IMG/VR virus record: IMGVR_UViG_3300036790_000128
Location: 1-62,294 of that record
DNA length: 62,294 nucleotides
From: a virus
Lineage: Duplodnaviria > Caudoviricetes
Direction: 5' to 3' (one strand)
Positions 1 to 62,294 of this stretch are shown here, piece by piece. The notes beneath the pieces are model-generated. The model ran no database searches. It was given only the letters and a program-made list of their open reading frames with translations, and was not told the origin of the DNA. The position numbers and the translations under genes were made by a program. Positions within the stretch are counted from its first letter, which is position 1; each line of letters starts with the position of its first letter.

Positions 1-195
1 GGCGACGACAAGATGACCTGATAGTTCGATCCATCCGAAATAATCTGCGCCGCCTGTCCGGGCAATACGGTCAATGTCGCCGCGCCATTGATCGCAGCGG
101 CAGCCGTCAATGACGCGCCGGATGATGTCGTGGCCTGACTGGTGACATACACGCCAGCGCCGCCCGGCGTCCCGGAACTCTGACTGACGATGGTT
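1..195. repeat. Terminal direct repeat (assembly overlap), copy 1
   Basis: 1-195 identical to 62100-62294 except C68 vs A62167. Confidence 0.95.
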
Positions 196-869
196 GTACT
201 CGCGGGGACGCCTGTTCCAGTTACCAGAAAGCCTGACGCAATAGTGCCGGTCACGCCCGTCACAGTCAGATTGGTGCCGCTGCCGGTTCCCGTAAAGGAT
301 GCGCCAGTCGGCGTGACTGTAATCGTCCCTGTGCCGATGTCGCTGACCGTCGCGCTCCATGTCTGATAGGATGCATTGGTCGCGGGAGACGGCAGGCTGA
401 CTGCTATCGCCGAGGAATTATTGAACGTCACCAGCTTGCAGTTGTCGGATGGCTGCAGCGTGTAGCTTGTCCCGGTCTGCGGATTGACCGTAATGCTCAG
501 GCATTGGCCGCCCCCGCCTCCGTTACCGACACCATAGACCGGATCGGCAGCCCATATCTGATTGTTCGATGCATCGGTCAGAACGATCTTGTAGTTTCCC
601 GAAAGGAAAATAGCGGGAAACACGCCGGCCGCATTCGCCTGGACTGGATTGGAATTAGGTGTCGTCAACAGCGGGTTGCTGTAGGTGGCGAGCGGGATAT
701 TGGTCCCGGATGAATAGAAATAAAGTAGCGCGCCGGGGATTGGTGTTCCGGTTCCATCCACCACGGTCTGATAGGGCAGCACGAAGCGCGGCCCGAGCGG
801 CACGCTCTGTGCCAGCGCAGGGAGGGCCGCAATCAGGAATAACGTGATCGCAACGAGGAATTTCTTCAT
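1..869 (-). CDS. 5' part of tail fibre/tailspike gene (continues across the circular junction to 59246)
   Basis: ATG at 869 is in frame with ORF 59246..62251 through the terminal repeat; reads MKKFLVAITLFLIAALPALAQS...DGTGTPIPGALLYFYSSGTNIPLATYSNP...NPVQANAAG, a head-binding-like N-terminal domain; joined product about 1240 aa. Confidence 0.8.
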   Translation of the reverse strand, partial: MKKFLVAITLFLIAALPALAQSVPLGPRFVLPYQTVVDGTGTPIPGALLYFYSSGTNIPLATYSNPLLTTPNSNPVQANAAGVFPAIFLSGNYKIVLTDASNNQIWAADPVYGVGNGGGGGQCLSITVNPQTGTSYTLQPSDNCKLVTFNNSSAIAVSLPSPATNASYQTWSATVSDIGTGTITVTPTGASFTGTGSGTNLTVTGVTGTIASGFLVTGTGVPASTTIVSQSSGTPGGAGVYVTSQATTSSGASLTAAAAINGAATLTVLPGQAAQIISDGSNYQVILSS

Positions 870-972
870 CAACAGCCCGCCTTCATGGTCCACTTGACCT
901 GATTCGCCCGCTTTGGTCTAATCACCCTTCATGCGCCGATTTGCCTTTTTATGCCTATGCACAGCCATTTGC

Positions 973-3021
973 CTATTGGGCTGGTGGCCGTGGAACGTTT
1001 TGCTGCTGTGGGCTTGCATTGGCGGTCCCCGGTCCTTGGGCCGCAAGTTCCTGTATCTTGCCGATAAGGGGCGTGAGCGTGCCCTGCAGGTTTGCAGTCG
1101 CGGTCACGGCGGCGCGTTGCAATAGCGGATTCTTGGGGGCTGCGGCGGCGGCAGATTGTGCCTTGGACCACCTGTCCCACTGTTGCGCTACCAACGGAAG
1201 TTGTTTCGCCACCCGGTTCTGAGCGGCGCGCACTGCCACCTTTTCAGCTTGACTGCCGACCGTAAGGCCGCCCAACTCACCCACCAACGGCATTTCCGGC
1301 ACGAGCGCACGCCCAATCAGTGCCCCCGCAACGGCGGCGACGCGGTTTGCGACCGTGAGCATGACTTTGCCAAAGGACGGCCCGGACGGGAAATAGGTTC
1401 CAGGCGGCATTGTGATCTTGCGCATGAGATCGGCGTAACGCTGCAACATCTGCCGTTCCTGGAGCGAATAGACCGATTGCGATAGTTCGGCACCGTCGCC
1501 GTTGAGAAATTTGTTCAGGCGATTTGCGATCTGTCCAGTTCCCCAATCCGTCACGCCTTGCGGCTTTTCCACCAGACGGCGGAACAATCCTTGTTTGACT
1601 GCAGACCATTCCGGAGATTGCGGCCCAAGCACTTCACGAACGCGGTTGGCAACGCCGACATTGAGCGAGCCAGGATTGACGCCCTGCGCACCATAGAGAT
1701 AATCGGCCACATCATTGGGGATGGCTGGATCAACGGGCAACTTACCGCCGCCATTCGCTCCGATGATTTTCTCAACTGTACGCCCCACCGGATCGCCTTT
1801 TCGAGCTGTGAATGTCCCTCGATAATCCCGATAGGCTGCTCGCGCATCATTCCACGCCTGGATCGCGCGAGGATCGCCCGTGAACTGACCTCCATTGATT
1901 GCATCGTCAATCCGACGATCAAAGGCATCCAATACTGCTTGAGCTGCACGGCCATCGGCGGCGTTGCCGCTCGAATAGGCCCCACGCGTGAAGGCAGAAA
2001 GGCGCTTGCGCATCTGATCGACACCTTGAAGATTGATGCCAGCGATATCTCCTTGGCTGGGCTGGCCGAAAGGTGACGCGCGATTCTGGATTTTGAGTTG
2101 TGACACCCCGTTGTCGATATCCTGGATGGCCTGCGAGGCAAATGGCGTGAGCTTGTCGTCGATGATGAAAGGGTTATCGCGCAGCGAAAGATCGCCCTTG
2201 ATGCCCTGGCCCATATTTGAAAAGGCATCAGCGTGGATTTCTCCGGGAAGCGACTTCGCAAGATCATATGCGCCCTTGACTGCGGCTTTCCCTGCCGCCG
2301 CTGCGCCCTGCATTCCCGCCGAAACGACAGCACCGGCCTGTTGCGGATTCTCCGCAATCTCCTGTCCGAACTGATCGAGGCTTTGGCTGATTCCGGTCTT
2401 TGCCGCCGCTAATTGGGATTCCCGCTGTGCCATCCACGCTTCGGTGCCGGGACCGGCTCCGCGGATTGCATTCTGTTCGGCTTGGCGTTGCGCAAGATTT
2501 CCAGCGCGCTCGCCCGCGCTGAGTGTCACGCCGAAGTCGTCTGCCACAGGCATCTTGGCAATGGGAGCTACGCCCTTTGGGACAGGCAAAGCAAACCCGG
2601 CGCCGATGTCGGCTGCCGTTCCGAGAAGCGGCATCCCGGTTGCATTGGCAACAGGTGCCCCGACGAAGCTATGAATCGGCGCGCTGATCGGAGCACCAAT
2701 ATATCCGACGGTCCCCAAGCCGAGATTTCCGATGCCTTTGAGCACGGTTAATGGATCGCCGGTTTCGATCTGACTGACGCCGCGGCCCATCTGCCCCCAT
2801 GCCTGATCGACCATTTGCGAGTAGTTGGTCAGTGGATTGACAGATTCGTATTCCGGCGATGCTGGGGGCACAGCCTCGTCAAACTTGTCGAAGGGATTTC
2901 CCGATGCCGCTGGAGGCGGTGCTGTCGCTGTAGGCGGCGTCCACTGCGCAGTGGGCGTGACCGTGACCTGCGGTTTTGCCGGTGCAGAAGGAGCGTCGAA
3001 CTGGTCGAAGGCATTTGCCAT
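973..3021 (-). CDS. Putative internal virion/ejection protein
   Basis: 682 aa, Ala/Gly/Gln-rich, NPFDxFD motifs, last gene of the ejection-protein block. Confidence 0.6.
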   Translation of the reverse strand: MANAFDQFDAPSAPAKPQVTVTPTAQWTPPTATAPPPAASGNPFDKFDEAVPPASPEYESVNPLTNYSQMVDQAWGQMGRGVSQIETGDPLTVLKGIGNLGLGTVGYIGAPISAPIHSFVGAPVANATGMPLLGTAADIGAGFALPVPKGVAPIAKMPVADDFGVTLSAGERAGNLAQRQAEQNAIRGAGPGTEAWMAQRESQLAAAKTGISQSLDQFGQEIAENPQQAGAVVSAGMQGAAAAGKAAVKGAYDLAKSLPGEIHADAFSNMGQGIKGDLSLRDNPFIIDDKLTPFASQAIQDIDNGVSQLKIQNRASPFGQPSQGDIAGINLQGVDQMRKRLSAFTRGAYSSGNAADGRAAQAVLDAFDRRIDDAINGGQFTGDPRAIQAWNDARAAYRDYRGTFTARKGDPVGRTVEKIIGANGGGKLPVDPAIPNDVADYLYGAQGVNPGSLNVGVANRVREVLGPQSPEWSAVKQGLFRRLVEKPQGVTDWGTGQIANRLNKFLNGDGAELSQSVYSLQERQMLQRYADLMRKITMPPGTYFPSGPSFGKVMLTVANRVAAVAGALIGRALVPEMPLVGELGGLTVGSQAEKVAVRAAQNRVAKQLPLVAQQWDRWSKAQSAAAAAPKNPLLQRAAVTATANLQGTLTPLIGKIQELAAQGPGTANASPQQQNVPRPPAQ

Positions 3022-5286
3022 TTACTTGCCCAGTACGGCGGCGGCAGCGCCAGGACCATACTTCGCATCGAACTGCGCGCCGAGCGTCGGGTTGGATTTC
3101 AGATAGGCGATGGCGCCGGGCGGCGGCGATGCACCTGCAGCGGGATTGCCGGGAACTCCCGTCCCAGCCCTGGATGCTTCGATCTTCGCAAGTTCCGCCT
3201 TTGATTCAGGGATGAGCTTGTCATCAAAATCATTCCGCTTGTGGAACGTGCCGTTATCGTATTGCACTTTGAGATCGCGTAACTGTGCGCCGCCGAGTTC
3301 TTTGTAGCCATCCAACATGCTTACCAATTGAGCCGGCGAGCTGGATTGCGACAGCTTCGCCGCCACGGCCTGCCGCTCCGCTTCGCCACCGCCGCCGGGC
3401 ACGATCGACTTGACGATCTCCTGACCGACAACGTCTTTAAGACCGTCAAAGGTGTTTGGCGCAGCTACGCCAATTTGAGTCTGGAACTTGTTTTTTAGAT
3501 AATTTATGCCACGCACATCGCCATTCTGCAGAGCAGTCGCATAGTCCTGCAAGGTCGTTATGTGCTGGATAGCATTGTTGAAAAATCTGACTTGGTCGCC
3601 TTGGCGCCCTTTTCCGAAGGCCTCTTCCGTCGCTTGTATCATCGGATAAATATCAGAACGATAAGTCGGGTCGTAAGCCGTCAATGCGGCCTGGATTTGG
3701 GTCTTTTGCCGATAGCCAACCTGGCGGGGATCAATGCTGTAATCGGCAAGACCCTTGAGCAGCCCGCGATCTTTCGTGGGCAACGTAAGCAAGAATCCTT
3801 CATTGCGTCCCGTCGCCGGATCGATCCCGGTTTTGGGATCGGTTCCAGGAGGTAATTGCGCGGGATCGAAACCTTGCGGCGATCCAGCCCCGGCCGAGGC
3901 GCCGACCGGGTCGTTGCCGACCTGCCGCGCAATCCTTTGCGCATAACCGCCGGCCGTTTGCCCGGCCATATCGGGATTGGCATTGATGACCTTCGGCGGA
4001 AGGATTTTCGCAAGTGGCGTATCTGGTGCGGCGGTTAGGATTTTTTCGGCACCACCCGGTCCGAATCGATGGGCGAGTGCGAGCGTAGCGGTCGTGACCG
4101 GCATTCCGGCCTTACTGAGCGATTCTGCATTCTGCTGCGCATAAGCCTGTGTCATTGCATCGGAAATACCCGGCACCGCACGAAGCGCCAGGATTTGCTT
4201 GTCTGTCATCGTCTTGGCAAGATCGGGCTGCGTCTGTTTGAATGTATCCAGCCAAGTGCTATTGATGAACTGCCCATTGCCCGCCGCAGTCGAATTCGGA
4301 TTGGTGGCCGCAGGATTGCCAGTCCCATTCTCAATTCCCTGGATACGCTTTGACGCATCGGCAAAGCTGACACTACCGCCAGCGGGCGCTTGCGTCGTTG
4401 ACGGCAGCGCATTGATGTCAATGCGCCGATAGCCTCCCGGCGCCGTTGGATCGCGCACGACATAAACATCATTGCCGAGGTCCATGCCGCCCTTTTCAGG
4501 CGTGGCTGGCGTCAGTTGCTTGGCGGCTCCCGAGCCGTAGGGATTGACGGCAAAGAGTGCACCATTGACGTTCTGCACATCTTGTTTGACCAGCGGAGCG
4601 GGTGCGCCAGAGGATGCAGCCCCAACCCTGTTCTGCAAATAAAGTGCACGCTGCTGTGCCGTATTCCACAGATTCGTCAACTGCAGCGGATTGTATTGTC
4701 CGCGCAATGAGGCGGCCTGCGGAAAGCCGGCCTGCACAAGTTGATTGATCGCCCGATCATAGCTCTGCTGATCGCGCACCGTCGAAAGCGCGCCAAGAAA
4801 CATATTGGTCCGCTGCAGGCTTTGCGCCAATTGCTGCGGCGTATAGCTCTGATATTGCCGATCGAGCATGTCGGCCGGCTGCGCCGCCGGCGGCGCACCC
4901 GTAACCGGCGTGCCTCCAGTGGGAGCAGCGGCACCTTGTCCACCACCGCCCGCATAGGCTCCAAACAAACGCTGCTGCAAGAGCGGTGTATAGCGGCCGA
5001 TGAATTGGCCGGCTTCGGGCGCACCCTTATCGACGGCTTCACGCATCGCCGTGTCCCAAGAATCTGCATCGAGCGCGTGGGCTGCGGCATTGGCGATCAA
5101 CTGATTGCGAAACGTAATATCCTGTCCGGAATTCTGCCGGTTGAGCATTTGCAGTTGTGTCTGCGCGGTCTGTTGTTGTGTTTGGCCGGTCTGATAAGTC
5201 TGCGCTTGCGCCAGCGGCGCGAGCGGGCTGATCGGCGCCTGTAGCGGCAGCGTTTTGACATCGAGCGCGACGGATTGATCGGCCAC
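3022..5286 (-). CDS. Ejection protein with lytic transglycosylase/lysozyme-like domain
   Basis: IENGTGNPAATNPNSTAAGNGQFINSTW...LAHRFGPGGA motif within a 754-aa protein; position after the gp7-like gene. Confidence 0.7.
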   Translation of the reverse strand: MADQSVALDVKTLPLQAPISPLAPLAQAQTYQTGQTQQQTAQTQLQMLNRQNSGQDITFRNQLIANAAAHALDADSWDTAMREAVDKGAPEAGQFIGRYTPLLQQRLFGAYAGGGGQGAAAPTGGTPVTGAPPAAQPADMLDRQYQSYTPQQLAQSLQRTNMFLGALSTVRDQQSYDRAINQLVQAGFPQAASLRGQYNPLQLTNLWNTAQQRALYLQNRVGAASSGAPAPLVKQDVQNVNGALFAVNPYGSGAAKQLTPATPEKGGMDLGNDVYVVRDPTAPGGYRRIDINALPSTTQAPAGGSVSFADASKRIQGIENGTGNPAATNPNSTAAGNGQFINSTWLDTFKQTQPDLAKTMTDKQILALRAVPGISDAMTQAYAQQNAESLSKAGMPVTTATLALAHRFGPGGAEKILTAAPDTPLAKILPPKVINANPDMAGQTAGGYAQRIARQVGNDPVGASAGAGSPQGFDPAQLPPGTDPKTGIDPATGRNEGFLLTLPTKDRGLLKGLADYSIDPRQVGYRQKTQIQAALTAYDPTYRSDIYPMIQATEEAFGKGRQGDQVRFFNNAIQHITTLQDYATALQNGDVRGINYLKNKFQTQIGVAAPNTFDGLKDVVGQEIVKSIVPGGGGEAERQAVAAKLSQSSSPAQLVSMLDGYKELGGAQLRDLKVQYDNGTFHKRNDFDDKLIPESKAELAKIEASRAGTGVPGNPAAGASPPPGAIAYLKSNPTLGAQFDAKYGPGAAAAVLGK

Positions 5287-5292
5287 GGCGGA

Positions 5293-5520
5293 TTATCCTT
5301 CCGGCGGCGAAGGCGGCGGCGTCAGTGGCGCACTATCGCCTTGCGGCAATCCCATCGCCCCGGCAAATGCCTGATCTGGAACTACGGCAGCCGATGGCGG
5401 GTTGAACGCCGTCTTGCCTTGACCAAATGCCGTCTTGACGGCGCGATGCGGCAGGCGCAGCGGCTTGGCGTGTTGTGAAGCGCCGATGCCGGGACCAAGC
5501 TTTGGGATTTTCATTTTCAT
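5293..5520 (-). CDS. Hypothetical protein
   Basis: 75-aa ORF filling the gap in the operon. Confidence 0.55.
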   Translation of the reverse strand: MKMKIPKLGPGIGASQHAKPLRLPHRAVKTAFGQGKTAFNPPSAAVVPDQAFAGAMGLPQGDSAPLTPPPSPPEG

Positions 5521-5528
5521 GGTCTAGC

Positions 5529-6278
5529 CTATCCGTAAGCGCCGACGGAGCTACCACCAATAGCACCACCAGCAGCGCCACCTGAGCCGCCGCCCTGATT
5601 CTGCAGCGCATAAGCCAACAGCGCGCTTTGCAGCCCCGAATTCACCCCCGTCGAGATGCCGCCCGTGAGTGCATTGGCCGATCCCACGATACCCGAGGCC
5701 GCTGCCTGCCCTGCCGCGAGTTGCGAATTGGCCACGCTTGATCCCGTACTGGCTCCGATATTTCCGGTAGTAGCAGCCGCGTTCTCACCGAGTCCTGCCA
5801 GCGAATTCAACTGCGACACATACGGATTCCACGCATTCGTCATCGCAAAATTCTGGCCGTATTGCTGTGCGGCCGTCAGTTGGTTCCCCGAGAGATAGGT
5901 TCCTTGCGCAGCCCCTTGCGCACCGAGCGCATTGAGTCCCTGCCCGTAGGCGAACTGATAGCCAGGATAATTCGTTAGGGCGGATGTGGCCGCCCCCGCT
6001 GATGCCTGCGAAGGACCGCCGCTGCCGCCAGGTCCAAGACCAAACAACGACGCGAGTTGCGACAGCGCGCTTTGACCAGCGGTATTGTAGGGCGCGAGAT
6101 TCGATTGCGTCTGATTGAAGATGCCGAGCTGTGTGTTGGTCGCGTTGTTGGCGGCGGCTACTTCTGCTGCAGAAGCATTGCTTGCGGCATTCGAGCCAAT
6201 GACCGACGAGGCAATAGAGCCGCCGACGCCCAGTGCGCCTGCCCCAAGAAGCGCAGTAGGAAGCGTAATGCTAGGCAT
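5529..6278 (-). CDS. P22 gp7-like DNA transfer/pilot protein
   Basis: Gly/Ala/Ser-rich hydrophobic N-terminus; NLAPYNTAGQSAL and PGYQFAYGQG motifs typical of this family. Confidence 0.7.
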   Translation of the reverse strand: MPSITLPTALLGAGALGVGGSIASSVIGSNAASNASAAEVAAANNATNTQLGIFNQTQSNLAPYNTAGQSALSQLASLFGLGPGGSGGPSQASAGAATSALTNYPGYQFAYGQGLNALGAQGAAQGTYLSGNQLTAAQQYGQNFAMTNAWNPYVSQLNSLAGLGENAAATTGNIGASTGSSVANSQLAAGQAAASGIVGSANALTGGISTGVNSGLQSALLAYALQNQGGGSGGAAGGAIGGSSVGAYG

Positions 6279-7320
6279 GTTGCGGCTCCCCGAGCCAGAG
6301 CGAATAGGTCCGCTGTGTTTCTATCGCTCCCCGCCGGCGGAAGAACGCTCCGAGCTTGGCACCGCGACCATTGAGCCTGTGATGCGGAAAGGCGCACTTG
6401 ACGCCGATGGTTTTCAGGTCGGTAATCGAGGCGTCAAACAGTTTCGGCCCCAGCAGCAAGTGGGCATATTCCGGCTTGACGAACCACGGCCCGTGATCCG
6501 CTTTCCGTATGCCTTTGCTTTCCACGTCGTCGCTGGCCATCCACATACAATAGCCGGCAAGCATTCCGTCCACTCGCGCCGTAGTTATGCGCAGAAAGCC
6601 CTTTTTGTTAACGTTGCGCATTTCCGGTTCGTTGAGATCATAGGGTCGGTTCTGTGCGAGATCGCCTTCGACCTCGTTGAAATGCTCCGCGAACAGGCCA
6701 TCGATTTCCGGCCACAGCGAATCCCAGCCTTCCGATCCAATCACGACCTCGCCATCGCCGCCGATGCGTCGCGCATCACGTTTGAGGTTTTCGATACGAG
6801 GTCGATTATCGGCGAGATATTGCAGGAATGCCGGTACATCGATCTGCACATTGATCTTTGACAGGTGCTTCCACCAGCCGTAATCGAACCGCTGGCCGAG
6901 GCAGAATTCGAACAGGCGCGAGCAGGCCGAGGGGTGCGTCAAATCATCGAACGCCAGGGATAGGACGCCCGGCTCGCGGGAAAGCCGTTCCAGCATGTGA
7001 TCGCGGCCGATCAATTCCGTCAGCAGCGCTGGGGAACCGGGCATAAAGGCGCACAGGCTGTCATAGACTTGCTGCACGGGGCGCCGCACCACGACGATCT
7101 TCGCATCAGGTAACAGCCGCTTGATCGCGCGCCAGCCGATGACGGCCCCGGTTTCGGCCGTACCGATGAACGATCCGCCGAACAGGTCAGCGAATTCCGC
7201 CATCGTGCCGCAGCGGGGCGCGAGATCATGCCCGCAGAACTTCCCGCCGTAAGACAGAAATCGCGCCATCCAAGCGGATCGCGAGCGCGGCAGGGAAAAT
7301 ATGATGAATGGCGCGGCCAC
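6271..7320 (-). CDS. Two-domain protein: sulfotransferase/P-loop-like N-terminus plus GNAT-like C-terminus
   Basis: FIIFSLPRSRSAW N-terminal motif; C-terminal LAGYC...WFVKPEYAHLLLGPKLF...FFRRRG GNAT-like pattern. Confidence 0.55.
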   Translation of the reverse strand: MAAPFIIFSLPRSRSAWMARFLSYGGKFCGHDLAPRCGTMAEFADLFGGSFIGTAETGAVIGWRAIKRLLPDAKIVVVRRPVQQVYDSLCAFMPGSPALLTELIGRDHMLERLSREPGVLSLAFDDLTHPSACSRLFEFCLGQRFDYGWWKHLSKINVQIDVPAFLQYLADNRPRIENLKRDARRIGGDGEVVIGSEGWDSLWPEIDGLFAEHFNEVEGDLAQNRPYDLNEPEMRNVNKKGFLRITTARVDGMLAGYCMWMASDDVESKGIRKADHGPWFVKPEYAHLLLGPKLFDASITDLKTIGVKCAFPHHRLNGRGAKLGAFFRRRGAIETQRTYSLWLGEPQHA

Positions 7321-7434
7321 GGCGCTTCCTGATGTTCTGAGGGGACGCCGTGCCTTCGTCCGATTCGTTTTTTACCATGCCATGCAGGGCCGTGGCAATG
7401 CTTAAGGGCGTTTTAGATTAAGGCTTTCCGTGGT

Positions 7435-7484
7435 TTTGTGTCACGATAGGGCCTTCGTTGGATTGGCGCCGGATGCCGGTCAAC
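7435..7484 (-). repeat. 49-bp dispersed repeat R1 (50-bp variant)
   Basis: Reverse complement GTTGACCGGCATCCGG-CGCCAA-TCCAACGAAGGCCCTATCGTGACACAAA. Confidence 0.9.
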
Positions 7485-7499
7485 GGTCGGTTGTGCCAT

Positions 7500-8129
7500 T
7501 TAGAACGTTAGCGCATCCTGCACCGCAGGTTTCGGCTTTTCGATGAACATGTCGGGCTGCTTTAGGGCGTCGGATATGCGGCGGCAGGCGATGTCGAAAT
7601 ATTTGGGCTCAATCTCGATGCCGATGAACTTGCGGCCGAGCTTCGCGGCAGCGACACCTGTTGTGCCGGAGCCCATGAAGGGATCGAGGATAACCTGACC
7701 GTCGATCATCACCAGAATATCACGCATAACCGAAAGCGGCTTCTGCGTGGGATGATCAACACATTCCGCTTCATATTGAATATAGTTCGGCAAGATCGCC
7801 GCGCGGCGGAAAACACGGCACGTTTTCAGACCGTTGCGCTCAAAAATGCGCTCGTAATGCTGAGAACTGCAACCGTTTGGTTTGTGCCATATGTGGCATC
7901 CCGTCCAGTCCAAAGGAAACGGGTGAACAGCGGACCAAAAGATGAATTGTCGGCACCGTAAGTCACAATCGCCGAGAAAATATATTGTTGTTTGTCTAAA
8001 TCCTTTTTCGATGTCGGGGTATGGCGGATCAGTCACCACCGCATCGACCTTCGGCAGCGTCGGCAATACCTCGCGGCAGTCGCCGCAATACAGTGTCACG
8101 CCATCCGCAAGATGTTCAACTCGGCTCAT
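7500..8129 (-). CDS. DNA N6-adenine/N4-cytosine methyltransferase (beta class)
   Basis: VTDPPY, HPTQKP and LDPFMGSGTTG motifs. Confidence 0.92.
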   Translation of the reverse strand: MSRVEHLADGVTLYCGDCREVLPTLPKVDAVVTDPPYPDIEKGFRQTTIYFLGDCDLRCRQFIFWSAVHPFPLDWTGCHIWHKPNGCSSQHYERIFERNGLKTCRVFRRAAILPNYIQYEAECVDHPTQKPLSVMRDILVMIDGQVILDPFMGSGTTGVAAAKLGRKFIGIEIEPKYFDIACRRISDALKQPDMFIEKPKPAVQDALTF

Positions 8130-8147
8130 CTAGAATCCCTGCCTATC

Positions 8148-8196
8148 GTTGACCGAGTCCGGTGCCAATCCCACGAAGACCCTATCATGACACAAA
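8148..8196 (+). repeat. 49-bp dispersed repeat R2
   Basis: GTTGACCGAGTCCGG-TGCCAA-TCCCACGAAGACCCTATCATGACACAAA. Confidence 0.92.
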
Positions 8197-8208
8197 CCTT
8201 CCTACCAC

Positions 8209-8730
8209 TCAAAACACCGGATACCCATAGAGATAGAAATTACCCAATGCTGCTCCACCCTGCGGGGTTCCCACGTTGAGGTAGAGCGTGCTGAAATTCC
8301 ATATCACCGAGGTATCGGGTGTCAGCACGTCTGTCGTCGCACCGGAAACAACAAAGCCGGTCCCGGTAATTCCCGAGAGAGCCGTTTGCGGTGCCAATGC
8401 CGTTCCCTGCTGAAAGGGGTACGTATAGATTCCGGCCCGAGCCGTATTAAAGCTACCCTGTGTACCAAACACCATCGCCAACGAGACCCGCCATCCGATT
8501 GCCCCAGAGGGCAGCGCCAGAGATATCTGCGTATCCCCAGCCACATTGAAATTGACGTTATCGCTATAGCCGAGCAACAAGAGGCCCGGCGTGATGCCGC
8601 CAAGCCCGAACGCCGCCGTCCAGATTTGCTGCAACAGCGCCAATGAGGCCGGCGTAAGCGTCAGTATCTGCGGATTGAGGAATGGCGCCTGCCCGATCGG
8701 CGGCAGAACGGGAATCTTGGGACCGGCCAT
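8209..8730 (-). CDS. Putative tail/virion protein
   Basis: 173 aa, abuts the gp10-like gene. Confidence 0.55.
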   Translation of the reverse strand: MAGPKIPVLPPIGQAPFLNPQILTLTPASLALLQQIWTAAFGLGGITPGLLLLGYSDNVNFNVAGDTQISLALPSGAIGWRVSLAMVFGTQGSFNTARAGIYTYPFQQGTALAPQTALSGITGTGFVVSGATTDVLTPDTSVIWNFSTLYLNVGTPQGGAALGNFYLYGYPVF

Positions 8731-11469
8731 TTACATCCCCACCGAAATATCCGCATGGGCTCCGATGATCACCCGAGGCACGGGATCGGTGCAGGAGACA
8801 ACGAAAACGAACTGCCTGCCGTTGCCCATGCGCAGCCATCGCAGGCGTGTCAGGAACTGCCCCATCTTGCCCATCGATCGCCAGAACTGCAAAGGCGTGA
8901 ACGTATTCGCGCCATCGACCGACCAGCCAAGTTGAATCTGCGGATTTGAACCGGGACCGACCGCCGTTCCGACGCCCGCTTGAATATCCAGTTCGAAGCG
9001 CGAGAAGAACAGCCGCTTGCGGTCTTGATTATAGGGAATAGAATAGGCCAGCCCCCGGATGGTATTGCCGAGTTCAGTGTAGGTCGTCCAATCCAGCAGG
9101 TTCACATTGCCGTTGAAGGCGTCGCCCAGATAGGTATTGTTGAAGGCCCGAAACGCCGTTGTCGCGCGCCACACCCCAAGCGACGCATTATTGGCATCCC
9201 ATGATTCCCGATCATGCCAGCGGTTGGTTGAAATATCGAACACCAGGGTCCGCTTCGAAACCGGAAGCGTGAGGATGACGAACTTGTGGCCCTCCAACGT
9301 GTAGGTAAAGCAATATGCCTGCGTAATATCTCCGTCCTGGGCGATGACATGCTCGACCGAATGCGTCGAGACGCGGATCGGCACGGTCGATTGCAGCCGA
9401 TAGAAAATCTTGTCTGCGCCAAGAAAGAAGATCGCGCCGTCCTGTTTGAAGATGGTTTTTGGCGAGACGCATCCATAACTGATTCCTGCCCCGGTATAGC
9501 GAGCGAACGGGAAGCCCGGCGAGATTCCCGCATCGTACCAGAGTTCAAGATGTTCCTGGCAGATCACAAACAGAAGCTGGAGATTTTGCACCGTTCCCGT
9601 GATGAAATCGGGTTGCGATTCGGCGGACGCAAAGTTCAATCCATTGAATGTCGTGCCGTCATAGAGGTTCGACACGAACATCTCATTGGTGCCCATGCGA
9701 TCAAAGACGAAATACCCATCAAAAAAACAGACCGTGTTGGCCGGATAAAAATTAGGATCGGTGATCTGCTGGAAGCCATAGGTTGCCGACTGTGGATTGG
9801 TGTCGAAAATCCAACCCGCCGACGCCGCACCACTGACGATGCACAACTGGAATCCGTTGTCCGACATGCTGACAATATCGGAGGCGCCGATGCCAGACCC
9901 GACAATCGTCGCCACACCAACGACGTAACCGGAACCACCAGCAAGGCCGGCGAGCGACGCTATCGCGCCATTGACGGTCGCCACAGGAACAGAAAAACCA
10001 GAACCAGACCCGCCAAGATTTACATTCGAAGCCGACAGCACGTCGCCGATCACATAGCCGGTTCCGAGGGTGGCGAGCAGCACGCTACCGATCGCGCCAT
10101 TACTGACGGCCACGGTCGCCGTCGCGCCGGCACCGCTGCCTCCGGTCAGCGGCACGCCGTAATAGGTGCCGTTCACATAGCCAGCGCCACCCGTGATCGC
10201 CCCCAAGGACGCGATCAGTGGATTAGTGAGACTTGCGACCGAAATGGAAAACCCTGTTCCGCCACCGAGCGGCGCAGACAGAAGATCGCCGACCTGAAAA
10301 TTTATGCCGAAGGTTTGCAGAGAAACCAGCGTTATGACACCAGCCGTCACTCCGATGTTGGCCGTAGCGCCGGAGCCTGAACCTCCGGTCAATGGAACAT
10401 CAAAGAATGTCCCTAATGTCGATTGTGCGAGTTGATAGAGTGAATTTCCGGCCACGACATACGGCACGTCCTGTTTGAGCCATGACCCACGGCTACTGCC
10501 TGGTATATCGACGGACGTGACTGTGATGCTGAATCCAGACCCGGAACCGCCAAGAAAGCTGTTAGAACATGACAACACATCGCCGATATCATAATTGATG
10601 CCCGGAAAGATGACTGCAACCCCACTGACAGCACCGCTCGTCACCGTGATATTTGCAATCGCCCCCGAGCCGTGACCGCCTGTCAGCGGCACGTTCTTGA
10701 ATGCCCCAACGCCGGCGGAATTATAGCCGGACCCCGCCTGCAAAGAGGTCAGGGACGTGATCTGGCTTCCCGTCAATGTCGTCACTTGCAGGGAGACCGC
10801 GCCGCTATTGGCAGGAAGCGGCGGCGAGTTGGCGCTGAGAAGATCGCCAATATTGAAACCACCGCCGGGATTGACAATCCCAACGGTATCAACAGCAAAG
10901 AGCCCTGTCGGGGGATAGAAATGACACAACATATTGGCTGTTGCGCCGGAGCCTGAGCCTCCAGTCAGCGGAACATTTGAAAATGCGCCCTGATTTGCGT
11001 AACGACCGCCGCTAACAATAGCAATGGCGGCAATGCCTTGGCTTCCAATCCCATTAACTGTAATTGAAAAACCGGACCCGGTGCCGCCCAGGAAGGAATT
11101 CGAGGCACTCAATACGTCGCCCACCTTATAGGCCGTACCCGGTTGAGCCAAAGTACAGGTCGTCACCGCGCCGCCGCTGATCGTAATATTGGCTGTTGCG
11201 CCAGAGCCTGAGCCTCCAGTCAGCGGGACATTCTGAAATGTATTGGTGGCGTAACCTGAACCTCCCGCGAATGGCGCACCTGTCCCAGCAATCGCACCGA
11301 GGATCGTAGACGTATTCGCAAACGCCGACATGCCCGGCGCACCAAACAATGGCGTCTGCGATTTGGCTCCCTGCGGTTCTTTTTCGGTAAAGAAATTCAC
11401 CAGCCGCTGCGCATTCAAGGGCAGACTGCGGCTTTCTGCGGATTCGACGGCAAAGAGAATCTCCGGCAT
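8731..11469 (-). CDS. P22 gp10-like tail hub/DNA stabilization protein with inserted Gly-rich repeats
   Basis: SRSLPLNAQRLVNFF...LFGAPG, FFDGYFVF, FASAESQPD and SVDGANTF...LRWLRMG motifs; five VPLTGGxGxGAxA repeats. Confidence 0.85.
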   Translation of the reverse strand: MPEILFAVESAESRSLPLNAQRLVNFFTEKEPQGAKSQTPLFGAPGMSAFANTSTILGAIAGTGAPFAGGSGYATNTFQNVPLTGGSGSGATANITISGGAVTTCTLAQPGTAYKVGDVLSASNSFLGGTGSGFSITVNGIGSQGIAAIAIVSGGRYANQGAFSNVPLTGGSGSGATANMLCHFYPPTGLFAVDTVGIVNPGGGFNIGDLLSANSPPLPANSGAVSLQVTTLTGSQITSLTSLQAGSGYNSAGVGAFKNVPLTGGHGSGAIANITVTSGAVSGVAVIFPGINYDIGDVLSCSNSFLGGSGSGFSITVTSVDIPGSSRGSWLKQDVPYVVAGNSLYQLAQSTLGTFFDVPLTGGSGSGATANIGVTAGVITLVSLQTFGINFQVGDLLSAPLGGGTGFSISVASLTNPLIASLGAITGGAGYVNGTYYGVPLTGGSGAGATATVAVSNGAIGSVLLATLGTGYVIGDVLSASNVNLGGSGSGFSVPVATVNGAIASLAGLAGGSGYVVGVATIVGSGIGASDIVSMSDNGFQLCIVSGAASAGWIFDTNPQSATYGFQQITDPNFYPANTVCFFDGYFVFDRMGTNEMFVSNLYDGTTFNGLNFASAESQPDFITGTVQNLQLLFVICQEHLELWYDAGISPGFPFARYTGAGISYGCVSPKTIFKQDGAIFFLGADKIFYRLQSTVPIRVSTHSVEHVIAQDGDITQAYCFTYTLEGHKFVILTLPVSKRTLVFDISTNRWHDRESWDANNASLGVWRATTAFRAFNNTYLGDAFNGNVNLLDWTTYTELGNTIRGLAYSIPYNQDRKRLFFSRFELDIQAGVGTAVGPGSNPQIQLGWSVDGANTFTPLQFWRSMGKMGQFLTRLRWLRMGNGRQFVFVVSCTDPVPRVIIGAHADISVGM

Positions 11470-11475
11470 CGGCCT

Positions 11476-12486
11476 TTATCTCTGCGCCTCGTCATAACTC
11501 ATCCCGAAATAGATCGGTTCCGACTCGCGATCGAAGCCCTGCACGAGATCGAGCTTCTTTTCCGATTCCTGCAGGATGATCGCCCATCGCTGCGGCGGAC
11601 AATCGAATTCCGGTCCCATTTCCTTGGCCAGATTCCAGCCGATGGCATTGATCCATTCCTGTGGAAAATCGACCGTGTTGGCAGGTGTGTTGATGTCCAT
11701 CAGCGGCCGATACCAGGTGAATCGTGCGCCGAAATTCGCGTTCTGCGGCGTGAGCCATGCATAGTATTCGCCGGAAACAAGCTGCGGCGAATAAAAGAAC
11801 TGTGTGGTGATGCCGGGATTGAGCGGATTCGGCAGGTCCATGTATTCCTTGCGCGAGAGCACTGACATCGGCGTCAGCCGCGGGCCGTTGTTCTGGCCGC
11901 CCTGATAGTAGATCGTCCTCGAGCGCGGCACCTTCAAAGGCCGCACGATCTTGGTCGCATAGTCGAACACGTTGTTCTGCGCCGATGCGCTCGCGCCAGC
12001 GGGCAACGGAGTTGCAAACGTCACCACATTGTTGACCGGAGCGCCGCTGACCGTGGTCCAGAACGCAGCGCCGCTGTCGAGCACTATCCCAAAATTATCG
12101 CCAGCGTTGACCGTAACCCCATTGTAGTTCGTCGTGCTGTTGACCGTGACGGAGGTCGCCCCCGCCCCGATCGGCGCCGCAACCTGCATCGAGACCCACG
12201 AATTCGCGTCGCAGCAATTGTCAGGCCCGGTCCCGCCCGTCCCCGTCCCGCCGAGCAGATAACGCGCCTGCCCCTGCTGGAAGAACAGGATGGCTTCTTC
12301 CTCGGTCCACACATGAATGCCGGTCGCCATCCATTCCTTGATCATGGCGTTCATCGCCAGGACCGTGTCGGCATACTGACCGGCAGTCGGCGTTTCATCC
12401 TCCGCGATCACGCCAAGCTTGCGCAGCGCCATACTGACGATCGCGGTGGCGGCGGGATTGAACGACGATGTGTTCGACGTTGTCAT
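11476..12486 (-). CDS. Head-tail adaptor (P22 gp4-like)
   Basis: IVSMALRKLGV...LAMNAMIKEW N-terminus; DFPQEWINAIGWNLA C-terminus. Confidence 0.75.
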   Translation of the reverse strand: MTTSNTSSFNPAATAIVSMALRKLGVIAEDETPTAGQYADTVLAMNAMIKEWMATGIHVWTEEEAILFFQQGQARYLLGGTGTGGTGPDNCCDANSWVSMQVAAPIGAGATSVTVNSTTNYNGVTVNAGDNFGIVLDSGAAFWTTVSGAPVNNVVTFATPLPAGASASAQNNVFDYATKIVRPLKVPRSRTIYYQGGQNNGPRLTPMSVLSRKEYMDLPNPLNPGITTQFFYSPQLVSGEYYAWLTPQNANFGARFTWYRPLMDINTPANTVDFPQEWINAIGWNLAKEMGPEFDCPPQRWAIILQESEKKLDLVQGFDRESEPIYFGMSYDEAQR

Positions 12487-12504
12487 CTTTCATCCCAGCA
12501 TTAC

Positions 12505-12553
12505 GTTGACCGAGTCCGGCGCCCATCCCACGAAGGCCCCATCGTGACACACA
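12505..12553 (+). repeat. 49-bp dispersed repeat R3 (unpaired)
   Basis: GTTGACCGAGTCCGG-CGCCCA-TCCCACGAAGGCCCCATCGTGACACACA. Confidence 0.92.
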
Positions 12554-12558
12554 CTGCC

Positions 12559-13038
12559 TTACGGCAACCCCGGCACCGGAGGTGGCGAAGCCTGATAAAG
12601 CGTTACCAGATTCCCTGACGCCATCGTAGAGGGAAGCGGTCGTGAAAGCACAAGATTCGTCCCCACAGGCGCGATAGCAATCGTCGTGAAAAACACTGAG
12701 CCGCCATCCAGATCGGTCATGCAGCCGACCTTCGCTCCCTGGTAAAATCCGAAGATAGTCTGAACGGGAATCGCCGTCTGACCAACTACGGCATTTGCAG
12801 TCGTCTGCGTGCTGATCGGACCGACGTAGACGTTTGCGCCCAAGGGACGTGGATCTGGAACAGATTGAATGTCTGGGACGCCCTTGACCAAATCCTGAGG
12901 CTGGCGAGGCTCCCAGCGCGCCTCATCTACAATCAGGCCGGTCCATTCCTTGCGGGTGCGCTCTGCCCTTTGGGGAAAACCTGTTCGATCATCGGTTCTG
13001 TAGAACGAACCGCGGAGGTAGCGGAGTTTGCGGCCCAT
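12559..13038 (-). CDS. Conserved phage structural-region protein
   Basis: DDRTGF...RKEWTGLIV...WEPRQPQD motif seen upstream of adaptor genes. Confidence 0.65.
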   Translation of the reverse strand: MGRKLRYLRGSFYRTDDRTGFPQRAERTRKEWTGLIVDEARWEPRQPQDLVKGVPDIQSVPDPRPLGANVYVGPISTQTTANAVVGQTAIPVQTIFGFYQGAKVGCMTDLDGGSVFFTTIAIAPVGTNLVLSRPLPSTMASGNLVTLYQASPPPVPGLP

Positions 13039-13086
13039 TAGTTTTCCACATTAGCAGCAGGCTACCGCAGCGCTCAACACAAAACT

Positions 13087-13680
13087 TTAATTGCTTTCGT
13101 ATGTACCACTGATAATCAATAAGTCGCTACCTGTCGGATTGCCTAACGCCGCTAAGAACACACGAAATGTCGTAGCGTTGGAACCAAGAGCCGTGTCAAG
13201 TCCAGCGCCGCTAGCGCCATCCTGGCCGGAGAAAGCATAGAAAACATTTGATAATGTCAACGCCGCAACAGGTAGCGTACCAATGGTAATCGTCCCTGAG
13301 CAGGTGCCAATGGCTGCTTGAACAACAGTAGTAAACCATACTGTTTTGCCAAGAACCTTATATCGACCGATCTGAATTGAGTAAGCGCCAACAGCTCCCG
13401 TGCCGCAGGTGATCGTCGGTGAGAATGTTGACCACGCTGTTAGCGATAATCCTGTAACGGCACCGGCCGTTAGCCCGCTAGCCGTGCCCGTAAGATTGGT
13501 TCCAACGCCAGCCGAAGGCGTGCCGAGATCACCCGCACCTTGTAGGCACGTCCCAGTCGTCGTACCGAACGCAGGGCATGGCGGATACGGCCCAACCGGC
13601 TGCCCTTGCTGCGCCTGCGCAAAAACAAACAAACCGCAGCAGAACAGAGCAACGGAAAGAACCCCAGCAACGAATCTCAT
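13087..13680 (-). CDS. Signal-peptide-bearing protein with tail-fibre-tip-like C-terminus
   Basis: MRFVAGVLSVALFCCGLFVFAQA; WSTFSPT...GRYKVLGKTV...ISGTYE. Confidence 0.6.
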   Translation of the reverse strand: MRFVAGVLSVALFCCGLFVFAQAQQGQPVGPYPPCPAFGTTTGTCLQGAGDLGTPSAGVGTNLTGTASGLTAGAVTGLSLTAWSTFSPTITCGTGAVGAYSIQIGRYKVLGKTVWFTTVVQAAIGTCSGTITIGTLPVAALTLSNVFYAFSGQDGASGAGLDTALGSNATTFRVFLAALGNPTGSDLLIISGTYESN

Positions 13681-14273
13681 TTGAAATCACCGCTGATAAA
13701 GGCATGAGTCGATGCGGTCTTCGTAAAGCACCCCGTAGTCGATGCACCAATGGTGATTCCCGTCGCAAAAGCCACAGGAACAGGAAACGCCGCGCTATAG
13801 GACGTCGTCCCCAAAGGCATCGCATAGCATTTGGCTGGCGTTACCCCTCCATCAGTCGGCGCCGAGGTCGCATTGTAGATCATGATCCACCACGCCGCAC
13901 CTGAGAGCGTAGAATCCGCGCTAATGTTGAATGAGTAGAGATTCCCTGCCGATCCTTTGATGATCTGATTGGCACAAAGCGATGAACAGGCCACCGTGGA
14001 AAGCCCGGCTAGCGCCTCGGATGAGGGTGCCGGCACCACACCGTTGCCCGCAGCGATAGTTGGCGTGGTGGGCAATGTTACTGCTCCACCGCCGCCTCCG
14101 CTGCTGTCAACATTGATCGACCCATCCGAATTGACCTTGAGCTGCTGTGTCGGAGTTGTCGAATCGGCAATGAACACCGTGCCGAGATAATTAGTCTGCG
14201 CCGCCCACGCGACAACGCTGGCGCTGATCAGAGCACACCCAGCAGCAATCAAAACGACTTTCCACGTCTTCAT
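13677..14273 (-). CDS. Signal-peptide-bearing putative virion accessory protein
   Basis: MKTWKVVLIAAGCALISASVVAWA; IKGSAGNLYS...PVAFATGIT. Confidence 0.6.
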   Translation of the reverse strand: MKTWKVVLIAAGCALISASVVAWAAQTNYLGTVFIADSTTPTQQLKVNSDGSINVDSSGGGGGAVTLPTTPTIAAGNGVVPAPSSEALAGLSTVACSSLCANQIIKGSAGNLYSFNISADSTLSGAAWWIMIYNATSAPTDGGVTPAKCYAMPLGTTSYSAAFPVPVAFATGITIGASTTGCFTKTASTHAFISGDFK

Positions 14274-14286
14274 CGTTCTGATTCCC

Positions 14287-14724
14287 CTAGCTCTGCGGAA
14301 TGCCCTTGGTGCCGCGCATCTTCACCGTATAGCCGGAGTTCACCATCGCGCCCAAGGTGGTGAATTTGATCTTGCCGGTAGCGCCTGTCAAAAGCACGCC
14401 GGCTGAACTCACAGCCGCAAGTCCACCGACATTATCGAAGCAAATCCGGCCGAACCCGCCAAGCACCAGTGCATTCTGAGAACTCGTGGCGTCCCAGATG
14501 ATTTCCAGCGCCATGCCCTTCACATCATATTCGATCTCGCGAATCTTGATGTGCTGCACCGGATAGAAATTCTGGCCATAGAGAAAGATGCCAAGTGGAC
14601 CGGCTGACGATCCGTCCACCTTGACGACGTTTGACTCCCCCGTCCCATCAGACAGGTTCGTGAACACATAGACCCAGTTCTTGCGGCCGTTCTCAATCAG
14701 CGCGCTCGTGACAGCATCGGCCAT
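14287..14724 (-). CDS. Putative virion protein
   Basis: FTNLSDGTGESNVVKVD motif; RBS GGAGG. Confidence 0.65.
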   Translation of the reverse strand: MADAVTSALIENGRKNWVYVFTNLSDGTGESNVVKVDGSSAGPLGIFLYGQNFYPVQHIKIREIEYDVKGMALEIIWDATSSQNALVLGGFGRICFDNVGGLAAVSSAGVLLTGATGKIKFTTLGAMVNSGYTVKMRGTKGIPQS

Positions 14725-14748
14725 GACGGCGATCCTCCGTCAAATGGC

Positions 14749-15792
14749 TCAGCTCGGGTTGATGCCAAGGCCCGTCGTGCCGGCAGTCGGCGGCCCGCCA
14801 TCGACGTAGCAGTTGGCGAGGAAATTGGTATCGCCCCATTTCGTGGCGCCGACCGACGTGCATTGCTGCATCAGCACATAGCCGCCGGGTGACGCATTGG
14901 TGAATGACCCGACTTCGTTGATGGCGGTAGCCCCAGATTTGATCGCATTGAGGAACGCACAATGCTGGAACCACTGCTCGCGATCGACACAGGCCGCACC
15001 CGCACCGAGAATGTGCAGCGGAGTGGCCGCCGTCGTATCCATGATGAACGAGCAATTGCGGAACACATTGCGTGGCGTACCGCCGGTCAGTTCAAGCGAT
15101 GCATTCGCCACCGCGCCGCGGGCCACGGTATCGAGCCCGAAATTGCAGTGTTCAAACGTGGTTTCACCGATACCCGCGCCGCCAAGCTTGAAGGACCGCG
15201 AGCCGGCGTCAGCCGCCGATGTCGCATCGCCCATGCCGCCGAAGTCCATGTTCCAGTACGAATTCCGGCCGCCGTTATCGGTCCAGCAGATTTGATTGGT
15301 GCCGCCGGTCGAGAAGCCGTGGAACAAGCTGACGTTGGCGAACAGGCATCCGCCCCCGGTCACAGCGACGAAATTTCCAGAACCGAATGTCGCCTGCGTA
15401 TAGGTGCCGGTCGGCGGCGCAATGCGAGCCCGCTGCGCAACTTGCGTCGGGGCACCGATGCCGACCAGATGCAATGCATTCTTGTTCCAGTTCAGAACGC
15501 CCGTAGTCGCTAGGGGATTGATCGATTGTGCTCCAGCCAATGAAAGCCGCGCCGTTCCGGCAGCAGCGCCATCGCCGATCAGCACCACCACGTCATTGCG
15601 TCCAGAGACGGCCTTATTGACCGCCTGATAGAGCGTCTGCAGCGCCTGGCTCGGGCTTGTTCCCGCGTTACCGTCCAGTCCGTTGACCGGATCGACGAAC
15701 CACCATGTCCCGGTAAACGGCAAGCCGCCGATCCCGCCAAGAACTGGAACGCCGAAAGAGGTCACGCCATTCGGGAAATTCGTAAGGCCCAT
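14749..15792 (-). CDS. Putative virion protein with beta-helix-like domain
   Basis: TNFPNGVTSFGVP N-terminus; FVDPVNGLDGNAGTSPSQA motif; repeated FxNCxF. Confidence 0.65.
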   Translation of the reverse strand: MGLTNFPNGVTSFGVPVLGGIGGLPFTGTWWFVDPVNGLDGNAGTSPSQALQTLYQAVNKAVSGRNDVVVLIGDGAAAGTARLSLAGAQSINPLATTGVLNWNKNALHLVGIGAPTQVAQRARIAPPTGTYTQATFGSGNFVAVTGGGCLFANVSLFHGFSTGGTNQICWTDNGGRNSYWNMDFGGMGDATSAADAGSRSFKLGGAGIGETTFEHCNFGLDTVARGAVANASLELTGGTPRNVFRNCSFIMDTTAATPLHILGAGAACVDREQWFQHCAFLNAIKSGATAINEVGSFTNASPGGYVLMQQCTSVGATKWGDTNFLANCYVDGGPPTAGTTGLGINPS

Positions 15793-15805
15793 GATCGTTC
15801 TCCTA

Positions 15806-15895
15806 TGGCTGCCCGCGGGATTCGAACACCGCGCTTACCCCAAGACCTGGGACAGCGGTTGAGCCAAAGGCCGCCATAAAGGAGAGCGGCAGCCA
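15806..15895 (-). other. tRNA-like structured leader directly upstream of an RBS
   Basis: 8-bp closing stem TGGCTGCC/GGCAGCCA, T-arm-like CGCGG-TGTTCGAATC-CCGCG, ends in CCA; no canonical D or anticodon arm. Confidence 0.4.
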
Positions 15896-16212
15896 GAATC
15901 GGAAGGATGTTCGACGATGCCTGACTGCCTAGAGAACAGCGTTATGGGATTCGCTGTGTCCGGTCAAGGGGAATGGGGAAAGGGTAGTGGGCTCTTTTAA
16001 TTATGGCGATCCAGGGTTTGACCCCACAGTGCCTACCGCAGTGCGGTTGATATATCAACACATAAGTGCTGCATATTTTGCTCACAGGCCGGTTTTGGCC
16101 GCGTCATAGAGCCGTACTTTCCCGGCTCTCGACCGCAAAGGGAGCCGATTTTGAGCAATAGTCGGGAAATGCGCCGCCTACAGGGGAAAGGTCACAGGAA
16201 GGTAGGTTTAGA

Positions 16213-16262
16213 TTTGTGTCACGAGAGGGCCTTCGTGGGAGCAGCGCCGGATGTCGGTCAAC
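16213..16262 (-). repeat. 49-bp dispersed repeat R4 (50-bp variant)
   Basis: Reverse complement GTTGACCGACATCCGG-CGCTGC-TCCCACGAAGGCCCTCTCGTGACACAAA. Confidence 0.9.
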
Positions 16263-16301
16263 GCTTGGCTGTGCCATTTAGAACATGCCAAGATGTTATA
16301 G

Positions 16302-16640
16302 TCATCGTATTTTCCAATCTGGGAAAGGCTTTTCGATTGCTCGGTCCCACCATCGCTTGCGCAGCCCGCGAAAGCCGGGAATTGCCTCATCGATTGTGCA
16401 GGCAACGGCGTTGCCCTTGCGCACAATCCCGCCGCCCCACATGCCTGTTACGGGTGCCCAGCCGCGCAATTTTCCATGCGCCACGACGTAGAAACGATCA
16501 CCGGGCTTCGCGAGGGATTTGAAGCTATGCTGAGTGAACCAGCCCCATTCCTCGCCAGTCTCAGGATCGCCAGCGGCGTCGCCTTCCGCGATCCATTCCC
16601 CCCAAAAATCTTTCGGGCAAGTGCCAACAAGATCGACCAT
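16302..16640 (-). CDS. ASCH/PUA-like hypothetical protein (cassette cargo)
   Basis: KPGDRFYVV..GKLRGWAPV and IPGFRGLR patterns; lies between R4 and R5. Confidence 0.5.
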   Translation of the reverse strand: MVDLVGTCPKDFWGEWIAEGDAAGDPETGEEWGWFTQHSFKSLAKPGDRFYVVAHGKLRGWAPVTGMWGGGIVRKGNAVACTIDEAIPGFRGLRKRWWDRAIEKPFPDWKIR

Positions 16641-16682
16641 TTTCAGATGCCCCTAGTCCTAGTAGGTCTTAGTAGAGCCATC

Positions 16683-16731
16683 GTTGACCGAGTCCGGCGC
16701 CAATCCCACGAAGGCCCCATCGTGAAACAAA
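16683..16731 (+). repeat. 49-bp dispersed repeat R5
   Basis: GTTGACCGAGTCCGG-CGCCAA-TCCCACGAAGGCCCCATCGTGAAACAAA. Confidence 0.92.
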
Positions 16732-16743
16732 CCTTGACTGTGC

Positions 16744-16773
16744 AAAAAAAGCCGCCCAGGCGAGAGCGGCTTT
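16744..16773 (-). terminator. Rho-independent terminator
   Basis: AAAGCCGC stem, loop, GCGGC followed by T7 on the minus strand. Confidence 0.7.
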
Positions 16774-16890
16774 AAGTTTGGTGAAGCGCAGTTACGCGAG
16801 AGAGAGATTAGGACGGAAGGGATGTTGGGTCAATGCCGCTCCAGGCAGTCTCGGGGATAGACGCGGCTTCATCGATCCATGCCTATCGGG

Positions 16891-16919
16891 TTGACACATA
16901 CAAGCCCCTGTGCTAGTGT
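16891..16919 (+). promoter_or_regulatory. Sigma70-like promoter in the IS left end
   Basis: TTGACA-17 nt-TAGTGT. Confidence 0.55.
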
Positions 16920-16943
16920 TTCGTCATTGGGCGATCCCGCCCT

Positions 16944-17183
16944 TTGATGGAGAGTGTGATGAAAAAGCCGCGAAAAATGACCTGCTACGTTGGCCGAAGC
17001 CCCGATGGTGTGCGCCGTCTTTTTGCGCAGGATCAGGACCCGGCGCGCGCGATGGCAGACGCCTTTGATGCCGCCCGCGAATACATCAAAGGGCGACCGG
17101 ATTGCGCGCCGCTGGCAAACTGGAGCTTCGATCTGGCGAGCATTCCAGACATGAAGGCCGTGATGTACGGGCAGGAGGGCTGA
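16944..17183 (+). CDS. IS passenger hypothetical protein
   Basis: 79-aa ORF inside the IS, same strand as the transposase. Confidence 0.6.
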   Translation: MMESVMKKPRKMTCYVGRSPDGVRRLFAQDQDPARAMADAFDAAREYIKGRPDCAPLANWSFDLASIPDMKAVMYGQEG

Positions 17184-17186
17184 GCC

Positions 17187-17459
17187 ATGGCCCGCGAAAT
17201 TGGCATGAACTGCTGGCCTTACGGCAACCCGCGTGGGTGCGATGCCCAATTCAATATCGCGTTGAAACGCGGCGAGCGTCGGGAAGATGCTGACAAGCGC
17301 CTTGAACGCGAAGCTGGCGAAGCGGGTTGGTGCATCGGGCATTATGATGGTCAGGGATTTTACGTGTGCCCCGATCACAAAACCTGCATTTATGACCCGG
17401 TTCCGCTCAATGCAGGCAGAAAACCTATCCGCGTTCGACGCGCGGCGGGGGAGGCGTAA
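17187..17459 (+). CDS. IS passenger hypothetical protein (Cys-containing)
   Basis: 90 aa, RBS GGAGG, abuts the transposase start. Confidence 0.6.
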   Translation: MAREIGMNCWPYGNPRGCDAQFNIALKRGERREDADKRLEREAGEAGWCIGHYDGQGFYVCPDHKTCIYDPVPLNAGRKPIRVRRAAGEA

Positions 17460-18503
17460 ATGCCCCCGCACGCCGACGTGCTGCAATGGGAACATCTGCC
17501 GTTCCCCAAGTCGCTCCGGGACTTTCAGCGGCTGTTCCCGGACGACGCGGCCTGCGCTCGATACCTGGAAGGCGCCAAGTGGCCAAAGGGCTTTGAGTGC
17601 CCGCACTGCCACGAAAAGGGCGAGCCGTTCCGCATGGCGACGCGGACCAGCGTCCTGACCTGCCGCAAATGCCGCAAGCAAACGTCGCTGACGGTTGGGA
17701 CCGTGATGGCCCGGACGCATACGCCCCTGACAACGTGGTTTTGGGGCGCGTATCTGGTCTCGACCGTGACTCCGGGCATATCCGCCGTCCAATTCCAGCG
17801 CCAGCTTGGCCTTACCGTTTACGAGACGGCGTTCGGCATCCTGCACAAGCTCCGCGCTGGCATGGTGCGCCAAGGCCGCGACCGGATCGGCGGCAACCTT
17901 GGCCGTGGCGATCACGTCGAAATTGACGAAACCTGGATTGGCGGCAAGACGCGCGGCGAAGGCCCGGGCACTCACGATATGACGCTGGTCGCTGCCGCGG
18001 TCGAAGTCCGCACGCGCCCGGCCAAGAAGGGCGACAAGCCCGCGCGGCGCGGCGGTCGCTATGCCGGTCGCCTTCGCCTCGAAATCGTGCCAACACGCGG
18101 TGCCAAGTCGCTGTGCGGCTTTGTAGAAGCGGCGGTAGAGCCGGGCGCCATGGTCATCACGGACGCATGGGGCGGCTACAATGGGCTTGGTGCCCTCGGC
18201 TATGACCATCTGCCGGTCGCGCAAGCCGACGATCCCAAGGTGGCCGAAGAGTACCTGCCGATCATCCACCTTGTTTTCAGCAATCTCAAAGCGTGGCTGC
18301 ACGGCACGCATCACGGGGCGATCAGCCCCAAGCATCTGCAAACTTACCTCAATGAGTTCACGTTCCGATTTAACCGGCGCTTCTATCCCTTCAATGCGTT
18401 CCGCTCGTTGCTCGGCATCGGAACGAACGGCGAAGGCCCGACTTACGACGGGCTGTACGACGGAACCTGGAAACACGCGACGATGGAAAGCCATCATGAC
18501 TAA
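17460..18503 (+). CDS. IS1595-family DDE transposase
   Basis: Zn ribbon CPHC...CRKC, VEIDETWIGG, ITDAWGGY, KHLQTYLNEFTFRFNRR. Confidence 0.95.
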   Translation: MPPHADVLQWEHLPFPKSLRDFQRLFPDDAACARYLEGAKWPKGFECPHCHEKGEPFRMATRTSVLTCRKCRKQTSLTVGTVMARTHTPLTTWFWGAYLVSTVTPGISAVQFQRQLGLTVYETAFGILHKLRAGMVRQGRDRIGGNLGRGDHVEIDETWIGGKTRGEGPGTHDMTLVAAAVEVRTRPAKKGDKPARRGGRYAGRLRLEIVPTRGAKSLCGFVEAAVEPGAMVITDAWGGYNGLGALGYDHLPVAQADDPKVAEEYLPIIHLVFSNLKAWLHGTHHGAISPKHLQTYLNEFTFRFNRRFYPFNAFRSLLGIGTNGEGPTYDGLYDGTWKHATMESHHD

Positions 18504-19285
18504 TCAACCCGTGGGGTCTGTATGTTCAAAGCCGATAGGCATGCATCGATCCATACTGCGGTGATTTCATTTGGGGGCAACGGCGTCGCCGCGTGCTTTT
18601 CGAGATAGGCGATGGCTTTCTGTAGTACGCCAGCATCATCATCGGCCCACCCGAGCAGCGCATTGCATCGATGACAGATTAACTCACGCACCTTGCTTGT
18701 GCGATGGTCGTGATCAATGGCGAGGGGACGGATTTGGCCTAGGCGGTCACGCGCGGTTTCTTCGGCACCACAGATCGCGCATTTATCTTCTTGCTGTTGA
18801 CGCATCGCATTATATTGCTCGCGCGAGAGGTTGTATTTTTTTCTCATATCCCAGGTCCGTGTGTACACGCGCTTTTCTTCAAGAGTTCGGTTCTGCTTAC
18901 CGCCGTCGATCGGCTCGCGCCAGACCATGTTATTCTTGGACCAAGGGATTGTTGGATCAGGGCGCCGCAACTGATGGCGGACTGATGGCTGGATACCAAT
19001 GTCTTCAAGGAAGCCTGCAAAATCGTCCCATTTTGGCGGGTATGCTCCACGGGCCCGTGACCGGAGAAGCTTCCAGACATTCTTCAAAGGCGGTTGCGCT
19101 CGTTGGTAGTGAAAGGAACAGAGATTTTTCGCGAACGCATCCTTATCACAGCCGACGACTGAGCATTTTCCCTGGTTGACGACGTTCTTTCGCTCGATTG
19201 TTCCATTGCGCCGGAGCCGCCAATAACACGCCTGACAGAAACCACGCGCAAAGGTCTTATCTGCACCACATCCTGAGCAAGCCAT
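18500..19285 (-). CDS. Endonuclease VII/HNH homing-type endonuclease; 3' end displaced by the IS
   Basis: CAICG...LAIDHDH...VRELICHRCNALLG; the original C-terminus continues at 16877-16808. Confidence 0.88.
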   Translation of the reverse strand: MACSGCGADKTFARGFCQACYWRLRRNGTIERKNVVNQGKCSVVGCDKDAFAKNLCSFHYQRAQPPLKNVWKLLRSRARGAYPPKWDDFAGFLEDIGIQPSVRHQLRRPDPTIPWSKNNMVWREPIDGGKQNRTLEEKRVYTRTWDMRKKYNLSREQYNAMRQQQEDKCAICGAEETARDRLGQIRPLAIDHDHRTSKVRELICHRCNALLGWADDDAGVLQKAIAYLEKHAATPLPPNEITAVWIDACLSALNIQTPRVD

Positions 19286-19360
19286 GACTTTTACCTCGCA
19301 TTATGTTGCCTGATTGACTACGCAATTCATAATGCGATATTGCATATACAATGTCAATGG

Positions 19361-19391
19361 AAAAGAAAAAGGCCCGGACTAGCCGAGCCTC
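19361..19391 (-). terminator. Rho-independent terminator after the major capsid gene
   Basis: AGGCTCGG-CTAGT-CCGGGCCT followed by TTTTCTTTT. Confidence 0.8.
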
Positions 19392-19425
19392 TATAATCCT
19401 AAGTAGTTGATTATATTACGCTATT

Positions 19426-20346
19426 TCATACACCGGGCGTCCCATAGTAGTTTCGCCAGTCGGTGATCCCTGCCGAAAATCGCATATATTGGGCCGCCTT
19501 AGCGTTCTTGGTATCGAATTCATTATCAGTGTCAAAGAGCGGCCGATCTCTCCACATGAACCGCGCCCCGTAAGGGCAGTTGGTGCGGATAAACCACGCC
19601 GTTGCCGACGTGAGGTAGTGGTTGACCATGATCCCCTTCGGGAACATGCCGGTCGCCTTGAGCACGTTGATCGCGTTGTTCGCCGTGTCGTTCTGCAGGA
19701 TAGAATGCAAGATGCGATTGGCATCGAACCAGTTCTGCGGCGCGATGCCGAGCGCTTGAGGAACCAGCGCGATCTTGTTGCCGCGGTAGTCCGACGCCTG
19801 CATGATCTGGATCGAGAGGTCTTCGATCGCCGTCTCCGAGAGGTCCGCGGACGTGGTCAGCAGGTTCGACTGGTTGCCGACGATCGATGGATGCGAAGCG
19901 GAAATTGCCGCCGCGCCGTCGCCGATCGGATAGGAGGTGTTGAATGCTTGGTTGAAGACGTTGGCGCCGATGATTTCCTCGGTCTGCCGGCCGGCGAAGG
20001 CGAGCATGGCGGCGCGTCTTTTCGACACGACTTCGTAGAGGTTGTCGCGCAATTCTTCGAAGGTGACGATGTAGCCGCCGGCGTAGGCGACGTGCGTGTA
20101 GCGGGTGATCGCGCCCTGGACCTCGGTGTCGTAGTTGAGTGCCGCGCCCTGATCCTTTTCACGAAGCACGCCGAAGCCGGAGATTTCGACATCTTCCTCG
20201 TAGGCTTTGTCCGAGGTTTCGACATCGAACCATTCCGGGTATTCCTGCATGTGTTCGGCATATTGCCGTCCCCACCAGGTCTTGATTCCGGGCCATAATG
20301 CTTTCGGGTGGGCTCCAGTAGTGATGACGCCGCCGATGGTAGCCAT
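19426..20346 (-). CDS. Major capsid protein
   Basis: PKALWPGI, SDKAYEED, HYLTSATAWFI and RFSAGITDWR motifs; followed by a terminator. Confidence 0.9.
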   Translation of the reverse strand: MATIGGVITTGAHPKALWPGIKTWWGRQYAEHMQEYPEWFDVETSDKAYEEDVEISGFGVLREKDQGAALNYDTEVQGAITRYTHVAYAGGYIVTFEELRDNLYEVVSKRRAAMLAFAGRQTEEIIGANVFNQAFNTSYPIGDGAAAISASHPSIVGNQSNLLTTSADLSETAIEDLSIQIMQASDYRGNKIALVPQALGIAPQNWFDANRILHSILQNDTANNAINVLKATGMFPKGIMVNHYLTSATAWFIRTNCPYGARFMWRDRPLFDTDNEFDTKNAKAAQYMRFSAGITDWRNYYGTPGV

Positions 20347-20376
20347 GTGCGTATTCTCCTATGGGTTTTCAGCGGC

Positions 20377-20982
20377 TTAGATGCCGACCGTATCCGGCCG
20401 CAGAACTGGAATGTTGATGAAGATGTTCCAGCGCGCGTAAGTGCCGATGGCATTGTCGGGGCCACGGGTGAGACCGATGACCTTGACCTGATCGCCTGCA
20501 GCGCCAACCCCAACGCCGGCGCTTACAAGCATCCAGCTTGAGAGGCCGGTCACTGTCGATCCGCCGGCGCCAGCCTGGAGATTTCCGTTGGCATAGCCGC
20601 CAGTCGTGATGGCAATTGCGCCACTGACGCTGTCCTCCTGGACCGTGTAGAGCACGTCCGGGTCGTCACAGATGTAACCGTAAGACGAGATCGATGCCGG
20701 GCGATAAATGAAATCGCTCTGCAGCAAGGTGATGCCGGACCCGGCTGGCCCGTTGCCTCGGCCCATGAAACAGCCACCGATGATGTTGGTCGTGCCGGCG
20801 GTGGCAATGCCCCATTCGGGCACACCGAAGGCGTCCGTGCTCCCAAGTGGAATCAGCGGATCGCCAATGAAAATATTACCGGCTTGAGATGTCGGAAAGT
20901 GCGCGAGCTTCATCTGGCCCGACCATGCGGTGCCATTGAGATTGATGGGCTTGAGCCCAAAAGGAGCGTTGTTGTTCGCCAT
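20377..20982 (-). CDS. Capsid decoration/cement-like protein
   Basis: MANNNAPFGLKP start (ATG 20982), IFIGDP and DDPDVLYTVQED motifs; upstream of the capsid gene. Confidence 0.7.
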   Translation of the reverse strand: MANNNAPFGLKPINLNGTAWSGQMKLAHFPTSQAGNIFIGDPLIPLGSTDAFGVPEWGIATAGTTNIIGGCFMGRGNGPAGSGITLLQSDFIYRPASISSYGYICDDPDVLYTVQEDSVSGAIAITTGGYANGNLQAGAGGSTVTGLSSWMLVSAGVGVGAAGDQVKVIGLTRGPDNAIGTYARWNIFINIPVLRPDTVGI

Positions 20983-21083
20983 GGCCCAAGGCCCTCCAGC
21001 GTGCAAGAGAAAACGGACAGAGCGCAGCCGAATTTCTGCGCTCGACGTTCTGCCTCAATGCCTGGAATGCCTTGGGGGCTTTA

Positions 21084-21647
21084 TCAGCCCTTGGTAACCT
21101 GGATCGGGTCTGAGCCGCGATCTTCGTGGGGATTATAGAACTTGCCTTGGTCGGATGACTGGGCTTGGCCCGCTTGTGCGACGGCGATCTTTTTCTTGAT
21201 CGCGTCCACTTTGTCTTGGGCGATCTTGTGCTTGTGACTCTGTTCTTCGTCCCAGAAGACTTCCGGCAGTTCCATGGCGTAGGCCCACAGAACCCCGTTG
21301 TCTCGCCCCGTGCCTACCACCCTCTTCGTGGGTGTGCCGTCCGGTTTCTTGACGTGCGACCAGCCGCTTGCTTTTGCCTCATCGACGCGGCCGGCGACAT
21401 CATTGAACCAATGTCGGTGATAGCCGATTCGGGGCGGCAGGTAAAGTTTTTGCGACATCGCGGCGCCGAACGGTTTTCGGATTTGCCGGATGCGGGCAAT
21501 GGCGTCGTCGAGGGATTCACCGGGCTTTGGCTCACTGTTGGCCGCTAGTGTGTGATCAGCGGACAGGCCGTTATCCACAGCAACCGACTCGCTCTTGCCA
21601 AAGATGGAGTCGCCAGGGTTTTGTGGGCTGCGTTTGGTGTCGGCCAT
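21084..21647 (-). CDS. Conserved head-region protein
   Basis: PPRIGYHRHWFND...GW motif typical between scaffold and capsid genes. Confidence 0.65.
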   Translation of the reverse strand: MADTKRSPQNPGDSIFGKSESVAVDNGLSADHTLAANSEPKPGESLDDAIARIRQIRKPFGAAMSQKLYLPPRIGYHRHWFNDVAGRVDEAKASGWSHVKKPDGTPTKRVVGTGRDNGVLWAYAMELPEVFWDEEQSHKHKIAQDKVDAIKKKIAVAQAGQAQSSDQGKFYNPHEDRGSDPIQVTKG

Positions 21648-21671
21648 TTGGGTTTTCCTTTTAGGACAGGA

Positions 21672-21720
21672 TTTGTGTCACGATGGGGCCTTCGTGGGAT
21701 GGGCGCCGGACTCGGTCAAC
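21672..21720 (-). repeat. 49-bp dispersed repeat R6 (unpaired)
   Basis: Reverse complement identical to R12. Confidence 0.92.
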
Positions 21721-21730
21721 GGTCGGCTGC

Positions 21731-22840
21731 TTACTGTCGCCCATTGGGCTGACTCCGCTTCTGCTGCTGCAGCGTGATCACGTCGGCATGAGGATCGGCA
21801 TAGAGCGCCATGTATTCAGCTTCGGAGTAATCAGGCAGATTGCGTTTGATGCGATTGTAGGCGTCGCGCGCTTCGGTGCGCTCGGCAGGATCGGCGATGG
21901 AGTTGATCGTTGCGGCTTGACCATTGGACCGCGGCGCCGGGGCGTCTCCGGTGGGCGCGGAAACCGACGCTGCGCGACGCCGGGGCGGGGCTGAGCGTGC
22001 AGCCGGCTCATCGCGGAGCGGGGCGGCACCGAACGCGCGAGGGTATGCATCCATGACACGATCCTTGGCTTCGTCCAGTAGCTCACGATCGAGTGCTGGA
22101 TCGTTGTTGAGCATATCTTGCGTGATGCCGCGCTCGCGCAAGACTTCGTTGTGGTGGGCGATCATTGCGGCATTGAGAACCGGCGTCGAATTGAACCACG
22201 CATTCGAGGCGACGAACTCCTTTATCGGCGTCGATACATTGAGCGGGGCCGTTGCTGTTGGAAGAGGCGGCGCGGCCGTGACCGTGATGCCGGAATCGGT
22301 TGTGATGGCGGTCGTGGCAGGCGTCGCCATGCTGCGGGATTCGCGCAAGGCGTCTTCCTGCTGGTCAAATTGTTGATACGCCTTGGTGTCCCCTGCCTCG
22401 ACGGCAGCGGCTTTCTTTGTCTTGATATCCGCCATCGCCCGATCATAGCCGCGCTGGTCGGCCTTGCGGCCCATATCGCGTAGGTCCTTGATGATCTGTA
22501 GTTGCTCGGTTGACGAGGTGCGTAAGCCACCGACTTCACTCTCAAGCCGATTGACCCGTTCCAGCAGACGACGGTTTTGATCGCGGACGATCGGCAACAC
22601 TTCCTCGCCGCGGCTAATAAATTCAGCGGCAGGTTTCCAGGTTCCGGCACGGCCGCGAAACTCCGCAAGCGGCTTCCAGCCCATCTCGCGAGCGCGAGTT
22701 TCGATGGCAGGATCGGCTCCGTTGCTCGGTGCGGCGTCATCGGCCGCCTCAAGTTCCGGCGTGGCCGCATCGATTGCCGCGTCGTCGAGCTCGGCGCCGC
22801 TCATCTGCGGGATGCTGGATTCAACTGTGGTGCCTGCCAT
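21731..22840 (-). CDS. Scaffolding protein
   Basis: AREMGWKP...WKPAAEFI, coiled coil, FVASNAWF; true start probably ATG 22840 after RBS AAGGA. Confidence 0.78.
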   Translation of the reverse strand: MAGTTVESSIPQMSGAELDDAAIDAATPELEAADDAAPSNGADPAIETRAREMGWKPLAEFRGRAGTWKPAAEFISRGEEVLPIVRDQNRRLLERVNRLESEVGGLRTSSTEQLQIIKDLRDMGRKADQRGYDRAMADIKTKKAAAVEAGDTKAYQQFDQQEDALRESRSMATPATTAITTDSGITVTAAPPLPTATAPLNVSTPIKEFVASNAWFNSTPVLNAAMIAHHNEVLRERGITQDMLNNDPALDRELLDEAKDRVMDAYPRAFGAAPLRDEPAARSAPPRRRAASVSAPTGDAPAPRSNGQAATINSIADPAERTEARDAYNRIKRNLPDYSEAEYMALYADPHADVITLQQQKRSQPNGRQ

Positions 22841-22851
22841 GGGTTTTCCTT

Positions 22852-23436
22852 CATGCTTATCCGGTTTAGACACACAGCCCTACATCTTGTGTTTGCTGTT
22901 TTGCGCGTAGCTCGGCGCGAATTTCCATCCAAAGCTGGCCGAGCATATTCTTGCCGTCGTGGCTTGGCCCCCAACCCCAAAAGGCGTCGCGCCAGCTATC
23001 CTCGATTAGTTCGCGTCCGCTGGTCGCCAAGAGCTTGCGGCGCACGTATTCGTGCTGTTCGGCCTTAGAGCGAAGAATGTCTCGCATAATGCTAACGCGA
23101 ACCGCATTCCAGTCCGGTCTACGCCTATCCGCAGATGCTTCCGCAATCTTAAAGGCGTCATGGGCAGACGATGCGCGCCGTATCGCGTAGCAAATATCGC
23201 ATTCGTGGCCCGCTGGGACATCCTGCTCATTCTTGTGGGCGAATTTTTCCCAATGATACGCCGCCTCCGACGTGTCGAAGCGCCAGCCCTTCCATTGGAG
23301 GGTAAAGGCAGAGAAATTTGACAGGACGTAAAAGTCCTGCTCGTAGAAAAAGACCTGCGTTTCGGTGTCGAGTTTGTGCGTTTCGATCAACATCTAGTAG
23401 CTCTCACCGTTTGAGTGTGGCAACCGGATAAGCATG
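22852..23436 (-). mobile_element. Non-autonomous IS1595-type cassette carrying NADAR
   Basis: TIRs CATGCTTATCCGGTT at both ends; 8-bp TSD TTTTCCTT at 22844-22851 and 23437-23444. Confidence 0.88.
22866..23393 (-). CDS. NADAR (YbiA-like) family protein
   Basis: LSNFS, TSEAAYHWEKF, RPDWNAVR, KAEQH...LLAT, EDSWRDAFWG, GKNMLGQLWMEIR. Confidence 0.92.
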   Translation of the reverse strand: MLIETHKLDTETQVFFYEQDFYVLSNFSAFTLQWKGWRFDTSEAAYHWEKFAHKNEQDVPAGHECDICYAIRRASSAHDAFKIAEASADRRRPDWNAVRVSIMRDILRSKAEQHEYVRRKLLATSGRELIEDSWRDAFWGWGPSHDGKNMLGQLWMEIRAELRAKQQTQDVGLCV

Positions 23437-23448
23437 TTTTCCTTCGCC

Positions 23449-23919
23449 CTATTTCGGTAGAACAACGGCTGGGGCGCGACCATTCGTTGAGACGTGGAAC
23501 GCCGTTGCGCCCTCCACAACATCCGATTCCGCCGCAGCTCCCTTCTCATACGTCGCACCGATCGCGCCGTAATCCATCATCCGATAGACCTTGCCATCAC
23601 GGCCGGTCACTTGCCGTCCCGCGTATTTCTCGATGAAGACGTAATCGCCCGGCTTCGGCTTTTCGCCGGTCCATGGGGTACAGTCTTCGTTGATCAGGAA
23701 GGCGCCGGGCGCACATGCCACGAGGACGCCGGTATCGGATGCGGCATTGAGTTGTTCTTCCTTGCCGGGATCGAACTCGATTCCGCCAGCGCTTCGCACG
23801 CATTTGTCCGTGAGTATCAGGACGGTCTTGCCGACGAGCCGGATACCGCTGGTGTCGGTTCCATTCCACTCTTCGGAGCGGTACTCGACGTTAATTCCGT
23901 TGATGAAGCGAATCGTCAA
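23449..23919 (-). CDS. GroES-like co-chaperonin
   Basis: GKTVLI...SAGGI...TGVLVA...KPGDYVFIEKYAG...DGKVYRMM. Confidence 0.75.
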   Translation of the reverse strand: MTIRFINGINVEYRSEEWNGTDTSGIRLVGKTVLILTDKCVRSAGGIEFDPGKEEQLNAASDTGVLVACAPGAFLINEDCTPWTGEKPKPGDYVFIEKYAGRQVTGRDGKVYRMMDYGAIGATYEKGAAAESDVVEGATAFHVSTNGRAPAVVLPK

Positions 23920-24196
23920 GTGTTTCCTCCACTTCCTGATTCCTGTAGAAATTCTGTATATGTTCGAGCTTAAGGGTATGCAACTCGCGGAGCGTCAGAA
24001 TGCGTCCTCGTAAGACCTCAGCCTGTGGATTGTCGATTCCGTTCTCAACCATATCGGCGGCGGCAGTTCTGAACGATTCGATCAGATCGTTCAAATAGGA
24101 CAGATAGGCTGACGTGATCGGATGGTGCTTCCATTGCCCGAAAGATTGCTCGGATAGTTCGAGCAGCAGGGTTTCGTGCGGGGGCTTCTGGGTCAT
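23891..24196 (-). CDS. Hypothetical head-region protein
   Basis: 101 aa, FGQWKHHPIT motif, overlaps its neighbours. Confidence 0.6.
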   Translation of the reverse strand: MTQKPPHETLLLELSEQSFGQWKHHPITSAYLSYLNDLIESFRTAAADMVENGIDNPQAEVLRGRILTLRELHTLKLEHIQNFYRNQEVEETLDDSLHQRN

Positions 24197-25572
24197 TGGG
24201 ACCTCGCCGCGAACGGATCATGATCGACGGGCTGGGTGGCAAAGTGCGACGCGCCGCCTGCGATCAGGCCAGCAAGGCCATATTTCTTGATGATGTCTAT
24301 GATCTTATCATCAAACACGACGTAGTTGCTGGTCGGCTTTGGCGCAGATTCATACGCCGCCCGAGCCGCAGCTTCGTCCGCCCCGCGATAATAGACTTGA
24401 CCATTTGGCATCTGCTTAACTAGCCATTGACCGTGCACAGTGTCCTTTGGTGACAGTATCTGTACCGGGGGGCCGCGCGATCCTTGATCTAGGTATTTGA
24501 TGCCGGGGATGCCTGCTTGGCGAAGCACTTCGGTAGCTTGGCTTTTGTCGCCGCTCGGCATGATGTAGTTTAAGGCCTGCTGACCATTCGTGTTTACTGA
24601 AAGTACGTCCTCGATCTTATCTTCTGGCCATTTACGCCGTGTTAGATTGTCCAAAAACGCCTGCCGCACGGAAGGACTTTGTTCGCTCATCGGCTTATCC
24701 CAATCAAGGAAACGCTCGGGATCGGCGTTGATGGAGACTTGGTAGGTCTTGCCACCAGCGTTCGTTATGTCCGCATCGCGAAATTGTTGTACTTGTTGGC
24801 GAACAGCGCTCGAAACATCTGGCGGCAAGCCCCGCTGCACTTTTGCAAAGTGCGAGTCATTAAGATCAAGGGCCATCATCGCGTCTTGATAGCGGTCAGA
24901 TGCCGTAGGTGAGCGAGACGACGCAAGATAACGTGCTGCTGTGGCCTCAATATTGTCTGCTGGCGGATTACCATTTATTAGATATTCAGGGCCGCCCAAC
25001 GCTTCTTTATATGCGTGCGCCGTCGCCGGATTCTCCGCGAAATAAAGCCCATGGCCATAAGCCTGTGCGCCTTCGCCCGTCCCGATCTTCGACAGATCGA
25101 ACTTGTCGAAATCGTAGGGACTGCCGTGATAGGCCGTAATGCCTTTGGCGACGGCTTCGGCTCCCGCCTCCAATGGCGCAGCCTCTTCCGCTTCCGGAGC
25201 CGCAACCCCAAGCATCACGCCGCCAGCGACTTGCGGAATATCCCTTGGGTCAACATGGCCCGTCCGCAGCATGTCACCCACGGTCATGCCTGCCTCGCCA
25301 ATCGGGCCTAGCGCACCGATGGTCATATCCGCCGCACGTTGCGGAAACCCCGCGACTTGTTCGGCAACACTCGGCTGAGCGACCGTCTGCCCTGACTTGG
25401 CGACGACGCCTTCTGCCGGCGCCTTGCTGACGCTGATCTCCGGTCGCCCCGTCGCTGGATTGACGTAAGGCGCCCATGGATCATGATCGACCGGCTGTAA
25501 TGTCACGCCGTCCGGCACCACTGGCTGCGGCGCGTTTGCAAACGGATCATGATCGACCGGAACCAAATCCAT
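24193..25572 (-). CDS. Accessory protein with ADP-ribosyltransferase-like (ART-PolyVal-like) domain
   Basis: AYHGSPYDFDKFD...GTGEGAQAYGHGLYFAE, GIPGIKYLD, NYVVFDD; three PVDHDP(F/W)A motifs. Confidence 0.65.
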   Translation of the reverse strand: MDLVPVDHDPFANAPQPVVPDGVTLQPVDHDPWAPYVNPATGRPEISVSKAPAEGVVAKSGQTVAQPSVAEQVAGFPQRAADMTIGALGPIGEAGMTVGDMLRTGHVDPRDIPQVAGGVMLGVAAPEAEEAAPLEAGAEAVAKGITAYHGSPYDFDKFDLSKIGTGEGAQAYGHGLYFAENPATAHAYKEALGGPEYLINGNPPADNIEATAARYLASSRSPTASDRYQDAMMALDLNDSHFAKVQRGLPPDVSSAVRQQVQQFRDADITNAGGKTYQVSINADPERFLDWDKPMSEQSPSVRQAFLDNLTRRKWPEDKIEDVLSVNTNGQQALNYIMPSGDKSQATEVLRQAGIPGIKYLDQGSRGPPVQILSPKDTVHGQWLVKQMPNGQVYYRGADEAAARAAYESAPKPTSNYVVFDDKIIDIIKKYGLAGLIAGGASHFATQPVDHDPFAARSQ

Positions 25573-28103
25573 CAGTGCAAGACCTGCAGGTATTTTCCGG
25601 GGCGGCGGGGATCGGGCAAGTAGTGGTTGCCATCGGGTGCCTGTGTAGCACCGATGCTCGCGGGATTAAAGCCGCTATTGCCATTGAGACCGGGCACGCT
25701 GGGCGTTGGCGGCAGCGGCGGCAAGCCAGGGCCAGATGCAGGTCCACCAGGCGAAGGCGGTGGCGGCGCACCTGCGGCCGGAGGCGCGGTCGGTCCTGGA
25801 GGCATCTGCGGAAATGGCACATTCGCCCCGCTGTTGGGCGGCGGTTGTGACGTGATGTTGGTCGCGCCGGCCGCAATATCCGCCCGCGTCTTGGCCGCAT
25901 TGATCGCAAGCCCAACGGCGGCATGATGATGTTTGCCCTCGACATCGGCAGCGCGAACCTGTGTGTTCTGTGCCTCGATGTGCAGCTCCATCACCCGCAA
26001 CTGCGCATTGATCCAATCCATCTGCGGCCCGGACGCCTTTGAGGCCGCCATCGCCATGTTCAGATACGCCTGCGAATTGTCTTTCAGTTCGGCGGCCCGT
26101 AGCCTGCCAAGTTCGGCCTGCTTTTCCTCCATCGCCATAGCGGCGAGTTGCTGGGTGATCTGCGGATTCGGCGGCGGTGCAAATACATCTTCGACGCGAT
26201 CAATCTGCGCCGCGTCGAACATACGCTGATAGATTTCCTTTTTGTTCAGCAGCGGATCGTCCTTGACCTGAAACAGAATCTGGGAGCGTCCCAGCTTCTG
26301 CATATCCGTGATCATCGTCGGATCGGCGATCGGCTCCACACCGCCGCCCATGCGATAATCGTCCGGCTGGACCTCGCGCCATTCGTCACCAACGCGGTAT
26401 CGGCGTTGTTCGTCTTTCAAGTAAATCCGGTTCAGCCGATAGATTTTATTGAACTCGGCCTTGAGTGCCCGATAGACGCGCTTATGGATGGCCGTATAGA
26501 CCTTCAAGCCCTGCTCAATCAGCGCCAGCACAGTCGTCGGCGGCGCATTGGCAATCTGCGCATCGCCCGCCAGAATATCCTTGACGGCGGCGGTTTCCTT
26601 GCCGGAGTTCAGCAACAAGCCAAGCAACTGGAACAAGACCGGAGAAGGCCCCGGAAATGGAATCGGGAACACCGAGTCCCTGATCGACTGCCCCTTCGAC
26701 CCGACGCGCACATACTTGCCGACCTGAAAATTGACCGGGCCGGAATGTATCGACAACTGATCCGACACGAAGCCACCGCCGGCGTTCTGCAGGTGGCCGG
26801 CATCGAACATCTGATTGAGCGTGGTGTTGATCGCTTCATTGAGCGGGCGCAGCAGATGACCGAACCCGACCGGATAGGAACCGCCATCGGGATTCGGCAG
26901 AAACGGGATCAGCGTGTAGTGATCGACCGGCGTGACTTTGAGGATTTCTTCGCGGTCCTTGTCATCACCATCGGTCAAACCGCCTTCATCATCCTCGTCA
27001 ACATCAGGGCCTTTGCCCGTGATGATGCTTTCCTCATCGTAACGCGCGACGACGCGAACGACTTTCGATGACCGCTTGTGAACTGTAACGACGTAGGGCT
27101 CGGGATAGCCGTCGCCGTCGAGATCGTAGCGGCGATGCTGTTCCAGAAAGACATGCGGCGCGTCTTCGTCGCCTGAATCGGACTGCCCTTCTTCGCCGCC
27201 TCTTTCGTCGCCACCACCCGGACCATAGGACAACGGAAGATAGACCTCGGCACGCTCGTATTCCTCGACCTGATGCGGATAGAGCGTAAGGATTTCCGTA
27301 TGACGCGGCGCGGCTTCGAATGACGGCGCGTGATAATTCCAGACAAGATTCTTGAGCGACACCAGCAACGAGCAGTTTTTTTCTTCGACCGGATCACGGA
27401 AAGTCTTGCGCGCCGCACCGCCCATGATAGGGATTTGCATCAAAAGCGTGTCAGTCTGACCTTCCCATTCCTGCATTTCCTCCAACAACTGCCAGCTCAT
27501 ATGCTCGCCGATGCGGTCGGCGCGCTTGCGCTTGTCGCCCGGAGCAGACAGCCATATCGGGGAGTTGTCCGCCGGATGCAGTTTCGGCTTGCCGTCCGGC
27601 TTGCCATCCTCGGTCGCCGGCGTTCCCTTGTCGGTTCCCCAGACGACGCCCTTGACGACATTACGATTCTGGATGATCGCCGGATAGGTCCGCGCATTAA
27701 ACTGGATCGCCGCATCGGTGATCAGCGGATAGATGATGTTGGAACTCTTCGGCCACGGATATTGTTTTTCTTCCGCCTCCTGCAGACAGAACTTCATCGC
27801 CTTTTCGGCTTTGCTCCACCATTCGGAACGCGAGTTGTCATCGATCATGAATTCAGAGACGACAAGCGCGCCAAGGGTATCGAGCACGTCCGGCGCGTAA
27901 TCTTCGGCCAAATTCACCTTGTCGATCTGGCTGATCAGAAAATCCTTGATCGGGGTGTCTTTGCTGCGGCCGTAATTGCCGTCACTTTCCGAATCACGCT
28001 CCGGCTCGCTCGCTGCAGTCACAGCATCGGGCTCCATTGGCTCTGCGGGCGCAGACGGCGATGGAGCAAGTGAAGCAGCACCGAGCGAGGATGTGATAGG
28101 CAT
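25572..28103 (-). CDS. Portal protein
   Basis: 843 aa; PWPKSSNIIYPLITDAAIQFNAR, GFGHLL, NQMFDAG, TTVLALIEQG. Confidence 0.9.
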   Translation of the reverse strand: MPITSSLGAASLAPSPSAPAEPMEPDAVTAASEPERDSESDGNYGRSKDTPIKDFLISQIDKVNLAEDYAPDVLDTLGALVVSEFMIDDNSRSEWWSKAEKAMKFCLQEAEEKQYPWPKSSNIIYPLITDAAIQFNARTYPAIIQNRNVVKGVVWGTDKGTPATEDGKPDGKPKLHPADNSPIWLSAPGDKRKRADRIGEHMSWQLLEEMQEWEGQTDTLLMQIPIMGGAARKTFRDPVEEKNCSLLVSLKNLVWNYHAPSFEAAPRHTEILTLYPHQVEEYERAEVYLPLSYGPGGGDERGGEEGQSDSGDEDAPHVFLEQHRRYDLDGDGYPEPYVVTVHKRSSKVVRVVARYDEESIITGKGPDVDEDDEGGLTDGDDKDREEILKVTPVDHYTLIPFLPNPDGGSYPVGFGHLLRPLNEAINTTLNQMFDAGHLQNAGGGFVSDQLSIHSGPVNFQVGKYVRVGSKGQSIRDSVFPIPFPGPSPVLFQLLGLLLNSGKETAAVKDILAGDAQIANAPPTTVLALIEQGLKVYTAIHKRVYRALKAEFNKIYRLNRIYLKDEQRRYRVGDEWREVQPDDYRMGGGVEPIADPTMITDMQKLGRSQILFQVKDDPLLNKKEIYQRMFDAAQIDRVEDVFAPPPNPQITQQLAAMAMEEKQAELGRLRAAELKDNSQAYLNMAMAASKASGPQMDWINAQLRVMELHIEAQNTQVRAADVEGKHHHAAVGLAINAAKTRADIAAGATNITSQPPPNSGANVPFPQMPPGPTAPPAAGAPPPPSPGGPASGPGLPPLPPTPSVPGLNGNSGFNPASIGATQAPDGNHYLPDPRRPGKYLQVLH

Positions 28104-28345
28104 CAGCGCACCTTTTCGGCAACGATGCCCTTATGAACAACGCGGTAGGTCGATGGCACAAATACCATGCCGTGCACGCTTGCACCCGCGGATGGCTTTT
28201 TCGGATCAATCATCTTGGTCACCAGATAAAGATGACCGCCGATGACGCGAAGCCGGTCAAGGTACACATTGGCGTGCTTTGCAGCATCTACTTGTTCCCA
28301 CTGACTGGGGCGGTTTCTCTTTTTAGAACGTCGCTTGACCGCCAT
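28103..28345 (-). CDS. Hypothetical protein
   Basis: 80 aa, RLRVIGGHLY...MVFVP, strong RBS. Confidence 0.6.
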   Translation of the reverse strand: MAVKRRSKKRNRPSQWEQVDAAKHANVYLDRLRVIGGHLYLVTKMIDPKKPSAGASVHGMVFVPSTYRVVHKGIVAEKVR

Positions 28346-28346
28346 T

Positions 28347-28506
28347 CTATCCTCCTACCTTCCTCCAAACATGATTGGCCTTAAGCTTTTCGTTGAAATA
28401 GCGTCCCGGCGAATGGTTCTCGGTAAATGCCAGGCTCCATCGGCTCTGCGGGATCGGATGCTGACGGCGGCAACGCAGCAGCACCGAGCGAGGATGTGAT
28501 GGGCAT
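28347..28506 (-). pseudogene. Chimeric relic: portal 5' fragment joined to KTSC 3' fragment
   Basis: 28506-28432 encodes MPITSSLGAAALPPSASDPAEPMEP (portal starts MPITSSLGAASLAPSPSAPAEPMEP); 28431-28347 encodes AFTENHSPGRYFNEKLKANHVWRK (KTSC gene ends AFTESQSPGRYFNERLKANHVWRK). Confidence 0.85.
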
Positions 28507-28507
28507 A

Positions 28508-28933
28508 TCAGCGCCACCCAGCTTTCAATAGCCGCTTTGATGCGGTTCGAATCGCGGAGAAAACCGTTCCATAGTCGCAGCACACAATGCGTTTTTCAAG
28601 CAGACCAAAATTCTCTTTCTTGAAATCGCAGAGGAACGCCGGAAGCTTCGGCGGTAATTCAGAGTCACGCAATGGCACCACTTTTCTCTGAACGAGCAAC
28701 AGACCGCATGTCGATATCAAATGGCATGGAGCAAACCATTTTTCCATCGCCGTTGCCCTTACCCAAGACCACGTTTCCCATTCAGCCGCATTCTGGAATG
28801 ATTTTCCCCCAGTTTCGATTTTGACGACGTAATCAGCATTCATCAGACACTGATACACCTTTCGGGCCGAACCCTCACCGATTAAGTCCCCGCACAAGAT
28901 AGATCGCGCCTCGCGGTAATGAAACTGGCTCAT
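28508..28933 (-). CDS. Minimal protein-kinase-like protein
   Basis: IGEGSARKVY, VVKIE, DFKKENFG and DYG motifs. Confidence 0.65.
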   Translation of the reverse strand: MSQFHYREARSILCGDLIGEGSARKVYQCLMNADYVVKIETGGKSFQNAAEWETWSWVRATAMEKWFAPCHLISTCGLLLVQRKVVPLRDSELPPKLPAFLCDFKKENFGLLEKRIVCCDYGTVFSAIRTASKRLLKAGWR

Positions 28934-29157
28934 CTGCCGAGCTTCCGCCACACATGATTGGCCTTAAGCCGCTCGTTGAAATACCGCCCCGGCGATTGGC
29001 TCTCGGTGAATGCCTGGTGCTTCTCGATCGGCACATCATCAGCTTCATAGACGCCGCCGTTCTTATACTGCACCGTCATCTTGCGTGCGTTCGGATCGTA
29101 AGCGTGATGCGAGATCATCGAGGATTTGATCGGGGTGAGTTGGGGCTTGTCTGTCAT
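28930..29157 (-). CDS. KTSC domain protein
   Basis: IKSSMISHHAYD...VQYKNGGVY...SPGRYFN. Confidence 0.9.
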   Translation of the reverse strand: MTDKPQLTPIKSSMISHHAYDPNARKMTVQYKNGGVYEADDVPIEKHQAFTESQSPGRYFNERLKANHVWRKLGR

Positions 29158-29159
29158 GG

Positions 29160-29405
29160 CTAAATCCCACACGCCCTGCGCTCATCGAGACGCCATCGCT
29201 CATACGCCTCGGCGGCAACGATTATATACTTTTGGCCCAATGGGGCAGGAGCGCCGAACTCGACGTGATACAGAGTGGGCATGGTCTGCTCCGGCCGCAG
29301 TTCAATCCACACGCCATTGGCCCGCACCAACACGGCGGACTCGGTCAGCTTGGCGCGGTCGCATTCGATCTCGTGGCCGGGCTCTACGGCGATAAGAGTG
29401 CTCAT
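29160..29405 (-). CDS. Hypothetical protein
   Basis: ORF in operon orientation; start uncertain. Confidence 0.45.
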   Translation of the reverse strand: MSTLIAVEPGHEIECDRAKLTESAVLVRANGVWIELRPEQTMPTLYHVEFGAPAPLGQKYIIVAAEAYERWRLDERRACGI

Positions 29406-29517
29406 GGCACCGGCTTTCCGGTCAAGGCGATTCACCGAGGCCACCCTACCGTATCCACAGTGAGGGTGAAGTTACCGATCTGTTTCGCCGTTGGTGTCTG
29501 CGGCATCTAATACCCTG

Positions 29518-29742
29518 TCACTTGTTCTCGATGAGAGGTTGCGGACTTTCTTTCACTGGCCTTTCAACAACGAATTCTCCGTTACGCCAGCGCGCGACAA
29601 CTGCATCTGGATTGGCTTTTATGAATGCCTTTTCCCATTCGTTCGCCGCCAAACTTTTGCCCGCCCGTCGCGCTTTAAGCAGGAAAGACCGGCGCAAGCA
29701 ATCACCCATCAATTCGAGATGTTCCCCTGAAACTGGCATCAT
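29518..29742 (-). CDS. Small inserted protein with Walker-A-like ARRAGKS
   Basis: 74 aa, flanked by a 20-bp duplication of the terL 3' end. Confidence 0.55.
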   Translation of the reverse strand: MMPVSGEHLELMGDCLRRSFLLKARRAGKSLAANEWEKAFIKANPDAVVARWRNGEFVVERPVKESPQPLIENK

Positions 29743-31176
29743 CTAATACCCCGTCACTTCGCTACGTCCCTGATCGCTACCCGATCCATACCCCATCCCC
29801 GGCCAATCGTCACCCACACTTGGCGAGCTACCGCGCGTCAGGGCAGGTGCGAACAACTGTGCGGCGGCATATTCCATGGCATTCATAATGTGTGAGTAGG
29901 GACCCTTATCGGGCCTCGACACAAACCGCTCCGGTCCCGCCACTTGCAGCCGCCGCAGATTATAGCCGCCCAGAAAGCCCTTGCGAATCGTCTTACACCG
30001 AGGATGCAGGATAAACTGCGGTTCGCCCCCGATCAATGTACGCAACGGCTTGCGCACCGATTCCATGCGTAACGTCGGGTCCTGCTCGCTGCCCTGGATA
30101 TCGATGCCTTTGGTCTGCGCTATCTCAAAGCATGTCTTTTTGTCGGTCTGGGCTCGCTGATTCCCCGCCGGATCGCCGTAGTCCTCGAATGTCACTTTAT
30201 GGCCGCGGAATGCACGTTTGCAATGTTCCAGCACGTCATCGGAGAACTGATCGAAGCCCATGCTGGTGGATGTCATTTCATCGAAGATCAGCCAGCGCCC
30301 ATCGGGTAGCAACTGCGAGAAGCAACAGGCCGGCGTCAGCCCAAAATCATAGCTACGCGTGATCGGGCGCCCCGGCACGGGATCGACTTCTCGAAGGTGC
30401 ATATGATCGGAATATTCGTCATAGACCGGCTTGCCATCGACGACGAACCCGTATTCGCCCTTGATATAGACCTTGATCCATTCAGGCTTTTTGCCCTCGG
30501 AGAGCATCTTGTAGTAGTTGGGATTGTTCAGGTTGGGGATGTTTTCAGCATCGGCACTGACGCCGGACGGCTGTTTGAAGATTTGCGCAAACCACGGCGG
30601 GTTGTTTCGTTCCTCAAAGAACCGAAACCAATCCGAGTCCTGATCGGGCGGATTGGTGTCCATGAAGATGCCGGCCCAGCTCGGCGCGACGCCCATCGCT
30701 TTCACGGACGGGTATTGCTCGATGCGGCCCTGCAGGGCATCGATGATCGCCCACGGCACTTCGCGCGCTTCATTGACCCACGCGCCGGTCACTTCCAAGG
30801 ACAACAGATTTTGCACATGATCGGGCCGATCAAGTGCCCGGAACCAGATTTCAAATTCAGCGCCTTCAAATCCCTTGACCAGATAACGATGATCGCTCGG
30901 GTAGTAGCGCCCGAAATACTGCGGCGGCAGCCACATCAATGTTGATTGGATCGTCGTGTCGTTAAGCTGCGGGAAGGTGTTGCGGATCGCCAGCCAGCGC
31001 GTGCGACGGATACCGTCTGGGCCCGGCTTTTGCGCCAGAGCGCGCCGGACGATCTCGATGATACAGCCGGAGGTCTTACCGGAACGAAACGGCCCCATCA
31101 GACCGCGCACCCGCGCATTACTCGCGGCGAATTCCCGAATGGTTGGGACGTGCGTGTAGCTGTAGCGGATGTCCAT
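29743..31176 (-). CDS. terL: Terminase large subunit
   Basis: GPFRSGKT Walker A, AWVNEARE Walker B, MDTNPP, YDFGLTP and GDPAG nuclease motifs. Confidence 0.95.
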   Translation of the reverse strand: MDIRYSYTHVPTIREFAASNARVRGLMGPFRSGKTSGCIIEIVRRALAQKPGPDGIRRTRWLAIRNTFPQLNDTTIQSTLMWLPPQYFGRYYPSDHRYLVKGFEGAEFEIWFRALDRPDHVQNLLSLEVTGAWVNEAREVPWAIIDALQGRIEQYPSVKAMGVAPSWAGIFMDTNPPDQDSDWFRFFEERNNPPWFAQIFKQPSGVSADAENIPNLNNPNYYKMLSEGKKPEWIKVYIKGEYGFVVDGKPVYDEYSDHMHLREVDPVPGRPITRSYDFGLTPACCFSQLLPDGRWLIFDEMTSTSMGFDQFSDDVLEHCKRAFRGHKVTFEDYGDPAGNQRAQTDKKTCFEIAQTKGIDIQGSEQDPTLRMESVRKPLRTLIGGEPQFILHPRCKTIRKGFLGGYNLRRLQVAGPERFVSRPDKGPYSHIMNAMEYAAAQLFAPALTRGSSPSVGDDWPGMGYGSGSDQGRSEVTGY

Positions 31177-31452
31177 AGTTCATCATTTCTTTAGCTTACG
31201 CACGTAATCCCGGATGCCGGGCGGAAGATGTTTTCATGTGATCCTCACTCTGCGCATCATCGGACTATCCCGCCCGGCTCAACTGCACTTTGATCCGCAG
31301 CGCCAGCACATCAACATCTTCATGCTGATCGCGCCGCAGTTCATTGTAGATAGTGTGCTCGATCTTTTCGTCATCAGCACTCGCGCCAAGCCGCAATTGA
31401 ACCCGCGTAAACTTTTCTTCGAACTCATCTTCCGTCAGATCAGGGCGCGGCA

Positions 31453-31872
31453 TCACCGACACGCACTCTGTTTGGCGACCGCATCAAAGAAAGTGTGTGT
31501 GGTCGGCGCTACTGTCTTTGTGTAGATGACCGATCCGTTCGACTCGACTCTGATTCCGCTCTCACCGATATCGTAAGCATGGGTTGCTCGAAGCATCGGA
31601 TTGAGATGAGCGATCGCCGTACAGTCGAAGCGCAGCGATGCCGCTGCAAGCGCGACGGCTTGTGCAAACGACATATGCTTGCCGAAGCGCACATCGCCGT
31701 TGGCCGCAACGGTTACGGCCGGACCAGAAGAGTTCTTGAATACCAAGGCTATTCCTGACGATGCTATCTTTGGCTTCATTGGCATATGCTTGTGACGGGC
31801 GGCAGCGGCCACTGTTGCAGGCGCAATGATAAGGGTCGCCGCGACCAAGCCGCTGAGAATGCGCTTCATCAC
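31453..31872 (-). CDS. Secreted hypothetical protein
   Basis: Signal-peptide-like N-terminus. Confidence 0.55.
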   Translation of the reverse strand: MMKRILSGLVAATLIIAPATVAAAARHKHMPMKPKIASSGIALVFKNSSGPAVTVAANGDVRFGKHMSFAQAVALAAASLRFDCTAIAHLNPMLRATHAYDIGESGIRVESNGSVIYTKTVAPTTHTFFDAVAKQSACR

Positions 31873-32153
31873 GAATTCCCCCGCGTGGCGAAATCTTCCT
31901 TGCGCTTATAGAGCGAGCACGCTGGCCGATCCTGCGTCACCTTTGGGACCATCGCCTCAACCTGCAGCAGCGGGCGCCCGAGCGGATCGCGGCCCTGCCC
32001 CATTACGACGGGAATGGGCGGCACACCGTGACAATCTGCCATGTTGGACTTGAACGCTTGTGCAAAGACGCATGTCCCGCAGCGCGGAAACACAACACTC
32101 ACGATCCTGGGATTGGGATCAATGCTGATCAGGGTTTGGGATTGTTCGGTCAT
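31869..32153 (-). CDS. Small Cys-rich protein
   Basis: CGTCVF...CHGVPP...PKV...C motif. Confidence 0.55.
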   Translation of the reverse strand: MTEQSQTLISIDPNPRIVSVVFPRCGTCVFAQAFKSNMADCHGVPPIPVVMGQGRDPLGRPLLQVEAMVPKVTQDRPACSLYKRKEDFATRGNS

Positions 32154-32171
32154 CTGCCTGTTTCCTTCTGC

Positions 32172-32750
32172 CTAAGCCGCCATCGCTCGCTTCATCGCCA
32201 CGCGCAATCTACGATCCATCACATCGTCCCCGGCGTAGGGCGTCATGTCCAGATCAGCCGGGACACGGCGAATCCGCTCATCCTCGGCACGCTTCACTTG
32301 CGTCTTCATGAATCGGTTATAGGCCGCAAGACCCACAGCGCCAAGCGCCCCTTGCACGGCAAAGAGTTCCACACAGGTCGCAACGCCGTGAGCATGAAAG
32401 TAAACCCGATCGCGCGGGGATTTCATGCCAAGACAGTCGAGCAGCACGCGCCTGTCGAATTCATCGCTATCAAGCAGCGCATCGATCACGGATTTCTCGA
32501 CATGCTCATGCAACTTCAAGAATTGTTCGGTGGAGAGTGTTCGGCCATCGTGAACAAAGGGTTCCAGATCGCGATCAATGTAGATCGTGCCGCCGCCTTT
32601 GCTGTAGCCGGCCAGGTACGGGATGTCATAGTCGGTCGCGTTGATTGTGACTGGTCGCTTCATGCGACGCAAGACCACAGGCAACCGCAAGATGGCGCGT
32701 GTTTGCGGTGGAGTGAAAGGAATAGGATCGTCCTTGTCACCGCCGCTCAT
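32172..32750 (-). CDS. Hypothetical protein with HExxE metallopeptidase-like motif
   Basis: DIPYLAGYS..G.TIYIDR, LHEHVEK, AH..AT..E. Confidence 0.6.
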   Translation of the reverse strand: MSGGDKDDPIPFTPPQTRAILRLPVVLRRMKRPVTINATDYDIPYLAGYSKGGGTIYIDRDLEPFVHDGRTLSTEQFLKLHEHVEKSVIDALLDSDEFDRRVLLDCLGMKSPRDRVYFHAHGVATCVELFAVQGALGAVGLAAYNRFMKTQVKRAEDERIRRVPADLDMTPYAGDDVMDRRLRVAMKRAMAA

Positions 32751-32759
32751 CGCACAAAA

Positions 32760-33026
32760 TCAAACCGCCGGCCGCTGGTGTGCGAAATGATGATCCTTGC
32801 CAATGCCGGGAAACTTGGCGTGGACCTTGCGCTTGATCATCGCCAATTCCGACGGAGACGCATGCTGGGCGCCGCGCGCCAGCGCGTTGCGCGCATGGGC
32901 CGCATCGGGGATAGGATAGGAACCGGCGCCCTTACCCTTCGAGCCTTCGCCCTTACCCGGCAACGCAAAGTCGGTACTCGGTAGAGCGTTACGGCGGGCG
33001 GTGGTAATGCGTGCCATGATCCTCAC
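32760..33026 (-). CDS. Small basic conserved phage protein
   Basis: RNALPSTDFALP...YPIPDAAHARNALAR motif. Confidence 0.65.
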   Translation of the reverse strand: MRIMARITTARRNALPSTDFALPGKGEGSKGKGAGSYPIPDAAHARNALARGAQHASPSELAMIKRKVHAKFPGIGKDHHFAHQRPAV

Positions 33027-33433
33027 TCCTGATTAGTGACGTGATGCTCGCCCTCTGCGGAGCCGTTGCCCGACTGCACAGAGGTCACGGTAGGGCCGCG
33101 ATTGCCGCCCTCGATTTCCAACGCCATCTTTGCCATCGCAAGCGCGTCGTTCTCAACTGCACGGGCGCTCGACTCGCGTTCCCGCATTTCCCGTTCGATG
33201 ATCGGCAGCGCCTTGGCCTCGATGGCGTCGATCGCGTCGAGACGCTGCTCCAAATCGGCGGCCCATGACGAATGAAACTGTTTCTTCGATCGGAGCCGGT
33301 CTGACACGGATGCCGGTGTCGGCACTTTGGCCTCCTTCACGCTCTGTTCAGCTTGCGCGCCAAGCCTGATCTGACGCCCCAGCATCTGGCTTGGGGTTAA
33401 TGCCCGTGCGATCGCTGGCGCGCGGCCGATCAT
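33023..33433 (-). CDS. Hypothetical coiled-coil protein
   Basis: 136 aa, overlapping start/stop with its neighbours. Confidence 0.55.
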   Translation of the reverse strand: MIGRAPAIARALTPSQMLGRQIRLGAQAEQSVKEAKVPTPASVSDRLRSKKQFHSSWAADLEQRLDAIDAIEAKALPIIEREMRERESSARAVENDALAMAKMALEIEGGNRGPTVTSVQSGNGSAEGEHHVTNQE

Positions 33434-33958
33434 GATTTTGAGCGGCCGATCGAGCGGGCCAGGCTCTGGATCATGTTACGCTGGAACCGCTGCTGATCGA
33501 ACGCCGATTGGATTTGCTGATTGCGCTGATCGGCCTGTGCCACGTCATCGTCCGTGTCAGCCGATGCCGGAAAGGCATATTCGGACTGCGACTGCGGGAC
33601 GAAGGCGGGTTGATCAGGCATTGCCGCTCAGTCCGTCATCGGCCGCTTGTGCGCGAATTCCGTCTGCGGGTGAGCCATCGCCATGGACTTGGCGCTGCCT
33701 TCGCCGCCGCGCGGCTTGGACTCGCCTTCCTTCACGTCGTCATTGACACCAGAGGTCTGGTATTCGCCGACTTCGATGCCGTCCTGGGATTTAGCCATTG
33801 ATCGCCTCGTCGAAAAGATGATGGCTTGATGCGATTCGCGCCTAAAATGAACCTCCCAGACGGGAGCCGAGTGTTTCCTGCGCTCTACATCGCACCCGTT
33901 TTTGCGCTACCGGCCATCATCGGACCAGCGAGGAAAGGGAACACTCGGGTCGACTCGA

Positions 33959-34417
33959 TTAGACCGTGCCCTCACGATCCCAGTCCATACCGTGGCCGCC
34001 GGGGTGATGCGGGCCGTGACGCGGCGCCGCTTGTGCCGGCATGTGGCCTTTGGTGTGATGGATGCCCGGTGGGGTAGCGCGTTCGTGATCCTCCATCATG
34101 CCCTTCATGCCGGTATGGGCTGCATGATCGGGGTGCATTCCGGTGCCGTCGTTCATCTCGGCAAACGACTCGGCACCGAAATTACCGCCGCCGTGAGCCA
34201 TGCCGGAGGCCGTCGCCTTGCGCGGTGACATGCCCTTTTCGCCGGCCATTCCGGACTCGTGGGATTTCTTCATCTTCGCCATGGGTGGGTCCTTTCGTTT
34301 GACACCGGCGTTTCGAAGCGATGCAGCGACCGACTGCGCCTGTGAGTGGCCGGCCGCGACCATCTCGGAAATATTCTCTGAGATGACTTTGCGGCTTTTG
34401 CCAGATTTCAGCGGCAT
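33959..34417 (-). CDS. Conserved phage protein with His/Met-rich C-terminus
   Basis: [18 protein letters not shown]...QAQSVAASL motif. Confidence 0.65.
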
Positions 34418-34472
34418 GACGGCCCCGATTCGGATGCTGAACCTTATGTGGGTTTAGGGGCAAGCGCAACGG

Positions 34473-35087
34473 CTACGGAATGGCGAGCGGCGCGCTTTCC
34501 ACCGGGGCATTCTCGATCACGAACCGCACCGGAACATTCACCCCGACGTTGACGTTTGCGTCGTCCTTGCCGACGCCGAGCTGCTTGGCCAGCATTTCGA
34601 TGATGCTTTTCTTGTCGGGAATTTTGACCGTGATCACGCCATCCTTGTCGATCTTGAATTCGGACAGAGCCCAGCATTCGGCATCGATCTGGCGCTTTTC
34701 TTCGTCGGTCAGATCATCACGAAGGCGGGGGTGGGCAAAGGTGCCTTTTTCGGTCTGGACGATCTCGGCCGTCATTGCAGAGGATAACCGCCGATGGATA
34801 GCGGTGGGAGACGCGTGCAGGAGTTCAAGCGCACGAGCCTGGAGATAGCCGATGTGCAGACCAGCATCGCGAAGCGCATTGGCGCAGGCTTCATCGGCGA
34901 TCAGGCGCACGCGGGGATCGGCTGCGAGCCGCCGAGCATTGCCCCGATCTTTGGCATAGCCGGCAGCAACATAGGCTTCTACGAGGTCATCGTCCCGGCC
35001 GCCTTTGGCGATCGCAACGCCAAGCTCGCGGGCGAAGGCACGCTGCTGTCGGTTCAGGGGTTTTTCAGCGATAGCCTCTTGAGTCAT
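34473..35087 (-). CDS. Terminase small subunit (putative)
   Basis: LNRQQRAFAREL...AYVAAGY...ARRL..DPRV HTH pattern; DK...EML.K.LG C-terminus. Confidence 0.75.
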   Translation of the reverse strand: MTQEAIAEKPLNRQQRAFARELGVAIAKGGRDDDLVEAYVAAGYAKDRGNARRLAADPRVRLIADEACANALRDAGLHIGYLQARALELLHASPTAIHRRLSSAMTAEIVQTEKGTFAHPRLRDDLTDEEKRQIDAECWALSEFKIDKDGVITVKIPDKKSIIEMLAKQLGVGKDDANVNVGVNVPVRFVIENAPVESAPLAIP

Positions 35088-35145
35088 CGGGAGTCACGTC
35101 GCCACATTCCTGACGCTTTGGCCATGAGCCATGCGTTATGCGCAG

Positions 35146-35175
35146 ATTGTGGCTTGATTCAGGGCTACTTGTCAA
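35146..35175 (-). promoter_or_regulatory. Candidate late promoter
   Basis: TTGACA-18 nt-CACAAT upstream of the putative terS, preceded by GC hairpins. Confidence 0.45.
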
Positions 35176-35445
35176 CCCGAGAGCCGAAACGGCAACCGCC
35201 AGCCCGATGAAGGCTGGCGGTCTCGCAAAAGCAACAACCAAGGAGGGACAGCGGCATTTACCGCGATTCGCCGAGAATGCGCAAGTCGCGTTCCTTGCTT
35301 TGTGGAGAAGGCGCCAGATCGTAGCGGCCATGAGGCGCGGCACGTCTGCGGATCGGGCCGAGGTCAGGCTTGCGGAGTGCGTAGCCCGCAGCATCCTGCT
35401 CGCGCTCGGCGTCGGTGTAGGGCTGTGCTGATGCGAAGTGCGGTC

Positions 35446-36192
35446 TCATGCGCGCCTGCGATGTTTCTTCGGCCTCATTCCCTCCCCCGCCTTATAGAAC
35501 CAATTTCCGCGCCCTTCAATCCGTCGTTCGGGGAGAATGTCGGCGCCACTTACGCCATTGAAATCTGCATTGTAGGTCGTCCAATCGTCGCTTCCATAAT
35601 CGCACCAAATCCATCGTCTGTCCTTGCTGGTCGCTTGGTGGTGCGGCTTATGAAGGTGTGGGCCTGTCTTATGCTTAGAGGAATCTATGGTGAAATGGTT
35701 AGGTTGTTCAATGCCTATTTCCCGTGTGAATCCAGGTAGTTCGGGCGCGGATGAACTGTCAACCTGTCTTAAGCTCTGTCCTACGGCAGATGCCGACATT
35801 TTTTGGAATTTGTCGTAATTACAAACGGTTAGGATGGTGGCGGCGTAGGATTTACGTGCCTCAGAACTTGTCTGAATCTTTGTCTTAGCCGCCGCAGATT
35901 CGATCATCCCTTCTTCTTTGAGGCGCCGCAGAAAGTATTCGACGCTGCCTCGGGACCAGTTCCAGGTGGATGCCAACCCACGGATCGTGATTGCGATCTG
36001 GCCGCGTTTGATGGCGGCTATTCCGCGTGACATGCGCTTCCCTTGCGGTCTCCATGCGGCGTTGGTAAAGAGCCATTCCCAGGCTTCTCGCCACGAATAA
36101 GGTCGATTGCGCTGGCCGTTGAACAGGTAATGCTCGAAGATCGAACGAGCCAGGGCAACATACGCTGGAACGCGGGGCCTTGCGCTGCTCAT
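35446..36192 (-). CDS. Replication initiator-like HTH protein
   Basis: REAWEWL...KRGQIAITIRGLASTWNWS...FLRRL..EGMI...TILTVCNYDKFQ. Confidence 0.75.
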   Translation of the reverse strand: MSSARPRVPAYVALARSIFEHYLFNGQRNRPYSWREAWEWLFTNAAWRPQGKRMSRGIAAIKRGQIAITIRGLASTWNWSRGSVEYFLRRLKEEGMIESAAAKTKIQTSSEARKSYAATILTVCNYDKFQKMSASAVGQSLRQVDSSSAPELPGFTREIGIEQPNHFTIDSSKHKTGPHLHKPHHQATSKDRRWIWCDYGSDDWTTYNADFNGVSGADILPERRIEGRGNWFYKAGEGMRPKKHRRRA

Positions 36193-36590
36193 GCGTATTG
36201 CTCGACGATGCCGATGTGCTTGGCCATGCCGAATAGCCGACCAACCACGCGACGGGGCAATGGTCCGTCATTGTATTTTTCATGTATCGTTTTCAGCCAC
36301 ATCTCGTCATCCTCATTGCCAAGATCGAGTCGGCTCGCATAAACCGAGTCCCGTAGATACTGCGCGCTAAATCCCCGGAATGTCTTGATATGCTCGTAAT
36401 CGTCACGAATTTGTAGAAGCTTTTCGCCCTGCTTGCTCGTTAGTTCTTTCCAATCGAGCCGCAAACGGTCCGCGAGAAAATCACTTTCCCACTCGGAAAG
36501 ATCATTGTGCGTCACCAAAGCCAGGACCAATGATCGCCACATCTTTGGATTCTTCCGCACGCGCTCGATCTCACGCCAGTCTGCGCTCAT
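36189..36590 (-). CDS. Hypothetical protein
   Basis: LSEWESDFL...LTSKQ..KL..I motif. Confidence 0.6.
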   Translation of the reverse strand: MSADWREIERVRKNPKMWRSLVLALVTHNDLSEWESDFLADRLRLDWKELTSKQGEKLLQIRDDYEHIKTFRGFSAQYLRDSVYASRLDLGNEDDEMWLKTIHEKYNDGPLPRRVVGRLFGMAKHIGIVEQYA

Positions 36591-36601
36591 AATGTTTGCC
36601 C

Positions 36602-36928
36602 CTATCGCCTGCTCACAAATCCATATCCCTGTCCTGCACTATCGAACCCATTGTCAGCGCAGAACTGTGCGCTCGATCCTATCATCGAATGCTTTGATTC
36701 CGATCCGTAATGCGTCGGCACCATTGGCGAATCATCCACAATAATGCCGATCGGTGTTGAAATCTCCGTGCCGTTTCGTCGTGCCTGGATGAGGGCTTCG
36801 CAGAAGGCAATGTCCATGCGGATGATCTCGCCGCGTGACCAGTAGGAGTATGGGCTTGGATAGCCTTCGTCGTCTGTTGTGAGAATGGCGCGTTGGTAGG
36901 AAAGGTCGCGTCGGCGTGGTTTTGACAT
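36602..36928 (-). CDS. Hypothetical protein
   Basis: 108 aa, RBS GGGAG. Confidence 0.55.
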   Translation of the reverse strand: MSKPRRRDLSYQRAILTTDDEGYPSPYSYWSRGEIIRMDIAFCEALIQARRNGTEISTPIGIIVDDSPMVPTHYGSESKHSMIGSSAQFCADNGFDSAGQGYGFVSRR

Positions 36929-36957
36929 TTGGTTGCTCCCTGTTTGTTTGGTTGGGT

Positions 36958-38004
36958 TTAGGTTTGTTTCACGATGGGGCCTTCGTGGGATGGGCGCCGG
37001 ACTCGGTCAACCGAGGCTGCGGCGATGAATTCTGCGGCGACTTGCGGGACGATCGCATTGCCGTAGGCGCGCAAGCGTCCCACTCTGCCGGGTATCCCAT
37101 GAGCCAGCGGGAATGTGCCGGGTTCAACTGGCCGCGCTTTTCCATCTGTGCAGGGGAGCCATTCGCTAGCCTGCCAATGGCCTCCAATCCTTTCGCTGAT
37201 TGATGCTTCGGATTCGTACTCGCTCCGCGAGGGCCGTGCGGTCCGCTCATTGTGTCCGGTGTCGGCCATCCCGCCAGGAGCGCAAAGTCCTGTAGGTTCG
37301 ATCCGTGGCGTGTCTCGCCCGCTGCCCGCTTCGCTTGACCACCCCTGTCGCTGTCGTGAACTGTCGGAGTCGGCCAGGTCGCCAGTTGCGCTGCGTGAGA
37401 TAAATGCGTCGCTGGCGTCGCGCCCATCTTCGAGCCGTTCGCGATTGCTTTCAGCTTGCGAGCGTGTGCCATTTCGGGGGTGCCACCCGGCTCGTTCGCC
37501 GCTGGCGTCGGCCACGAACCAAAGTCGGTTTCTGATATGCGGCGCGCCGACGCCGCAAGCTGGCAATACGGACGCCCCGCAGGCGTAGCCCGCTGCTTCC
37601 AGGTCAGAGAAAACAGCGTCGAGCCAACCCCATCCAATTGCCGCTTCAACCTGCTCTCCAAAGACGATTGGAGGGCGGCGCTCGGCGATGAGAGGAAACC
37701 ACGCAGGCCACAAGTGGCGTTTGTCATCGGCCGCCTTGCCCGCTCCGGCTGCGGAGAAGGGTTGGCAGGGACAAGAGCCTGTCCAAACAGATCGGTTGTC
37801 GGTCCATCCGACGAGTCTGAGGGCAAGCGACCATCCTCCGATTCCTGCAAAAAAGTGACATTGGCTGTAGCCGATGAGATCGTCCGGCTTCACATCAACG
37901 ATGCTTCGTTCGTCAACATCCCCCGGCGCGATATGGCCCGCAGCAATGAGGTTGCGCAGCCACTGGGCGGCATAGGGATCAATCTCGTTGTAATAGGCCG
38001 CCAC
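36958..38004 (-). CDS. DNA cytosine-C5 methyltransferase, alpha chain
   Basis: FFAGIGGW, GSCPCQPFS, EQV, GAPHIRNRLW and LRAYGNAIVP motifs. Confidence 0.92.
   Translation of the reverse strand: MAAYYNEIDPYAAQWLRNLIAAGHIAPGDVDERSIVDVKPDDLIGYSQCHFFAGIGGWSLALRLVGWTDNRSVWTGSCPCQPFSAAGAGKAADDKRHLWPAWFPLIAERRPPIVFGEQVEAAIGWGWLDAVFSDLEAAGYACGASVLPACGVGAPHIRNRLWFVADASGERAGWHPRNGTRSQAESNRERLEDGRDASDAFISRSATGDLADSDSSRQRQGWSSEAGSGRDTPRIEPTGLCAPGGMADTGHNERTARPSRSEYESEASISERIGGHWQASEWLPCTDGKARPVEPGTFPLAHGIPGRVGRLRAYGNAIVPQVAAEFIAAASVDRVRRPSHEGPIVKQT
36963..37011 (-). repeat. 49-bp dispersed repeat R7
   Basis: Reverse complement GTTGACCGAGTCCGG-CGCCCA-TCCCACGAAGGCCCCATCGTGAAACAAA. Confidence 0.92.
36969..37850 (-). 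CDS. Alternative-frame beta chain of the C5 methyltransferase (start uncertain)
   Basis: Nested ORF with three WPTP repeats and GQLNPAHSRWLMGYP (motif IX-like). Confidence 0.7.
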   Translation of the reverse strand: MQESEDGRLPSDSSDGPTTDLFGQALVPANPSPQPERARRPMTNATCGLRGFLSSPSAALQSSLESRLKRQLDGVGSTLFSLTWKQRATPAGRPYCQLAASARRISETDFGSWPTPAANEPGGTPEMAHARKLKAIANGSKMGATPATHLSHAAQLATWPTPTVHDSDRGGQAKRAAGETRHGSNLQDFALLAGWPTPDTMSGPHGPRGASTNPKHQSAKGLEAIGRLANGSPAQMEKRGQLNPAHSRWLMGYPAEWDACAPTAMRSSRKSPQNSSPQPRLTESGAHPTKAPS

Positions 38005-38025
38005 GTCCTAGAATCCCCAACCTGC

Positions 38026-38075
38026 GTTGACTGAGTCCGGTCCCTCAGTTCGCGTTGTCCTGATGTTACGCGCAA
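38026..38075 (+). repeat. Dispersed repeat R8 (subtype 2)
   Basis: GTTGACTGAGTCCGG-TCCCTC-AGTTCGCGTTGTCCTGATGTTACGCGCAA; middle shared with R14. Confidence 0.75.
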
Positions 38076-38397
38076 TGAAGGTTCTTGTTTGCGACGCTCG
38101 GCCTCAGAGATCATTGCAATTCCTTTATGACTGTCCGCGCATGAGCGCGATGATCCTCAAACGAGCGCGCTGCCAAAATGACGGAGTGGGCATCGCGCTA
38201 AGTTGCCGTTGGTATCTTTCCGCCATCGCTATCGCTTCGATCTGCGCAGCCTGATCTTCTGCCGACGTGCAACGGGTACAGCAAATCATGGTTACGCCGC
38301 CTCCGATCATCATTGGCGCTTTTGGCGCTCCGCACCTGTGGCAATTTCCGTAAAGCGATGACGGTTGAAACTGTTGAGCCTGCATTGCTTGCTCCCA

Positions 38398-38793
38398 TTA
38401 ACCGCGCATGAGCGCGGCATCCGTTTCCCAAGTGCCCTTTTTCCCGAAATATCGAGACGGCTTTGGTTCTCCCAAAAAATACCGACCGATTGCCATCACA
38501 ACTAAATTCTCGATATGATACGTGGTCAAGTATTTGTCCTTCGGACTGATCGTCAATTTCGCGACCGTATTAGGAAGTCCAATCATTTGCCCCTTTGAGG
38601 GGTGATCGGAAACCCGCAGCAAGTATGGAGCGCGCGCCGGATGAATGTAATACGTGCTGGCGCTGCTTTGCGAAGCTTGGTGCAGTAGAAATCCCGCCTT
38701 CTTCAAAAGCAACGTCGCGTGGTCACGAGCGGCGATATAGTCGAGACGTGGCACAAGCTCTCCATTGCGATGCCGAAGCCGGACCATTTCCAT
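38398..38793 (-). CDS. Hypothetical protein
   Basis: 131 aa, STYY...LRVSDH motif. Confidence 0.6.
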   Translation of the reverse strand: MEMVRLRHRNGELVPRLDYIAARDHATLLLKKAGFLLHQASQSSASTYYIHPARAPYLLRVSDHPSKGQMIGLPNTVAKLTISPKDKYLTTYHIENLVVMAIGRYFLGEPKPSRYFGKKGTWETDAALMRG

Positions 38794-38808
38794 GGCGTTA
38801 ACCTGATG

Positions 38809-39144
38809 TCAGAACCGAAGGCTGTTGCGATACGGACATTCCCAGTCGCATTCTTCGCTGCCGGCCTTGGTGCAAGAGTGTGACAGCTTGCCCTCTAACC
38901 ATCGACCACATTCCTCGCCAGGTTCGGGGCCGTCCTCCTCGTCGTACTCATCGTATTGTTCTATCTCGGCGTCGATCCGCTCCTGTGACCATCCGTTGTC
39001 GTTTACCGCAGGCGGGATGGGCGGTGCTGGCGCATCGCATTGATTGAACATTCCTAGCGCTTCGGCCTCGGCGTCGGTCATAAGGCATCGCCGACACATC
39101 ATCGCGCCGTGGCCTAGCCTGGATTCGGTCCAATCGTGCAGCAT
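38809..39144 (-). CDS. Small acidic Cys-rich protein
   Basis: CTKAGSEECDWECP motif. Confidence 0.6.
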   Translation of the reverse strand: MLHDWTESRLGHGAMMCRRCLMTDAEAEALGMFNQCDAPAPPIPPAVNDNGWSQERIDAEIEQYDEYDEEDGPEPGEECGRWLEGKLSHSCTKAGSEECDWECPYRNSLRF

Positions 39145-39161
39145 TTCTCACTATCTCGACA

Positions 39162-39187
39162 TCACGCAGATATCGCGTGACACAAAA
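39162..39187 (+). repeat. Partial dispersed repeat R9
   Basis: TCACGC-AGATATC-GCGTGACACAAAA: outer half only, hairpin retained. Confidence 0.55.
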
Positions 39188-39701
39188 CCTACTTCCGCGC
39201 TTTCTCATTCAACATCGCAAGCAACAACATTTCTGCTGCTGTACCAACATCAACATCCCATTCTGCTGCGAATCTCAAGAGCCGTCCATAGCTCTTGCGT
39301 GGAATGCGCAAGGGAGGCAATGCGATCTCGTGATGTTCGCCAAGATCGACGCTCATCTGCGGCCGTGGGATGATGGGGAAGGCGATGACGTTGGAGGCGG
39401 TCATGGAGTCGAAATTCCCCTTATCGGATTTGTCGTGGCCTGGTTACGAGAGTGAGGGCGACGCGAGCATGAATGTGCGCCTCATCCATGTCTTTGACAA
39501 AAGCATCGATGTTTCTGCCGCCTTCTTTCGTTAATTGAATTACCGCTCGCAAATGCGCCGTCAGCTCGTTGACGTGGTCTGGCAATGAGGATTCCGGCAC
39601 ATAGGCAAAGCCGTTGATGGTGATGCGTGCCGCTGGCGCCTCACCGCGCATAAACTCCAGAGCATCTTTTGCACCTTCGATGATTTTGTTCATGGGTTTT
39701 C

Positions 39702-40091
39702 TCACGGCGTTATCAACGCAAAAGGTCGCCGCGCCATCTGCAGGGAATGAGGATCACAGTCCCATATCTCGCGGCAGCGTTCTTGAAAGAACTTGATTTC
39801 TTCCGCGATGCCGCTCGAACTTTCCCAACCTTCCATATGCGCCACAATCAGCGTGTGGCAGACGAGCAGCATCGATCGGTCAAAATCATACCAGAACCGC
39901 TGGTCGAGCGGGTCGATCTTGCCATGCAGAGCGATGCCGTGCGTATGGGCTATCGGTGAATAGATCGAGATCCCGGCGCTAATGAGTTTTGCCGAGAGAA
40001 TACAAGCGTCTCGGTAGGCGGCGTCGATGCCTTGCGGATAACGGGTGTAGGGAGTTGCGAGGTAACAAACCCCATGAGGACTATCGGTCAT
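39702..40091 (-). CDS. DUF1937 / nucleoside deoxyribosyltransferase-like protein
   Basis: YLATPYT, YSPIAHTH, GWESSSGIAEEI. Confidence 0.75.
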   Translation of the reverse strand: MTDSPHGVCYLATPYTRYPQGIDAAYRDACILSAKLISAGISIYSPIAHTHGIALHGKIDPLDQRFWYDFDRSMLLVCHTLIVAHMEGWESSSGIAEEIKFFQERCREIWDCDPHSLQMARRPFALITP

Positions 40092-40290
40092 TCTGCGGCT
40101 TCCATTTCTCGTCGCTTTATCCAACTCGCACACATATCCCTAAAATCAGCCGCAGCCTTTGCGGAAGTGAATCCGGGCGCGGTCTTTACTTTTGTGTCCC
40201 AGTAGTCACGCTCGGCACGGAGTTGTGCCAGCGTTTGGCGCTCACACGGAATGTTTGGAGTTACGGCGAGCGATTCGGGGATGTCATCTG

Positions 40291-41436
40291 TCATTCTGCG
40301 GCTTCCGTTTGTTGAGTCTCGTTACCCCAAGCTGACCACCCATCCCGCGCAGGTCCACGGCGGTTGAGTTCGATCTTGGGGACAGACGGCCATTCCCGCT
40401 CGATCAGCGGCGCAATCGTCTCAGGTTTAGCTGAGTGTGGGCCAACCGCCGCGCTGAATACCGAACCGCACATCGCCGTAGCCGGCGCGACAAAGCGGCC
40501 CTTCGTTCCGATCAATACCAATTCGTGCTCCCCCGTCACCCAGTACCCGGCGCCGCGCCCTTTACCCGGACGAATCTTGTTCCAGATCAGGTGCGTCTTG
40601 TATGTAAAGCCCCACGCCTCCATGACGGTCAGGGCATCAGGCAGCATTGGCGCTGTCGCCCAAAGGAACAGCGCACAATCGTCAGCCGCGATGCTAGGCA
40701 CGTCACGCGCCGCGATGATGTCGGTCGCCGATGTCGGATAGTGATTATCGGCCGCTCGATTCATCCCGCTCTCGCGTGAATAGGGTTCGAAGCGCCACTC
40801 TGGATCCGCTAGAATAATGCCGAATTTCTGCTGCGGCAGTGCAAGGATTTCCGCGCCAAGTTGCCGTTCCCGCCGCTCCCGCCGCTCGCGCTTCGCGACG
40901 GTCGTTATGTCCTTGCGCTCCATGTCAGGCCGGATCAGCCCCTCGTCGATGCCGGTCTGGAACTGGTCGTCATCGAGCCGCGTTAGTTCGTAGAGCGTTG
41001 TCCAGGATTGCGGCAAATGCGACGCATGAGTCGTATTTGCGAGGCGCGCATCGGACGCTATCGCCATGATCCGCTGCGCCGTGCGCGGCTGGAATAGCAG
41101 GCCGCTTTCGCACATCGCCACCCATTCGCCATGCGGCAGCGACTCCTTGGCGGCGATTAGAAGCCTGCCGGCCTCGAAAATTGATTCGTGGCTCTTGCGC
41201 CAAGCCGCGTTGATTAGCACCGCCCAGGTGCTTGCTGGCGCATTCTTCGGCGGGTCTGGCACGATCAACTCGGCTGCGGTTGATGGCAGTTTTGCTGCTT
41301 CCCGCGCCTTGATTGCCTCGATTTCCTTGCGCGCCGCGTGCGGCGAGATGCCGAGTTCTCGCGCGATCTGGCGATAGCCTTTGCCTTGGCCGTCCGCGTG
41401 GAGGGTGGCAATCTGGCTTTGTAAGGTTTGTGTCAC
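40291..41436 (-). CDS. MT-A70 family methyltransferase fused to a DUF3102-like domain
   Basis: IILADPEW, HYPT, CALFLWAT, WGFTYKT, HSAKP; N-terminal AGRLLIAAKESLPHGEW. Confidence 0.88.
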   Translation of the reverse strand: MTQTLQSQIATLHADGQGKGYRQIARELGISPHAARKEIEAIKAREAAKLPSTAAELIVPDPPKNAPASTWAVLINAAWRKSHESIFEAGRLLIAAKESLPHGEWVAMCESGLLFQPRTAQRIMAIASDARLANTTHASHLPQSWTTLYELTRLDDDQFQTGIDEGLIRPDMERKDITTVAKRERRERRERQLGAEILALPQQKFGIILADPEWRFEPYSRESGMNRAADNHYPTSATDIIAARDVPSIAADDCALFLWATAPMLPDALTVMEAWGFTYKTHLIWNKIRPGKGRGAGYWVTGEHELVLIGTKGRFVAPATAMCGSVFSAAVGPHSAKPETIAPLIEREWPSVPKIELNRRGPARDGWSAWGNETQQTEAAE

Positions 41437-41475
41437 GATGGTTTGTTCCCAGCGGGTGGACCGGACTCGGTCAAC
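41427..41475 (-). repeat. Dispersed repeat R10 (variant middle)
   Basis: Reverse complement GTTGACCGAGTCCGG-TCCACC-CGCTGGGAACAAACCATCGTGACACAAA. Confidence 0.85.
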
Positions 41476-41481
41476 GGTCGG

Positions 41482-41592
41482 CTACAAGGCGACATGCACT
41501 GGCGCGCCGACGCTAAATCCTGCCGCCACGCACCACGCGGCGGCGAAGCCGTCATCACAGGCGCCGTGATAAATGCAAAGCGGTCTTATCAT
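41482..41592 (-). pseudogene. Truncated DHH-phosphoesterase N-terminal fragment
   Basis: My translation: MIRPLCIYHGACDDGFAAAWCVAAGFSVGAPVHVAL*. Confidence 0.65.
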
Positions 41593-41612
41593 CCTATTTG
41601 CTCCCAACCGTG

Positions 41613-41657
41613 GTTGACCGAGTCCGGCGTGAATCCCGCGAAGGCCATCGCGTGACC
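41613..41657 (+). repeat. Dispersed repeat R11
   Basis: GTTGACCGAGTCCGG-CGTGAA-TCCCGCGAAGGCCATCGCGTGAC. Confidence 0.85.
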
Positions 41658-41658
41658 C

Positions 41659-41955
41659 TCACAACAGCCCTTTGTCCTTGGCCAGCCATTCGGGCAGCGT
41701 CACGACAGCGACGCCGTGCCCCTTGTCCTCGTATTCGATTTGCGATTTAGGCAGCCAAATCCAGCCTAAGCGCGGCTTCGTGTAATCCGTGACCTGGATG
41801 GCCTTTTGCGTTTGAGCCCGCATTGGCAGCGTCAGGTCGATCAGATCGGATGCACCTGTGACCTTCGGGCCACGTCCAGGCCTGTGCTGCTGCTCATCTT
41901 CGCCGAAGCGCCCGCGCTCGGGAGACCTGAACATATCGTAGGTGTCGCGGGTCAT
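41659..41955 (-). CDS. Hypothetical protein
   Basis: WLPKSQIE...VTLPEWLAKDKGL motif. Confidence 0.65.
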   Translation of the reverse strand: MTRDTYDMFRSPERGRFGEDEQQHRPGRGPKVTGASDLIDLTLPMRAQTQKAIQVTDYTKPRLGWIWLPKSQIEYEDKGHGVAVVTLPEWLAKDKGLL

Positions 41956-42467
41956 GTCGTCACCATTGTTTCACGTGAAACATCTGCCGGCGAAGGATAG
42001 GGAACCGACATTCCCTTGTTTTTTGAGACCGGCCGGATAACCCATGAAAATGCGTGCAATTGCATGTACTTAGCAGACTTTATCATAACCGAAACCGATG
42101 TCGGATTGCCATATTCGATCCGCCGCACAGTCGCCGGCTTGAGCCCCATCGCCACCCCGGCTTCCTCGTAATCGTGGCCCCGCAGTCCGCGCTTGATCCG
42201 AAACGCCATGGCGAACGCCAGCGCATTGAAATCCCCCGGTTCGACCATCGGATGAGGAAGATCGGGGCATGGATCGAAGCCGATCGCGGCGCATATCCGA
42301 AGGTAGGAGCCGACCTGGACCTGCTTTCCGGTCATCGCCTTGCGGAGTTCGTTAAGGGTTATTCTGGCCTTGGCGCAGTAGCCGGAGGCCAGATGGGCGC
42401 CGATGCGGTTGAGTTCGACTGCCAGGCGTTCGCTGGGGCTGGCGTTGGGGCGGCGGGCGCGGGTCAT
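41952..42467 (-). CDS. HTH (XRE-like) protein
   Basis: YEEAGVAMGLKPATVRRIEYG. Confidence 0.6.
   Translation of the reverse strand: MTRARRPNASPSERLAVELNRIGAHLASGYCAKARITLNELRKAMTGKQVQVGSYLRICAAIGFDPCPDLPHPMVEPGDFNALAFAMAFRIKRGLRGHDYEEAGVAMGLKPATVRRIEYGNPTSVSVMIKSAKYMQLHAFSWVIRPVSKNKGMSVPYPSPADVSRETMVTT
41967..41982. promoter_or_regulatory. parS site (perfect consensus)
   Basis: TGTTTCACGTGAAACA, the canonical 16-bp parS palindrome. Confidence 0.8.
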
Positions 42468-42698
42468 GATCCCATGTCTCTGAGCGTGCCGGGCGCGATC
42501 CAGAATGAATACGATGGCCATTTAGGACCGCCGTAATATACGGCACAGGCCCACTTGCATCGCTTAAAGCGAACCCGAACCACAGTGACCCATCCGCTCA
42601 TTTTGACCTCCGCTTCATCTCCGGCGGCGTCAGCGCGACGACGATCAGCACCGATATGAGCAGCCAGATGGCGAGGATCAGGACCGGGGTGGGGATGG

Positions 42699-42917
42699 TC
42701 ATTCTGCGGCCTCCATCTTCGGAGGGTAAATATCGGGGCGCAGCTCAGACCGAGGAACGCCAGATAATTCCGCAACGGCGATCACCCGTTCGGCAGGGCA
42801 CCGCGTCCACTGACTGATCGCCTGCGATGTTAGGCCACCGAGGCGCCGCGCCAGTTTGGCGGGTCCGCCGGCTTGGCGGACGGCGAGCTTGATGATCGGC
42901 TCTTTTGGCTTTGTCAT
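42699..42917 (-). CDS. Cro/YdaS-like transcriptional regulator
   Basis: AGGPAKLARRLGGLTSQAISQW...PAERV...SELRPDIY. Confidence 0.9.
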   Translation of the reverse strand: MTKPKEPIIKLAVRQAGGPAKLARRLGGLTSQAISQWTRCPAERVIAVAELSGVPRSELRPDIYPPKMEAAE

Positions 42918-42928
42918 AACTGGACACC

Positions 42929-43038
42929 GTAAGCTAGACTTGCATTGATCGCAAGGGCGGATTACAATGTAAGCTATGCTTTCGGCGCGGAGAGGGTATG
43001 CAAAATGAAAGGTTGGCTTTCGCGTAAGGCTGGCTTAC
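42929..43038. promoter_or_regulatory. Five 15-bp operator-like pseudo-palindromes in the divergent intergenic region
   Basis: GTAAGCTAGACTTGC 42929, GCAAGGGCGGATTAC 42951, GTAAGCTATGCTTTC 42969, GAAAGGTTGGCTTTC 43007, GTAAGGCTGGCTTAC 43024. Confidence 0.8.
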
Positions 43039-43069
43039 AACTAATGTCATCGAACGAAGGGGAACGCAA

Positions 43070-43450
43070 ATGAACCGCAAGACAGTCACCATCGTAACGC
43101 TGGATTGTCCGCAACCTCGCGATTTTCATCTTGAAGAAAGCCGAGCTGAACGGTTTGCAGCGCGCGTCCGCGCCGAAGGTGGCACGGCTGACGTTGGCCC
43201 TTTCAAGGTGTCCGCCGAACAGCGTGCCGTACTTTCACAAGCTGGAGTGGCCGTCCGCAAGCCAATCGAGTTGCCTTGGGCCGTTCCAAAAAAGGAAGGC
43301 TTCAAGGGCGAGGCATCCGGTCTGTATTTCCACTTTTACCGCACGCATGACGAAGCGAAGCAGTGCGAGCGCGCCCTCAAGAAAGAGGGCAAGTGGATCG
43401 GCCCGACGCGCTTTCTCCCCGGCGAAGCCTTCCATGCTGGTTACATCTGA
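43070..43450 (+). CDS. Early hypothetical protein
   Basis: First ORF of the plus-strand block, RBS GAAGGGG. Confidence 0.6.
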   Translation: MNRKTVTIVTLDCPQPRDFHLEESRAERFAARVRAEGGTADVGPFKVSAEQRAVLSQAGVAVRKPIELPWAVPKKEGFKGEASGLYFHFYRTHDEAKQCERALKKEGKWIGPTRFLPGEAFHAGYI

Positions 43451-43485
43451 ACCAATCAACCGAACGGTTTCGTAAGGAGACGACG

Positions 43486-44466
43486 ATGGCGCGAGCCAAA
43501 ACACAGAAGAACGTCAATGCCGCAAGCAAAACGCCGGTTCCGGCCGTGGCCGACAAGGTCGATCCGCCAGTCATCGCTGCCTTCAAAGGCTTCGATCAGA
43601 ACTTCCAATGCCGTAGTTTCCAGTTTGAAGTTGGCAAGACCTACGAGCATGTCGGCGCTGTCACAGTTTGTGCTAGTGGCTTTCATGCGTGCCAGTCGCC
43701 GCTTGATATATTTGATTATTATGCTCCGGGTTTGAGCCGCTATGCCAGCGTAACACAATCTGGCGAGCACGCTTTCCACGACGCCGATTCGAAGGTTGTT
43801 TCAGCCAAAATCAAGATCGAGGCTGAATTAAAGCTGCCGGATTTTATTTCGGCTGCGGTCAAGTGGATTATCGACCACTCGACGCCGGCAACAAGCAATC
43901 GCAGCACGGGCCACCGATCAGCGGCGAGCAGCACGGGCTACCAATCAGCGGCGAGCAGCACGGGCTACCAATCAGCGGCGAGCAGCACGGGCCACCAATC
44001 AGCGGCGAGCAGCACGGGCGACCGATCAGCGGCGAGCAGCACGGGCCACCAATCAGCGGCGAGCAGCACGGGCCACCGATCAGCGGCGAGCAGCACGGGC
44101 CACCAATCAGCGGCGAGCAGCACGGGCGACCGATCAGCGGCGAGCAGCACGGGCCACCAATCAGCGGCGAGCAGCACGGGCGACCGATCAGCGGCGAGCA
44201 GCACGGGCGACCAATCAGCGGCGAGCAGCACGGGCGACCAATCAGCGGCGAGCAGCACGGGCGACCAATCAGCGGCGATGGCCGCTGGACGCGACGGCCG
44301 AGCTATGGGTGAGAAGGGCTGCGCACTCTTTTTGGTTCACCGCGACGAGGAATGGAGAATCACTCACGCTTGGGCAGGAATCGTCGGGCAAAACGGCATT
44401 GAGCCTCTTGTTTGGTACACGCTCAATGAGAATGGACAGCCCGTCAAATGTGAGACTGTCCCATGA
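43486..44466 (+). CDS. Phage protein with 9-aa tandem repeats
   Basis: AFKGFD...CRSFQFEVGKTY...CASGFHAC N-terminal domain, then 14 x SSTG(H/Y/D)(R/Q)SAA. Confidence 0.85.
   Translation: MARAKTQKNVNAASKTPVPAVADKVDPPVIAAFKGFDQNFQCRSFQFEVGKTYEHVGAVTVCASGFHACQSPLDIFDYYAPGLSRYASVTQSGEHAFHDADSKVVSAKIKIEAELKLPDFISAAVKWIIDHSTPATSNRSTGHRSAASSTGYQSAASSTGYQSAASSTGHQSAASSTGDRSAASSTGHQSAASSTGHRSAASSTGHQSAASSTGDRSAASSTGHQSAASSTGDRSAASSTGDQSAASSTGDQSAASSTGDQSAAMAAGRDGRAMGEKGCALFLVHRDEEWRITHAWAGIVGQNGIEPLVWYTLNENGQPVKCETVP
43900..44277 (+). repeat. 27-bp tandem repeat, 14 copies (coding)
   Basis: Unit AGCAGCACGGGC-NAC-CRA-TCAGCGGCG. Confidence 0.95.
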
Positions 44467-44506
44467 CCTTCCTCCATCAGTTCACGCTGGCTACATCTGA
44501 CATCCA

Positions 44507-44555
44507 GTTGACCGAGTCCGGCGCCCATCCCACGAAGGCCCCATCGTGACACAAA
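44507..44555 (+). repeat. 49-bp dispersed repeat R12 (consensus copy, unpaired)
   Basis: GTTGACCGAGTCCGG-CGCCCA-TCCCACGAAGGCCCCATCGTGACACAAA. Confidence 0.92.
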
Positions 44556-44569
44556 CAGGAGTCCAGCAA

Positions 44570-45013
44570 ATGATCAACATCGACCACATCCCCGGCTCTT
44601 ACTCCGCTCCCATCGACGTGAACAAGCCGCAGCCGGCCCATAAGATAGCTCCCATGAAGATGGCCTTGGGCCGGGCGATCGCAGAACTGGGGACGCTCTA
44701 CATGACGCCGCGAGCCTGTCCCGATTTCCCGTCGATGTATCCGATCCAGCAGGACTTCGACAAGGTCGCGGAGTATCTGGAAAAGGTGGCGCTGATCATG
44801 GGAAGGCTGCTGCGATCGACAGGGATCGAGGTCAACGCCAATGCCTTGTGCGATGTAGAATTGGTGCGGTTCGCTGACGATACTTTCCTGGACTCGATCA
44901 AGGGCTGGGCCACTGACGAGTGCTATCGGGCAGGGGAAGCTGCAGCGGAAGCTTTGGAAGATGGCGGCCAGGGCGATGCTGGGGATCGGGCTTGGAATGA
45001 GCGGAGGGTGTGA
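44570..45013 (+). CDS. Hypothetical protein
   Basis: RBS CAGGAG immediately after R12. Confidence 0.6.
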   Translation: MINIDHIPGSYSAPIDVNKPQPAHKIAPMKMALGRAIAELGTLYMTPRACPDFPSMYPIQQDFDKVAEYLEKVALIMGRLLRSTGIEVNANALCDVELVRFADDTFLDSIKGWATDECYRAGEAAAEALEDGGQGDAGDRAWNERRV

Positions 45014-45258
45014 TGGTCCTTTCTTGCAGAACGTGCAACGGCGAAGGCCGCATCTTCAAATCAAAATACGGTGGCAATGATCCTGACGTGTGGGACGCCG
45101 GTCAGTGTGAAGCCTGCGAAGGCAGCGGCAATCAGACTTGCGAGGCGCGGGGTTGCACTGAAACAGCCGTGGCGTTCAATGAAGATGGCGAGGCTTTTTG
45201 TGAGGACTGCCTTGCACAATGGCATGAGGACAACAGCCAATTCGGAGTGGGAGCGTAG
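45010..45258 (+). CDS. Small zinc-finger protein (CxxCxGxG)
   Basis: CRTCNGEG, CEACEGSG, CEDC. Confidence 0.6.
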   Translation: MMVLSCRTCNGEGRIFKSKYGGNDPDVWDAGQCEACEGSGNQTCEARGCTETAVAFNEDGEAFCEDCLAQWHEDNSQFGVGA

Positions 45259-45269
45259 GTCATGAAAGA

Positions 45270-45318
45270 TTTGTGTCACGATAGGGCCATCGCGGGAGCA
45301 GCACCGGACTCGGTCAAC
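45270..45318 (-). repeat. 49-bp dispersed repeat R13
   Basis: Reverse complement GTTGACCGAGTCCGG-TGCTGC-TCCCGCGATGGCCCTATCGTGACACAAA. Confidence 0.9.
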
Positions 45319-46190
45319 ATACCGCCGCAGTTCAAGGAACGCGTCATGACCTTTGACGTTCGCACCAACCATTGGCTCAAGCCCATTCCGCTGCGGCAGT
45401 TCGATTGGGAAGCTGTCATGGACAACTACGAACTGGGTTGCCCGATAGGCTACGGTCGCACGGAGCAGGAAGCCATTGACGATTTGTTGGAGCAAATCGA
45501 GCCATGACCCGCCGCGAAGCCGCCAACGCGATCATCGCCGACCAGACGCAAGCCAACGCCACCTTATTTGCCGCGCTGCTGGAAATCCGCGACGGCCTGG
45601 CCGACACGCACTCGACGCCGGGCCAGCGCATGACGCTGATCACCAAGCGCGATGCATGGCAGATCGCCGATGTGGCGATCAAGCTGACGACAGGAGGCGC
45701 CACATGACCATCATCATCCATATCCTGATCGGCATTCCCTTCGTCGCCGCCGCCCTGTTCGGCTTCTTCGCCTGGGGATACACGCGCGGCAGCAACTACC
45801 ATCCCTACGATCCGCTCGCCGCGGAACATGAGGCCATGAAACGCGCAAGAGGCAACGGATCGCTGGCCGGAACCATCACCGAAGCTATGGAGAAGGAGAA
45901 GGAACGTGAAATTGCTTTTCGCTATCGCCGCTGAACTCGGCGCGCTTGGCTCGATCGTGCTGTTTCTGTGCATGATCGCGCTTTGGGCTGAGATCATTCC
46001 GTCGATCCACTTTCACTGAGGGAGGTGAATATGCGGGGAATTAGTAGCTCACATCAGACATTCATCGTAATTCTCGCGGCCTTGCAGTCTGCGATTCTCG
46101 ACCATGCTGCCGCGCCAGTTAATGAAAGTGCAGCCGACGATCGTCTTGATGAGGCCATGTCGGCCTTCGCGCACGACGCTAGGGTCTTTC

Positions 46191-46906
46191 CATGCTTACC
46201 CGGTTGCCACACACAAACGCTGAGACCTACTAGATGTTGACGAGAGACGAACGGCTGCAAGCCGTCAAATTCCAAGATGCCATCGGCGAAGTTGTCGATG
46301 TGTATCTACGCGAAGGCATGGACCCGGACCTCATTGCCGAGGTCCTGAAAGACGAGGCCGCCAGCGATCTACGCATGCGCCGCCTGGAATTGGAGGACGC
46401 GAAATGAGCAGATTTGGCATCGTCGCCACGCTCAAGCGCGGCATTCCCGTTCGGGGGGCTTTCTTGTGCCCGCTATGTGGGGGCGATGGAGAGATTGACC
46501 CCGTTGAATTCTCTGCCGCTGACCCAAACCCTCACAAGGACGTGTGTTGCGAATGCGGCGGCCAAGGATGGCTGCCAGACGATTGTGAGGATTGAATGAG
46601 CCCGCTCAAATGCCCCGGCGTTGGCCGCGACAAAGACTGCATCAGCGCGTTGCAGTTCTATTTTAGCCGTCGCGTTAGCGACGACGAAATGCGCTTTCTC
46701 CACGAAGTGATGCAGCGATCCGTCGCTTGTATGCCGCGACTCAGCGATCTGGTGCGCCGCCACGACTGTCCAGGTCATGTCGCATCTGAAGACGATCCGA
46801 AGGTTTGTGACAGGTGCGGTACGCACATTGATGAACTTCGGCCGCCCGATGGGGATGGACCATGACCACAACATCTAGGGCTGTGTGTCTAAACCGGATA
46901 AGCATG
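46191..46906 (+). mobile_element. Non-autonomous IS1595-type cassette with three small ORFs
   Basis: TIRs CATGCTTA(C/T)CCGGTT; 8-bp TSD GGTCTTTC at 46183-46190 and 46907-46914; ORFs 46234..46407, 46404..46595, 46596..46865. Confidence 0.88.
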
Positions 46907-46960
46907 GGTCTTTCAACGCGAGCAGGGACGTACTCATTCGTTGATTTTTCGGAAAGTTGA

Positions 46961-47791
46961 TTGAAGATCATGCACACCACCATGACCACATCCGAGATCG
47001 CCGACAAGTATATCCCGTCAGCACGCGGAGCCGTGCCGCCGACCGACAATCAGCCGCCGGCAGTCGCCATCGAAAGCGCCAAGGAAGCCCGCGAACAGAT
47101 CGGGCAATGGCTGACGGACGTGCCTGTCGTCCAGACGCTCGAACAGGCCCGCAATGCGGCAACGCAAATGCGGCTCGGCAAGACGGCGCTGGACGAACTC
47201 GAAACCGAGCGCACCACGTCCCCCCTCTACAAGGCGTGGAAGGCGTTCGATGACAAGGTGAGGGCGGCCAACAAACTCTACAAGGGCGCCAGCGATCCGA
47301 TCGCCGCACTGGTCAAGGAGGTTGACAAGCGGCTGTGGCGCTATCGTGAGGCCGAAAAGGAACGCCGCCGGCAAGAGGCCGCGGAAGCCCAGCGCAAGGC
47401 CGCCGAGCTGGCGCAACGCGCCCTGGACGCAGCCGCAGCACGCGATGAGGCCGTTGACGACGCATCCATGGGTGTCGAGACCGATGCCGGGGCGCTGATC
47501 GTCCAGGCCAACCAGCTCAATAGACGCGCTGCCCTTTCGGCTCATATCGCAGATGGCATGGTGCGCAATGCGGAGACAGTCAAAATCCGTGACGATTTCG
47601 GCGGCAGGGCCGTAGCCGCCCGCAATCCAGATGTACCGACCGTTACGGACGCCATCGCAGCTATTACCGCCATGGGGATGACGGGCAAGATCGAGGAAGC
47701 TATCGTTTCGTCGGCGCGGGACTTTTACCGGGCGCATCTGGAATGGCCCAAGGGTATTACTATCGTCAAGCAAAGGAGCATGGAGTCATGA
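46961..47791 (+). CDS. Coiled-coil protein of the recombination module (putative)
   Basis: DNQPP N-terminal motif, long helical region; start uncertain. Confidence 0.5.
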   Translation: MKIMHTTMTTSEIADKYIPSARGAVPPTDNQPPAVAIESAKEAREQIGQWLTDVPVVQTLEQARNAATQMRLGKTALDELETERTTSPLYKAWKAFDDKVRAANKLYKGASDPIAALVKEVDKRLWRYREAEKERRRQEAAEAQRKAAELAQRALDAAAARDEAVDDASMGVETDAGALIVQANQLNRRAALSAHIADGMVRNAETVKIRDDFGGRAVAARNPDVPTVTDAIAAITAMGMTGKIEEAIVSSARDFYRAHLEWPKGITIVKQRSMES

Positions 47792-48360
47792 ATACCGTAG
47801 CAATGGAACGTGAACCGCTGGTGTCGATCAAGGGCACCGTGACGGAGAAAGTAGCGGCCGCAAGCTCGCGCCAACCAGGCAAGGTGAAACTGTCCAATGG
47901 ACAATTCCTTCACGCCTTCGCCGAGAAGCTCCAGCAGATACAGCCGGGGTTGGCTTATGACTTTGGCTGTTCGCGCAGCGAGTTCAAGGGCGTCAATCAG
48001 AACACGATCCGCGCCTTCAAGCTGATTGGAGATGTAGGGCCGGCTCCCGCCAATTTCATTACGCGCGAAGAAATCGAAGCGCAGCGTCAGCCTCGTGCGG
48101 CCCAGGCTGTCCCAACCAATCTGCGGGGCGAGTATTCCGTTGTCGAGACGGCGCCCCAGCAGGCTCCCAAGGCCGCGCCGGCGGGCAATCAGTATTACCG
48201 GCCTACGGCGCCCCGCGATGCAGAGCGGATGTTTGTCTGCGCCGAACTCGGTCATTTTATTGATCGCGGCTCGATTAAGTGCGATGCTGATGAACTGGTC
48301 GAAGCCATTAATACACTGCGGTCGGCATGGCAGGCGACATTCGGAGCGGACGAGCAGTAG
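47788..48360 (+). CDS. Hypothetical protein (possible OB-fold/SSB-like)
   Basis: Beta-rich N-terminus with low-complexity linker; weak inference. Confidence 0.4.
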   Translation: MNTVAMEREPLVSIKGTVTEKVAAASSRQPGKVKLSNGQFLHAFAEKLQQIQPGLAYDFGCSRSEFKGVNQNTIRAFKLIGDVGPAPANFITREEIEAQRQPRAAQAVPTNLRGEYSVVETAPQQAPKAAPAGNQYYRPTAPRDAERMFVCAELGHFIDRGSIKCDADELVEAINTLRSAWQATFGADEQ

Positions 48361-48362
48361 AT

Positions 48363-48411
48363 TTTGTGTCACGCGGGGACAACGCGAACTGAGAGACCGG
48401 ACTCGGTCAAC
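48363..48411 (-). repeat. Dispersed repeat R14 (subtype 2)
   Basis: Reverse complement GTTGACCGAGTCCGG-TCTCTC-AGTTCGCGTTGTCCCCGCGTGACACAAA. Confidence 0.88.
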
Positions 48412-48447
48412 CACGGCTTTCGACAAAGCGCCGACAGGAGAACCAAA

Positions 48448-48972
48448 ATGCCAAACCACGTAATCAACGAAATCATCTTCCGCAATGTGGACGTGGCGAA
48501 GCAGAACGAAATGCTGATTATGATCCGAAACGGCCTTGGCGAAGTGGATTTTGAAATTCTCGTGCCGATTCCGATCAATGTGTGGCGCGGCAGCGTCGGC
48601 GCAAAACATGAAAAGGCTTTCCGACAAAACGCGCTTGATTGGGCGCGGCTGAATTGGGGGACCAAGTGGAACGCCTATGGGCAAAAGCCTATCGAGCGCA
48701 CGGATGACACATTGATCCTCCGCTTTCAAACTGCGTGGGGACCACCTTACGGGTGGCTATGCGCGATCTTCAATTTCTTCAAGCTGCCTTTTGAGCACAA
48801 CTGGTTCAGCGAAGGGCATGACCGTGGCGTCTGCGGCAAGTTCAACTGGTCGCGCATGGACGTTCTTGGCGATGATCCATGGAACGAAGAACCGGCCGAT
48901 GAGGCCATGCACCGGCATCTGCACAAGCTGTTGTGGGGTGTCGAAGAATTTTCCGGCGAAGATGCGGCCTAG
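48448..48972 (+). CDS. DUF1281/YubB ferredoxin-like fold protein
   Basis: MPNHVIN, DFEILVPIP, DWARLNWGTKWNA, FQTAWGPP. Confidence 0.75.
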   Translation: MPNHVINEIIFRNVDVAKQNEMLIMIRNGLGEVDFEILVPIPINVWRGSVGAKHEKAFRQNALDWARLNWGTKWNAYGQKPIERTDDTLILRFQTAWGPPYGWLCAIFNFFKLPFEHNWFSEGHDRGVCGKFNWSRMDVLGDDPWNEEPADEAMHRHLHKLLWGVEEFSGEDAA

Positions 48973-49223
48973 CCGCGTTGAAGACCGCGGAGTCGCAATC
49001 ATGACGAAGAACGTCAGCCTGAGCGAGCAGATTGAGCAATACGAGGATGACCGCGCGCTCCTTGATCCGATCCTGAAAGAGGCTCGCCAAGACCGCGACG
49101 AGATCAAAAAGCTACGTGCAGCCCTAACCGAAATCTCAAAGCACTACGCCAACCAAGACATGAACCACGTCGATTTCCGAGTGATGGCAAAAAATCTCGC
49201 CGACGCCGCGCTGGTGACGGAGT

Positions 49224-49242
49224 AGGCCCTCTCGTGATACAA
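49224..49242 (+). repeat. Partial dispersed repeat (outer half)
   Basis: AGGCCCTCTCGTGATACAA, compare R4 AGGCCCTCTCGTGACACAA. Confidence 0.6.
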
Positions 49243-50334
49243 TGGATTGAACATGCCGTAATGGTAATCCTGGTACTTGCGCTGATACGCAATCGCGCCA
49301 CGTTCGCTGGAACGGCTTTATGTGGCAGGACGAAACCGGGAAAGACGCCGCCGCTTAGCGTTGTCTAGGACGTAGCACCATGAACAAGATCGAAAAAGGA
49401 CTGCACCAAGCGATCGATCACGCCAAGGGAAATCCAGCCGAAGGGACGCGCGAAACGTGGTTTGACCTTGAGACTTTTAGGTGGGTCCGCAGGGTGTTCG
49501 AAAACGGAAAATGGATCGACCCTGACGCGTTAACTGGGGAACAGAGAAAATGAAAGTCTCAGATAATCTATTTTCCGATGCGATGGACGCCGCTGTGACC
49601 TCCTACTGCACGGCGCACTACCTACAGCGCGGCGACCATTCCGATCCCGAAACTTTAGCTCGGAAGCGGATTGCCGCAGCCATTCAAGCATACCTCGATG
49701 AGATTCCGCAGCCCCTGGATAACGGGGCCTCATCAGAGGGGGAGGCCGATAGCCACGGATTGCAGGACTCGGTGCCTGCCGGCCTCCCCATTTTCACTCC
49801 CTAGGACAGAGAGCCATGTCTGACGACTTCTGCTTCTATCATGGATACGAGCACATGAAATTTGATTTTGGTAATCCCGTCCCGCATTGCGCGGAGTGCC
49901 ACCGGCTAGAGGCAGAGGTCATTGCGGAGTTTGAAGCCGAACATCCCGATAACATCGCACGATGCCACATGAGCCCGGAAGAATACCGGCGCCGCATGGA
50001 TCAGAAGCTAGACGAGACGATGATCTCGGATTTGAAGAAATAATCCGCTCTTTCTTCTGCTCAATCACACGAGACCTAGCTAATGAACAAGATTCCCGCC
50101 CCTGGATCTGGAGCACTTGAAGGGGCAGTCGAAAATCATGAACTCGGCTCAGGGGAGCCGGCGGCTGCCCCGCGAATTTGTGCAACTTGCACGCACTACG
50201 CTTCGCTGTCTCCCGGCCGCTCTGCTATTTGCTTTGAACGATGGCGTAGTCAGGAATGGTTTGAGTCAGTTCCGCTGACGAAGCCAGACGATACGTGTGA
50301 AAGTTGGGCGTTAAAGACCGCAGAGTAGGAATCG

Positions 50335-50841
50335 ATGAGCAGATCGGGATACATGGACGATTGCGAACAGTGGGACCTAATCCGCTGGCGCGGCCAAGTC
50401 GCAAGCGCAATTCGCGGCAAGCGCGGCCAAGCCTTCCTGCTGGAAATGTGGCGGGCAATGCAGGCCCTTCCGGCGAAGCGACTGATTTCTGGCGAGTTGC
50501 ATGATGAGTACGACGGCAGCGTATGTGCGCTCGGCGCTGTCGGCAAGATGCGCGGCGTCGATATGTCGGCGCTAGACCCTGAGGACTACGAGAGCATTGC
50601 CGCAGCCTTCGGCATCCCGCATCAGCTCGCGCAAGAAATCATGTACGAGAACGATGAGTGTGACAGCGGAGATTACGTCGAAGCTCACGGGCCACCCCGA
50701 CCGCGCAGTTATAATCAGAGGGTTTATGTGTTTGTGCCAACTCCCCCAGAACAACGATTCGAGCGAATGAAAAAGTGGATCGAGAGCAACCTGGTTCCGG
50801 TGGAGGACGCGGCGCTCTCTCCCACAGAGTCACGATCATGA
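50335..50841 (+). CDS. Conserved phage hypothetical protein
   Basis: MSRSGY.DD...WRGQVASAIRGKRGQAFL...VCALG...EIMYEND. Confidence 0.7.
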   Translation: MSRSGYMDDCEQWDLIRWRGQVASAIRGKRGQAFLLEMWRAMQALPAKRLISGELHDEYDGSVCALGAVGKMRGVDMSALDPEDYESIAAAFGIPHQLAQEIMYENDECDSGDYVEAHGPPRPRSYNQRVYVFVPTPPEQRFERMKKWIESNLVPVEDAALSPTESRS

Positions 50842-51280
50842 ACGGACTTCTAATTGGGATCGCTCTCAACGCTTCGGTGGTTGGCCTAAACGTTGGGATG
50901 CTTTTCGCTGGTAATAATGTCTGGTTTCATGTCTTTTTGGCCGTTCTTTGTACAGGAACGACCGCACTGACATGCTTGGCAACATCTGATCGAGTCAAAG
51001 TGCTTCTCAAAAGACCTTAACACCAATAGGAACCGTAAAATGCCCTTAGAGATGAGTCTATCTGACGATCATCCGATGATGGTCGCGTGGGAAAAATACC
51101 GCGCCACTCCAGAAGCCGCCAACTCGGACAAATGGGCGCGAACGCTCGATGTGTCCGAGCCGATGCAGGGTCAAATAATCGTCGGCCATCCGCACGTCGA
51201 GGGCGCTCTTTGGGCGGCTTTTGTTGCTGGTTACGAAGCGGCGTCGAAAACGGCGCTTCCCTCTACTTAACGGCAGGACC

Positions 51281-52018
51281 ATGGGCGAAAACAGCAAAAT
51301 CGAGTGGACGGATCACACTTGGAATCCTTGGATGGGATGCACCAAGGTCGGGGCGCCTTGTGACAATTGCTATGCCGAGGACATGATGGATCATCGGTAC
51401 GGGAAGGTCCGGTGGGGCGCGGGTGAGGATCGCAAGCGGACATCGGCCGCCAATTGGAAAGAGCCGTTCAAGTGGAACCGCGTTGCCGAGGCTGAGGGTT
51501 CGCGTCCCTTCGTATTTTGCTTATCTCTCGGCGACATCTGGGACAATGAGGTCGATCCGTTGTGGCGCCGTGCTGCGTTCGACGTGATGCAGCGCACATC
51601 GAATCTAACCTACCTCCTGCTGTCCAAGCGCATCGGCAACGCCGCGAAGATGTGCGATCCCCTTTCAGGTAATCCGGCGCTTCCTACGAATGCGGCGCTG
51701 GGCGCAACATTCGGCAACCAAGAAGAATACGACCGGGACCGGATCAAGCTGAAAGACGCGGGCGAGACGCTGGGAGCCCGCTTCACATTCGCCAGCATTG
51801 AACCAATGCTTGGCCCGGTCATCTTGGATTGCAACGCGCCAGACTGGATCATCTGCGGAGGCGAGAGTGGTCGTAATGCCAGGATGATGGACCCGCAATG
51901 GGCGCGCGATCTTCGTGACGGGGCCAGACGCTTCAATCGCACATTCTTCATGAAACAGATGACCGGAAAAGCGCCGATACCGGATGACTTGCTGATACGC
52001 CAGTTTCCATCGCGTTGA
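51281..52018 (+). CDS. DUF5131 (phage Gp37/Gp68) family protein
   Basis: IEWTDHTWNPWMGCTKV...CDNCYAE, SIEPMLG, WIICGGESG, FFMKQ. Confidence 0.9.
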   Translation: MGENSKIEWTDHTWNPWMGCTKVGAPCDNCYAEDMMDHRYGKVRWGAGEDRKRTSAANWKEPFKWNRVAEAEGSRPFVFCLSLGDIWDNEVDPLWRRAAFDVMQRTSNLTYLLLSKRIGNAAKMCDPLSGNPALPTNAALGATFGNQEEYDRDRIKLKDAGETLGARFTFASIEPMLGPVILDCNAPDWIICGGESGRNARMMDPQWARDLRDGARRFNRTFFMKQMTGKAPIPDDLLIRQFPSR

Positions 52019-52317
52019 AGGAGCGATAGTGACAATGAACGAAGCAAAAAGCGGCGGCAATGCTTGTCTTTGCGGGCAAATGCTTCGAGCAGGAATTTTA
52101 CCCCATCCGTTGGACGTATGTGAATGTGGTGATTACCGCCGCGATCACGTTAATGGCAATGGGCAATGTAAGTTTTCAATCGGATCGCGAGGTGATGGCC
52201 ACAGCGGCGCGGGATGGTGCGATGAATTTCGGCTAAGCCACAACTATGAAGTCGGCGACCATGTGCCGGCGGGATTCAAACGAGGGCCGCGTCAAAGGAG
52301 CAAAGGCACAGCAGATC

Positions 52318-52366
52318 GTTGACCGAGTCCGGCGTCAATCCCACGAAGGCCCCATCGTGACACAAA
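52318..52366 (+). repeat. 49-bp dispersed repeat R15
   Basis: GTTGACCGAGTCCGG-CGTCAA-TCCCACGAAGGCCCCATCGTGACACAAA. Confidence 0.92.
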
Positions 52367-52393
52367 CCTAAACCTAACAACCGAGCAATCAAC

Positions 52394-52864
52394 ATGACAC
52401 CAACCGACAAACCCCAACGCCTTACCCGTCACGCATTCCCTGGCGCACTTCTCAAGCATCCCATGGACGTAGCAAAGCGCATCCACTTGCGCGAGGTATC
52501 AGATCGCAATCCGGTCTATCTGGAACTGATCCGTCAATGCCCGTGCCTCAACTGCGGACTCGATCCTGCGGGAGTCGCAGCCCACATTCGCTATCAATCG
52601 GCCGTCCACGGCAAGCGCGAGGGCATGAGCAGGAAGCCCAACGATAAATTCGCCGTCCCGCTCTGCGCATCGTGTCATACCGACGGGATCAAGGCCCAGC
52701 ACAAGATCGGGGAGCGCGCCTTCTGGAGCGGCGTGGGCATCGATCCGTTGTTGCTGTGCGATAGGCTTTATCCGAAACGCGGCGACCTTCTTGCGATGCG
52801 TGCGGCAGTCTATCTCGCCATAGCGGAGCGCGAGAGTCGGGCGCAGAGTTTGCCGCGGGGATGA
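52394..52864 (+). CDS. DUF968-like / HNH-like zinc-finger protein
   Basis: IRQCPCLNCG...AAHIR...KPND.FAVPLCASCH...QH..GE..FW. Confidence 0.75.
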   Translation: MTPTDKPQRLTRHAFPGALLKHPMDVAKRIHLREVSDRNPVYLELIRQCPCLNCGLDPAGVAAHIRYQSAVHGKREGMSRKPNDKFAVPLCASCHTDGIKAQHKIGERAFWSGVGIDPLLLCDRLYPKRGDLLAMRAAVYLAIAERESRAQSLPRG

Positions 52865-53807
52865 CGGCCTCCTTTACAACGCGTCCGGCACTGACAGATA
52901 GCCGTGCTTGAGCCCGTAATTGTACGCTTCGAGGACGTGTCGGATTGCCTTCGCAGCATCGCCACAAGGCAAGCCCGATGACGGACAGATGCCGAACTCG
53001 TCGGCGCAATCTCGACAACGCGGTCCGTAGCGAGCGATGTAGCTAACGACCTCCTTAGTGACCGGGATCGGCATAGATCGCTCCTTTGCTGCTAACGGTT
53101 TTCATCGAATTCAGAATAGTCCTTAGCTTCCGGGTCCCAATTGCACTTCTCACAACGGCGCTTTCCGTTGGCGCATTTCATCATCCGCTGGCGACCACAG
53201 TTGGAGCAATCGGTGCCATCGTAGTGACCGCCCCATGCCCTACGGTATGCTTCGTCCTCTGCCCAACTGTCATCAAACACGGCCGCTCCTCTACAACGTG
53301 GTCGGTCGCGAACAAAGTTTTTGCCGTAGCTGCCAGTGGCCGCGACATTGAATATCAGTTGCTGTGTATCCGGCTTCGGTGTGGCATGGAAACTCATCTG
53401 GATTGAGCGCAGCCAACTCTTTCCGCTCGGCCTTCGATATTTTGAGCCGAAACGGACAAGTCTCGCACATTTTAACGGCCCGGCGCATTCGGCTCCCTAT
53501 AAAACGAGTGGTTTATTTGGGTGCTTCGCATTGAACGCGGTGAGCACTCTTGCGATCTGTCCGGGCAACATCGTCCCGGTCGCGTCGAAGGCGTCCGGTA
53601 CGAGCTTGCGAAATTCAGCCGCTTGCCACGCCTTCTTTCGCTGATAGGCACACTCGCTCACGTTCTTAATCTCCGGCCGCTTACCATCCATGAGCCACGC
53701 ATCATCGTGCGGACAGCCCTCCGGCGGCTCCGGATCGCCCCAAAACGGGAAGGCGCTTGGATCACCGCAGACCGGACAGGCATAGCGCGGCATGATTTGC
53801 TATCTTT

Positions 53808-54254
53808 TCATTTTCCGCGGCTCACGACGTTTAGCTTTCCGTCGATCGCCTCTAGCTGCTTCTCAAATTTTTCGTCACGCTTTTCCTGTTTTGCCTCGAA
53901 GCGGTCAAACCGCCCCTGGAATTCGGTTGCGAACAATAAGAACGTCGCCTTGCTGACAAGATTATCGCGCGCCCACAGTTCAATCTCATTCTGCTTTTCG
54001 CGCACACCCCTGACAGTCTCGCCGACATCGTGCCGCGCAGAATCTGCTTCCTCGCTAATTCTCCGCTCCATGTCGAATTTGACCTGATCAATTTTGCTGT
54101 TGAGCAAGCCGATCCTGTCGTTACTCGATTGGCGAACATTGCTGATCGCCCATGTGCAACCGATCGCCGACCCGACGAGATTCAAGATCAGCATTCCCAG
54201 TCCGATGATGACTTCCCAAAGTCCGAAGCCCGCATCCTGCGGAGCCGTTGTCAT
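53808..54254 (-). CDS. Membrane-anchored coiled-coil protein (lysis region)
   Basis: N-terminal transmembrane segment then coiled coil. Confidence 0.55.
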   Translation of the reverse strand: MTTAPQDAGFGLWEVIIGLGMLILNLVGSAIGCTWAISNVRQSSNDRIGLLNSKIDQVKFDMERRISEEADSARHDVGETVRGVREKQNEIELWARDNLVSKATFLLFATEFQGRFDRFEAKQEKRDEKFEKQLEAIDGKLNVVSRGK

Positions 54255-54404
54255 CTCCTTGCGCCCCCTTGTCTGTGCTGTTTGTCACAGCGCAGTAGGG
54301 ACGGCGGCTTATAATGGAACTTAGCCGTCATGGGCATCCCGGTGCTCGCGGCGGTTAGGAGGCTGACGTTGCTAACGGCTTCGCCAGCCTCCGCATTTCA
54401 AACT

Positions 54405-54782
54405 CTACGCGCCTTGCGGCCCACCACGCACAACCTTGAGCGAGGCCGGATCGGTTTCATTCGGTCGTGGCGGCGAGCCGCGGAGCTGTACGGTGTTGCC
54501 GCGCGCCGCATTGATTTCGGCCAGGCCGTCCTTGATGAGATTGCCCGCGCCGGTCAGCGTGCGGACGATGCGCATATTCTCGGTAAACAGCCGCTTGTTG
54601 GCAACGGTTGCCCGCTCCAGATCGGCCGCTTGCTTGGCCACGGTTTCAATCAGGATGGCGTTGGTGCGCTGCTGGGATTCCAGCCCTATTTCCAGAAGCG
54701 CACAACGGCTGCGCAGTTCGGTAATGCCGCCCTCGATCAGAGCGGCGGCATCGATCAGGTCTTGGTCGGAGTCGTCGCTCAT
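54405..54782 (-). CDS. Coiled-coil hypothetical protein
   Basis: Likely start MSDDSDQD at 54782. Confidence 0.55.
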   Translation of the reverse strand: MSDDSDQDLIDAAALIEGGITELRSRCALLEIGLESQQRTNAILIETVAKQAADLERATVANKRLFTENMRIVRTLTGAGNLIKDGLAEINAARGNTVQLRGSPPRPNETDPASLKVVRGGPQGA

Positions 54783-54784
54783 GC

Positions 54785-55519
54785 TCAGTACAGCACTTCG
54801 ATACGGCTGGTGCAGGCAAGCCCAGTCGTGACTTCCGCAGGACCAGTCAGGCCAGCAACACTGAGATTGAAGCCGGTATGGCCGACCGTGCAGCCGGCGC
54901 GAGCGTCCACCACAAGGCCCTGCTGCCATTGGGTCAGGAAGCCAGCACCAAGCTCAGGCTGGACCTGCCAGTCGCGGCCGGACGCCATACCGTAGTTGGC
55001 ACTGACATCGCGGAACGGGGCGCCCGCGTAGATGTAGGGATGCACGTTGGTTGCGGTTACACCGCTCGGGAGCGCTGGCAGTGCGGGGAACACGGACGAC
55101 AGGTTTGGCAAGAGATTGGTGACGGTCGTGATCGGGAAGCCGAACTTGACCAGCGGCTCGATTTCCCATTCGTCACTAGCCGCACAGGAAGTCGTTCCGC
55201 CAGTCGGCGTCACACACGCTGCCGAGTTGCCGAGATTGGTATAGGTCACGTCCAGTTCGGGAGCGATAAAGTTGAGGCCACCCTTAAACTGGTAGCCGAC
55301 AACGAAATCGACACCAGCGCCGAGGGCCACGATGCCAGTGTTGGCGACATCGGCGCTTCCAGCGGTCGAGCTGACGCCGAGGCCGTAATAGATGCCGTTG
55401 GCCGTGTAGGGGTAGCCCGCGGCGACAGGCTGAGCCTTGACGGTGATCGGCAGGTCCGCCGCAAAGGCGCTCACGCCAAGGGCGAGCAGGGCCATCGTAG
55501 AGAGAAGCAACTTGCGCAT
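54785..55519 (-). CDS. Outer-membrane beta-barrel-like protein (Omp25/RopB-like leader)
   Basis: Signal peptide then ADLP..KA, NGIYYGLG, VGYQF; terminal aromatic residue. Confidence 0.7.
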   Translation of the reverse strand: MRKLLLSTMALLALGVSAFAADLPITVKAQPVAAGYPYTANGIYYGLGVSSTAGSADVANTGIVALGAGVDFVVGYQFKGGLNFIAPELDVTYTNLGNSAACVTPTGGTTSCAASDEWEIEPLVKFGFPITTVTNLLPNLSSVFPALPALPSGVTATNVHPYIYAGAPFRDVSANYGMASGRDWQVQPELGAGFLTQWQQGLVVDARAGCTVGHTGFNLSVAGLTGPAEVTTGLACTSRIEVLY

Positions 55520-55634
55520 GGGTCATCCTCAATCGGTTTGAGTTGATTCGCGACCGTAGGATACGCCATGGGACCGTTGCGTTTATGCCACACCACAGAT
55601 TAAGAGTTGGGCGGAATTGAGTCAGGGAGGCAGG

Positions 55635-55683
55635 TTTGTGTCACGATAGGGCCTTCGTGGGATCGATGCCGGACTCGGTCAAC
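55635..55683 (-). repeat. 49-bp dispersed repeat R16
   Basis: Reverse complement GTTGACCGAGTCCGG-CATCGA-TCCCACGAAGGCCCTATCGTGACACAAA. Confidence 0.92.
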
Positions 55684-55697
55684 CGCAGTTGTGCCAT

Positions 55698-56420
55698 TTA
55701 GAAAGTTAGTGCCTCCTGCACCGCAGGCTTCGGCTTTTCGATAAACATATCCGGCTGTTTCAGGGCTTCGGATATGCGGCGGCAGGCGATGTCGAAGTAT
55801 GGCTCATGAATCTCTATGCCGATGAATTTGCGGCCGAGCTTGACGGCTGCAACGCCGGTGGTGCCAGAGCCCATGAAGGGATCGAGGATGATTTGTCCGT
55901 TAACGCGCTTGATGCACCAATCCATCAATGCAACGGGTTTTTGACTCACGTGGGCTGTCTCCTCGCCCATGATGTCGCCGGTATATTCGAAACGGCGCCG
56001 GCCGATGCTATCGGGAGCATTGAATACGTAAATCCCGCAGCCCTTGTTCTGCCAAGCCATCTCAGCATCGGAAAGAAACGTGCCGTAGTGCTCGGGGTAG
56101 CGCTTTAGCCAAACAAGTGTTGTGCCAAGCGGCAGATTTTTTGCAAAATGATTCGCGCCCCACAACACAACTTCGTCGAAGACCAACCAAGGCGTCGGAT
56201 CAAACTCGACATCGTCACCTTCGATTAAGCGATCAGTGCGACCTTGCCCACGCCGCAGCCCTTTCGTTCGTCCAGAAAAACGAGTGCTATCCGTGTCGTA
56301 ATTCATCCCATACGGCGGATCAGTCACCACCGCATCGACCTTGCCCAGCGTCGGCAATATCTCGCGGCAGTCGCCGCAATACAGTGTCACGCCATCCGCA
56401 AGATGTTCAACTCGGCTCAT
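55698..56420 (-). CDS. DNA N6-adenine/N4-cytosine methyltransferase, paralog of 7500..8129
   Basis: VTDPPYG, HVSQKP, LDPFMGSGTTG. Confidence 0.92.
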   Translation of the reverse strand: MSRVEHLADGVTLYCGDCREILPTLGKVDAVVTDPPYGMNYDTDSTRFSGRTKGLRRGQGRTDRLIEGDDVEFDPTPWLVFDEVVLWGANHFAKNLPLGTTLVWLKRYPEHYGTFLSDAEMAWQNKGCGIYVFNAPDSIGRRRFEYTGDIMGEETAHVSQKPVALMDWCIKRVNGQIILDPFMGSGTTGVAAVKLGRKFIGIEIHEPYFDIACRRISEALKQPDMFIEKPKPAVQEALTF

Positions 56421-56438
56421 CTAGAATCCCAGTGCATT

Positions 56439-56487
56439 GTTGACCGAGTCCGGTCTGCTTCCCACGAAGGCCCCGTCGTGACACAAA
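56439..56487 (+). repeat. 49-bp dispersed repeat R17
   Basis: GTTGACCGAGTCCGG-TCTGCT-TCCCACGAAGGCCCCGTCGTGACACAAA. Confidence 0.92.
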
Positions 56488-56700
56488 ACCTGAACCTACC
56501 GCTTCACTTCAATTCCTGCTGCTTCGCCACGACCTTATCAAAGATCGGAGCCAGCTTGGTAAACAGCCTGGAGAATAGCGGCCAGTTGGCGATCAGTAGA
56601 GCATCGACCTTGCGCACGTCCGGCAGTTCCGCATTGATTGTCGCAATGTCCGCATCGTCCAGACCCTCGGATCGAAGCAAACCATCTTCGAGGAAGCCGG

Positions 56701-57075
56701 TCATGACCGCACCGCTTGGACTGCCTGCGCCACGGCAGGGGCAACCACCTTTTCGCTCGGTGCCGCATCGGCAATGGCAGGCGTGGTGACGATCCTCTGG
56801 ACTTCGGGAATGGCAGCGGCGGAAGCGAGAACGTCTTGCGTCGTCATGACTGCCGAAGCCGAAGCAATCACGCTCTGTTTGGTCATCCCGGCCCCGGCCG
56901 CCATTGTCAGGAATGTCGAACCGATAAAGACTCCGAACGTCACCCACGCCGTAACCGCATCGATATGGGCAGCGGGGACGATGTTGGTCAGATGCACCGC
57001 ACCCCCTGAAATACCGACGCCGATGGTCACGGCGAAGCTGATCCAGAAGATGATCTTCGGAGATACGTTAGGCAT
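56701..57075 (-). CDS. Putative holin
   Basis: Two transmembrane segments, directly downstream of the endolysin. Confidence 0.6.
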   Translation of the reverse strand: MPNVSPKIIFWISFAVTIGVGISGGAVHLTNIVPAAHIDAVTAWVTFGVFIGSTFLTMAAGAGMTKQSVIASASAVMTTQDVLASAAAIPEVQRIVTTPAIADAAPSEKVVAPAVAQAVQAVRS

Positions 57076-57078
57076 TGG

Positions 57079-57735
57079 TCATCCCCATGCTGCCGTCAAT
57101 TGTTCCGCGGTTCCGTTGAACGCATTCAGGTCCGCGCCGTTCTCCAGGCCTTGCACAGTATGCGGCTTCGGACCTGCACCATCGGCGGCGTATTGAATCA
57201 GGAAATTGCTTGTCCACGGCGCGATCGGCGTGATCAGCCGGAACAGATCGCCATTGTCGGCCGGTTGCATTTTGATGTAGCGGCATTGCCACAGCCGCAC
57301 GGATTTCGCCAAGTCGATCCACTTGGCCGCTTGATGGTCTATCTGCTCGCGCGGACGATTGCCGCCGTAGATCGTCATCGGCCGGCCAAGGAGTTGCGCG
57401 CCTTCTTCCAGGAAGGCGTAAGCCTGATCGCCTGTCATGTTGGATGCGCTATTGTCCTCGAAATCCAGCACCGCCATATCCTTGGAACCGAGTGCGGCGT
57501 AATTGAGGAATTCCTTGACGTTCGCCACCGGATCGTCGTGCGTCGCAAAATCGTAGGCGCCCCACAGCAATCCCGCGTCCTTGGCCGCAGCCATGCGCCG
57601 TGCGTACATCGGATCGCCATAGCCGATGCCCTGCCGCGCCTTGTGGATGACGCCGACAATTCCAGCGGCCTTGATCTCGCTGAAATTCACTGAATTGAAA
57701 TGCGCCATGTCGGCGACAGTGGGGATGATGCTCAT
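57079..57735 (-). CDS. Endolysin, glycoside hydrolase family 25
   Basis: D.AHFN, VIHKA.QG, GAYDF, LDFED, DLNAFNG. Confidence 0.9.
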   Translation of the reverse strand: MSIIPTVADMAHFNSVNFSEIKAAGIVGVIHKARQGIGYGDPMYARRMAAAKDAGLLWGAYDFATHDDPVANVKEFLNYAALGSKDMAVLDFEDNSASNMTGDQAYAFLEEGAQLLGRPMTIYGGNRPREQIDHQAAKWIDLAKSVRLWQCRYIKMQPADNGDLFRLITPIAPWTSNFLIQYAADGAGPKPHTVQGLENGADLNAFNGTAEQLTAAWG

Positions 57736-57760
57736 GGCGTGAGTGTTTCCTGTGTCGTTG

Positions 57761-57810
57761 TCTGTTTCACGATAGGGCCTTCGTGGGATTCACACCGGAT
57801 GCCGGTCAAC
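57761..57810 (-). repeat. 49-bp dispersed repeat R18 (50-bp variant)
   Basis: Reverse complement GTTGACCGGCATCCGG-TGTGAA-TCCCACGAAGGCCCTATCGTGAAACAGA. Confidence 0.9.
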
Positions 57811-57832
57811 GGTCGGCTGCGGCGAAGTTCTT

Positions 57833-58018
57833 TCAATCGCCGCAGCGCAACGAGTAAGTCATCGCATCCATGCCGCATTTGGTGCAGACAGTCGTCCCGC
57901 CGCACTCGCGCCCTTCGTCGTCGGTCAGCGCACGCCAGCCCTGAAAGTCGTGTTCGCAGGCATCCGGCTTTGGCGTAACACGAAAGAATAAGCCTCGCGG
58001 GGCGTCGTGCTCATCCAT
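57833..58018 (-). CDS. Small zinc-binding protein (cassette cargo)
   Basis: CEHDF...CTKCG; start overlaps the acb2 stop. Confidence 0.6.
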   Translation of the reverse strand: MDEHDAPRGLFFRVTPKPDACEHDFQGWRALTDDEGRECGGTTVCTKCGMDAMTYSLRCGD

Positions 58019-58254
58019 CAGAATGTCTCTGGTCGCGCGATGCTGCGCACGAGGGACATAAAACCTTTCTGTAAATCAGTTCTTGAGATTGCGAGCCACC
58101 GCTTATCAACATTAGGCCGCTCCATTTCAAACTTTTTGCACAGATCGCCGACCTGCTCAGCGAGTGCCTTTGCGGCGTTCATATCTGCGATTTCTTCCGT
58201 CGAAAGATCACGGTAGCCTTTGATTTTTTGATGCTGATTATCCACCATTTTCAT
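58018..58254 (-). CDS. acb2: Acb2-like anti-CBASS cyclic-nucleotide sponge
   Basis: DNQHQKIKGYRDLSTEEIADMN..K...RWLAISRTDLQKGFMSLVRSIARPETF matches the Acb2 signature as I recall it. Confidence 0.88.
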   Translation of the reverse strand: MKMVDNQHQKIKGYRDLSTEEIADMNAAKALAEQVGDLCKKFEMERPNVDKRWLAISRTDLQKGFMSLVRSIARPETF

Positions 58255-58279
58255 TCTTCCTTCCTTTAAGAAAGCCGTG

Positions 58280-58328
58280 GTTGACCGAGTCCGGTCTACT
58301 TCCCACGAAGGCCCCATCGTGACGCAAA
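58280..58328 (+). repeat. 49-bp dispersed repeat R19
   Basis: GTTGACCGAGTCCGG-TCTACT-TCCCACGAAGGCCCCATCGTGACGCAAA. Confidence 0.92.
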
Positions 58329-58687
58329 TCTGTCTACTCCTACGAATCCATCCGCAGATCATCATCGACAACCCGAACCAGAATAGAGTTCTTCGCTTCA
58401 TTCGCCGAATGTCGTTTGATTGCCTGCCAGGCACGCTGCACCAATTCAACGCCCCAGAGCTGCAACTCCGCACCAACAGCGACCGCTGCTTCTCCCGGCA
58501 TCACGACGGTAATTTCATCTTTCGTCCCCGGATCGAGGATCAGCACGACGCCATCGTGATCCGGGTTGATCCCCGGCATAATTCGCTGCGGATGAATGAT
58601 CTTTGCCATGCCCCAAGGCTCTACCTGATTCTCTGCGGCAGAGTCAGAGCGCGGCAAGATCATAGGCAGGCCTCCTGTGGATTGCGG

Positions 58688-58969
58688 TTATTGGTGCGGA
58701 GGAACTGGAGGCAACGGAACTGCGGACGCCACCGGGGGCACCTTGGCCGCGTCGAGTTTCTTGTGCAGATCGGCGATCTCCTGCTGCTGATCGCGAATTT
58801 GCTTCTGCAGGGACTCGATCATCTTGCCCTGATTGGTGGCGAGCGATGCGATGGAATTGACCATCGTATCGACCTGGATGGCAGCCTCGGAGGGCGAGAT
58901 TTGCTGCTGCTGCGCCTGTGCGGCACCTGAGAGAAGAACGATGCTCAGGATGATGGATGGATACTTCAT
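58688..58969 (-). CDS. Secreted coiled-coil protein
   Basis: Signal peptide MKYPSIILSIVLLSGAAQA. Confidence 0.6.
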   Translation of the reverse strand: MKYPSIILSIVLLSGAAQAQQQQISPSEAAIQVDTMVNSIASLATNQGKMIESLQKQIRDQQQEIADLHKKLDAAKVPPVASAVPLPPVPPHQ

Positions 58970-58982
58970 GAGGTCTCCTTTG

Positions 58983-59234
58983 TTACTTTCCGTTATCCTT
59001 CAACAATTGCTGGCACGCGGCCGACAATTGATCGCGATGCGCGGCAAGGCATTTGAAATGCTGCGTTGATAGCGCTCGCCGGCACACGCCACCCGGCCCA
59101 TAGAGCTCAGCCGAGCATGGCGCGGATAGTGGCGCCGGTGCCGGAGCACCATGCCAAGTCGGCGGGCGCGGGTCGTCATGCCAAGCAGCGAACGCTGACG
59201 TGGTTGTCAGCACCAGGACCAGAAGAACTTTCAT
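58983..59234 (-). CDS. Secreted Cys-rich small protein
   Basis: Signal peptide; CL..H...LS..C motif. Confidence 0.6.
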   Translation of the reverse strand: MKVLLVLVLTTTSAFAAWHDDPRPPTWHGAPAPAPLSAPCSAELYGPGGVCRRALSTQHFKCLAAHRDQLSAACQQLLKDNGK

Positions 59235-59245
59235 CGTGTCGTCTC

Positions 59246-62200
59246 CTAGAAATTATACGTGGTCGAGCACTGGCCCGAACCTGGAGCTCCGGTAAGAATG
59301 CTGGTGAACGTTCCGGTCGTATTGTTGCCCATGCAGACCACGTGGCCGGGGCTGCTGTCGATCTGGATACCGACCCCAGACCCGATGCCCACCAGCGTGT
59401 TGCCCGTCATCGTGACATAGCCAGTCGCGATCTCGACGCCGCCACCCGAACCGCCCGCGACATTTACTCCGGTGATAGTGTTGTTTCTGCCTGCGTTCAT
59501 GGAGATCGCGAAGGTGTTCCCGGATACCCACCCACCGCTGACGTTGAGCCCGATCCATTCGGCGCTGCTGTTAAAGTTGCTGTTGGTCAAGATACCGTAA
59601 GCACTACTTACGAACCCTGCCCCGAACTCATTGGCGATGAAGTTGAAGTCCCATCCCGCCTGCAGATTCGCACCTGAACCGATATGGGCACCAGGGCTGC
59701 ATTTGCGGCAATAGAAGTGCTCCGGTGGCGTGCCAGAAAGTGTGTTTGTCGACAGCACGCCGGTCGTCGTCGAACCGGTCATGTCGACCTGGTCGAAGTA
59801 GTTCTCCTGAGAGGCAGTGTCGAGCTGGACTGCCGCCATGCCCACAGGGGAAACAAGCTGCCAAGTGCAGGTACCGTCCGTGGTGTTGACGCGATAGTAC
59901 ATGCCAGTGGGGCCACTGCCGGACGCTGACGTGCAGGCCGACAGATTCTCTATGTAGTAGTTAGCTGAGACGATGCTGACGACGGTGCAGGCGGCATAGC
60001 TGTGGCTCGCTGTCCATGTGCCGATGCTGGTTTGGCCCACTGCTGGGCCACCGCAGCTTGGCGGCCAGTTATTGTCGAAGTTAGTATTGGAAGCGAACAT
60101 ACTCCCGTGACTTCCGCCAGCAGTGTCCACTGTCGAGTAGTATAGATCGTTGTACGTGAGGAGCACCCAAGAGTTCTGCACCAGAACATTTGATCCGGTA
60201 TTTCTTATGCCGTTGGCACCCCCCGTCACCGTGAGGTCGTTGATAATGCAGACCGAGCATTGCGAGATTGTGCTATTGTCTTGAATAATCAGGCAATCTT
60301 TCGTCGGCAGGGAGAAGCCGTAGCTGCCGAACTTCGGGTCCGACGGCGAGCCGTAGCAAGCGAAGTATCCGTTTTGGATTTGATCGTCATTGCCAGACAT
60401 GGCCAGCAGCGTGTCGTCGTGGCCGCATGTCGAGAGCACGGTATCGGCGGACTGAAAAAGCAGCGTCACACCATTTAGCGTCAACGAAATAGCCACGCTG
60501 CCTGATGCGGGCCACGCGCAATAGCCACGGCCTGCGGCAGTGGGGAAAAAGACAGTACCCCCCGCGCCAGCGGCCGTGATAGCCGCGGCAATGGCGGTAG
60601 CGTTATTGGTTGTTCCGTCTGAAACCGCGCCATAAGCGCGCGCCGTCACATCCACCCAAGGGCTCGGCCCACCCACGGCCAGATTTCCAGTAACATCGAT
60701 CGGGCCAGCGTTGTTATTGTAGACATCGCCGCCGCTGACCGACCATGGGGTATTGAGCGTGCAACTGATCGACGTTGTTGACGTGCAGGGACCGCTCAAC
60801 TGCATTCCTGTTCCGGCAATCAACGTCACGCTCGTAACAGTCCCCGATCCGCCGCCGCCTCCGGTATTGGCCTCAATCTCCGGCGGAAACACCACGATGG
60901 CGGCATTGCCCGTTGATGCAATGGTTGCCAGCACACGACCGATGACCTGACGAGCACTTGGGTAGGTCGCACCGGCATCCGTGCAATCACCCGCCACCGA
61001 TCCGCTGTTCTGCACATAATCGCCCGCCGTCGTCCCGCCATCAAACACGCATGTCGCTTGACCGCTCACGGCGATCTGTGCATTGCCCGTCGTGCCTGCT
61101 CCACCAATCACGACGCCAACAATACCGCCCGTATCGGTCGTCGCGGAAATCAATGCAGTGCTGGGAGCACCGCTGAGCTTAGCGAGCTTATTAACCGTAG
61201 TGCCCGTACTGCTCGCATTGGCAATCTCAGAGAGAGCGGCATGACTGGTCAGATCGAAGGACTCGCTGGATGAAACAATCGTCCCATTATCCGAAAGCGC
61301 ACTGACGGCGATGACGCTGGTCCCGGCCCCTTTGTATATCGCACCTGCCGTAAGGGTCGCGAGCCCTGTGCCGCCATTGGTAACGACGTTGATGCCGGTC
61401 ACAGTGCTCGTGGTCAGAGCGATGGTGAATCCGGCCCCGGTTGCACCGCCAGTCAACGTTCCCGTGCTGGTGATGTTGCCCTGAACAGCGGTCGGGAGTG
61501 TTGTTGAAAATGACGCAACGCCCGAGCCATTGGTTATCAGCGTCTGATTATTTCCCGTGGTGATTTCCGCAACTGTCGCGCCTGATGTGCTTTGAGCCAG
61601 CAGCGCATTGGCCGAACCCGACACGACCGTTGTCGTGCCAACCGTGATGCTGGTCGCGGCCGACGACGGAGCGCATGTCGAGCCGAGCGTGCAAGCCGTC
61701 CCGTTCACCGTGACCGTGCTGCTGACCTCCCCGAGCACGCCTGCGTTATCGAGGATGACATGCCCCGCGCCAGAGCCACCCAGAATCGTCGTGGCGCTGC
61801 CGCCACTGACGGTTACGGCGGTCGCCGAACTCGAAATCGTACAGGATGCACCGAGCACGCAAGCCGTGCCATTCACCGTGACGGACGGATTGACAAGATC
61901 GGCGTTGGTCACAAGCCCGGTGGCCGTGAGCGATCCTGTAATTGTTGGCCCAGCAATCGTCGGACTCGTTGAAAGAACGACCGATCCGGCCGTCCCCGTC
62001 GTCGGATATTGCCCGATCACGGCCCCATTCTGGTAGAGGATACGCCCTGCCGTGCCATTGAGGACGACAGTTGATCCGACAGAGATCGACGAACCGGCAG
62101 GCGACGACAAGATGACCTGATAGTTCGATCCATCCGAAATAATCTGCGCCGCCTGTCCGGGCAATAAGGTCAATGTCGCCGCGCCATTGATCGCAGCGGC

Positions 62201-62294
62201 AGCCGTCAATGACGCGCCGGATGATGTCGTGGCCTGACTGGTGACATACACGCCAGCGCCGCCCGGCGTCCCGGAACTCTGACTGACGATGGTT
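59246..62294 (-). CDS. 3' part of tail fibre/tailspike with beta-helix (pectin-lyase-like) domain
   Basis: Thr/Gly/Ser-rich; YGAVSDGTTNNATAIAAAI...GGTVFFP motif opens the beta-helix. Confidence 0.85.
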   Translation of the reverse strand, partial: TIVSQSSGTPGGAGVYVTSQATTSSGASLTAAAAINGAATLTLLPGQAAQIISDGSNYQVILSSPAGSSISVGSTVVLNGTAGRILYQNGAVIGQYPTTGTAGSVVLSTSPTIAGPTITGSLTATGLVTNADLVNPSVTVNGTACVLGASCTISSSATAVTVSGGSATTILGGSGAGHVILDNAGVLGEVSSTVTVNGTACTLGSTCAPSSAATSITVGTTTVVSGSANALLAQSTSGATVAEITTGNNQTLITNGSGVASFSTTLPTAVQGNITSTGTLTGGATGAGFTIALTTSTVTGINVVTNGGTGLATLTAGAIYKGAGTSVIAVSALSDNGTIVSSSESFDLTSHAALSEIANASSTGTTVNKLAKLSGAPSTALISATTDTGGIVGVVIGGAGTTGNAQIAVSGQATCVFDGGTTAGDYVQNSGSVAGDCTDAGATYPSARQVIGRVLATIASTGNAAIVVFPPEIEANTGGGGGSGTVTSVTLIAGTGMQLSGPCTSTTSISCTLNTPWSVSGGDVYNNNAGPIDVTGNLAVGGPSPWVDVTARAYGAVSDGTTNNATAIAAAITAAGAGGTVFFPTAAGRGYCAWPASGSVAISLTLNGVTLLFQSADTVLSTCGHDDTLLAMSGNDDQIQNGYFACYGSPSDPKFGSYGFSLPTKDCLIIQDNSTISQCSVCIINDLTVTGGANGIRNTGSNVLVQNSWVLLTYNDLYYSTVDTAGGSHGSMFASNTNFDNNWPPSCGGPAVGQTSIGTWTASHSYAACTVVSIVSANYYIENLSACTSASGSGPTGMYYRVNTTDGTCTWQLVSPVGMAAVQLDTASQENYFDQVDMTGSTTTGVLSTNTLSGTPPEHFYCRKCSPGAHIGSGANLQAGWDFNFIANEFGAGFVSSAYGILTNSNFNSSAEWIGLNVSGGWVSGNTFAISMNAGRNNTITGVNVAGGSGGGVEIATGYVTMTGNTLVGIGSGVGIQIDSSPGHVVCMGNNTTGTFTSILTGAPGSGQCSTTYNF
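62100..62294. repeat. Terminal direct repeat, copy 2
   Basis: Matches 1-195. Confidence 0.95.

Follow-up and report, generated by a model that had tools for sequence, protein, structure and literature searches.

A two-box intergenic repeat marks the sites of exchangeable accessory genes in a group of uncultured phages

A conserved intergenic signal next to accessory genes

The genome of the uncultured phage IMGVR_UViG_3300036790_000128, whose full stretch of 62,294 nt is referred to here as the window, carries a repeat for which a family-wide intergenic signal exploited by recombination is a better reading than that of termini belonging to a dedicated mobile cassette. The explanation that we favor, with a probability of about one half, is that of a DNA-level expression signal that doubles as portable homology for gene shuffling, in the manner of the PeSLs of T4. 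A putative sequence-specific factor would read the element as double-stranded DNA, and the element would act in gene expression, with a promoter-like function that is suggested by its position. Since about 45 bp are near-invariant at the gene boundaries of otherwise diverged genomes, the element might also give recombination a portable stretch of homology or a preferred breakpoint. Accessory genes (methylases, Acb2, DHH, and others) would collect between an anti copy (pointing against transcription) and a co copy (pointing with it), and homologous recombination would be the mover, the cargo being exchanged, truncated, or lost while both ends persist.

These observations bear on the acquisition and exchange of counter-defence genes by phages: two N6/N4 methylases, a C5 methylase, and an Acb2-type sponge are located at sites marked by a single conserved 45-bp signal. 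The element itself is undescribed; it combines a pair of invariant boxes with a spacer that is free to vary, and its two orientation classes follow distinct spacing rules. If it serves expression and also gives recombination a handle, the PeSL idea would reach beyond T4-type phages with a different geometry, and the element would be a practical marker for accessory or anti-defence genes in uncultured phage genomes.

Anatomy and copies of the repeat

A pattern search allowing up to three mismatches located 11 copies in the window and none in 100 shuffles, and an nhmmer profile built from those 11 yielded 15 full-length matches with E<1e-9 (7435-, 8148+, 12505+, 16213-, 16683+, 21672-, 36963-, 41613+, 44507+, 45270-, 52318+, 55635-, 56439+, 57762-, and 58280+; start and strand). 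Two other copies, 41427- (E 9e-6) and 48363- (E 7.5e-5), keep both ends and differ in the middle, and partial matches were found at 38026+ (first 19 nt), 49224+ (last 19 nt), 48238-, and 29336-. The original prediction, made from the sequence of this genome, had described 18 full and two partial copies; the repeat stands, but the nhmmer count is 17 full and two to four partial copies.

The element is bipartite: Box 1 (G[T/G]TGACCGA-N-TCCGG) and Box 2 (C[T/C][C/A]TCGTGA[C]) (CTCTCGTGA) enclose a variable spacer of about 19 bp. Across 132 distinct copies, gathered at up to two mismatches, 13 of the 15 positions of Box 1 are identical in at least 131 copies, only positions 2 and 10 being variable, and the boxes are fixed and the spacer free across diverged genomes. 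A variant class of Box 1 has one extra base (GTTGACCGGCATCCGG) and is represented by window copy 7435- and by copies in three comparison genomes (G007, G010, and G011; G- and L-numbers designate comparison genomes or contigs). The window copies 38026+ and 48363- share a spacer type, 'CAGTTCGCG'. Six window copies, in both orientations, are 0-3 nt apart from each other, and three positional pairs formed by the window and its sister genome G002 are 2-4 nt apart; we infer that the copies within one genome homogenise.

Paired and single copies in the window

The seven inverted pairs that had been proposed, with their GTTGACC ends inward, were all recovered by nhmmer and flank inspection. In the first one, a 209-aa N6/N4 DNA methyltransferase (MTase) gene (7500..8129, minus strand; Pfam N6_N4_Mtase 3.9e-22) lies between a co copy with the longer Box 1 variant at the downstream end of the unit (7435..7484, minus; nhmmer E 8e-12, flanks) and an anti copy (8148..8196, plus; pattern, nhmmer, flanks) whose Box 1 end is 19 nt ahead of the MTase ATG. 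The second MTase unit has the same arrangement, with a 240-aa N6/N4 enzyme (55698..56420, minus; Pfam N6_N4_Mtase 2.2e-22), a co copy at its downstream end (55635..55683, minus), and an anti copy (56439..56487, plus). The ends of both units are near-identical and their middle is unrelated. A 112-aa protein gene (16302..16640, minus) is enclosed by a co copy with the Box 1 variant at the downstream end (16213..16262, minus) and an anti copy (16683..16731, plus). This unit retains the last bases and the 3' flank of the MTase units, TTCTAAATGGCACA being common to all three.

The C-5 cytosine DNA methyltransferase gene (36961..38004, minus; Pfam DNA_methylase 2.3e-15) has its last 16 codons and stop encoded by the co copy itself (36963..37011, minus), and its anti copy (38026..38075, plus) is decayed, with one change in Box 1, the 'CAGTTCGCG' spacer, and Box 2 gone. 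A co copy with another spacer type, also present in G013 (41427..41475, minus), and an anti copy (41613..41661, plus) border a DHH/DHHA1 phosphoesterase gene reduced to its first 41 codons (41482..41607, minus; tblastn to G007 16082-16165). The DUF1281_C protein gene (174 aa; Pfam DUF1281_C 4.6e-8 at 48448-48972) and a 74-aa ORF (together 48448..49225, plus) are found between an anti copy with the 'CAGTTCGCG' spacer (48363..48411, minus) and a partial co copy that holds the Box 2 part only (49224..49242, plus; nhmmer E 0.058). This anti copy lies immediately 3' of a 190-aa gene that adjoins an exonuclease-like gene (273 aa; PHROG exonuclease 1.2e-5; both genes 46970..48360, plus). The last unit contains an Acb2/Tad1-type sponge gene (76 aa; Acb2_Tad1_hairpin 1.3e-15 at 58018-58248) and a 61-aa Cys-rich ORF for which no Pfam family was found (together 57833..58248, minus), with a co copy of the Box 1 variant (57762..57810, minus), 25 nt upstream of the ATG of a GH25 lysozyme gene, and an anti copy (58280..58328, plus).

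Pfam agrees with the names given before to both MTases, the C5 MTase, Acb2, and the DUF1281-like protein, and the predicted DHH fragment corresponds to the N-terminal part of the 287-aa product of a DHHA1/DHH gene in G007 (DHHA1 7.9e-9). The 112-aa protein had been called ASCH-like, a name that finds no backing in Pfam (no family in two of two scans).

The single copies occupy similar boundaries. The anti copy at 12505..12553 (plus) is 19 nt ahead of the ATG of a 336-aa head-tail adaptor-like gene, and the co copy at 21672..21720 (minus) has an ATG 23 nt downstream; both have an element at the same position in G002. In G004 and G007, an element precedes gene runs similar in size to those that follow 21672-. 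The co copy at 44507..44555 (plus) is followed by a Shine-Dalgarno (SD) sequence and an ATG 13 nt downstream, the anti copy at 45270..45318 (minus) is ahead of a conserved 53-aa gene (ATG 45346), and the co copy at 52318..52366 (plus) is ahead of a DUF968/HNH-like gene.

Distribution among phages and bacteria

Other genomes have the repeat too, and the form seen in the window belongs to a two-box intergenic signal that occurs across a related phage group. The 132 distinct copies are spread over about 30 uncultured viral contigs, the two-box pattern matches 58 stretches in IMG/VR, and a scan of metagenome contigs with the window-type pattern gave one stretch. A search of phage and alphaproteobacterial genomes had been proposed originally. 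In cultured phages, blastn of a 64-nt element against 50,697 phage records gave no match. The search of 185,579 bacterial genomes returned 16 matching stretches. Of these, 15 are probably fortuitous, being isolated copies, scattered over phyla that are not related, that lack the family spacer or a complete Box 2, and the remaining family-type match is the sole true copy in a 6.3-Mb alphaproteobacterial MAG. Box 1, in three spellings, was not found in the main text of published articles, and a literature search on phage intergenic repeats and cassettes gave no match to the element.

No close cultured relatives came up when 48 kb of window sequence were compared by megablast, which gave short methylase matches only, and the best tblastn match of the terminase is 43% identical. 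The element-bearing set comprises uncultured phages of 57-70 kb that have a few early-region genes in common and differ in their structural modules. The element is present in genomes without a single structural gene in common with the window and is missing from its structural relatives L077 and L078; therefore, the copies must have spread. The exonuclease-like and 190-aa genes, common to the window and other element-bearing genomes, are candidate recombination functions.

Position and orientation relative to genes

We have used our own crude codon-usage gene caller to define the orientation classes, according to which, of the 132 copies, intergenic both ways, 43 are co and 67 anti, the other 22 being mixed or located at a contig end. 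In the window, 10 copies run with transcription and nine against it, close to the 10 entry-type and 10 exit-type copies reported previously. A long ORF starts at most 70 nt from Box 2 in 36 of the 43 co copies, 5-9 nt after TCGTGA in 11 of these 36; the start is ATG in 33/36, and an SD-like word is present in 8/31. In the co orientation, the element occupies a promoter-like position, with Box 2 a few bases ahead of starts mostly lacking an SD. For the anti copies, a start is found beyond Box 1 in 58 of 67 (15-24 nt away in 24 of the 58), with an SD-like word in 24/48, and any ORF of at least 40 aa in their own forward direction in only 11/67; here, the element occupies the gap from the stop codon to the SD of the next gene.

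A simple promoter is inadequate because half of the copies (67/132) oppose transcription. Box 1 contains TTGACC, yet no -10 is found at 16-18 bp, and Box 2 is about 30 bp off, a spacing that accounts for the misfit to a sigma-70 promoter. A consensus scan for sigma-70 promoters and terminators gave counts no greater than in shuffles. Neither a phage RNA polymerase nor a sigma factor was detected among the approximately 70 window proteins scanned, and an RNA polymerase motif search found none, the 1,001-aa ORF being fibre-like. Sigma-54 and ECF-type readings of the spacer were dropped by eye, the spacings and motifs not being common to all copies. The reading of Box 2 as an extended SD was also dropped, with at most four contiguous pairs with the 16S tail. 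Box 1 holds GANTC, N being the variable base, yet the one-base-longer variant lacks it, and a methylation reading was rejected; both N6/N4 methylases match CcrM in the cofactor domain only. A phylogenetic profile was not discriminating for the reader protein: DUF1937, for instance, is found in 10 of the 11 element-bearing genomes besides the window. By its name, DUF1937 is not a DNA-binding fold.

In class II activation, a site near -41 replaces the -35 element, and the late promoters that depend on Mu C/Mor and P2 Ogr are of this activator-dependent type. Taking TCGTGA as the -10 would place the center of Box 1 near -41, with the promoters spread along structural operons. The Mu and P2 systems are not known to have anti-oriented copies.

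The head-to-head unit and the turnover of its cargo

The head-to-head pair is a real recurrent unit across the family. Gaps between head-to-head neighbors have a median of 650 bp (16/22 below 1.3 kb), whereas those between tail-to-tail neighbors have a median of 3,671 bp (5/21 below 1.3 kb; Mann-Whitney p 0.002, or 0.01 without the window).

The content of these units changes among genomes. One slot contains unrelated genes between alignable ends, encoding 135 aa in G013 and 117 aa in G008, and elements are missing from the corresponding slot of G007; a second slot shows three states among related genomes. Regarding a clean empty site, G002 retains the anti copy 16683+ alone where the window has anti copy, gene, and co copy, and the slots of G007 and G008 hold other DNA. 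The comparison of empty and filled slots proposed originally is favorable as to different cargo between the same ends in two slots with an element-free third genome; the half-empty G002 slot counts in part for the proposal and, in keeping one copy instead of zero, in part against it. In G007, a complete DHH gene lies between an anti copy and a co copy, and the window has only 41 codons of it left; along with the MTase flanks of the 112-aa unit, this shows cargo that was shortened or that took the place of other cargo within older flanks. Among the sequencing runs listed as containing the sequence, none is of RNA. Contigs from four runs over 3001-23000 break at repeats, and some cross-joints between copies (for example, 7485 to 16679, 21656 to 16213, and 7429 to 16212) have short sides or low depth at 85% likeness, from which we draw no conclusion on excision or inversion.

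It is unlikely, in our view, that the element is a purely regulatory site (promoter, operator, or boundary) without any role in recombination, insertions surviving only at intergenic boundaries. Such a site would agree with an element that fills the space from stop to start and has invariant boxes around a free spacer, and with the three single window copies that sit at the same positions in G002. It would also agree with the identity to G002, which does not shift at either of the single copies examined (two in number, and thus not visible breakpoints), and with slots that vary also in genomes without elements there, so that elements are not needed for variability. But it leaves unaccounted for the closeness of head-to-head neighbors compared with tail-to-tail ones, the copies within a genome being more alike than their positional counterparts in G002, a gene cut exactly at a copy, and the entry of the element into an unrelated structural module. 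The signal with a second role in recombination that we favor does not explain the head-to-head geometry either, because a gene can be neither inserted nor excised by homologous exchange when the copies are inverted.

Transposon hallmarks

The cassettes first postulated would be non-autonomous head-to-head units, with the Box 2 ends outermost, moved by an enzyme supplied in trans, for which our candidates are the conserved DUF968/HNH nuclease and transposases of the IS1595 type. The tight pairs that recur across genomes, the same ends with different cargo, and the spread of copies to structurally unrelated genomes while L077 and L078 lack them speak for this proposal, which shares with MITEs and other non-autonomous DDE elements the inverted ends around short cargo, the many intergenic copies, and the transposase genes in some genomes (IS1595-like in 6 of the 15 genomes or contigs assembled for comparison). 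Although no recombinase had been noticed in the window, it encodes an IS1595-family DDE transposase (17460..18503; Pfam 1e-31), as well as Endonuclease VII-domain, exonuclease-like, and HNH-like genes, which count in favor of the recombination role proposed above.

However, the predicted lack of target-site duplications is real (0/7 pairs; words common to both flanks reach 6 nt at most, and their offsets are unrelated), and the window IS1595 has its own terminal repeats of 25-30 bp (CATGCCTATCGG..TTGACACATACA), unlike the element, and an 8-bp duplication. The left terminal repeat of the IS weakly resembles the Box 2 end (2/500 shuffles score as high), but the other IS end shows no such likeness, the orientation is not the one that the pairs would require, and this is one among four comparisons. 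An autonomous version was sought in vain among the transposase genes, which are not flanked by elements; G001, G006, and G007 carry 7-12 elements each without an IS1595-like transposase, and G006 also lacks the DUF968/HNH gene. Single copies are conserved as well as paired ones, and, unlike in MITEs, the spacer is free and the two boxes are fixed across diverged genomes. Nor does the cargo require the ends: the 112-aa gene is found in G010 with 82% nucleotide identity, ORF-precise, and without adjoining elements, an outcome that had been named beforehand as contrary to the cassettes. Thus, the recurrent pairs and the swapping of cargo survive from that prediction, and the lack of duplications, the conserved single copies, the G010 gene, and the distinct IS repeats weigh against it, making dedicated cassettes improbable and less likely than an expression signal used by recombination.

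Comparison with integrons and RNA elements

We consider equally improbable a phage counterpart of the integron with another site architecture, in which two inverted copies of the bipartite 45-bp site would delimit single-gene slots for methylases and anti-defence genes, and a dedicated enzyme that recognises both boxes, with the same two candidates as above, would load, swap, or invert the cargo. Integron-type gene cassettes with attC sites have phage examples, as far as outlined in PMC9892861. The element resembles them in its single-gene accessory units bounded by a recurring site. It differs in that no integrase (IntI) was found among the approximately 70 proteins scanned, no attC bulged palindrome is apparent (fold z about 0), and there are two inverted sites per gene, not one, with no one-directional array.

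The attC core motifs are GTTRRRY and RYYYAAC, and GTTGACC/GGTCAAC match the core at 6/7 positions; with one gene per unit and inverted sites that could invert the cargo, this would fit the sites of a site-specific recombinase, either integron-like attC or an invertase system. We regard this as very doubtful, since no integrase or serine recombinase family was found in the same protein scan, the element lacks the form of an imperfect palindrome, its copies face both ways without an array, and the cargo lies between core-like ends and not beside one site.

An RNA-level element (intercistronic terminator, processing or stabilising hairpin, or small RNA) merits hardly any credence: anti copies do lie directly after stop codons, many of them extend Box 1 to the 5-bp palindrome GACCG-N4-CGGTC, and CACGA-N8-TCGTG is present in the most frequent spacer type, copy 41613 having a compensatory change in it, but fold energies do not differ from those of shuffles on both strands and in both classes (mean z -0.16 to +0.09 with RNA parameters; 43 co and 67 anti), there is no U-tract, no Rfam family lies on any copy (cmscan at E<=1 gave one unrelated sub-threshold match, M23 at 10097-10159), two spacer types lack the dyad, and the conservation of the same boxes both ways is incompatible with sequence-specific RNA recognition. 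REP/REPIN sequences with RAYT differ likewise, given the lack of a fold signal here and of any HUH (RAYT) family among the proteins scanned.

Comparison with promoter-early stem-loops

The promoter-early stem-loops (PeSLs) of T4-type phages are, in the outline given by PMC2839356 and PMC4122927, regulatory signals that also serve as recombination points. They are described there as sigma-70 consensus promoters with a stable stem-loop, all along transcription, and as direct repeats that yield excised mini-circles (PMC2839356, PMC4122927). As against that outline, the element of the window has neither sigma-70 spacing nor a stem-loop or fold signal, half of its copies run against transcription, and its unit is a head-to-head inverted pair. 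The likeness, to the extent that these two sources describe PeSLs, is that of a short conserved intergenic motif located between the upstream stop and the next SD or start, adjoining variable non-essential genes, at which insertions, deletions, and replacements occur between close relatives, as we have found for the element described here.

Anatomy and distribution of the element

The 49-bp repeat is a real pattern, with 11 matches in the window at three or fewer mismatches against none in 100 shuffled sequences, and what the original prediction observed was confirmed. A profile search of the window recovered 15 strong full-length copies, two with both ends but a different middle, and two to four partial ones. 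The element comprises Box 1 (G[T/G]TGACCGA[G/A/T/C]TCCGG) and Box 2 (C[T/C][C/A]TCGTGA[C]), separated by a spacer of about 19 bp that is free in sequence, yet falls into a few types recurring across genomes. Among the 132 distinct copies gathered, for which near-exact boxes were required, 13 of the 15 Box 1 positions carry the same base in at least 131 copies. A Box 1 variant longer by one base occurs in three window copies and in the compared genomes G007, G010, and G011.

The element is family-wide. Box 1 plus TCGTGA was found in 58 stretches of IMG/VR on about 30 contigs, and several element-bearing contigs are complete genomes of 57–70 kb with terminal repeats. The element was absent from 50,697 cultured phage records, matched no Rfam family, and was not found in the literature searched, and 185,579 bacterial species genomes yielded a single convincing copy. 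This family-type copy (contig L101, 810 kb, positions 4701–4743) points against the flanking genes (anti orientation), has SNF2 helicase and ParB/MT-A70-like genes around it, and is the sole true element of that 6.3-Mb alphaproteobacterial MAG; it may be left over from a prophage and point to the host group.

Early-region proteins are all that the window has in common with other genomes bearing the element (DUF1937, MT-A70, an exonuclease-like protein, a 190-aa protein, DUF968/HNH, and DUF5131); no terminase or capsid common to them was found, and two more distant structural relatives had no element in the stretches examined. The element has therefore entered an unrelated structural module. 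Six window copies, in both orientations, differ by 0–3 nt, and copies at matching positions in the window and its close relative G002 differ by 2–4 nt. The window copies are thus closer to each other than to their positional counterparts, which points to exchange among element copies.

Two orientation classes

The 132 copies comprise 43 that point with the flanking genes (co), 67 anti copies, and 22 that are mixed or at contig ends. For 36 of the 43 co copies, the start of a long ORF lies no more than 70 nt from Box 2, and 11 of these starts are 5–9 nt past TCGTGA; the start codon is ATG in 33 of the 36, and only 8 of 31 have an SD-like word. Co copies resemble a promoter whose leaders are short or absent, and if TCGTGA is taken as the -10 region, the centre of Box 1 would fall near -41. 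In anti copies, Box 2 adjoins the stop codon of the preceding gene, the following gene begins 15–24 nt past Box 1 in 24 of 58 cases, an SD-like word is present in 24 of 48, and an ORF of at least 40 aa in the copy's own forward direction was seen in only 11 of 67. Anti copies mostly extend as CCGG-TC.NTC; co copies more often start with GGTGACC. Folding of the RNA of both classes on both strands was no better than that of shuffled sequence. From these patterns of position and start, together with the folding result, we conclude that the element would be read as DNA and that its two orientations would represent two functional classes. At a converging-gene junction of genome G013 (40079–40178), two back-to-back copies have 15 nt between their Box 1 ends, each being anti relative to its neighbouring gene.

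Inverted pairs and exchangeable cargo

Seven inverted pairs with inward GTTGACC ends were found as predicted, and the recurring order along transcription is an anti copy, then a gene, then a co copy. In the 15 genomes or contigs compared, such head-to-head neighbours have a median gap of 650 bp (16 of 22 below 1.3 kb), against 3,671 bp for tail-to-tail neighbours (5 of 21 below 1.3 kb; Mann-Whitney p = 0.002, or 0.01 excluding the window). Pfam scans upheld the naming of the cargo as two N6/N4 methylases, a C5 methylase, Acb2/Tad1, and DUF1281_C, and failed to confirm the label "ASCH-like" for the 112-aa gene. The DHH fragment was upheld through a full-length DHHA1 homologue in the related genome G007, which is flanked by an anti copy and a variant co copy; the window retains 41 codons of the gene, enclosed by its two copies. 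The C5 methylase ORF lacks its own stop: it runs on for 16 codons within the repeat and ends at a stop there (36961–37011).

Slot contents vary between genomes. In the slot that separates a conserved 304-aa gene from a 271/315-aa gene, unrelated genes of 135 aa (G013) and 117 aa (G008) are flanked by alignable anti and co copies, and G007 has a different small ORF and no elements. A second slot holds an anti copy, 228 bp, and a co copy in G013, an anti copy, about 330 bp, and a decayed co copy in G007, and a 61-aa gene with no elements in G008. G002 (81–95% nucleotide identity) has elements at the positions of window copies 12505, 16683, and 21672, and has neither the 112-aa gene nor a co copy corresponding to 16213. 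A gene 82% identical in nucleotides to the 112-aa gene is present in G010, the homology running exactly from start to stop, with no elements nearby. At one end the two methylase units have about 160 bp in common and at the other about 260 bp, their middles being unrelated; the 112-aa unit retains their last bases and 3' flank, so the 112-aa gene took the place of a methylase inside older flanks.

The pairs are real slots with exchangeable cargo. They are best explained by a DNA-level expression signal doubling as a recombination handle, to which we give a probability of about 0.5. The closest in kind, as outlined in PMC2839356 and PMC4122927, are the promoter-early stem-loops of T4-type phages, from which the element differs in being bipartite and non-sigma-70 and in its head-to-head geometry. 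The original prediction of non-autonomous cassettes, which the analysis supports in part, would call for a dedicated mechanism acting on the head-to-head units. The units lack the hallmarks of a dedicated mobile cassette, and no target-site duplication was found at any of the seven pairs, as already noticed in the prediction. Such a mechanism is unlikely, and keeps some weight because the expression-signal reading accounts neither for what anti copies do nor for how the pairs came to be inverted.

IS1595 insertion and neighbouring DNA

An IS1595-family insertion sequence had been overlooked at about 16878–18543 (transposase at 17460–18503, plus strand; Pfam 1e-31). It has its own terminal inverted repeats of 25–30 bp and an 8-bp target duplication (CATCGATC), and its insertion site is the 3' end of an Endonuclease VII-domain gene or just beyond it. 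Contigs from four metagenome runs of four studies connect 16869 with 18544; the insertion is thus absent from near-identical relatives. G002 carries a 77% identical transposase in the same place, and related transposases occur in G002, G005, G008, G009, and G010, none flanked by elements; such a gene is missing from G001, G006, and G007, which have 7–12 elements. The likeness of one IS end to the Box 2 end is weak (2 of 500 shuffles, in one of four comparisons), and we take it as a lead only.

Contigs of all four runs also skip a 208-bp stretch (15975–16182) bounded by a 9-nt direct repeat (GGGGAAAGG) and containing a perfect 14-bp palindrome (GTTGATATATCAAC). On the minus strand at about 15795–15990, a host-type promoter-like pair, CTTGAC-N16-CATAAC, conserved with G002, precedes a 347-aa gene (14749–15792); the leader that follows the pair, about 190 nt long, includes a tRNA-like T-arm and CCA string (GGTGTTCGAATCCCGCGGGCAGCCA), which neither ARAGORN nor Rfam called as a tRNA. 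Between the IS and anti copy 16683, a G+C-rich hairpin (GCCGC..GCGGC; about 16735–16790) with an A-run and a T-run on opposite sides, missed by the consensus scan, resembles a strong terminator of minus-strand transcription. An Rfam match to M23 sRNA that stays below threshold (10097–10159, minus strand; 32.6 bits, the gathering score being 41.2) lies inside a 912-aa structural gene and is probably due to chance.

The phage genome

The 62,294-bp genome is rated 100% complete in IMG/VR, has 58% G+C, and contains no tRNA genes. The record is circularly closed: a G-, T-, and S-rich fibre-like ORF stays in frame across its ends (893 to 3, continuing from 62294 to 59246), giving 1,313 codons without a stop. 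According to our own codon-usage ORF caller, which is crude, genes lie on the minus strand between about 42.5 kb and position 1 and between 62.3 and 52.9 kb, and on the plus strand between 43 and 52.9 kb. No close cultured phage relative was found. PHROGs named a terminase, a portal, a head-closure/structural protein, and a tail transglycosylase, the profile scans covering about 70 of about 100 window proteins. Further modification or nucleotide-metabolism genes encode an MT-A70 methylase fused to HTH and DUF3102 (40291–41436), DUF5131 (51281–52018), a NADAR domain (22866–23393), and the nucleoside deoxyribosyltransferase-like DUF1937 (39702–40133). Counting the three cargo methylases, the genome encodes at least four DNA methylases.

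Follow-up and report, generated by a model that had tools for sequence, protein, structure and literature searches.

Insertion sequences (ISs) are generally held to be rare in phage genomes, and phages are usually said to exchange genes through recombination and homing endonucleases. Mobile insertion cassettes (MICs) consist of IS ends around one or more passenger genes and contain no transposase; MIC231 derives from an IS231/IS4-type element. An 8-bp target-site duplication is a trait of the IS1595 family, of which Siguier et al. are said to have described, in Res Microbiol in 2009, subgroups with passenger genes. Mycobacteriophage mobile elements (MPMEs) have a single small ORF of their own, the same in all of them, and are not known to derive from IS1595 or to hold exchangeable cargo. 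Examples of MICs are MIC231 of Bacillus cereus and the qnrD and qnrS2 MICs (PMC3913671, PMC2600179), and the MPMEs are represented by MPME1 and MPME2 (PMC3029335, PMC5356059). Phage AdfN NADARs, divergent proteins of more than one origin, strip ADP-ribose off guanine in DNA and overcome DarTG1 (PMC11825919).

The window analyzed here is a 62,294-nt stretch of DNA from a virus of the Caudoviricetes (IMG/VR record IMGVR_UViG_3300036790_000128), to which all coordinates refer. Beyond the structure, family, empty site and cargo identities, which are direct observations, we regard it as highly probable that 22852..23436 is a recently inserted, still-mobile, non-autonomous derivative of the IS1595 family, i.e., a mobile insertion cassette, presumably moved by a transposase acting in trans.

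A NADAR cassette between two phage genes

The NADAR cassette is 585 bp long (22852..23436), contains one long ORF only and lacks a transposase. The sequence CATGCTTATCCGGTT at 22852-22866 returns as an exact reverse complement at 23422-23436, giving perfect 15-bp terminal inverted repeats, which continue imperfectly to 25 nt at 84%. With up to three mismatches allowed, the 15-mer end occurs eight times in the window as compared with 1.38 expected, a count reached in none of 100 shuffles. The 8-bp target sequence TTTTCCTT is duplicated on either side of the cassette (22844-22851 and 23437-23444). As a direct repeat, the identity extends over 10 nt (GTTTTCCTTC), because one base of each repeat end is included. 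By sequence, this single copy allows a duplication of 8 to 10 bp; because the sister elements of the family settle the boundary, the duplication is taken as 8 bp. The features of the site are listed below.

21731..22840, minus strand: downstream 369-aa gene, called scaffold by position only (between portal and capsid); RBS retained after insertion
22844..22851, unstranded: target-site duplication, copy adjoining the downstream gene; its minus strand is AAGGAAAA, the RBS of the 369-aa gene
22852..22893, minus strand: conserved cassette 3' end, about 42 nt, including the 15-bp repeat 22852-22866, with stops in all three frames
22866..23393, minus strand: NADAR gene, 175 aa, assigned to the YbiA subfamily; the last 8 or so residues come from the conserved 3' end
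23386..23436, minus strand: conserved cassette 5' end, about 51 nt, with the 15-bp repeat 23422-23436, a Shine-Dalgarno-like GAGAG and, in the box CTAGATGTTGA, the start codon
23437..23444, unstranded: target-site duplication, second copy, TTTTCCTT
23449..23919, minus strand: upstream gene, with weak similarity to GroES/Cpn10 and a stop 5 nt before the duplication

The start codon of the NADAR ORF is at element position 44, inside the box CTAGATGTTGA, and its TAA stop lies 14 nt from the element end. A MITE in the strict sense (short and non-coding) is ruled out, and the name would be wrong, because the 175-aa ORF fills the element and gives it coding capacity.

In front of the 369-aa gene, which starts at 22840, the minus strand of the left duplication copy gives AAGGAAAA-CCC-ATG. 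On the other side, the stop of the upstream gene (23449-23451) is followed by GGGCG and then by the other duplication copy. The upstream and downstream genes are therefore both intact. The 369-aa gene had no match in Pfam, PHROGs (even at E 0.1) or NCBIfam. The neighbours of the NADAR gene are phage morphogenesis genes; the operon that houses it is structural and presumably late, where an early counter-defence gene is not expected.

A precise empty site was found in each of the four public metagenome runs compared (X2, X4, X5 and X7, from four studies), where a single contig runs from 22842 directly into 23436 and leaves out 593 bases, i.e., 585 + 8. At the junctions nine letters can be assigned to either side, and the shorter arm measures 119, 21, 55 and 255 nt, respectively; record 27 of X7 (762 nt), for example, consists of 22458-22842 followed by 23436-23812. 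Since relatives that are 95-98% identical around the insertion site lack the cassette, the NADAR insertion appears to be recent. Record 28 of X7 shows one difference over 23225-23436 and then 82 nt of different flank, and loose contig ends in other metagenomes depart from the window at 22890-22895 and 23386-23387. As read from the contigs, the empty sites are a presence/absence polymorphism with an exact insertion footprint, not the act of transposition. The closest assembled relative (L088, 94-96% nt identity) was rejected as a clean empty site: a different 99-aa ORF occupies the spot, homology breaks at the cassette edge, and the region of its IS site is too diverged for a clean junction. 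More distant relatives offer a syntenic empty site only. The NADAR-specific junction 22-mer gave 0 matches in metagenome contigs. Because blastn of 21700-24600 against INPHARED phages returned no match, no isolated relative is at hand.

An earlier, sequence-only reading of this DNA had given the coordinates of the cassette, its perfect 15-bp repeats, the 8-bp duplication and the lack of a transposase, all of which were reproduced by repeat search and ORF/Pfam analysis. Its view that the duplication keeps the AAGGAAAA RBS and leaves the operon intact is borne out by the -CCC-ATG spacing and the position of the upstream stop. It had also proposed insertion at the RBS, and entry there by transposition is supported, and it had named empty sites in related phages as a check; the 593-base skip in four metagenomes supplies such sites.

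The NADAR protein and its possible roles

The 175-aa protein matches the Pfam NADAR family (PF08719) at E 2.5e-25 over profile positions 1-163 of 163, i.e., the full-length domain. E43, K50, W95, R99, E131, D136 and W139 are all present, giving an intact active site (residues per PMC11543638). In the alignment to 8bau, E131, D136 and W139 correspond to E125, D130 and W133 of the P. nicotianae protein, a mapping for which we infer a 2-residue offset between the chain and the paper numbering. The residue that marks the subfamilies is Glu in YbiA, Asp in DarT1-linked NADARs and His in T4-like phage NADARs (PMC11543638). The window NADAR carries Glu131, scores 91.5 bits against TIGR02464 (YbiA/ribofla_fusion; NCBIfam cut-off 73.7) and has E. 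coli YbiA as its best solved relative (8.2e-18); by sequence it is a member of the YbiA subfamily. Assignment as a DarT1-associated antitoxin (DarG1/BC4488 subfamily) was rejected, as the marker is Glu rather than Asp and the neighbours are morphogenesis genes with no darT1 among them; no DarT1-linked NADAR structure matched the protein at E ≤ 0.01. The T4-like phage NADARs (AdfN-T4/gp30.3 group) are set apart by Glu131 in place of His, and the NADAR family anti-phage protein model NF053876 gave 67.9 bits against a cut-off of 240. The suggestion that the protein acts as a DarT1 antidote thus fared unevenly: its grouping with YbiA by TIGR02464, best structure and Glu131 goes against it, and an anti-DarT role is still plausible. 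The most likely activity, judged on the domain and its residues, is the removal of ADP-ribose from a nucleobase.

It is possible, if on balance doubtful, that the cassette is mobile and that its NADAR serves metabolism rather than counter-defence, as a YbiA-type N-glycosidase disposing of reactive intermediates of the riboflavin pathway. The TIGR02464 score above its cut-off, the relationship to E. coli YbiA and the YbiA-type Glu at 131 (PMC11543638) would all fit such a role, as would the fact that E. coli YbiA gave cells no protection from DarT1 (PMC11125620). However, all NADAR and YbiA proteins assayed cleaved guanosine-ADP-ribose in vitro, and in myxobacteria an ADP-ribosyltransferase toxin has a YbiA-like protein as its antitoxin (PMC11125620). 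DarT1 is also neutralised by divergent phage NADARs that do not belong to the T4 group (PMC11825919). Sister cassettes bring DNA-modification rather than metabolic genes, and in an unsystematic look over the window no riboflavin genes were noticed.

An ART-PolyVal protein (24193-25572; domain E 1.2e-06, just below the Pfam cut-off) is encoded two genes upstream of the NADAR gene in the same operon, and ART-YbiA toxin-antitoxin pairs exist (PMC11125620). That the NADAR is the antidote or partner of this protein of the phage itself, and that the proximity is functional, is nevertheless quite improbable. The insertion is recent, as the close relatives without the cassette indicate; the sister NADAR cassette (L023) occupies a different site in a different phage; and the family as a whole seems to insert opportunistically. 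The 4 kb upstream in 27 relatives contained no ART homologue, so the two are not conserved partners of each other.

A cassette family and its transposase partners

Exact 22-mers of both ends were used as the census query, and metagenome contigs were scanned with the family 5' end. The end 22-mers returned 43 and 59 viral-contig stretches, 87 metagenome-contig stretches and 6 matches in 185,579 species genomes. The last six are all in MAGs, one of them (L116) being identical to a viral contig, and these copies may be prophages or binned phage contigs. Altogether, 101 distinct elements with the same ends were found in viral and metagenome contigs, and the phages that host the sister cassettes probably infect Hyphomicrobiales. 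A perfect 8-bp duplication flanks 61 of the 98 elements of ≤ 1300 bp and two of the three long ones. The GC content of the duplications is 0.27 as compared with 0.58 in the flanks. A spanning ORF of ≥ 300 nt was present at 61% of in-silico empty sites versus 87% of random sites (n = 33), a weak signal of ORF avoidance given that spurious ORFs are common at 58% GC.

The same cargo can occupy different sites, as seen for E09 and E10, which are 98% identical and have different duplications. The ends are about 95% identical between cassettes with unrelated cargo, and in the two NADAR cassettes E34 and E36 they are 92% and 95% identical whereas the cargo is only 73% identical. In the water-metagenome runs X2, X4 and X5, the summed depth over the two ends was 4,000 to 13,800 and that of flanks or cargo 0 to about 200; in these three metagenomes the cassette ends outnumber the adjoining phage sequence 100- to 1000-fold. 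The summed end depth in the soil run X7 was only about 6 to 14.

Two further elements of the window bear on how the cassettes move.

16878..18543, plus strand: resident autonomous IS1595-family element, 1666 bp, with ends CATGCCTATCGGGTT and CATGCCTATCGGCTT
46191..46906, plus strand: second non-autonomous cassette, 716 bp, with the same ends and one mismatch in the left repeat

The second cassette is flanked by the 8-bp duplication GGTCTTTC (46183-46190 and 46907-46914) and holds three small ORFs (46234-46407, 46404-46595 and 46596-46865). The resident IS has the duplication CATCGATC (16870-16877 and 18544-18551) and two small passenger ORFs (16959-17183 and 17187-17459) followed by a transposase gene (17460-18503; NF033547 at 3.7e-51). 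PHROGs matches for the ORFs of the second cassette and for the passenger ORFs of the IS were at chance level only. The left end of the resident IS (16878-16892) matches the cassette repeat at 13 of 15 positions, just as the sequence-only reading had counted, and the right end (18529-18543) at 12 of 15. Because these ends differ from those of the cassette, the window genome may lack the cognate transposase. A closer partner is the autonomous element L018:2423-4390, which has the exact 15-bp cassette repeats at both ends and a perfect duplication and encodes a 349-aa transposase (NF033547 at 8.8e-56) that is 75% identical to the resident one. The identity of the cassette ends to those of this IS1595 element, the 8-bp duplications and the missing transposase uphold the earlier description of a non-autonomous IS1595-type cassette.

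We propose that an IS1595-type DDE transposase with an N-terminal zinc ribbon would be supplied in trans by a partner element in the same or a co-infecting phage. The enzyme would recognise the 15-bp terminal repeats together with the conserved subterminal stretches of about 50 nt and 42 nt, and would insert the cassette into an AT-rich 8-bp target, which becomes duplicated. The coexistence of empty and filled alleles at the NADAR site and the occurrence of the cassette in a second flank speak indirectly for such mobilisation.

Could the cassette instead be a dead relic, an IS1595 copy whose transposase was deleted, which acquired or retained a NADAR gene and is now fixed and immobile in this lineage? 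It has no transposase, the ends of the resident IS are not identical to its own, and NADAR genes are normally residents of phage genomes (of 48 viral NADAR relatives, 47 are ordinary genes of this kind that lack cassette ends). We find this explanation hardly credible, as the repeats and the duplication are free of mismatches, all four runs compared contain precise empty sites, and a near-identical NADAR cassette end lies in a different flank in X7; in addition, 61 sisters have perfect duplications, the 101 elements show 62 different duplication sequences, and the ends are conserved far more than the cargo. Movement by homing or homologous recombination, with the conserved ends as homology arms, is likewise most improbable: ends shared across unrelated cargo could support cargo swaps, an HNH/EndoVII gene adjoins the resident IS, and 37 of the 98 short elements have no perfect duplication, an outcome that recombination between copies would produce (some of the 37 are probably such recombinants or mis-paired ends), but the 62 different AT-rich 8-bp duplications at unrelated sites are the footprint of staggered-cut transposition, the partner elements encode IS1595 transposases, and nuclease genes are absent inside the cassettes.

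Expression, cargo and relation to described systems

All elements have in common a 5' end of about 50 nt with a start codon at position 44 and a 3' end of about 42 nt with stops in three frames. Among the 76 oriented cassettes, the first ORF starts at position 44 in 34, and the distance from the last stop to the element end is 41 nt in 19, 14 nt in 17 and 28 nt in 13. The NADAR cassette has no detectable promoter or terminator, and no sigma-70-like promoter was found in 22500-23800 by a scan that is blind to phage-specific promoters. The cargo strand agrees with the coding strand of the flank in 33 of 46 upstream (p = 0.0045) and 33 of 42 downstream flanks (p = 0.00027), the strand of the flank being a crude call based on GC3-weighted ORFs. 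Because the cassette brings a Shine-Dalgarno-like stretch, a start and three-frame stops and has no promoter or terminator, we propose operon-driven expression: placed between two co-directional phage genes, the cargo would be expressed by read-through from the operon transcript with the neighbours unbroken, and at the NADAR site the duplication regenerates the AAGGAAAA RBS of the downstream gene.

Hardly any of the cargoes are related to each other, and of 110 cargo proteins only about 16 had a Pfam match at E ≤ 0.001. Those that can be recognised are chiefly DNA methyltransferases, with Mom, PAPS-reductase-like proteins and NADAR in addition. The Pfam matches comprise Dam, MT-A70 (two), N6_N4_Mtase, UPF0020, Mom, PAPS_reduct (two, one weak), NADAR (two) and YAcAr, and C5 methylase with four matches, one counted twice; PHROGs matches include many DNA-methyltransferase families. 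As the recognisable cargo is mainly DNA-modification enzymes, the cassette family most likely, to judge from these annotations, spreads accessory and counter-defence genes among phages. Since most cargo is without known function, the counter-defence reading is drawn from the annotated minority. With about 100 sisters whose recognisable cargo is dominated by DNA-modification genes, delivery of genes by a DDE-type cassette, first suggested for the NADAR gene, turns out to be general.

More tentatively, and at somewhat less than an even chance, the phages of soil, peat and freshwater Alphaproteobacteria may run an integron-like, transposase-driven system. Hundreds of promoter-less, translation-ready modules (RBS and start at the 5' end, all-frame stops at the 3' end) would be moved by a few autonomous IS1595 elements into intergenic spacers of co-infecting phages, with rapid reshuffling of DNA-modification and counter-defence genes (methyltransferases, Mom, PAPS-reductase-like, NADAR). 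Such a system would include a dedicated route for loading genes between the ends, as the cargo boundaries are sharply fixed.

In the elements described here, a DDE-transposon family has given rise to a swarm of tiny cassettes that insert harmlessly between phage genes, with about 100 payloads sampled, and the NADAR cassette shows a route by which such an enzyme can enter a phage genome. Should the payloads be counter-defence genes, as the recognisable ones suggest, the conserved ends would provide a cheap bioinformatic hook for new anti-defence genes among the unannotated cargo, and the system would be a natural, compact means of gene delivery into phage genomes, accessible to an assay with two proteins and a 100-nt pair of ends.

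Like AdfN, the window NADAR is an orphan NADAR gene in a phage. It differs from the AdfN-T4 group in belonging to the YbiA subfamily (Glu131) and in arriving on a transposable cassette, which the available portions of PMC11825919 do not describe. The cassettes may be likened to integron gene cassettes, being promoter-less, mostly single-gene, with standard ends, diverse cargo, a promoter outside and shuffling among genomes. This is an analogy only, because 8-bp duplications and inverted repeats point to DDE transposition: integron cassettes rely on attC, a tyrosine-recombinase integrase and an attI platform and are stacked at one site, whereas the phage cassettes are dispersed insertions with 8-bp duplications. 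With the ultra-small MPMEs (about 440 bp) they share short inverted repeats and polymorphism in otherwise similar phage genomes; unlike MPMEs, they carry a diverse payload of accessory genes. The IS1595 elements with passengers resemble the family in the DDE transposase with an N-terminal zinc ribbon (PF12762, PF12760, NF033547), the 8-bp duplications and, in the autonomous copies (the resident IS, L018 and L060), the passenger ORFs upstream of the transposase. No description of a large swarm of transposase-less, single-gene IS1595 derivatives in phages was found in the openly readable literature. MICs match the family in IS-type terminal inverted repeats, passenger gene(s), target duplications, lack of a transposase and presumed mobilisation in trans by a related IS. 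In contrast to known MICs, which are few, are carried by chromosomes or plasmids of bacteria and descend from IS families other than IS1595, the present cassettes are phage-borne, carry about 100 different cargoes in the sample and have standardised signals for translation, with the start at position 44 and stops in three frames.

The NADAR cassette and its neighbours in the window

The sequence-only reading described the NADAR cassette correctly as 585 bp long, with perfect 15-bp terminal repeats and an 8-bp duplication. Its features and upstream neighbour are:

22852-22866: terminal inverted repeat CATGCTTATCCGGTT, with its exact reverse complement at 23422-23436
22844-22851 and 23437-23444: 8-bp target duplication TTTTCCTT, directly outside both terminal repeats
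22866..23393, minus strand: NADAR ORF of 175 aa, the sole long ORF inside the cassette (Pfam NADAR 2.5e-25, full profile)
23449..23919, minus strand: upstream gene, weakly GroES-like, with its stop 5 nt ahead of one duplication copy

A repeat search of the window extended the inverted repeat to 25 nt (84%). It gave the direct repeat, GTTTTCCTTC, as 10 identical nt rather than 8, because one base of each terminal-repeat end happens to prolong it. With up to three mismatches, the terminal 15-mer occurs eight times in the window versus 1.38 expected, a count that none of 100 shuffles reached, and three elements contribute six of the eight with their ends. The other duplication copy reads, on the minus strand, AAGGAAAA-CCC-ATG preceding a 369-aa gene (start 22840). 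This copy is the ribosome-binding site of that gene, so the insertion doubled the site and left both neighbours whole. The earlier claim of a duplicated scaffold ribosome-binding site holds for the duplication and the intact operon genes; the name is tentative. The 369-aa gene lies between portal (25572..28103) and capsid (19426..20346) in this complete virus record of 62,294 bp; calling it a scaffold is a guess from that position, and no profile library (Pfam, PHROGs, NCBIfam) named its protein. Two genes upstream of the cassette, a 459-aa protein (24193-25572, minus strand) has an ART-PolyVal ADP-ribosyltransferase domain (E 1.2e-06, slightly below the Pfam cut-off); no homologue of this protein was found upstream of the corresponding site in 27 relatives.

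Two further elements, the second of which the sequence-only reading did not mention, are present in the window:

16878-18543: resident IS of 1666 bp, with ends CATGCCTATCGGGTT and CATGCCTATCGGCTT
16870-16877 and 18544-18551: 8-bp duplication of the resident IS, CATCGATC
46191..46906: second cassette of 716 bp, with ends as in the NADAR cassette, duplication GGTCTTTC and three small ORFs without assigned function

Of the 15 positions of the cassette repeat, one end of the IS shares 13 and the other 12, the former confirming the match previously proposed. Two small passenger ORFs precede its 347-aa transposase (DDE_Tnp_IS1595 1e-31; IS1595 zinc ribbon 2.9e-12; NCBIfam NF033547 3.7e-51, above cut-off). 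The stop codon of an HNH/EndoVII gene (18500-19285, minus strand) falls within the right end of the IS and thus places the element at the 3' end of the gene. The close relative L088 has no IS at the corresponding site, the flanks lying ~107 bp apart, and carries a transposase fragment elsewhere (L088:5429-5714, 78% identical). In the second cassette, one of the three ORFs has CxxCxGxG-type cysteine motifs; a 71-aa ORF upstream (46025-46240), if real, would have had its C-terminus altered by the insertion.

Empty sites and a second location

Part of 22300-24000 was present in 19 public runs besides the probable source, and four of these, from four studies, were compared in detail. The search for empty sites, proposed earlier as a check, found precise ones in all four: in each run one contig joins 22842 to 23436, skipping 593 bases (585 + 8). 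At the junctions nine letters are compatible with both sides, and the shorter sides measure 119, 21, 55 and 255 nt. In the soil run X7, for instance, record 27 (762 nt) spans 22458-22842 and 23436-23812. Record 28 of the same run follows 23225-23436 with one difference and then continues into 82 nt of foreign flank; here the same NADAR cassette occupies a different site. Being assembled contigs, these data speak for presence, not frequency.

No isolated phage resembling this region of the window was found by blastn, and none of 27 viral contigs encoding a relative of the downstream gene has a NADAR at the corresponding spot. In at least six relatives (L089, L096, L098, L101, L102, L104) the ribosome-binding site and start codon come immediately after the GroES-like gene. 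The closest relative, L088 (94-96% nt), was rejected as an empty site, with a different 99-aa ORF there and homology to the window ending at the cassette edge. The spacer between the GroES-like and scaffold-like genes varies among relatives (for instance L088:318-617, L091, L092 and L095): some have just 20-80 nt, whereas others contain different sequence of 300-480 nt that lacks the cassette repeats and in L088 is the 99-aa ORF.

A family of IS1595-derived cassettes

Exact 22-mers of the two ends gave 43 and 59 stretches in IMG/VR contigs and 87 stretches in metagenome contigs. One genome each of 185,579 species yielded only 6 stretches, all in MAGs: five Alphaproteobacteria (including Hyphomicrobiales, Xanthobacteraceae, Pseudolabrys and Rhodoplanes) and one Verrucomicrobiota; one of the six is identical to a viral contig. 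Pairing ends with at most two mismatches, counted independently of strand, gave 101 distinct elements with 62 different duplication sequences. Ninety-eight measure 282-1183 bp (median 530), with a perfect 8-bp duplication in 61, and three measure 1968-2253 bp, with a perfect duplication in two. The GC content of the duplications is 0.27 versus 0.58 in the flanks. Summed depth in the water runs X2, X4 and X5 was 4,000-13,800 at cassette ends versus 0 to about 200 at flanks and cargo, and only about 6 to 14 at cassette ends in the soil run X7; many run contigs have both ends enclosing other cargo. The NADAR cassette belongs to a large swarm of mobile insertion cassettes that derive from IS1595 and are carried by phages, and the earlier structural reading, a non-autonomous IS1595-type cassette, was right but too modest.

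Autonomous members share these ends:

L018:2423-4390: 1968 bp, exact cassette repeats at both ends, perfect duplication
L060:261-2384: another autonomous member, with three passengers

The L018 element encodes an IS1595 transposase of 349 aa (NF033547, 8.8e-56), 75% identical to that of the window, as well as a passenger of 124 aa. The autonomous order is 5' end, passengers, transposase, 3' end, and the cassettes look like this frame minus the transposase. At L063:3703-4850, two 3'-type cassette ends without matching duplication enclose a TnpB-like ORF of 357 aa, which may be a further element inserted between two cassettes.

All oriented copies have almost the same sequence over their first ~51 nt and their last ~42 nt. 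The two ends form long imperfect inverted repeats, each composed of the terminal 15-mer, a GTGTGTG tract and an inner box (CTAGATGTTG versus CAACATCTAG). The 3'-end box reads either CAAGATGTAG or CAACATCTAG, which differ by inversion of the central four bases (for example window 22877-22886 versus 46872-46881). The 5' end has a GAGA(C/G) stretch, and its ATG, at position 44, is the exact start of the first ORF in 34 of 76 oriented cassettes; some others have GGAG or GAGG and a start codon slightly further on. The 3' end offers TGA, TAG and TAA, each in a different frame, and the last ORF stops at one of them in 49 of the 76 (19, 13 and 17, respectively). The NADAR ORF runs into this end and stops at its TAA, so its last residues are encoded by the cassette end. 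A scan of 22500-23800 gave no sigma-70-like promoter. By a crude strand call from GC3-weighted ORFs, cargo and flanking genes share a strand in 33/46 upstream (p = 0.0045) and 33/42 downstream flanks (p = 0.00027). Such signals, the missing sigma-70-like promoter and the orientation are what one expects of modules that use operon transcription and spare their neighbours.

Cargo, the NADAR protein and known cassettes

About 80 cargo ORFs were clustered by blastp and proved nearly all singletons, and most cargo lacks a family name. Pfam matches comprise Dam, MT-A70 (2), N6_N4_Mtase, UPF0020, Mom, C5 DNA methylase (4, one of them counted twice), NADAR (2), PAPS_reduct (2, one weak), YAcAr, crAss001_48 (2), Multiubiquitin, a few DUFs and a weak radical-SAM match. 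PHROGs gave many DNA-methyltransferase families, PAPS reductase (8.8e-49), Mom-like and radical SAM. A counter-defence reading fits this recognisable cargo. Pairs with related cargo occupy different sites with different duplications (the cassettes E09 and E10 are 98% identical), and conservation within each pair is higher at the ends than in the cargo; the two NADAR cassettes, for instance, share 92% and 95% identity at their ends and 73% in the cargo. This argues for long-standing selection on the ends and thus for continued mobility.

The best solved relative of the NADAR protein is E. coli YbiA (8.2e-18), followed by P. nicotianae NADAR (2.1e-08). It scores above the cut-off of NCBIfam TIGR02464 and far under that of the 'NADAR family anti-phage protein' model. 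E43, K50, W95, R99, E131, D136 and W139 align with ADP-ribose-binding and catalytic residues named in PMC11543638, where Glu131 corresponds to a YbiA-subfamily marker, the position being Asp in DarT1-linked and His in T4-like phage NADARs. Clustering with YbiA, one part of a condition that the sequence-only reading had set for its own refutation, is indicated by TIGR02464, the best solved relative and Glu131. According to PMC11125620, all NADAR and YbiA proteins tried hydrolysed guanosine-ADP-ribose, but only some protected cells from DarT1; divergent phage NADARs counter DarTG1 (PMC11825919). By sequence the protein classifies with YbiA, and its counter-defence role is putative and unproven.

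Among 48 viral NADAR relatives, these cassette ends accompany the sister cassette only (L122 = L023). Closest among them is L121 (81% aa), an ordinary resident phage gene whose DNA similarity ends within the coding region; the NADAR cargo therefore came out of the phage gene pool. As a further sign of such an origin for cargo, the paralogous window genes 7500-8129 and 55698-56420 (both minus strand) share with the cassette cargo at L118:3849-4709, on a contig from a Rhodoplanes MAG, a stretch of 66 aa at 58-64% identity.

A separate intergenic repeat of ~48 nt, starting GTTGACCGAGTCCGG, is dispersed over at least 13 places in the window on both strands (among them 16676-16731, 36959-37020, 52318-52377, 44507-44555, 58273-58330, 8148-8204 and 12505-12551) and recurs at L088:1739-1805; in appearance it resembles a promoter or operator of the phage.

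No description of an IS1595-derived cassette swarm in phages was found in open-access literature text, and the swarm is apparently undescribed so far. We rate the family as mobile insertion cassettes, or IS derivatives, set apart from known mobile insertion cassettes by its phage setting, its standardised translation signals and its very high cargo diversity.
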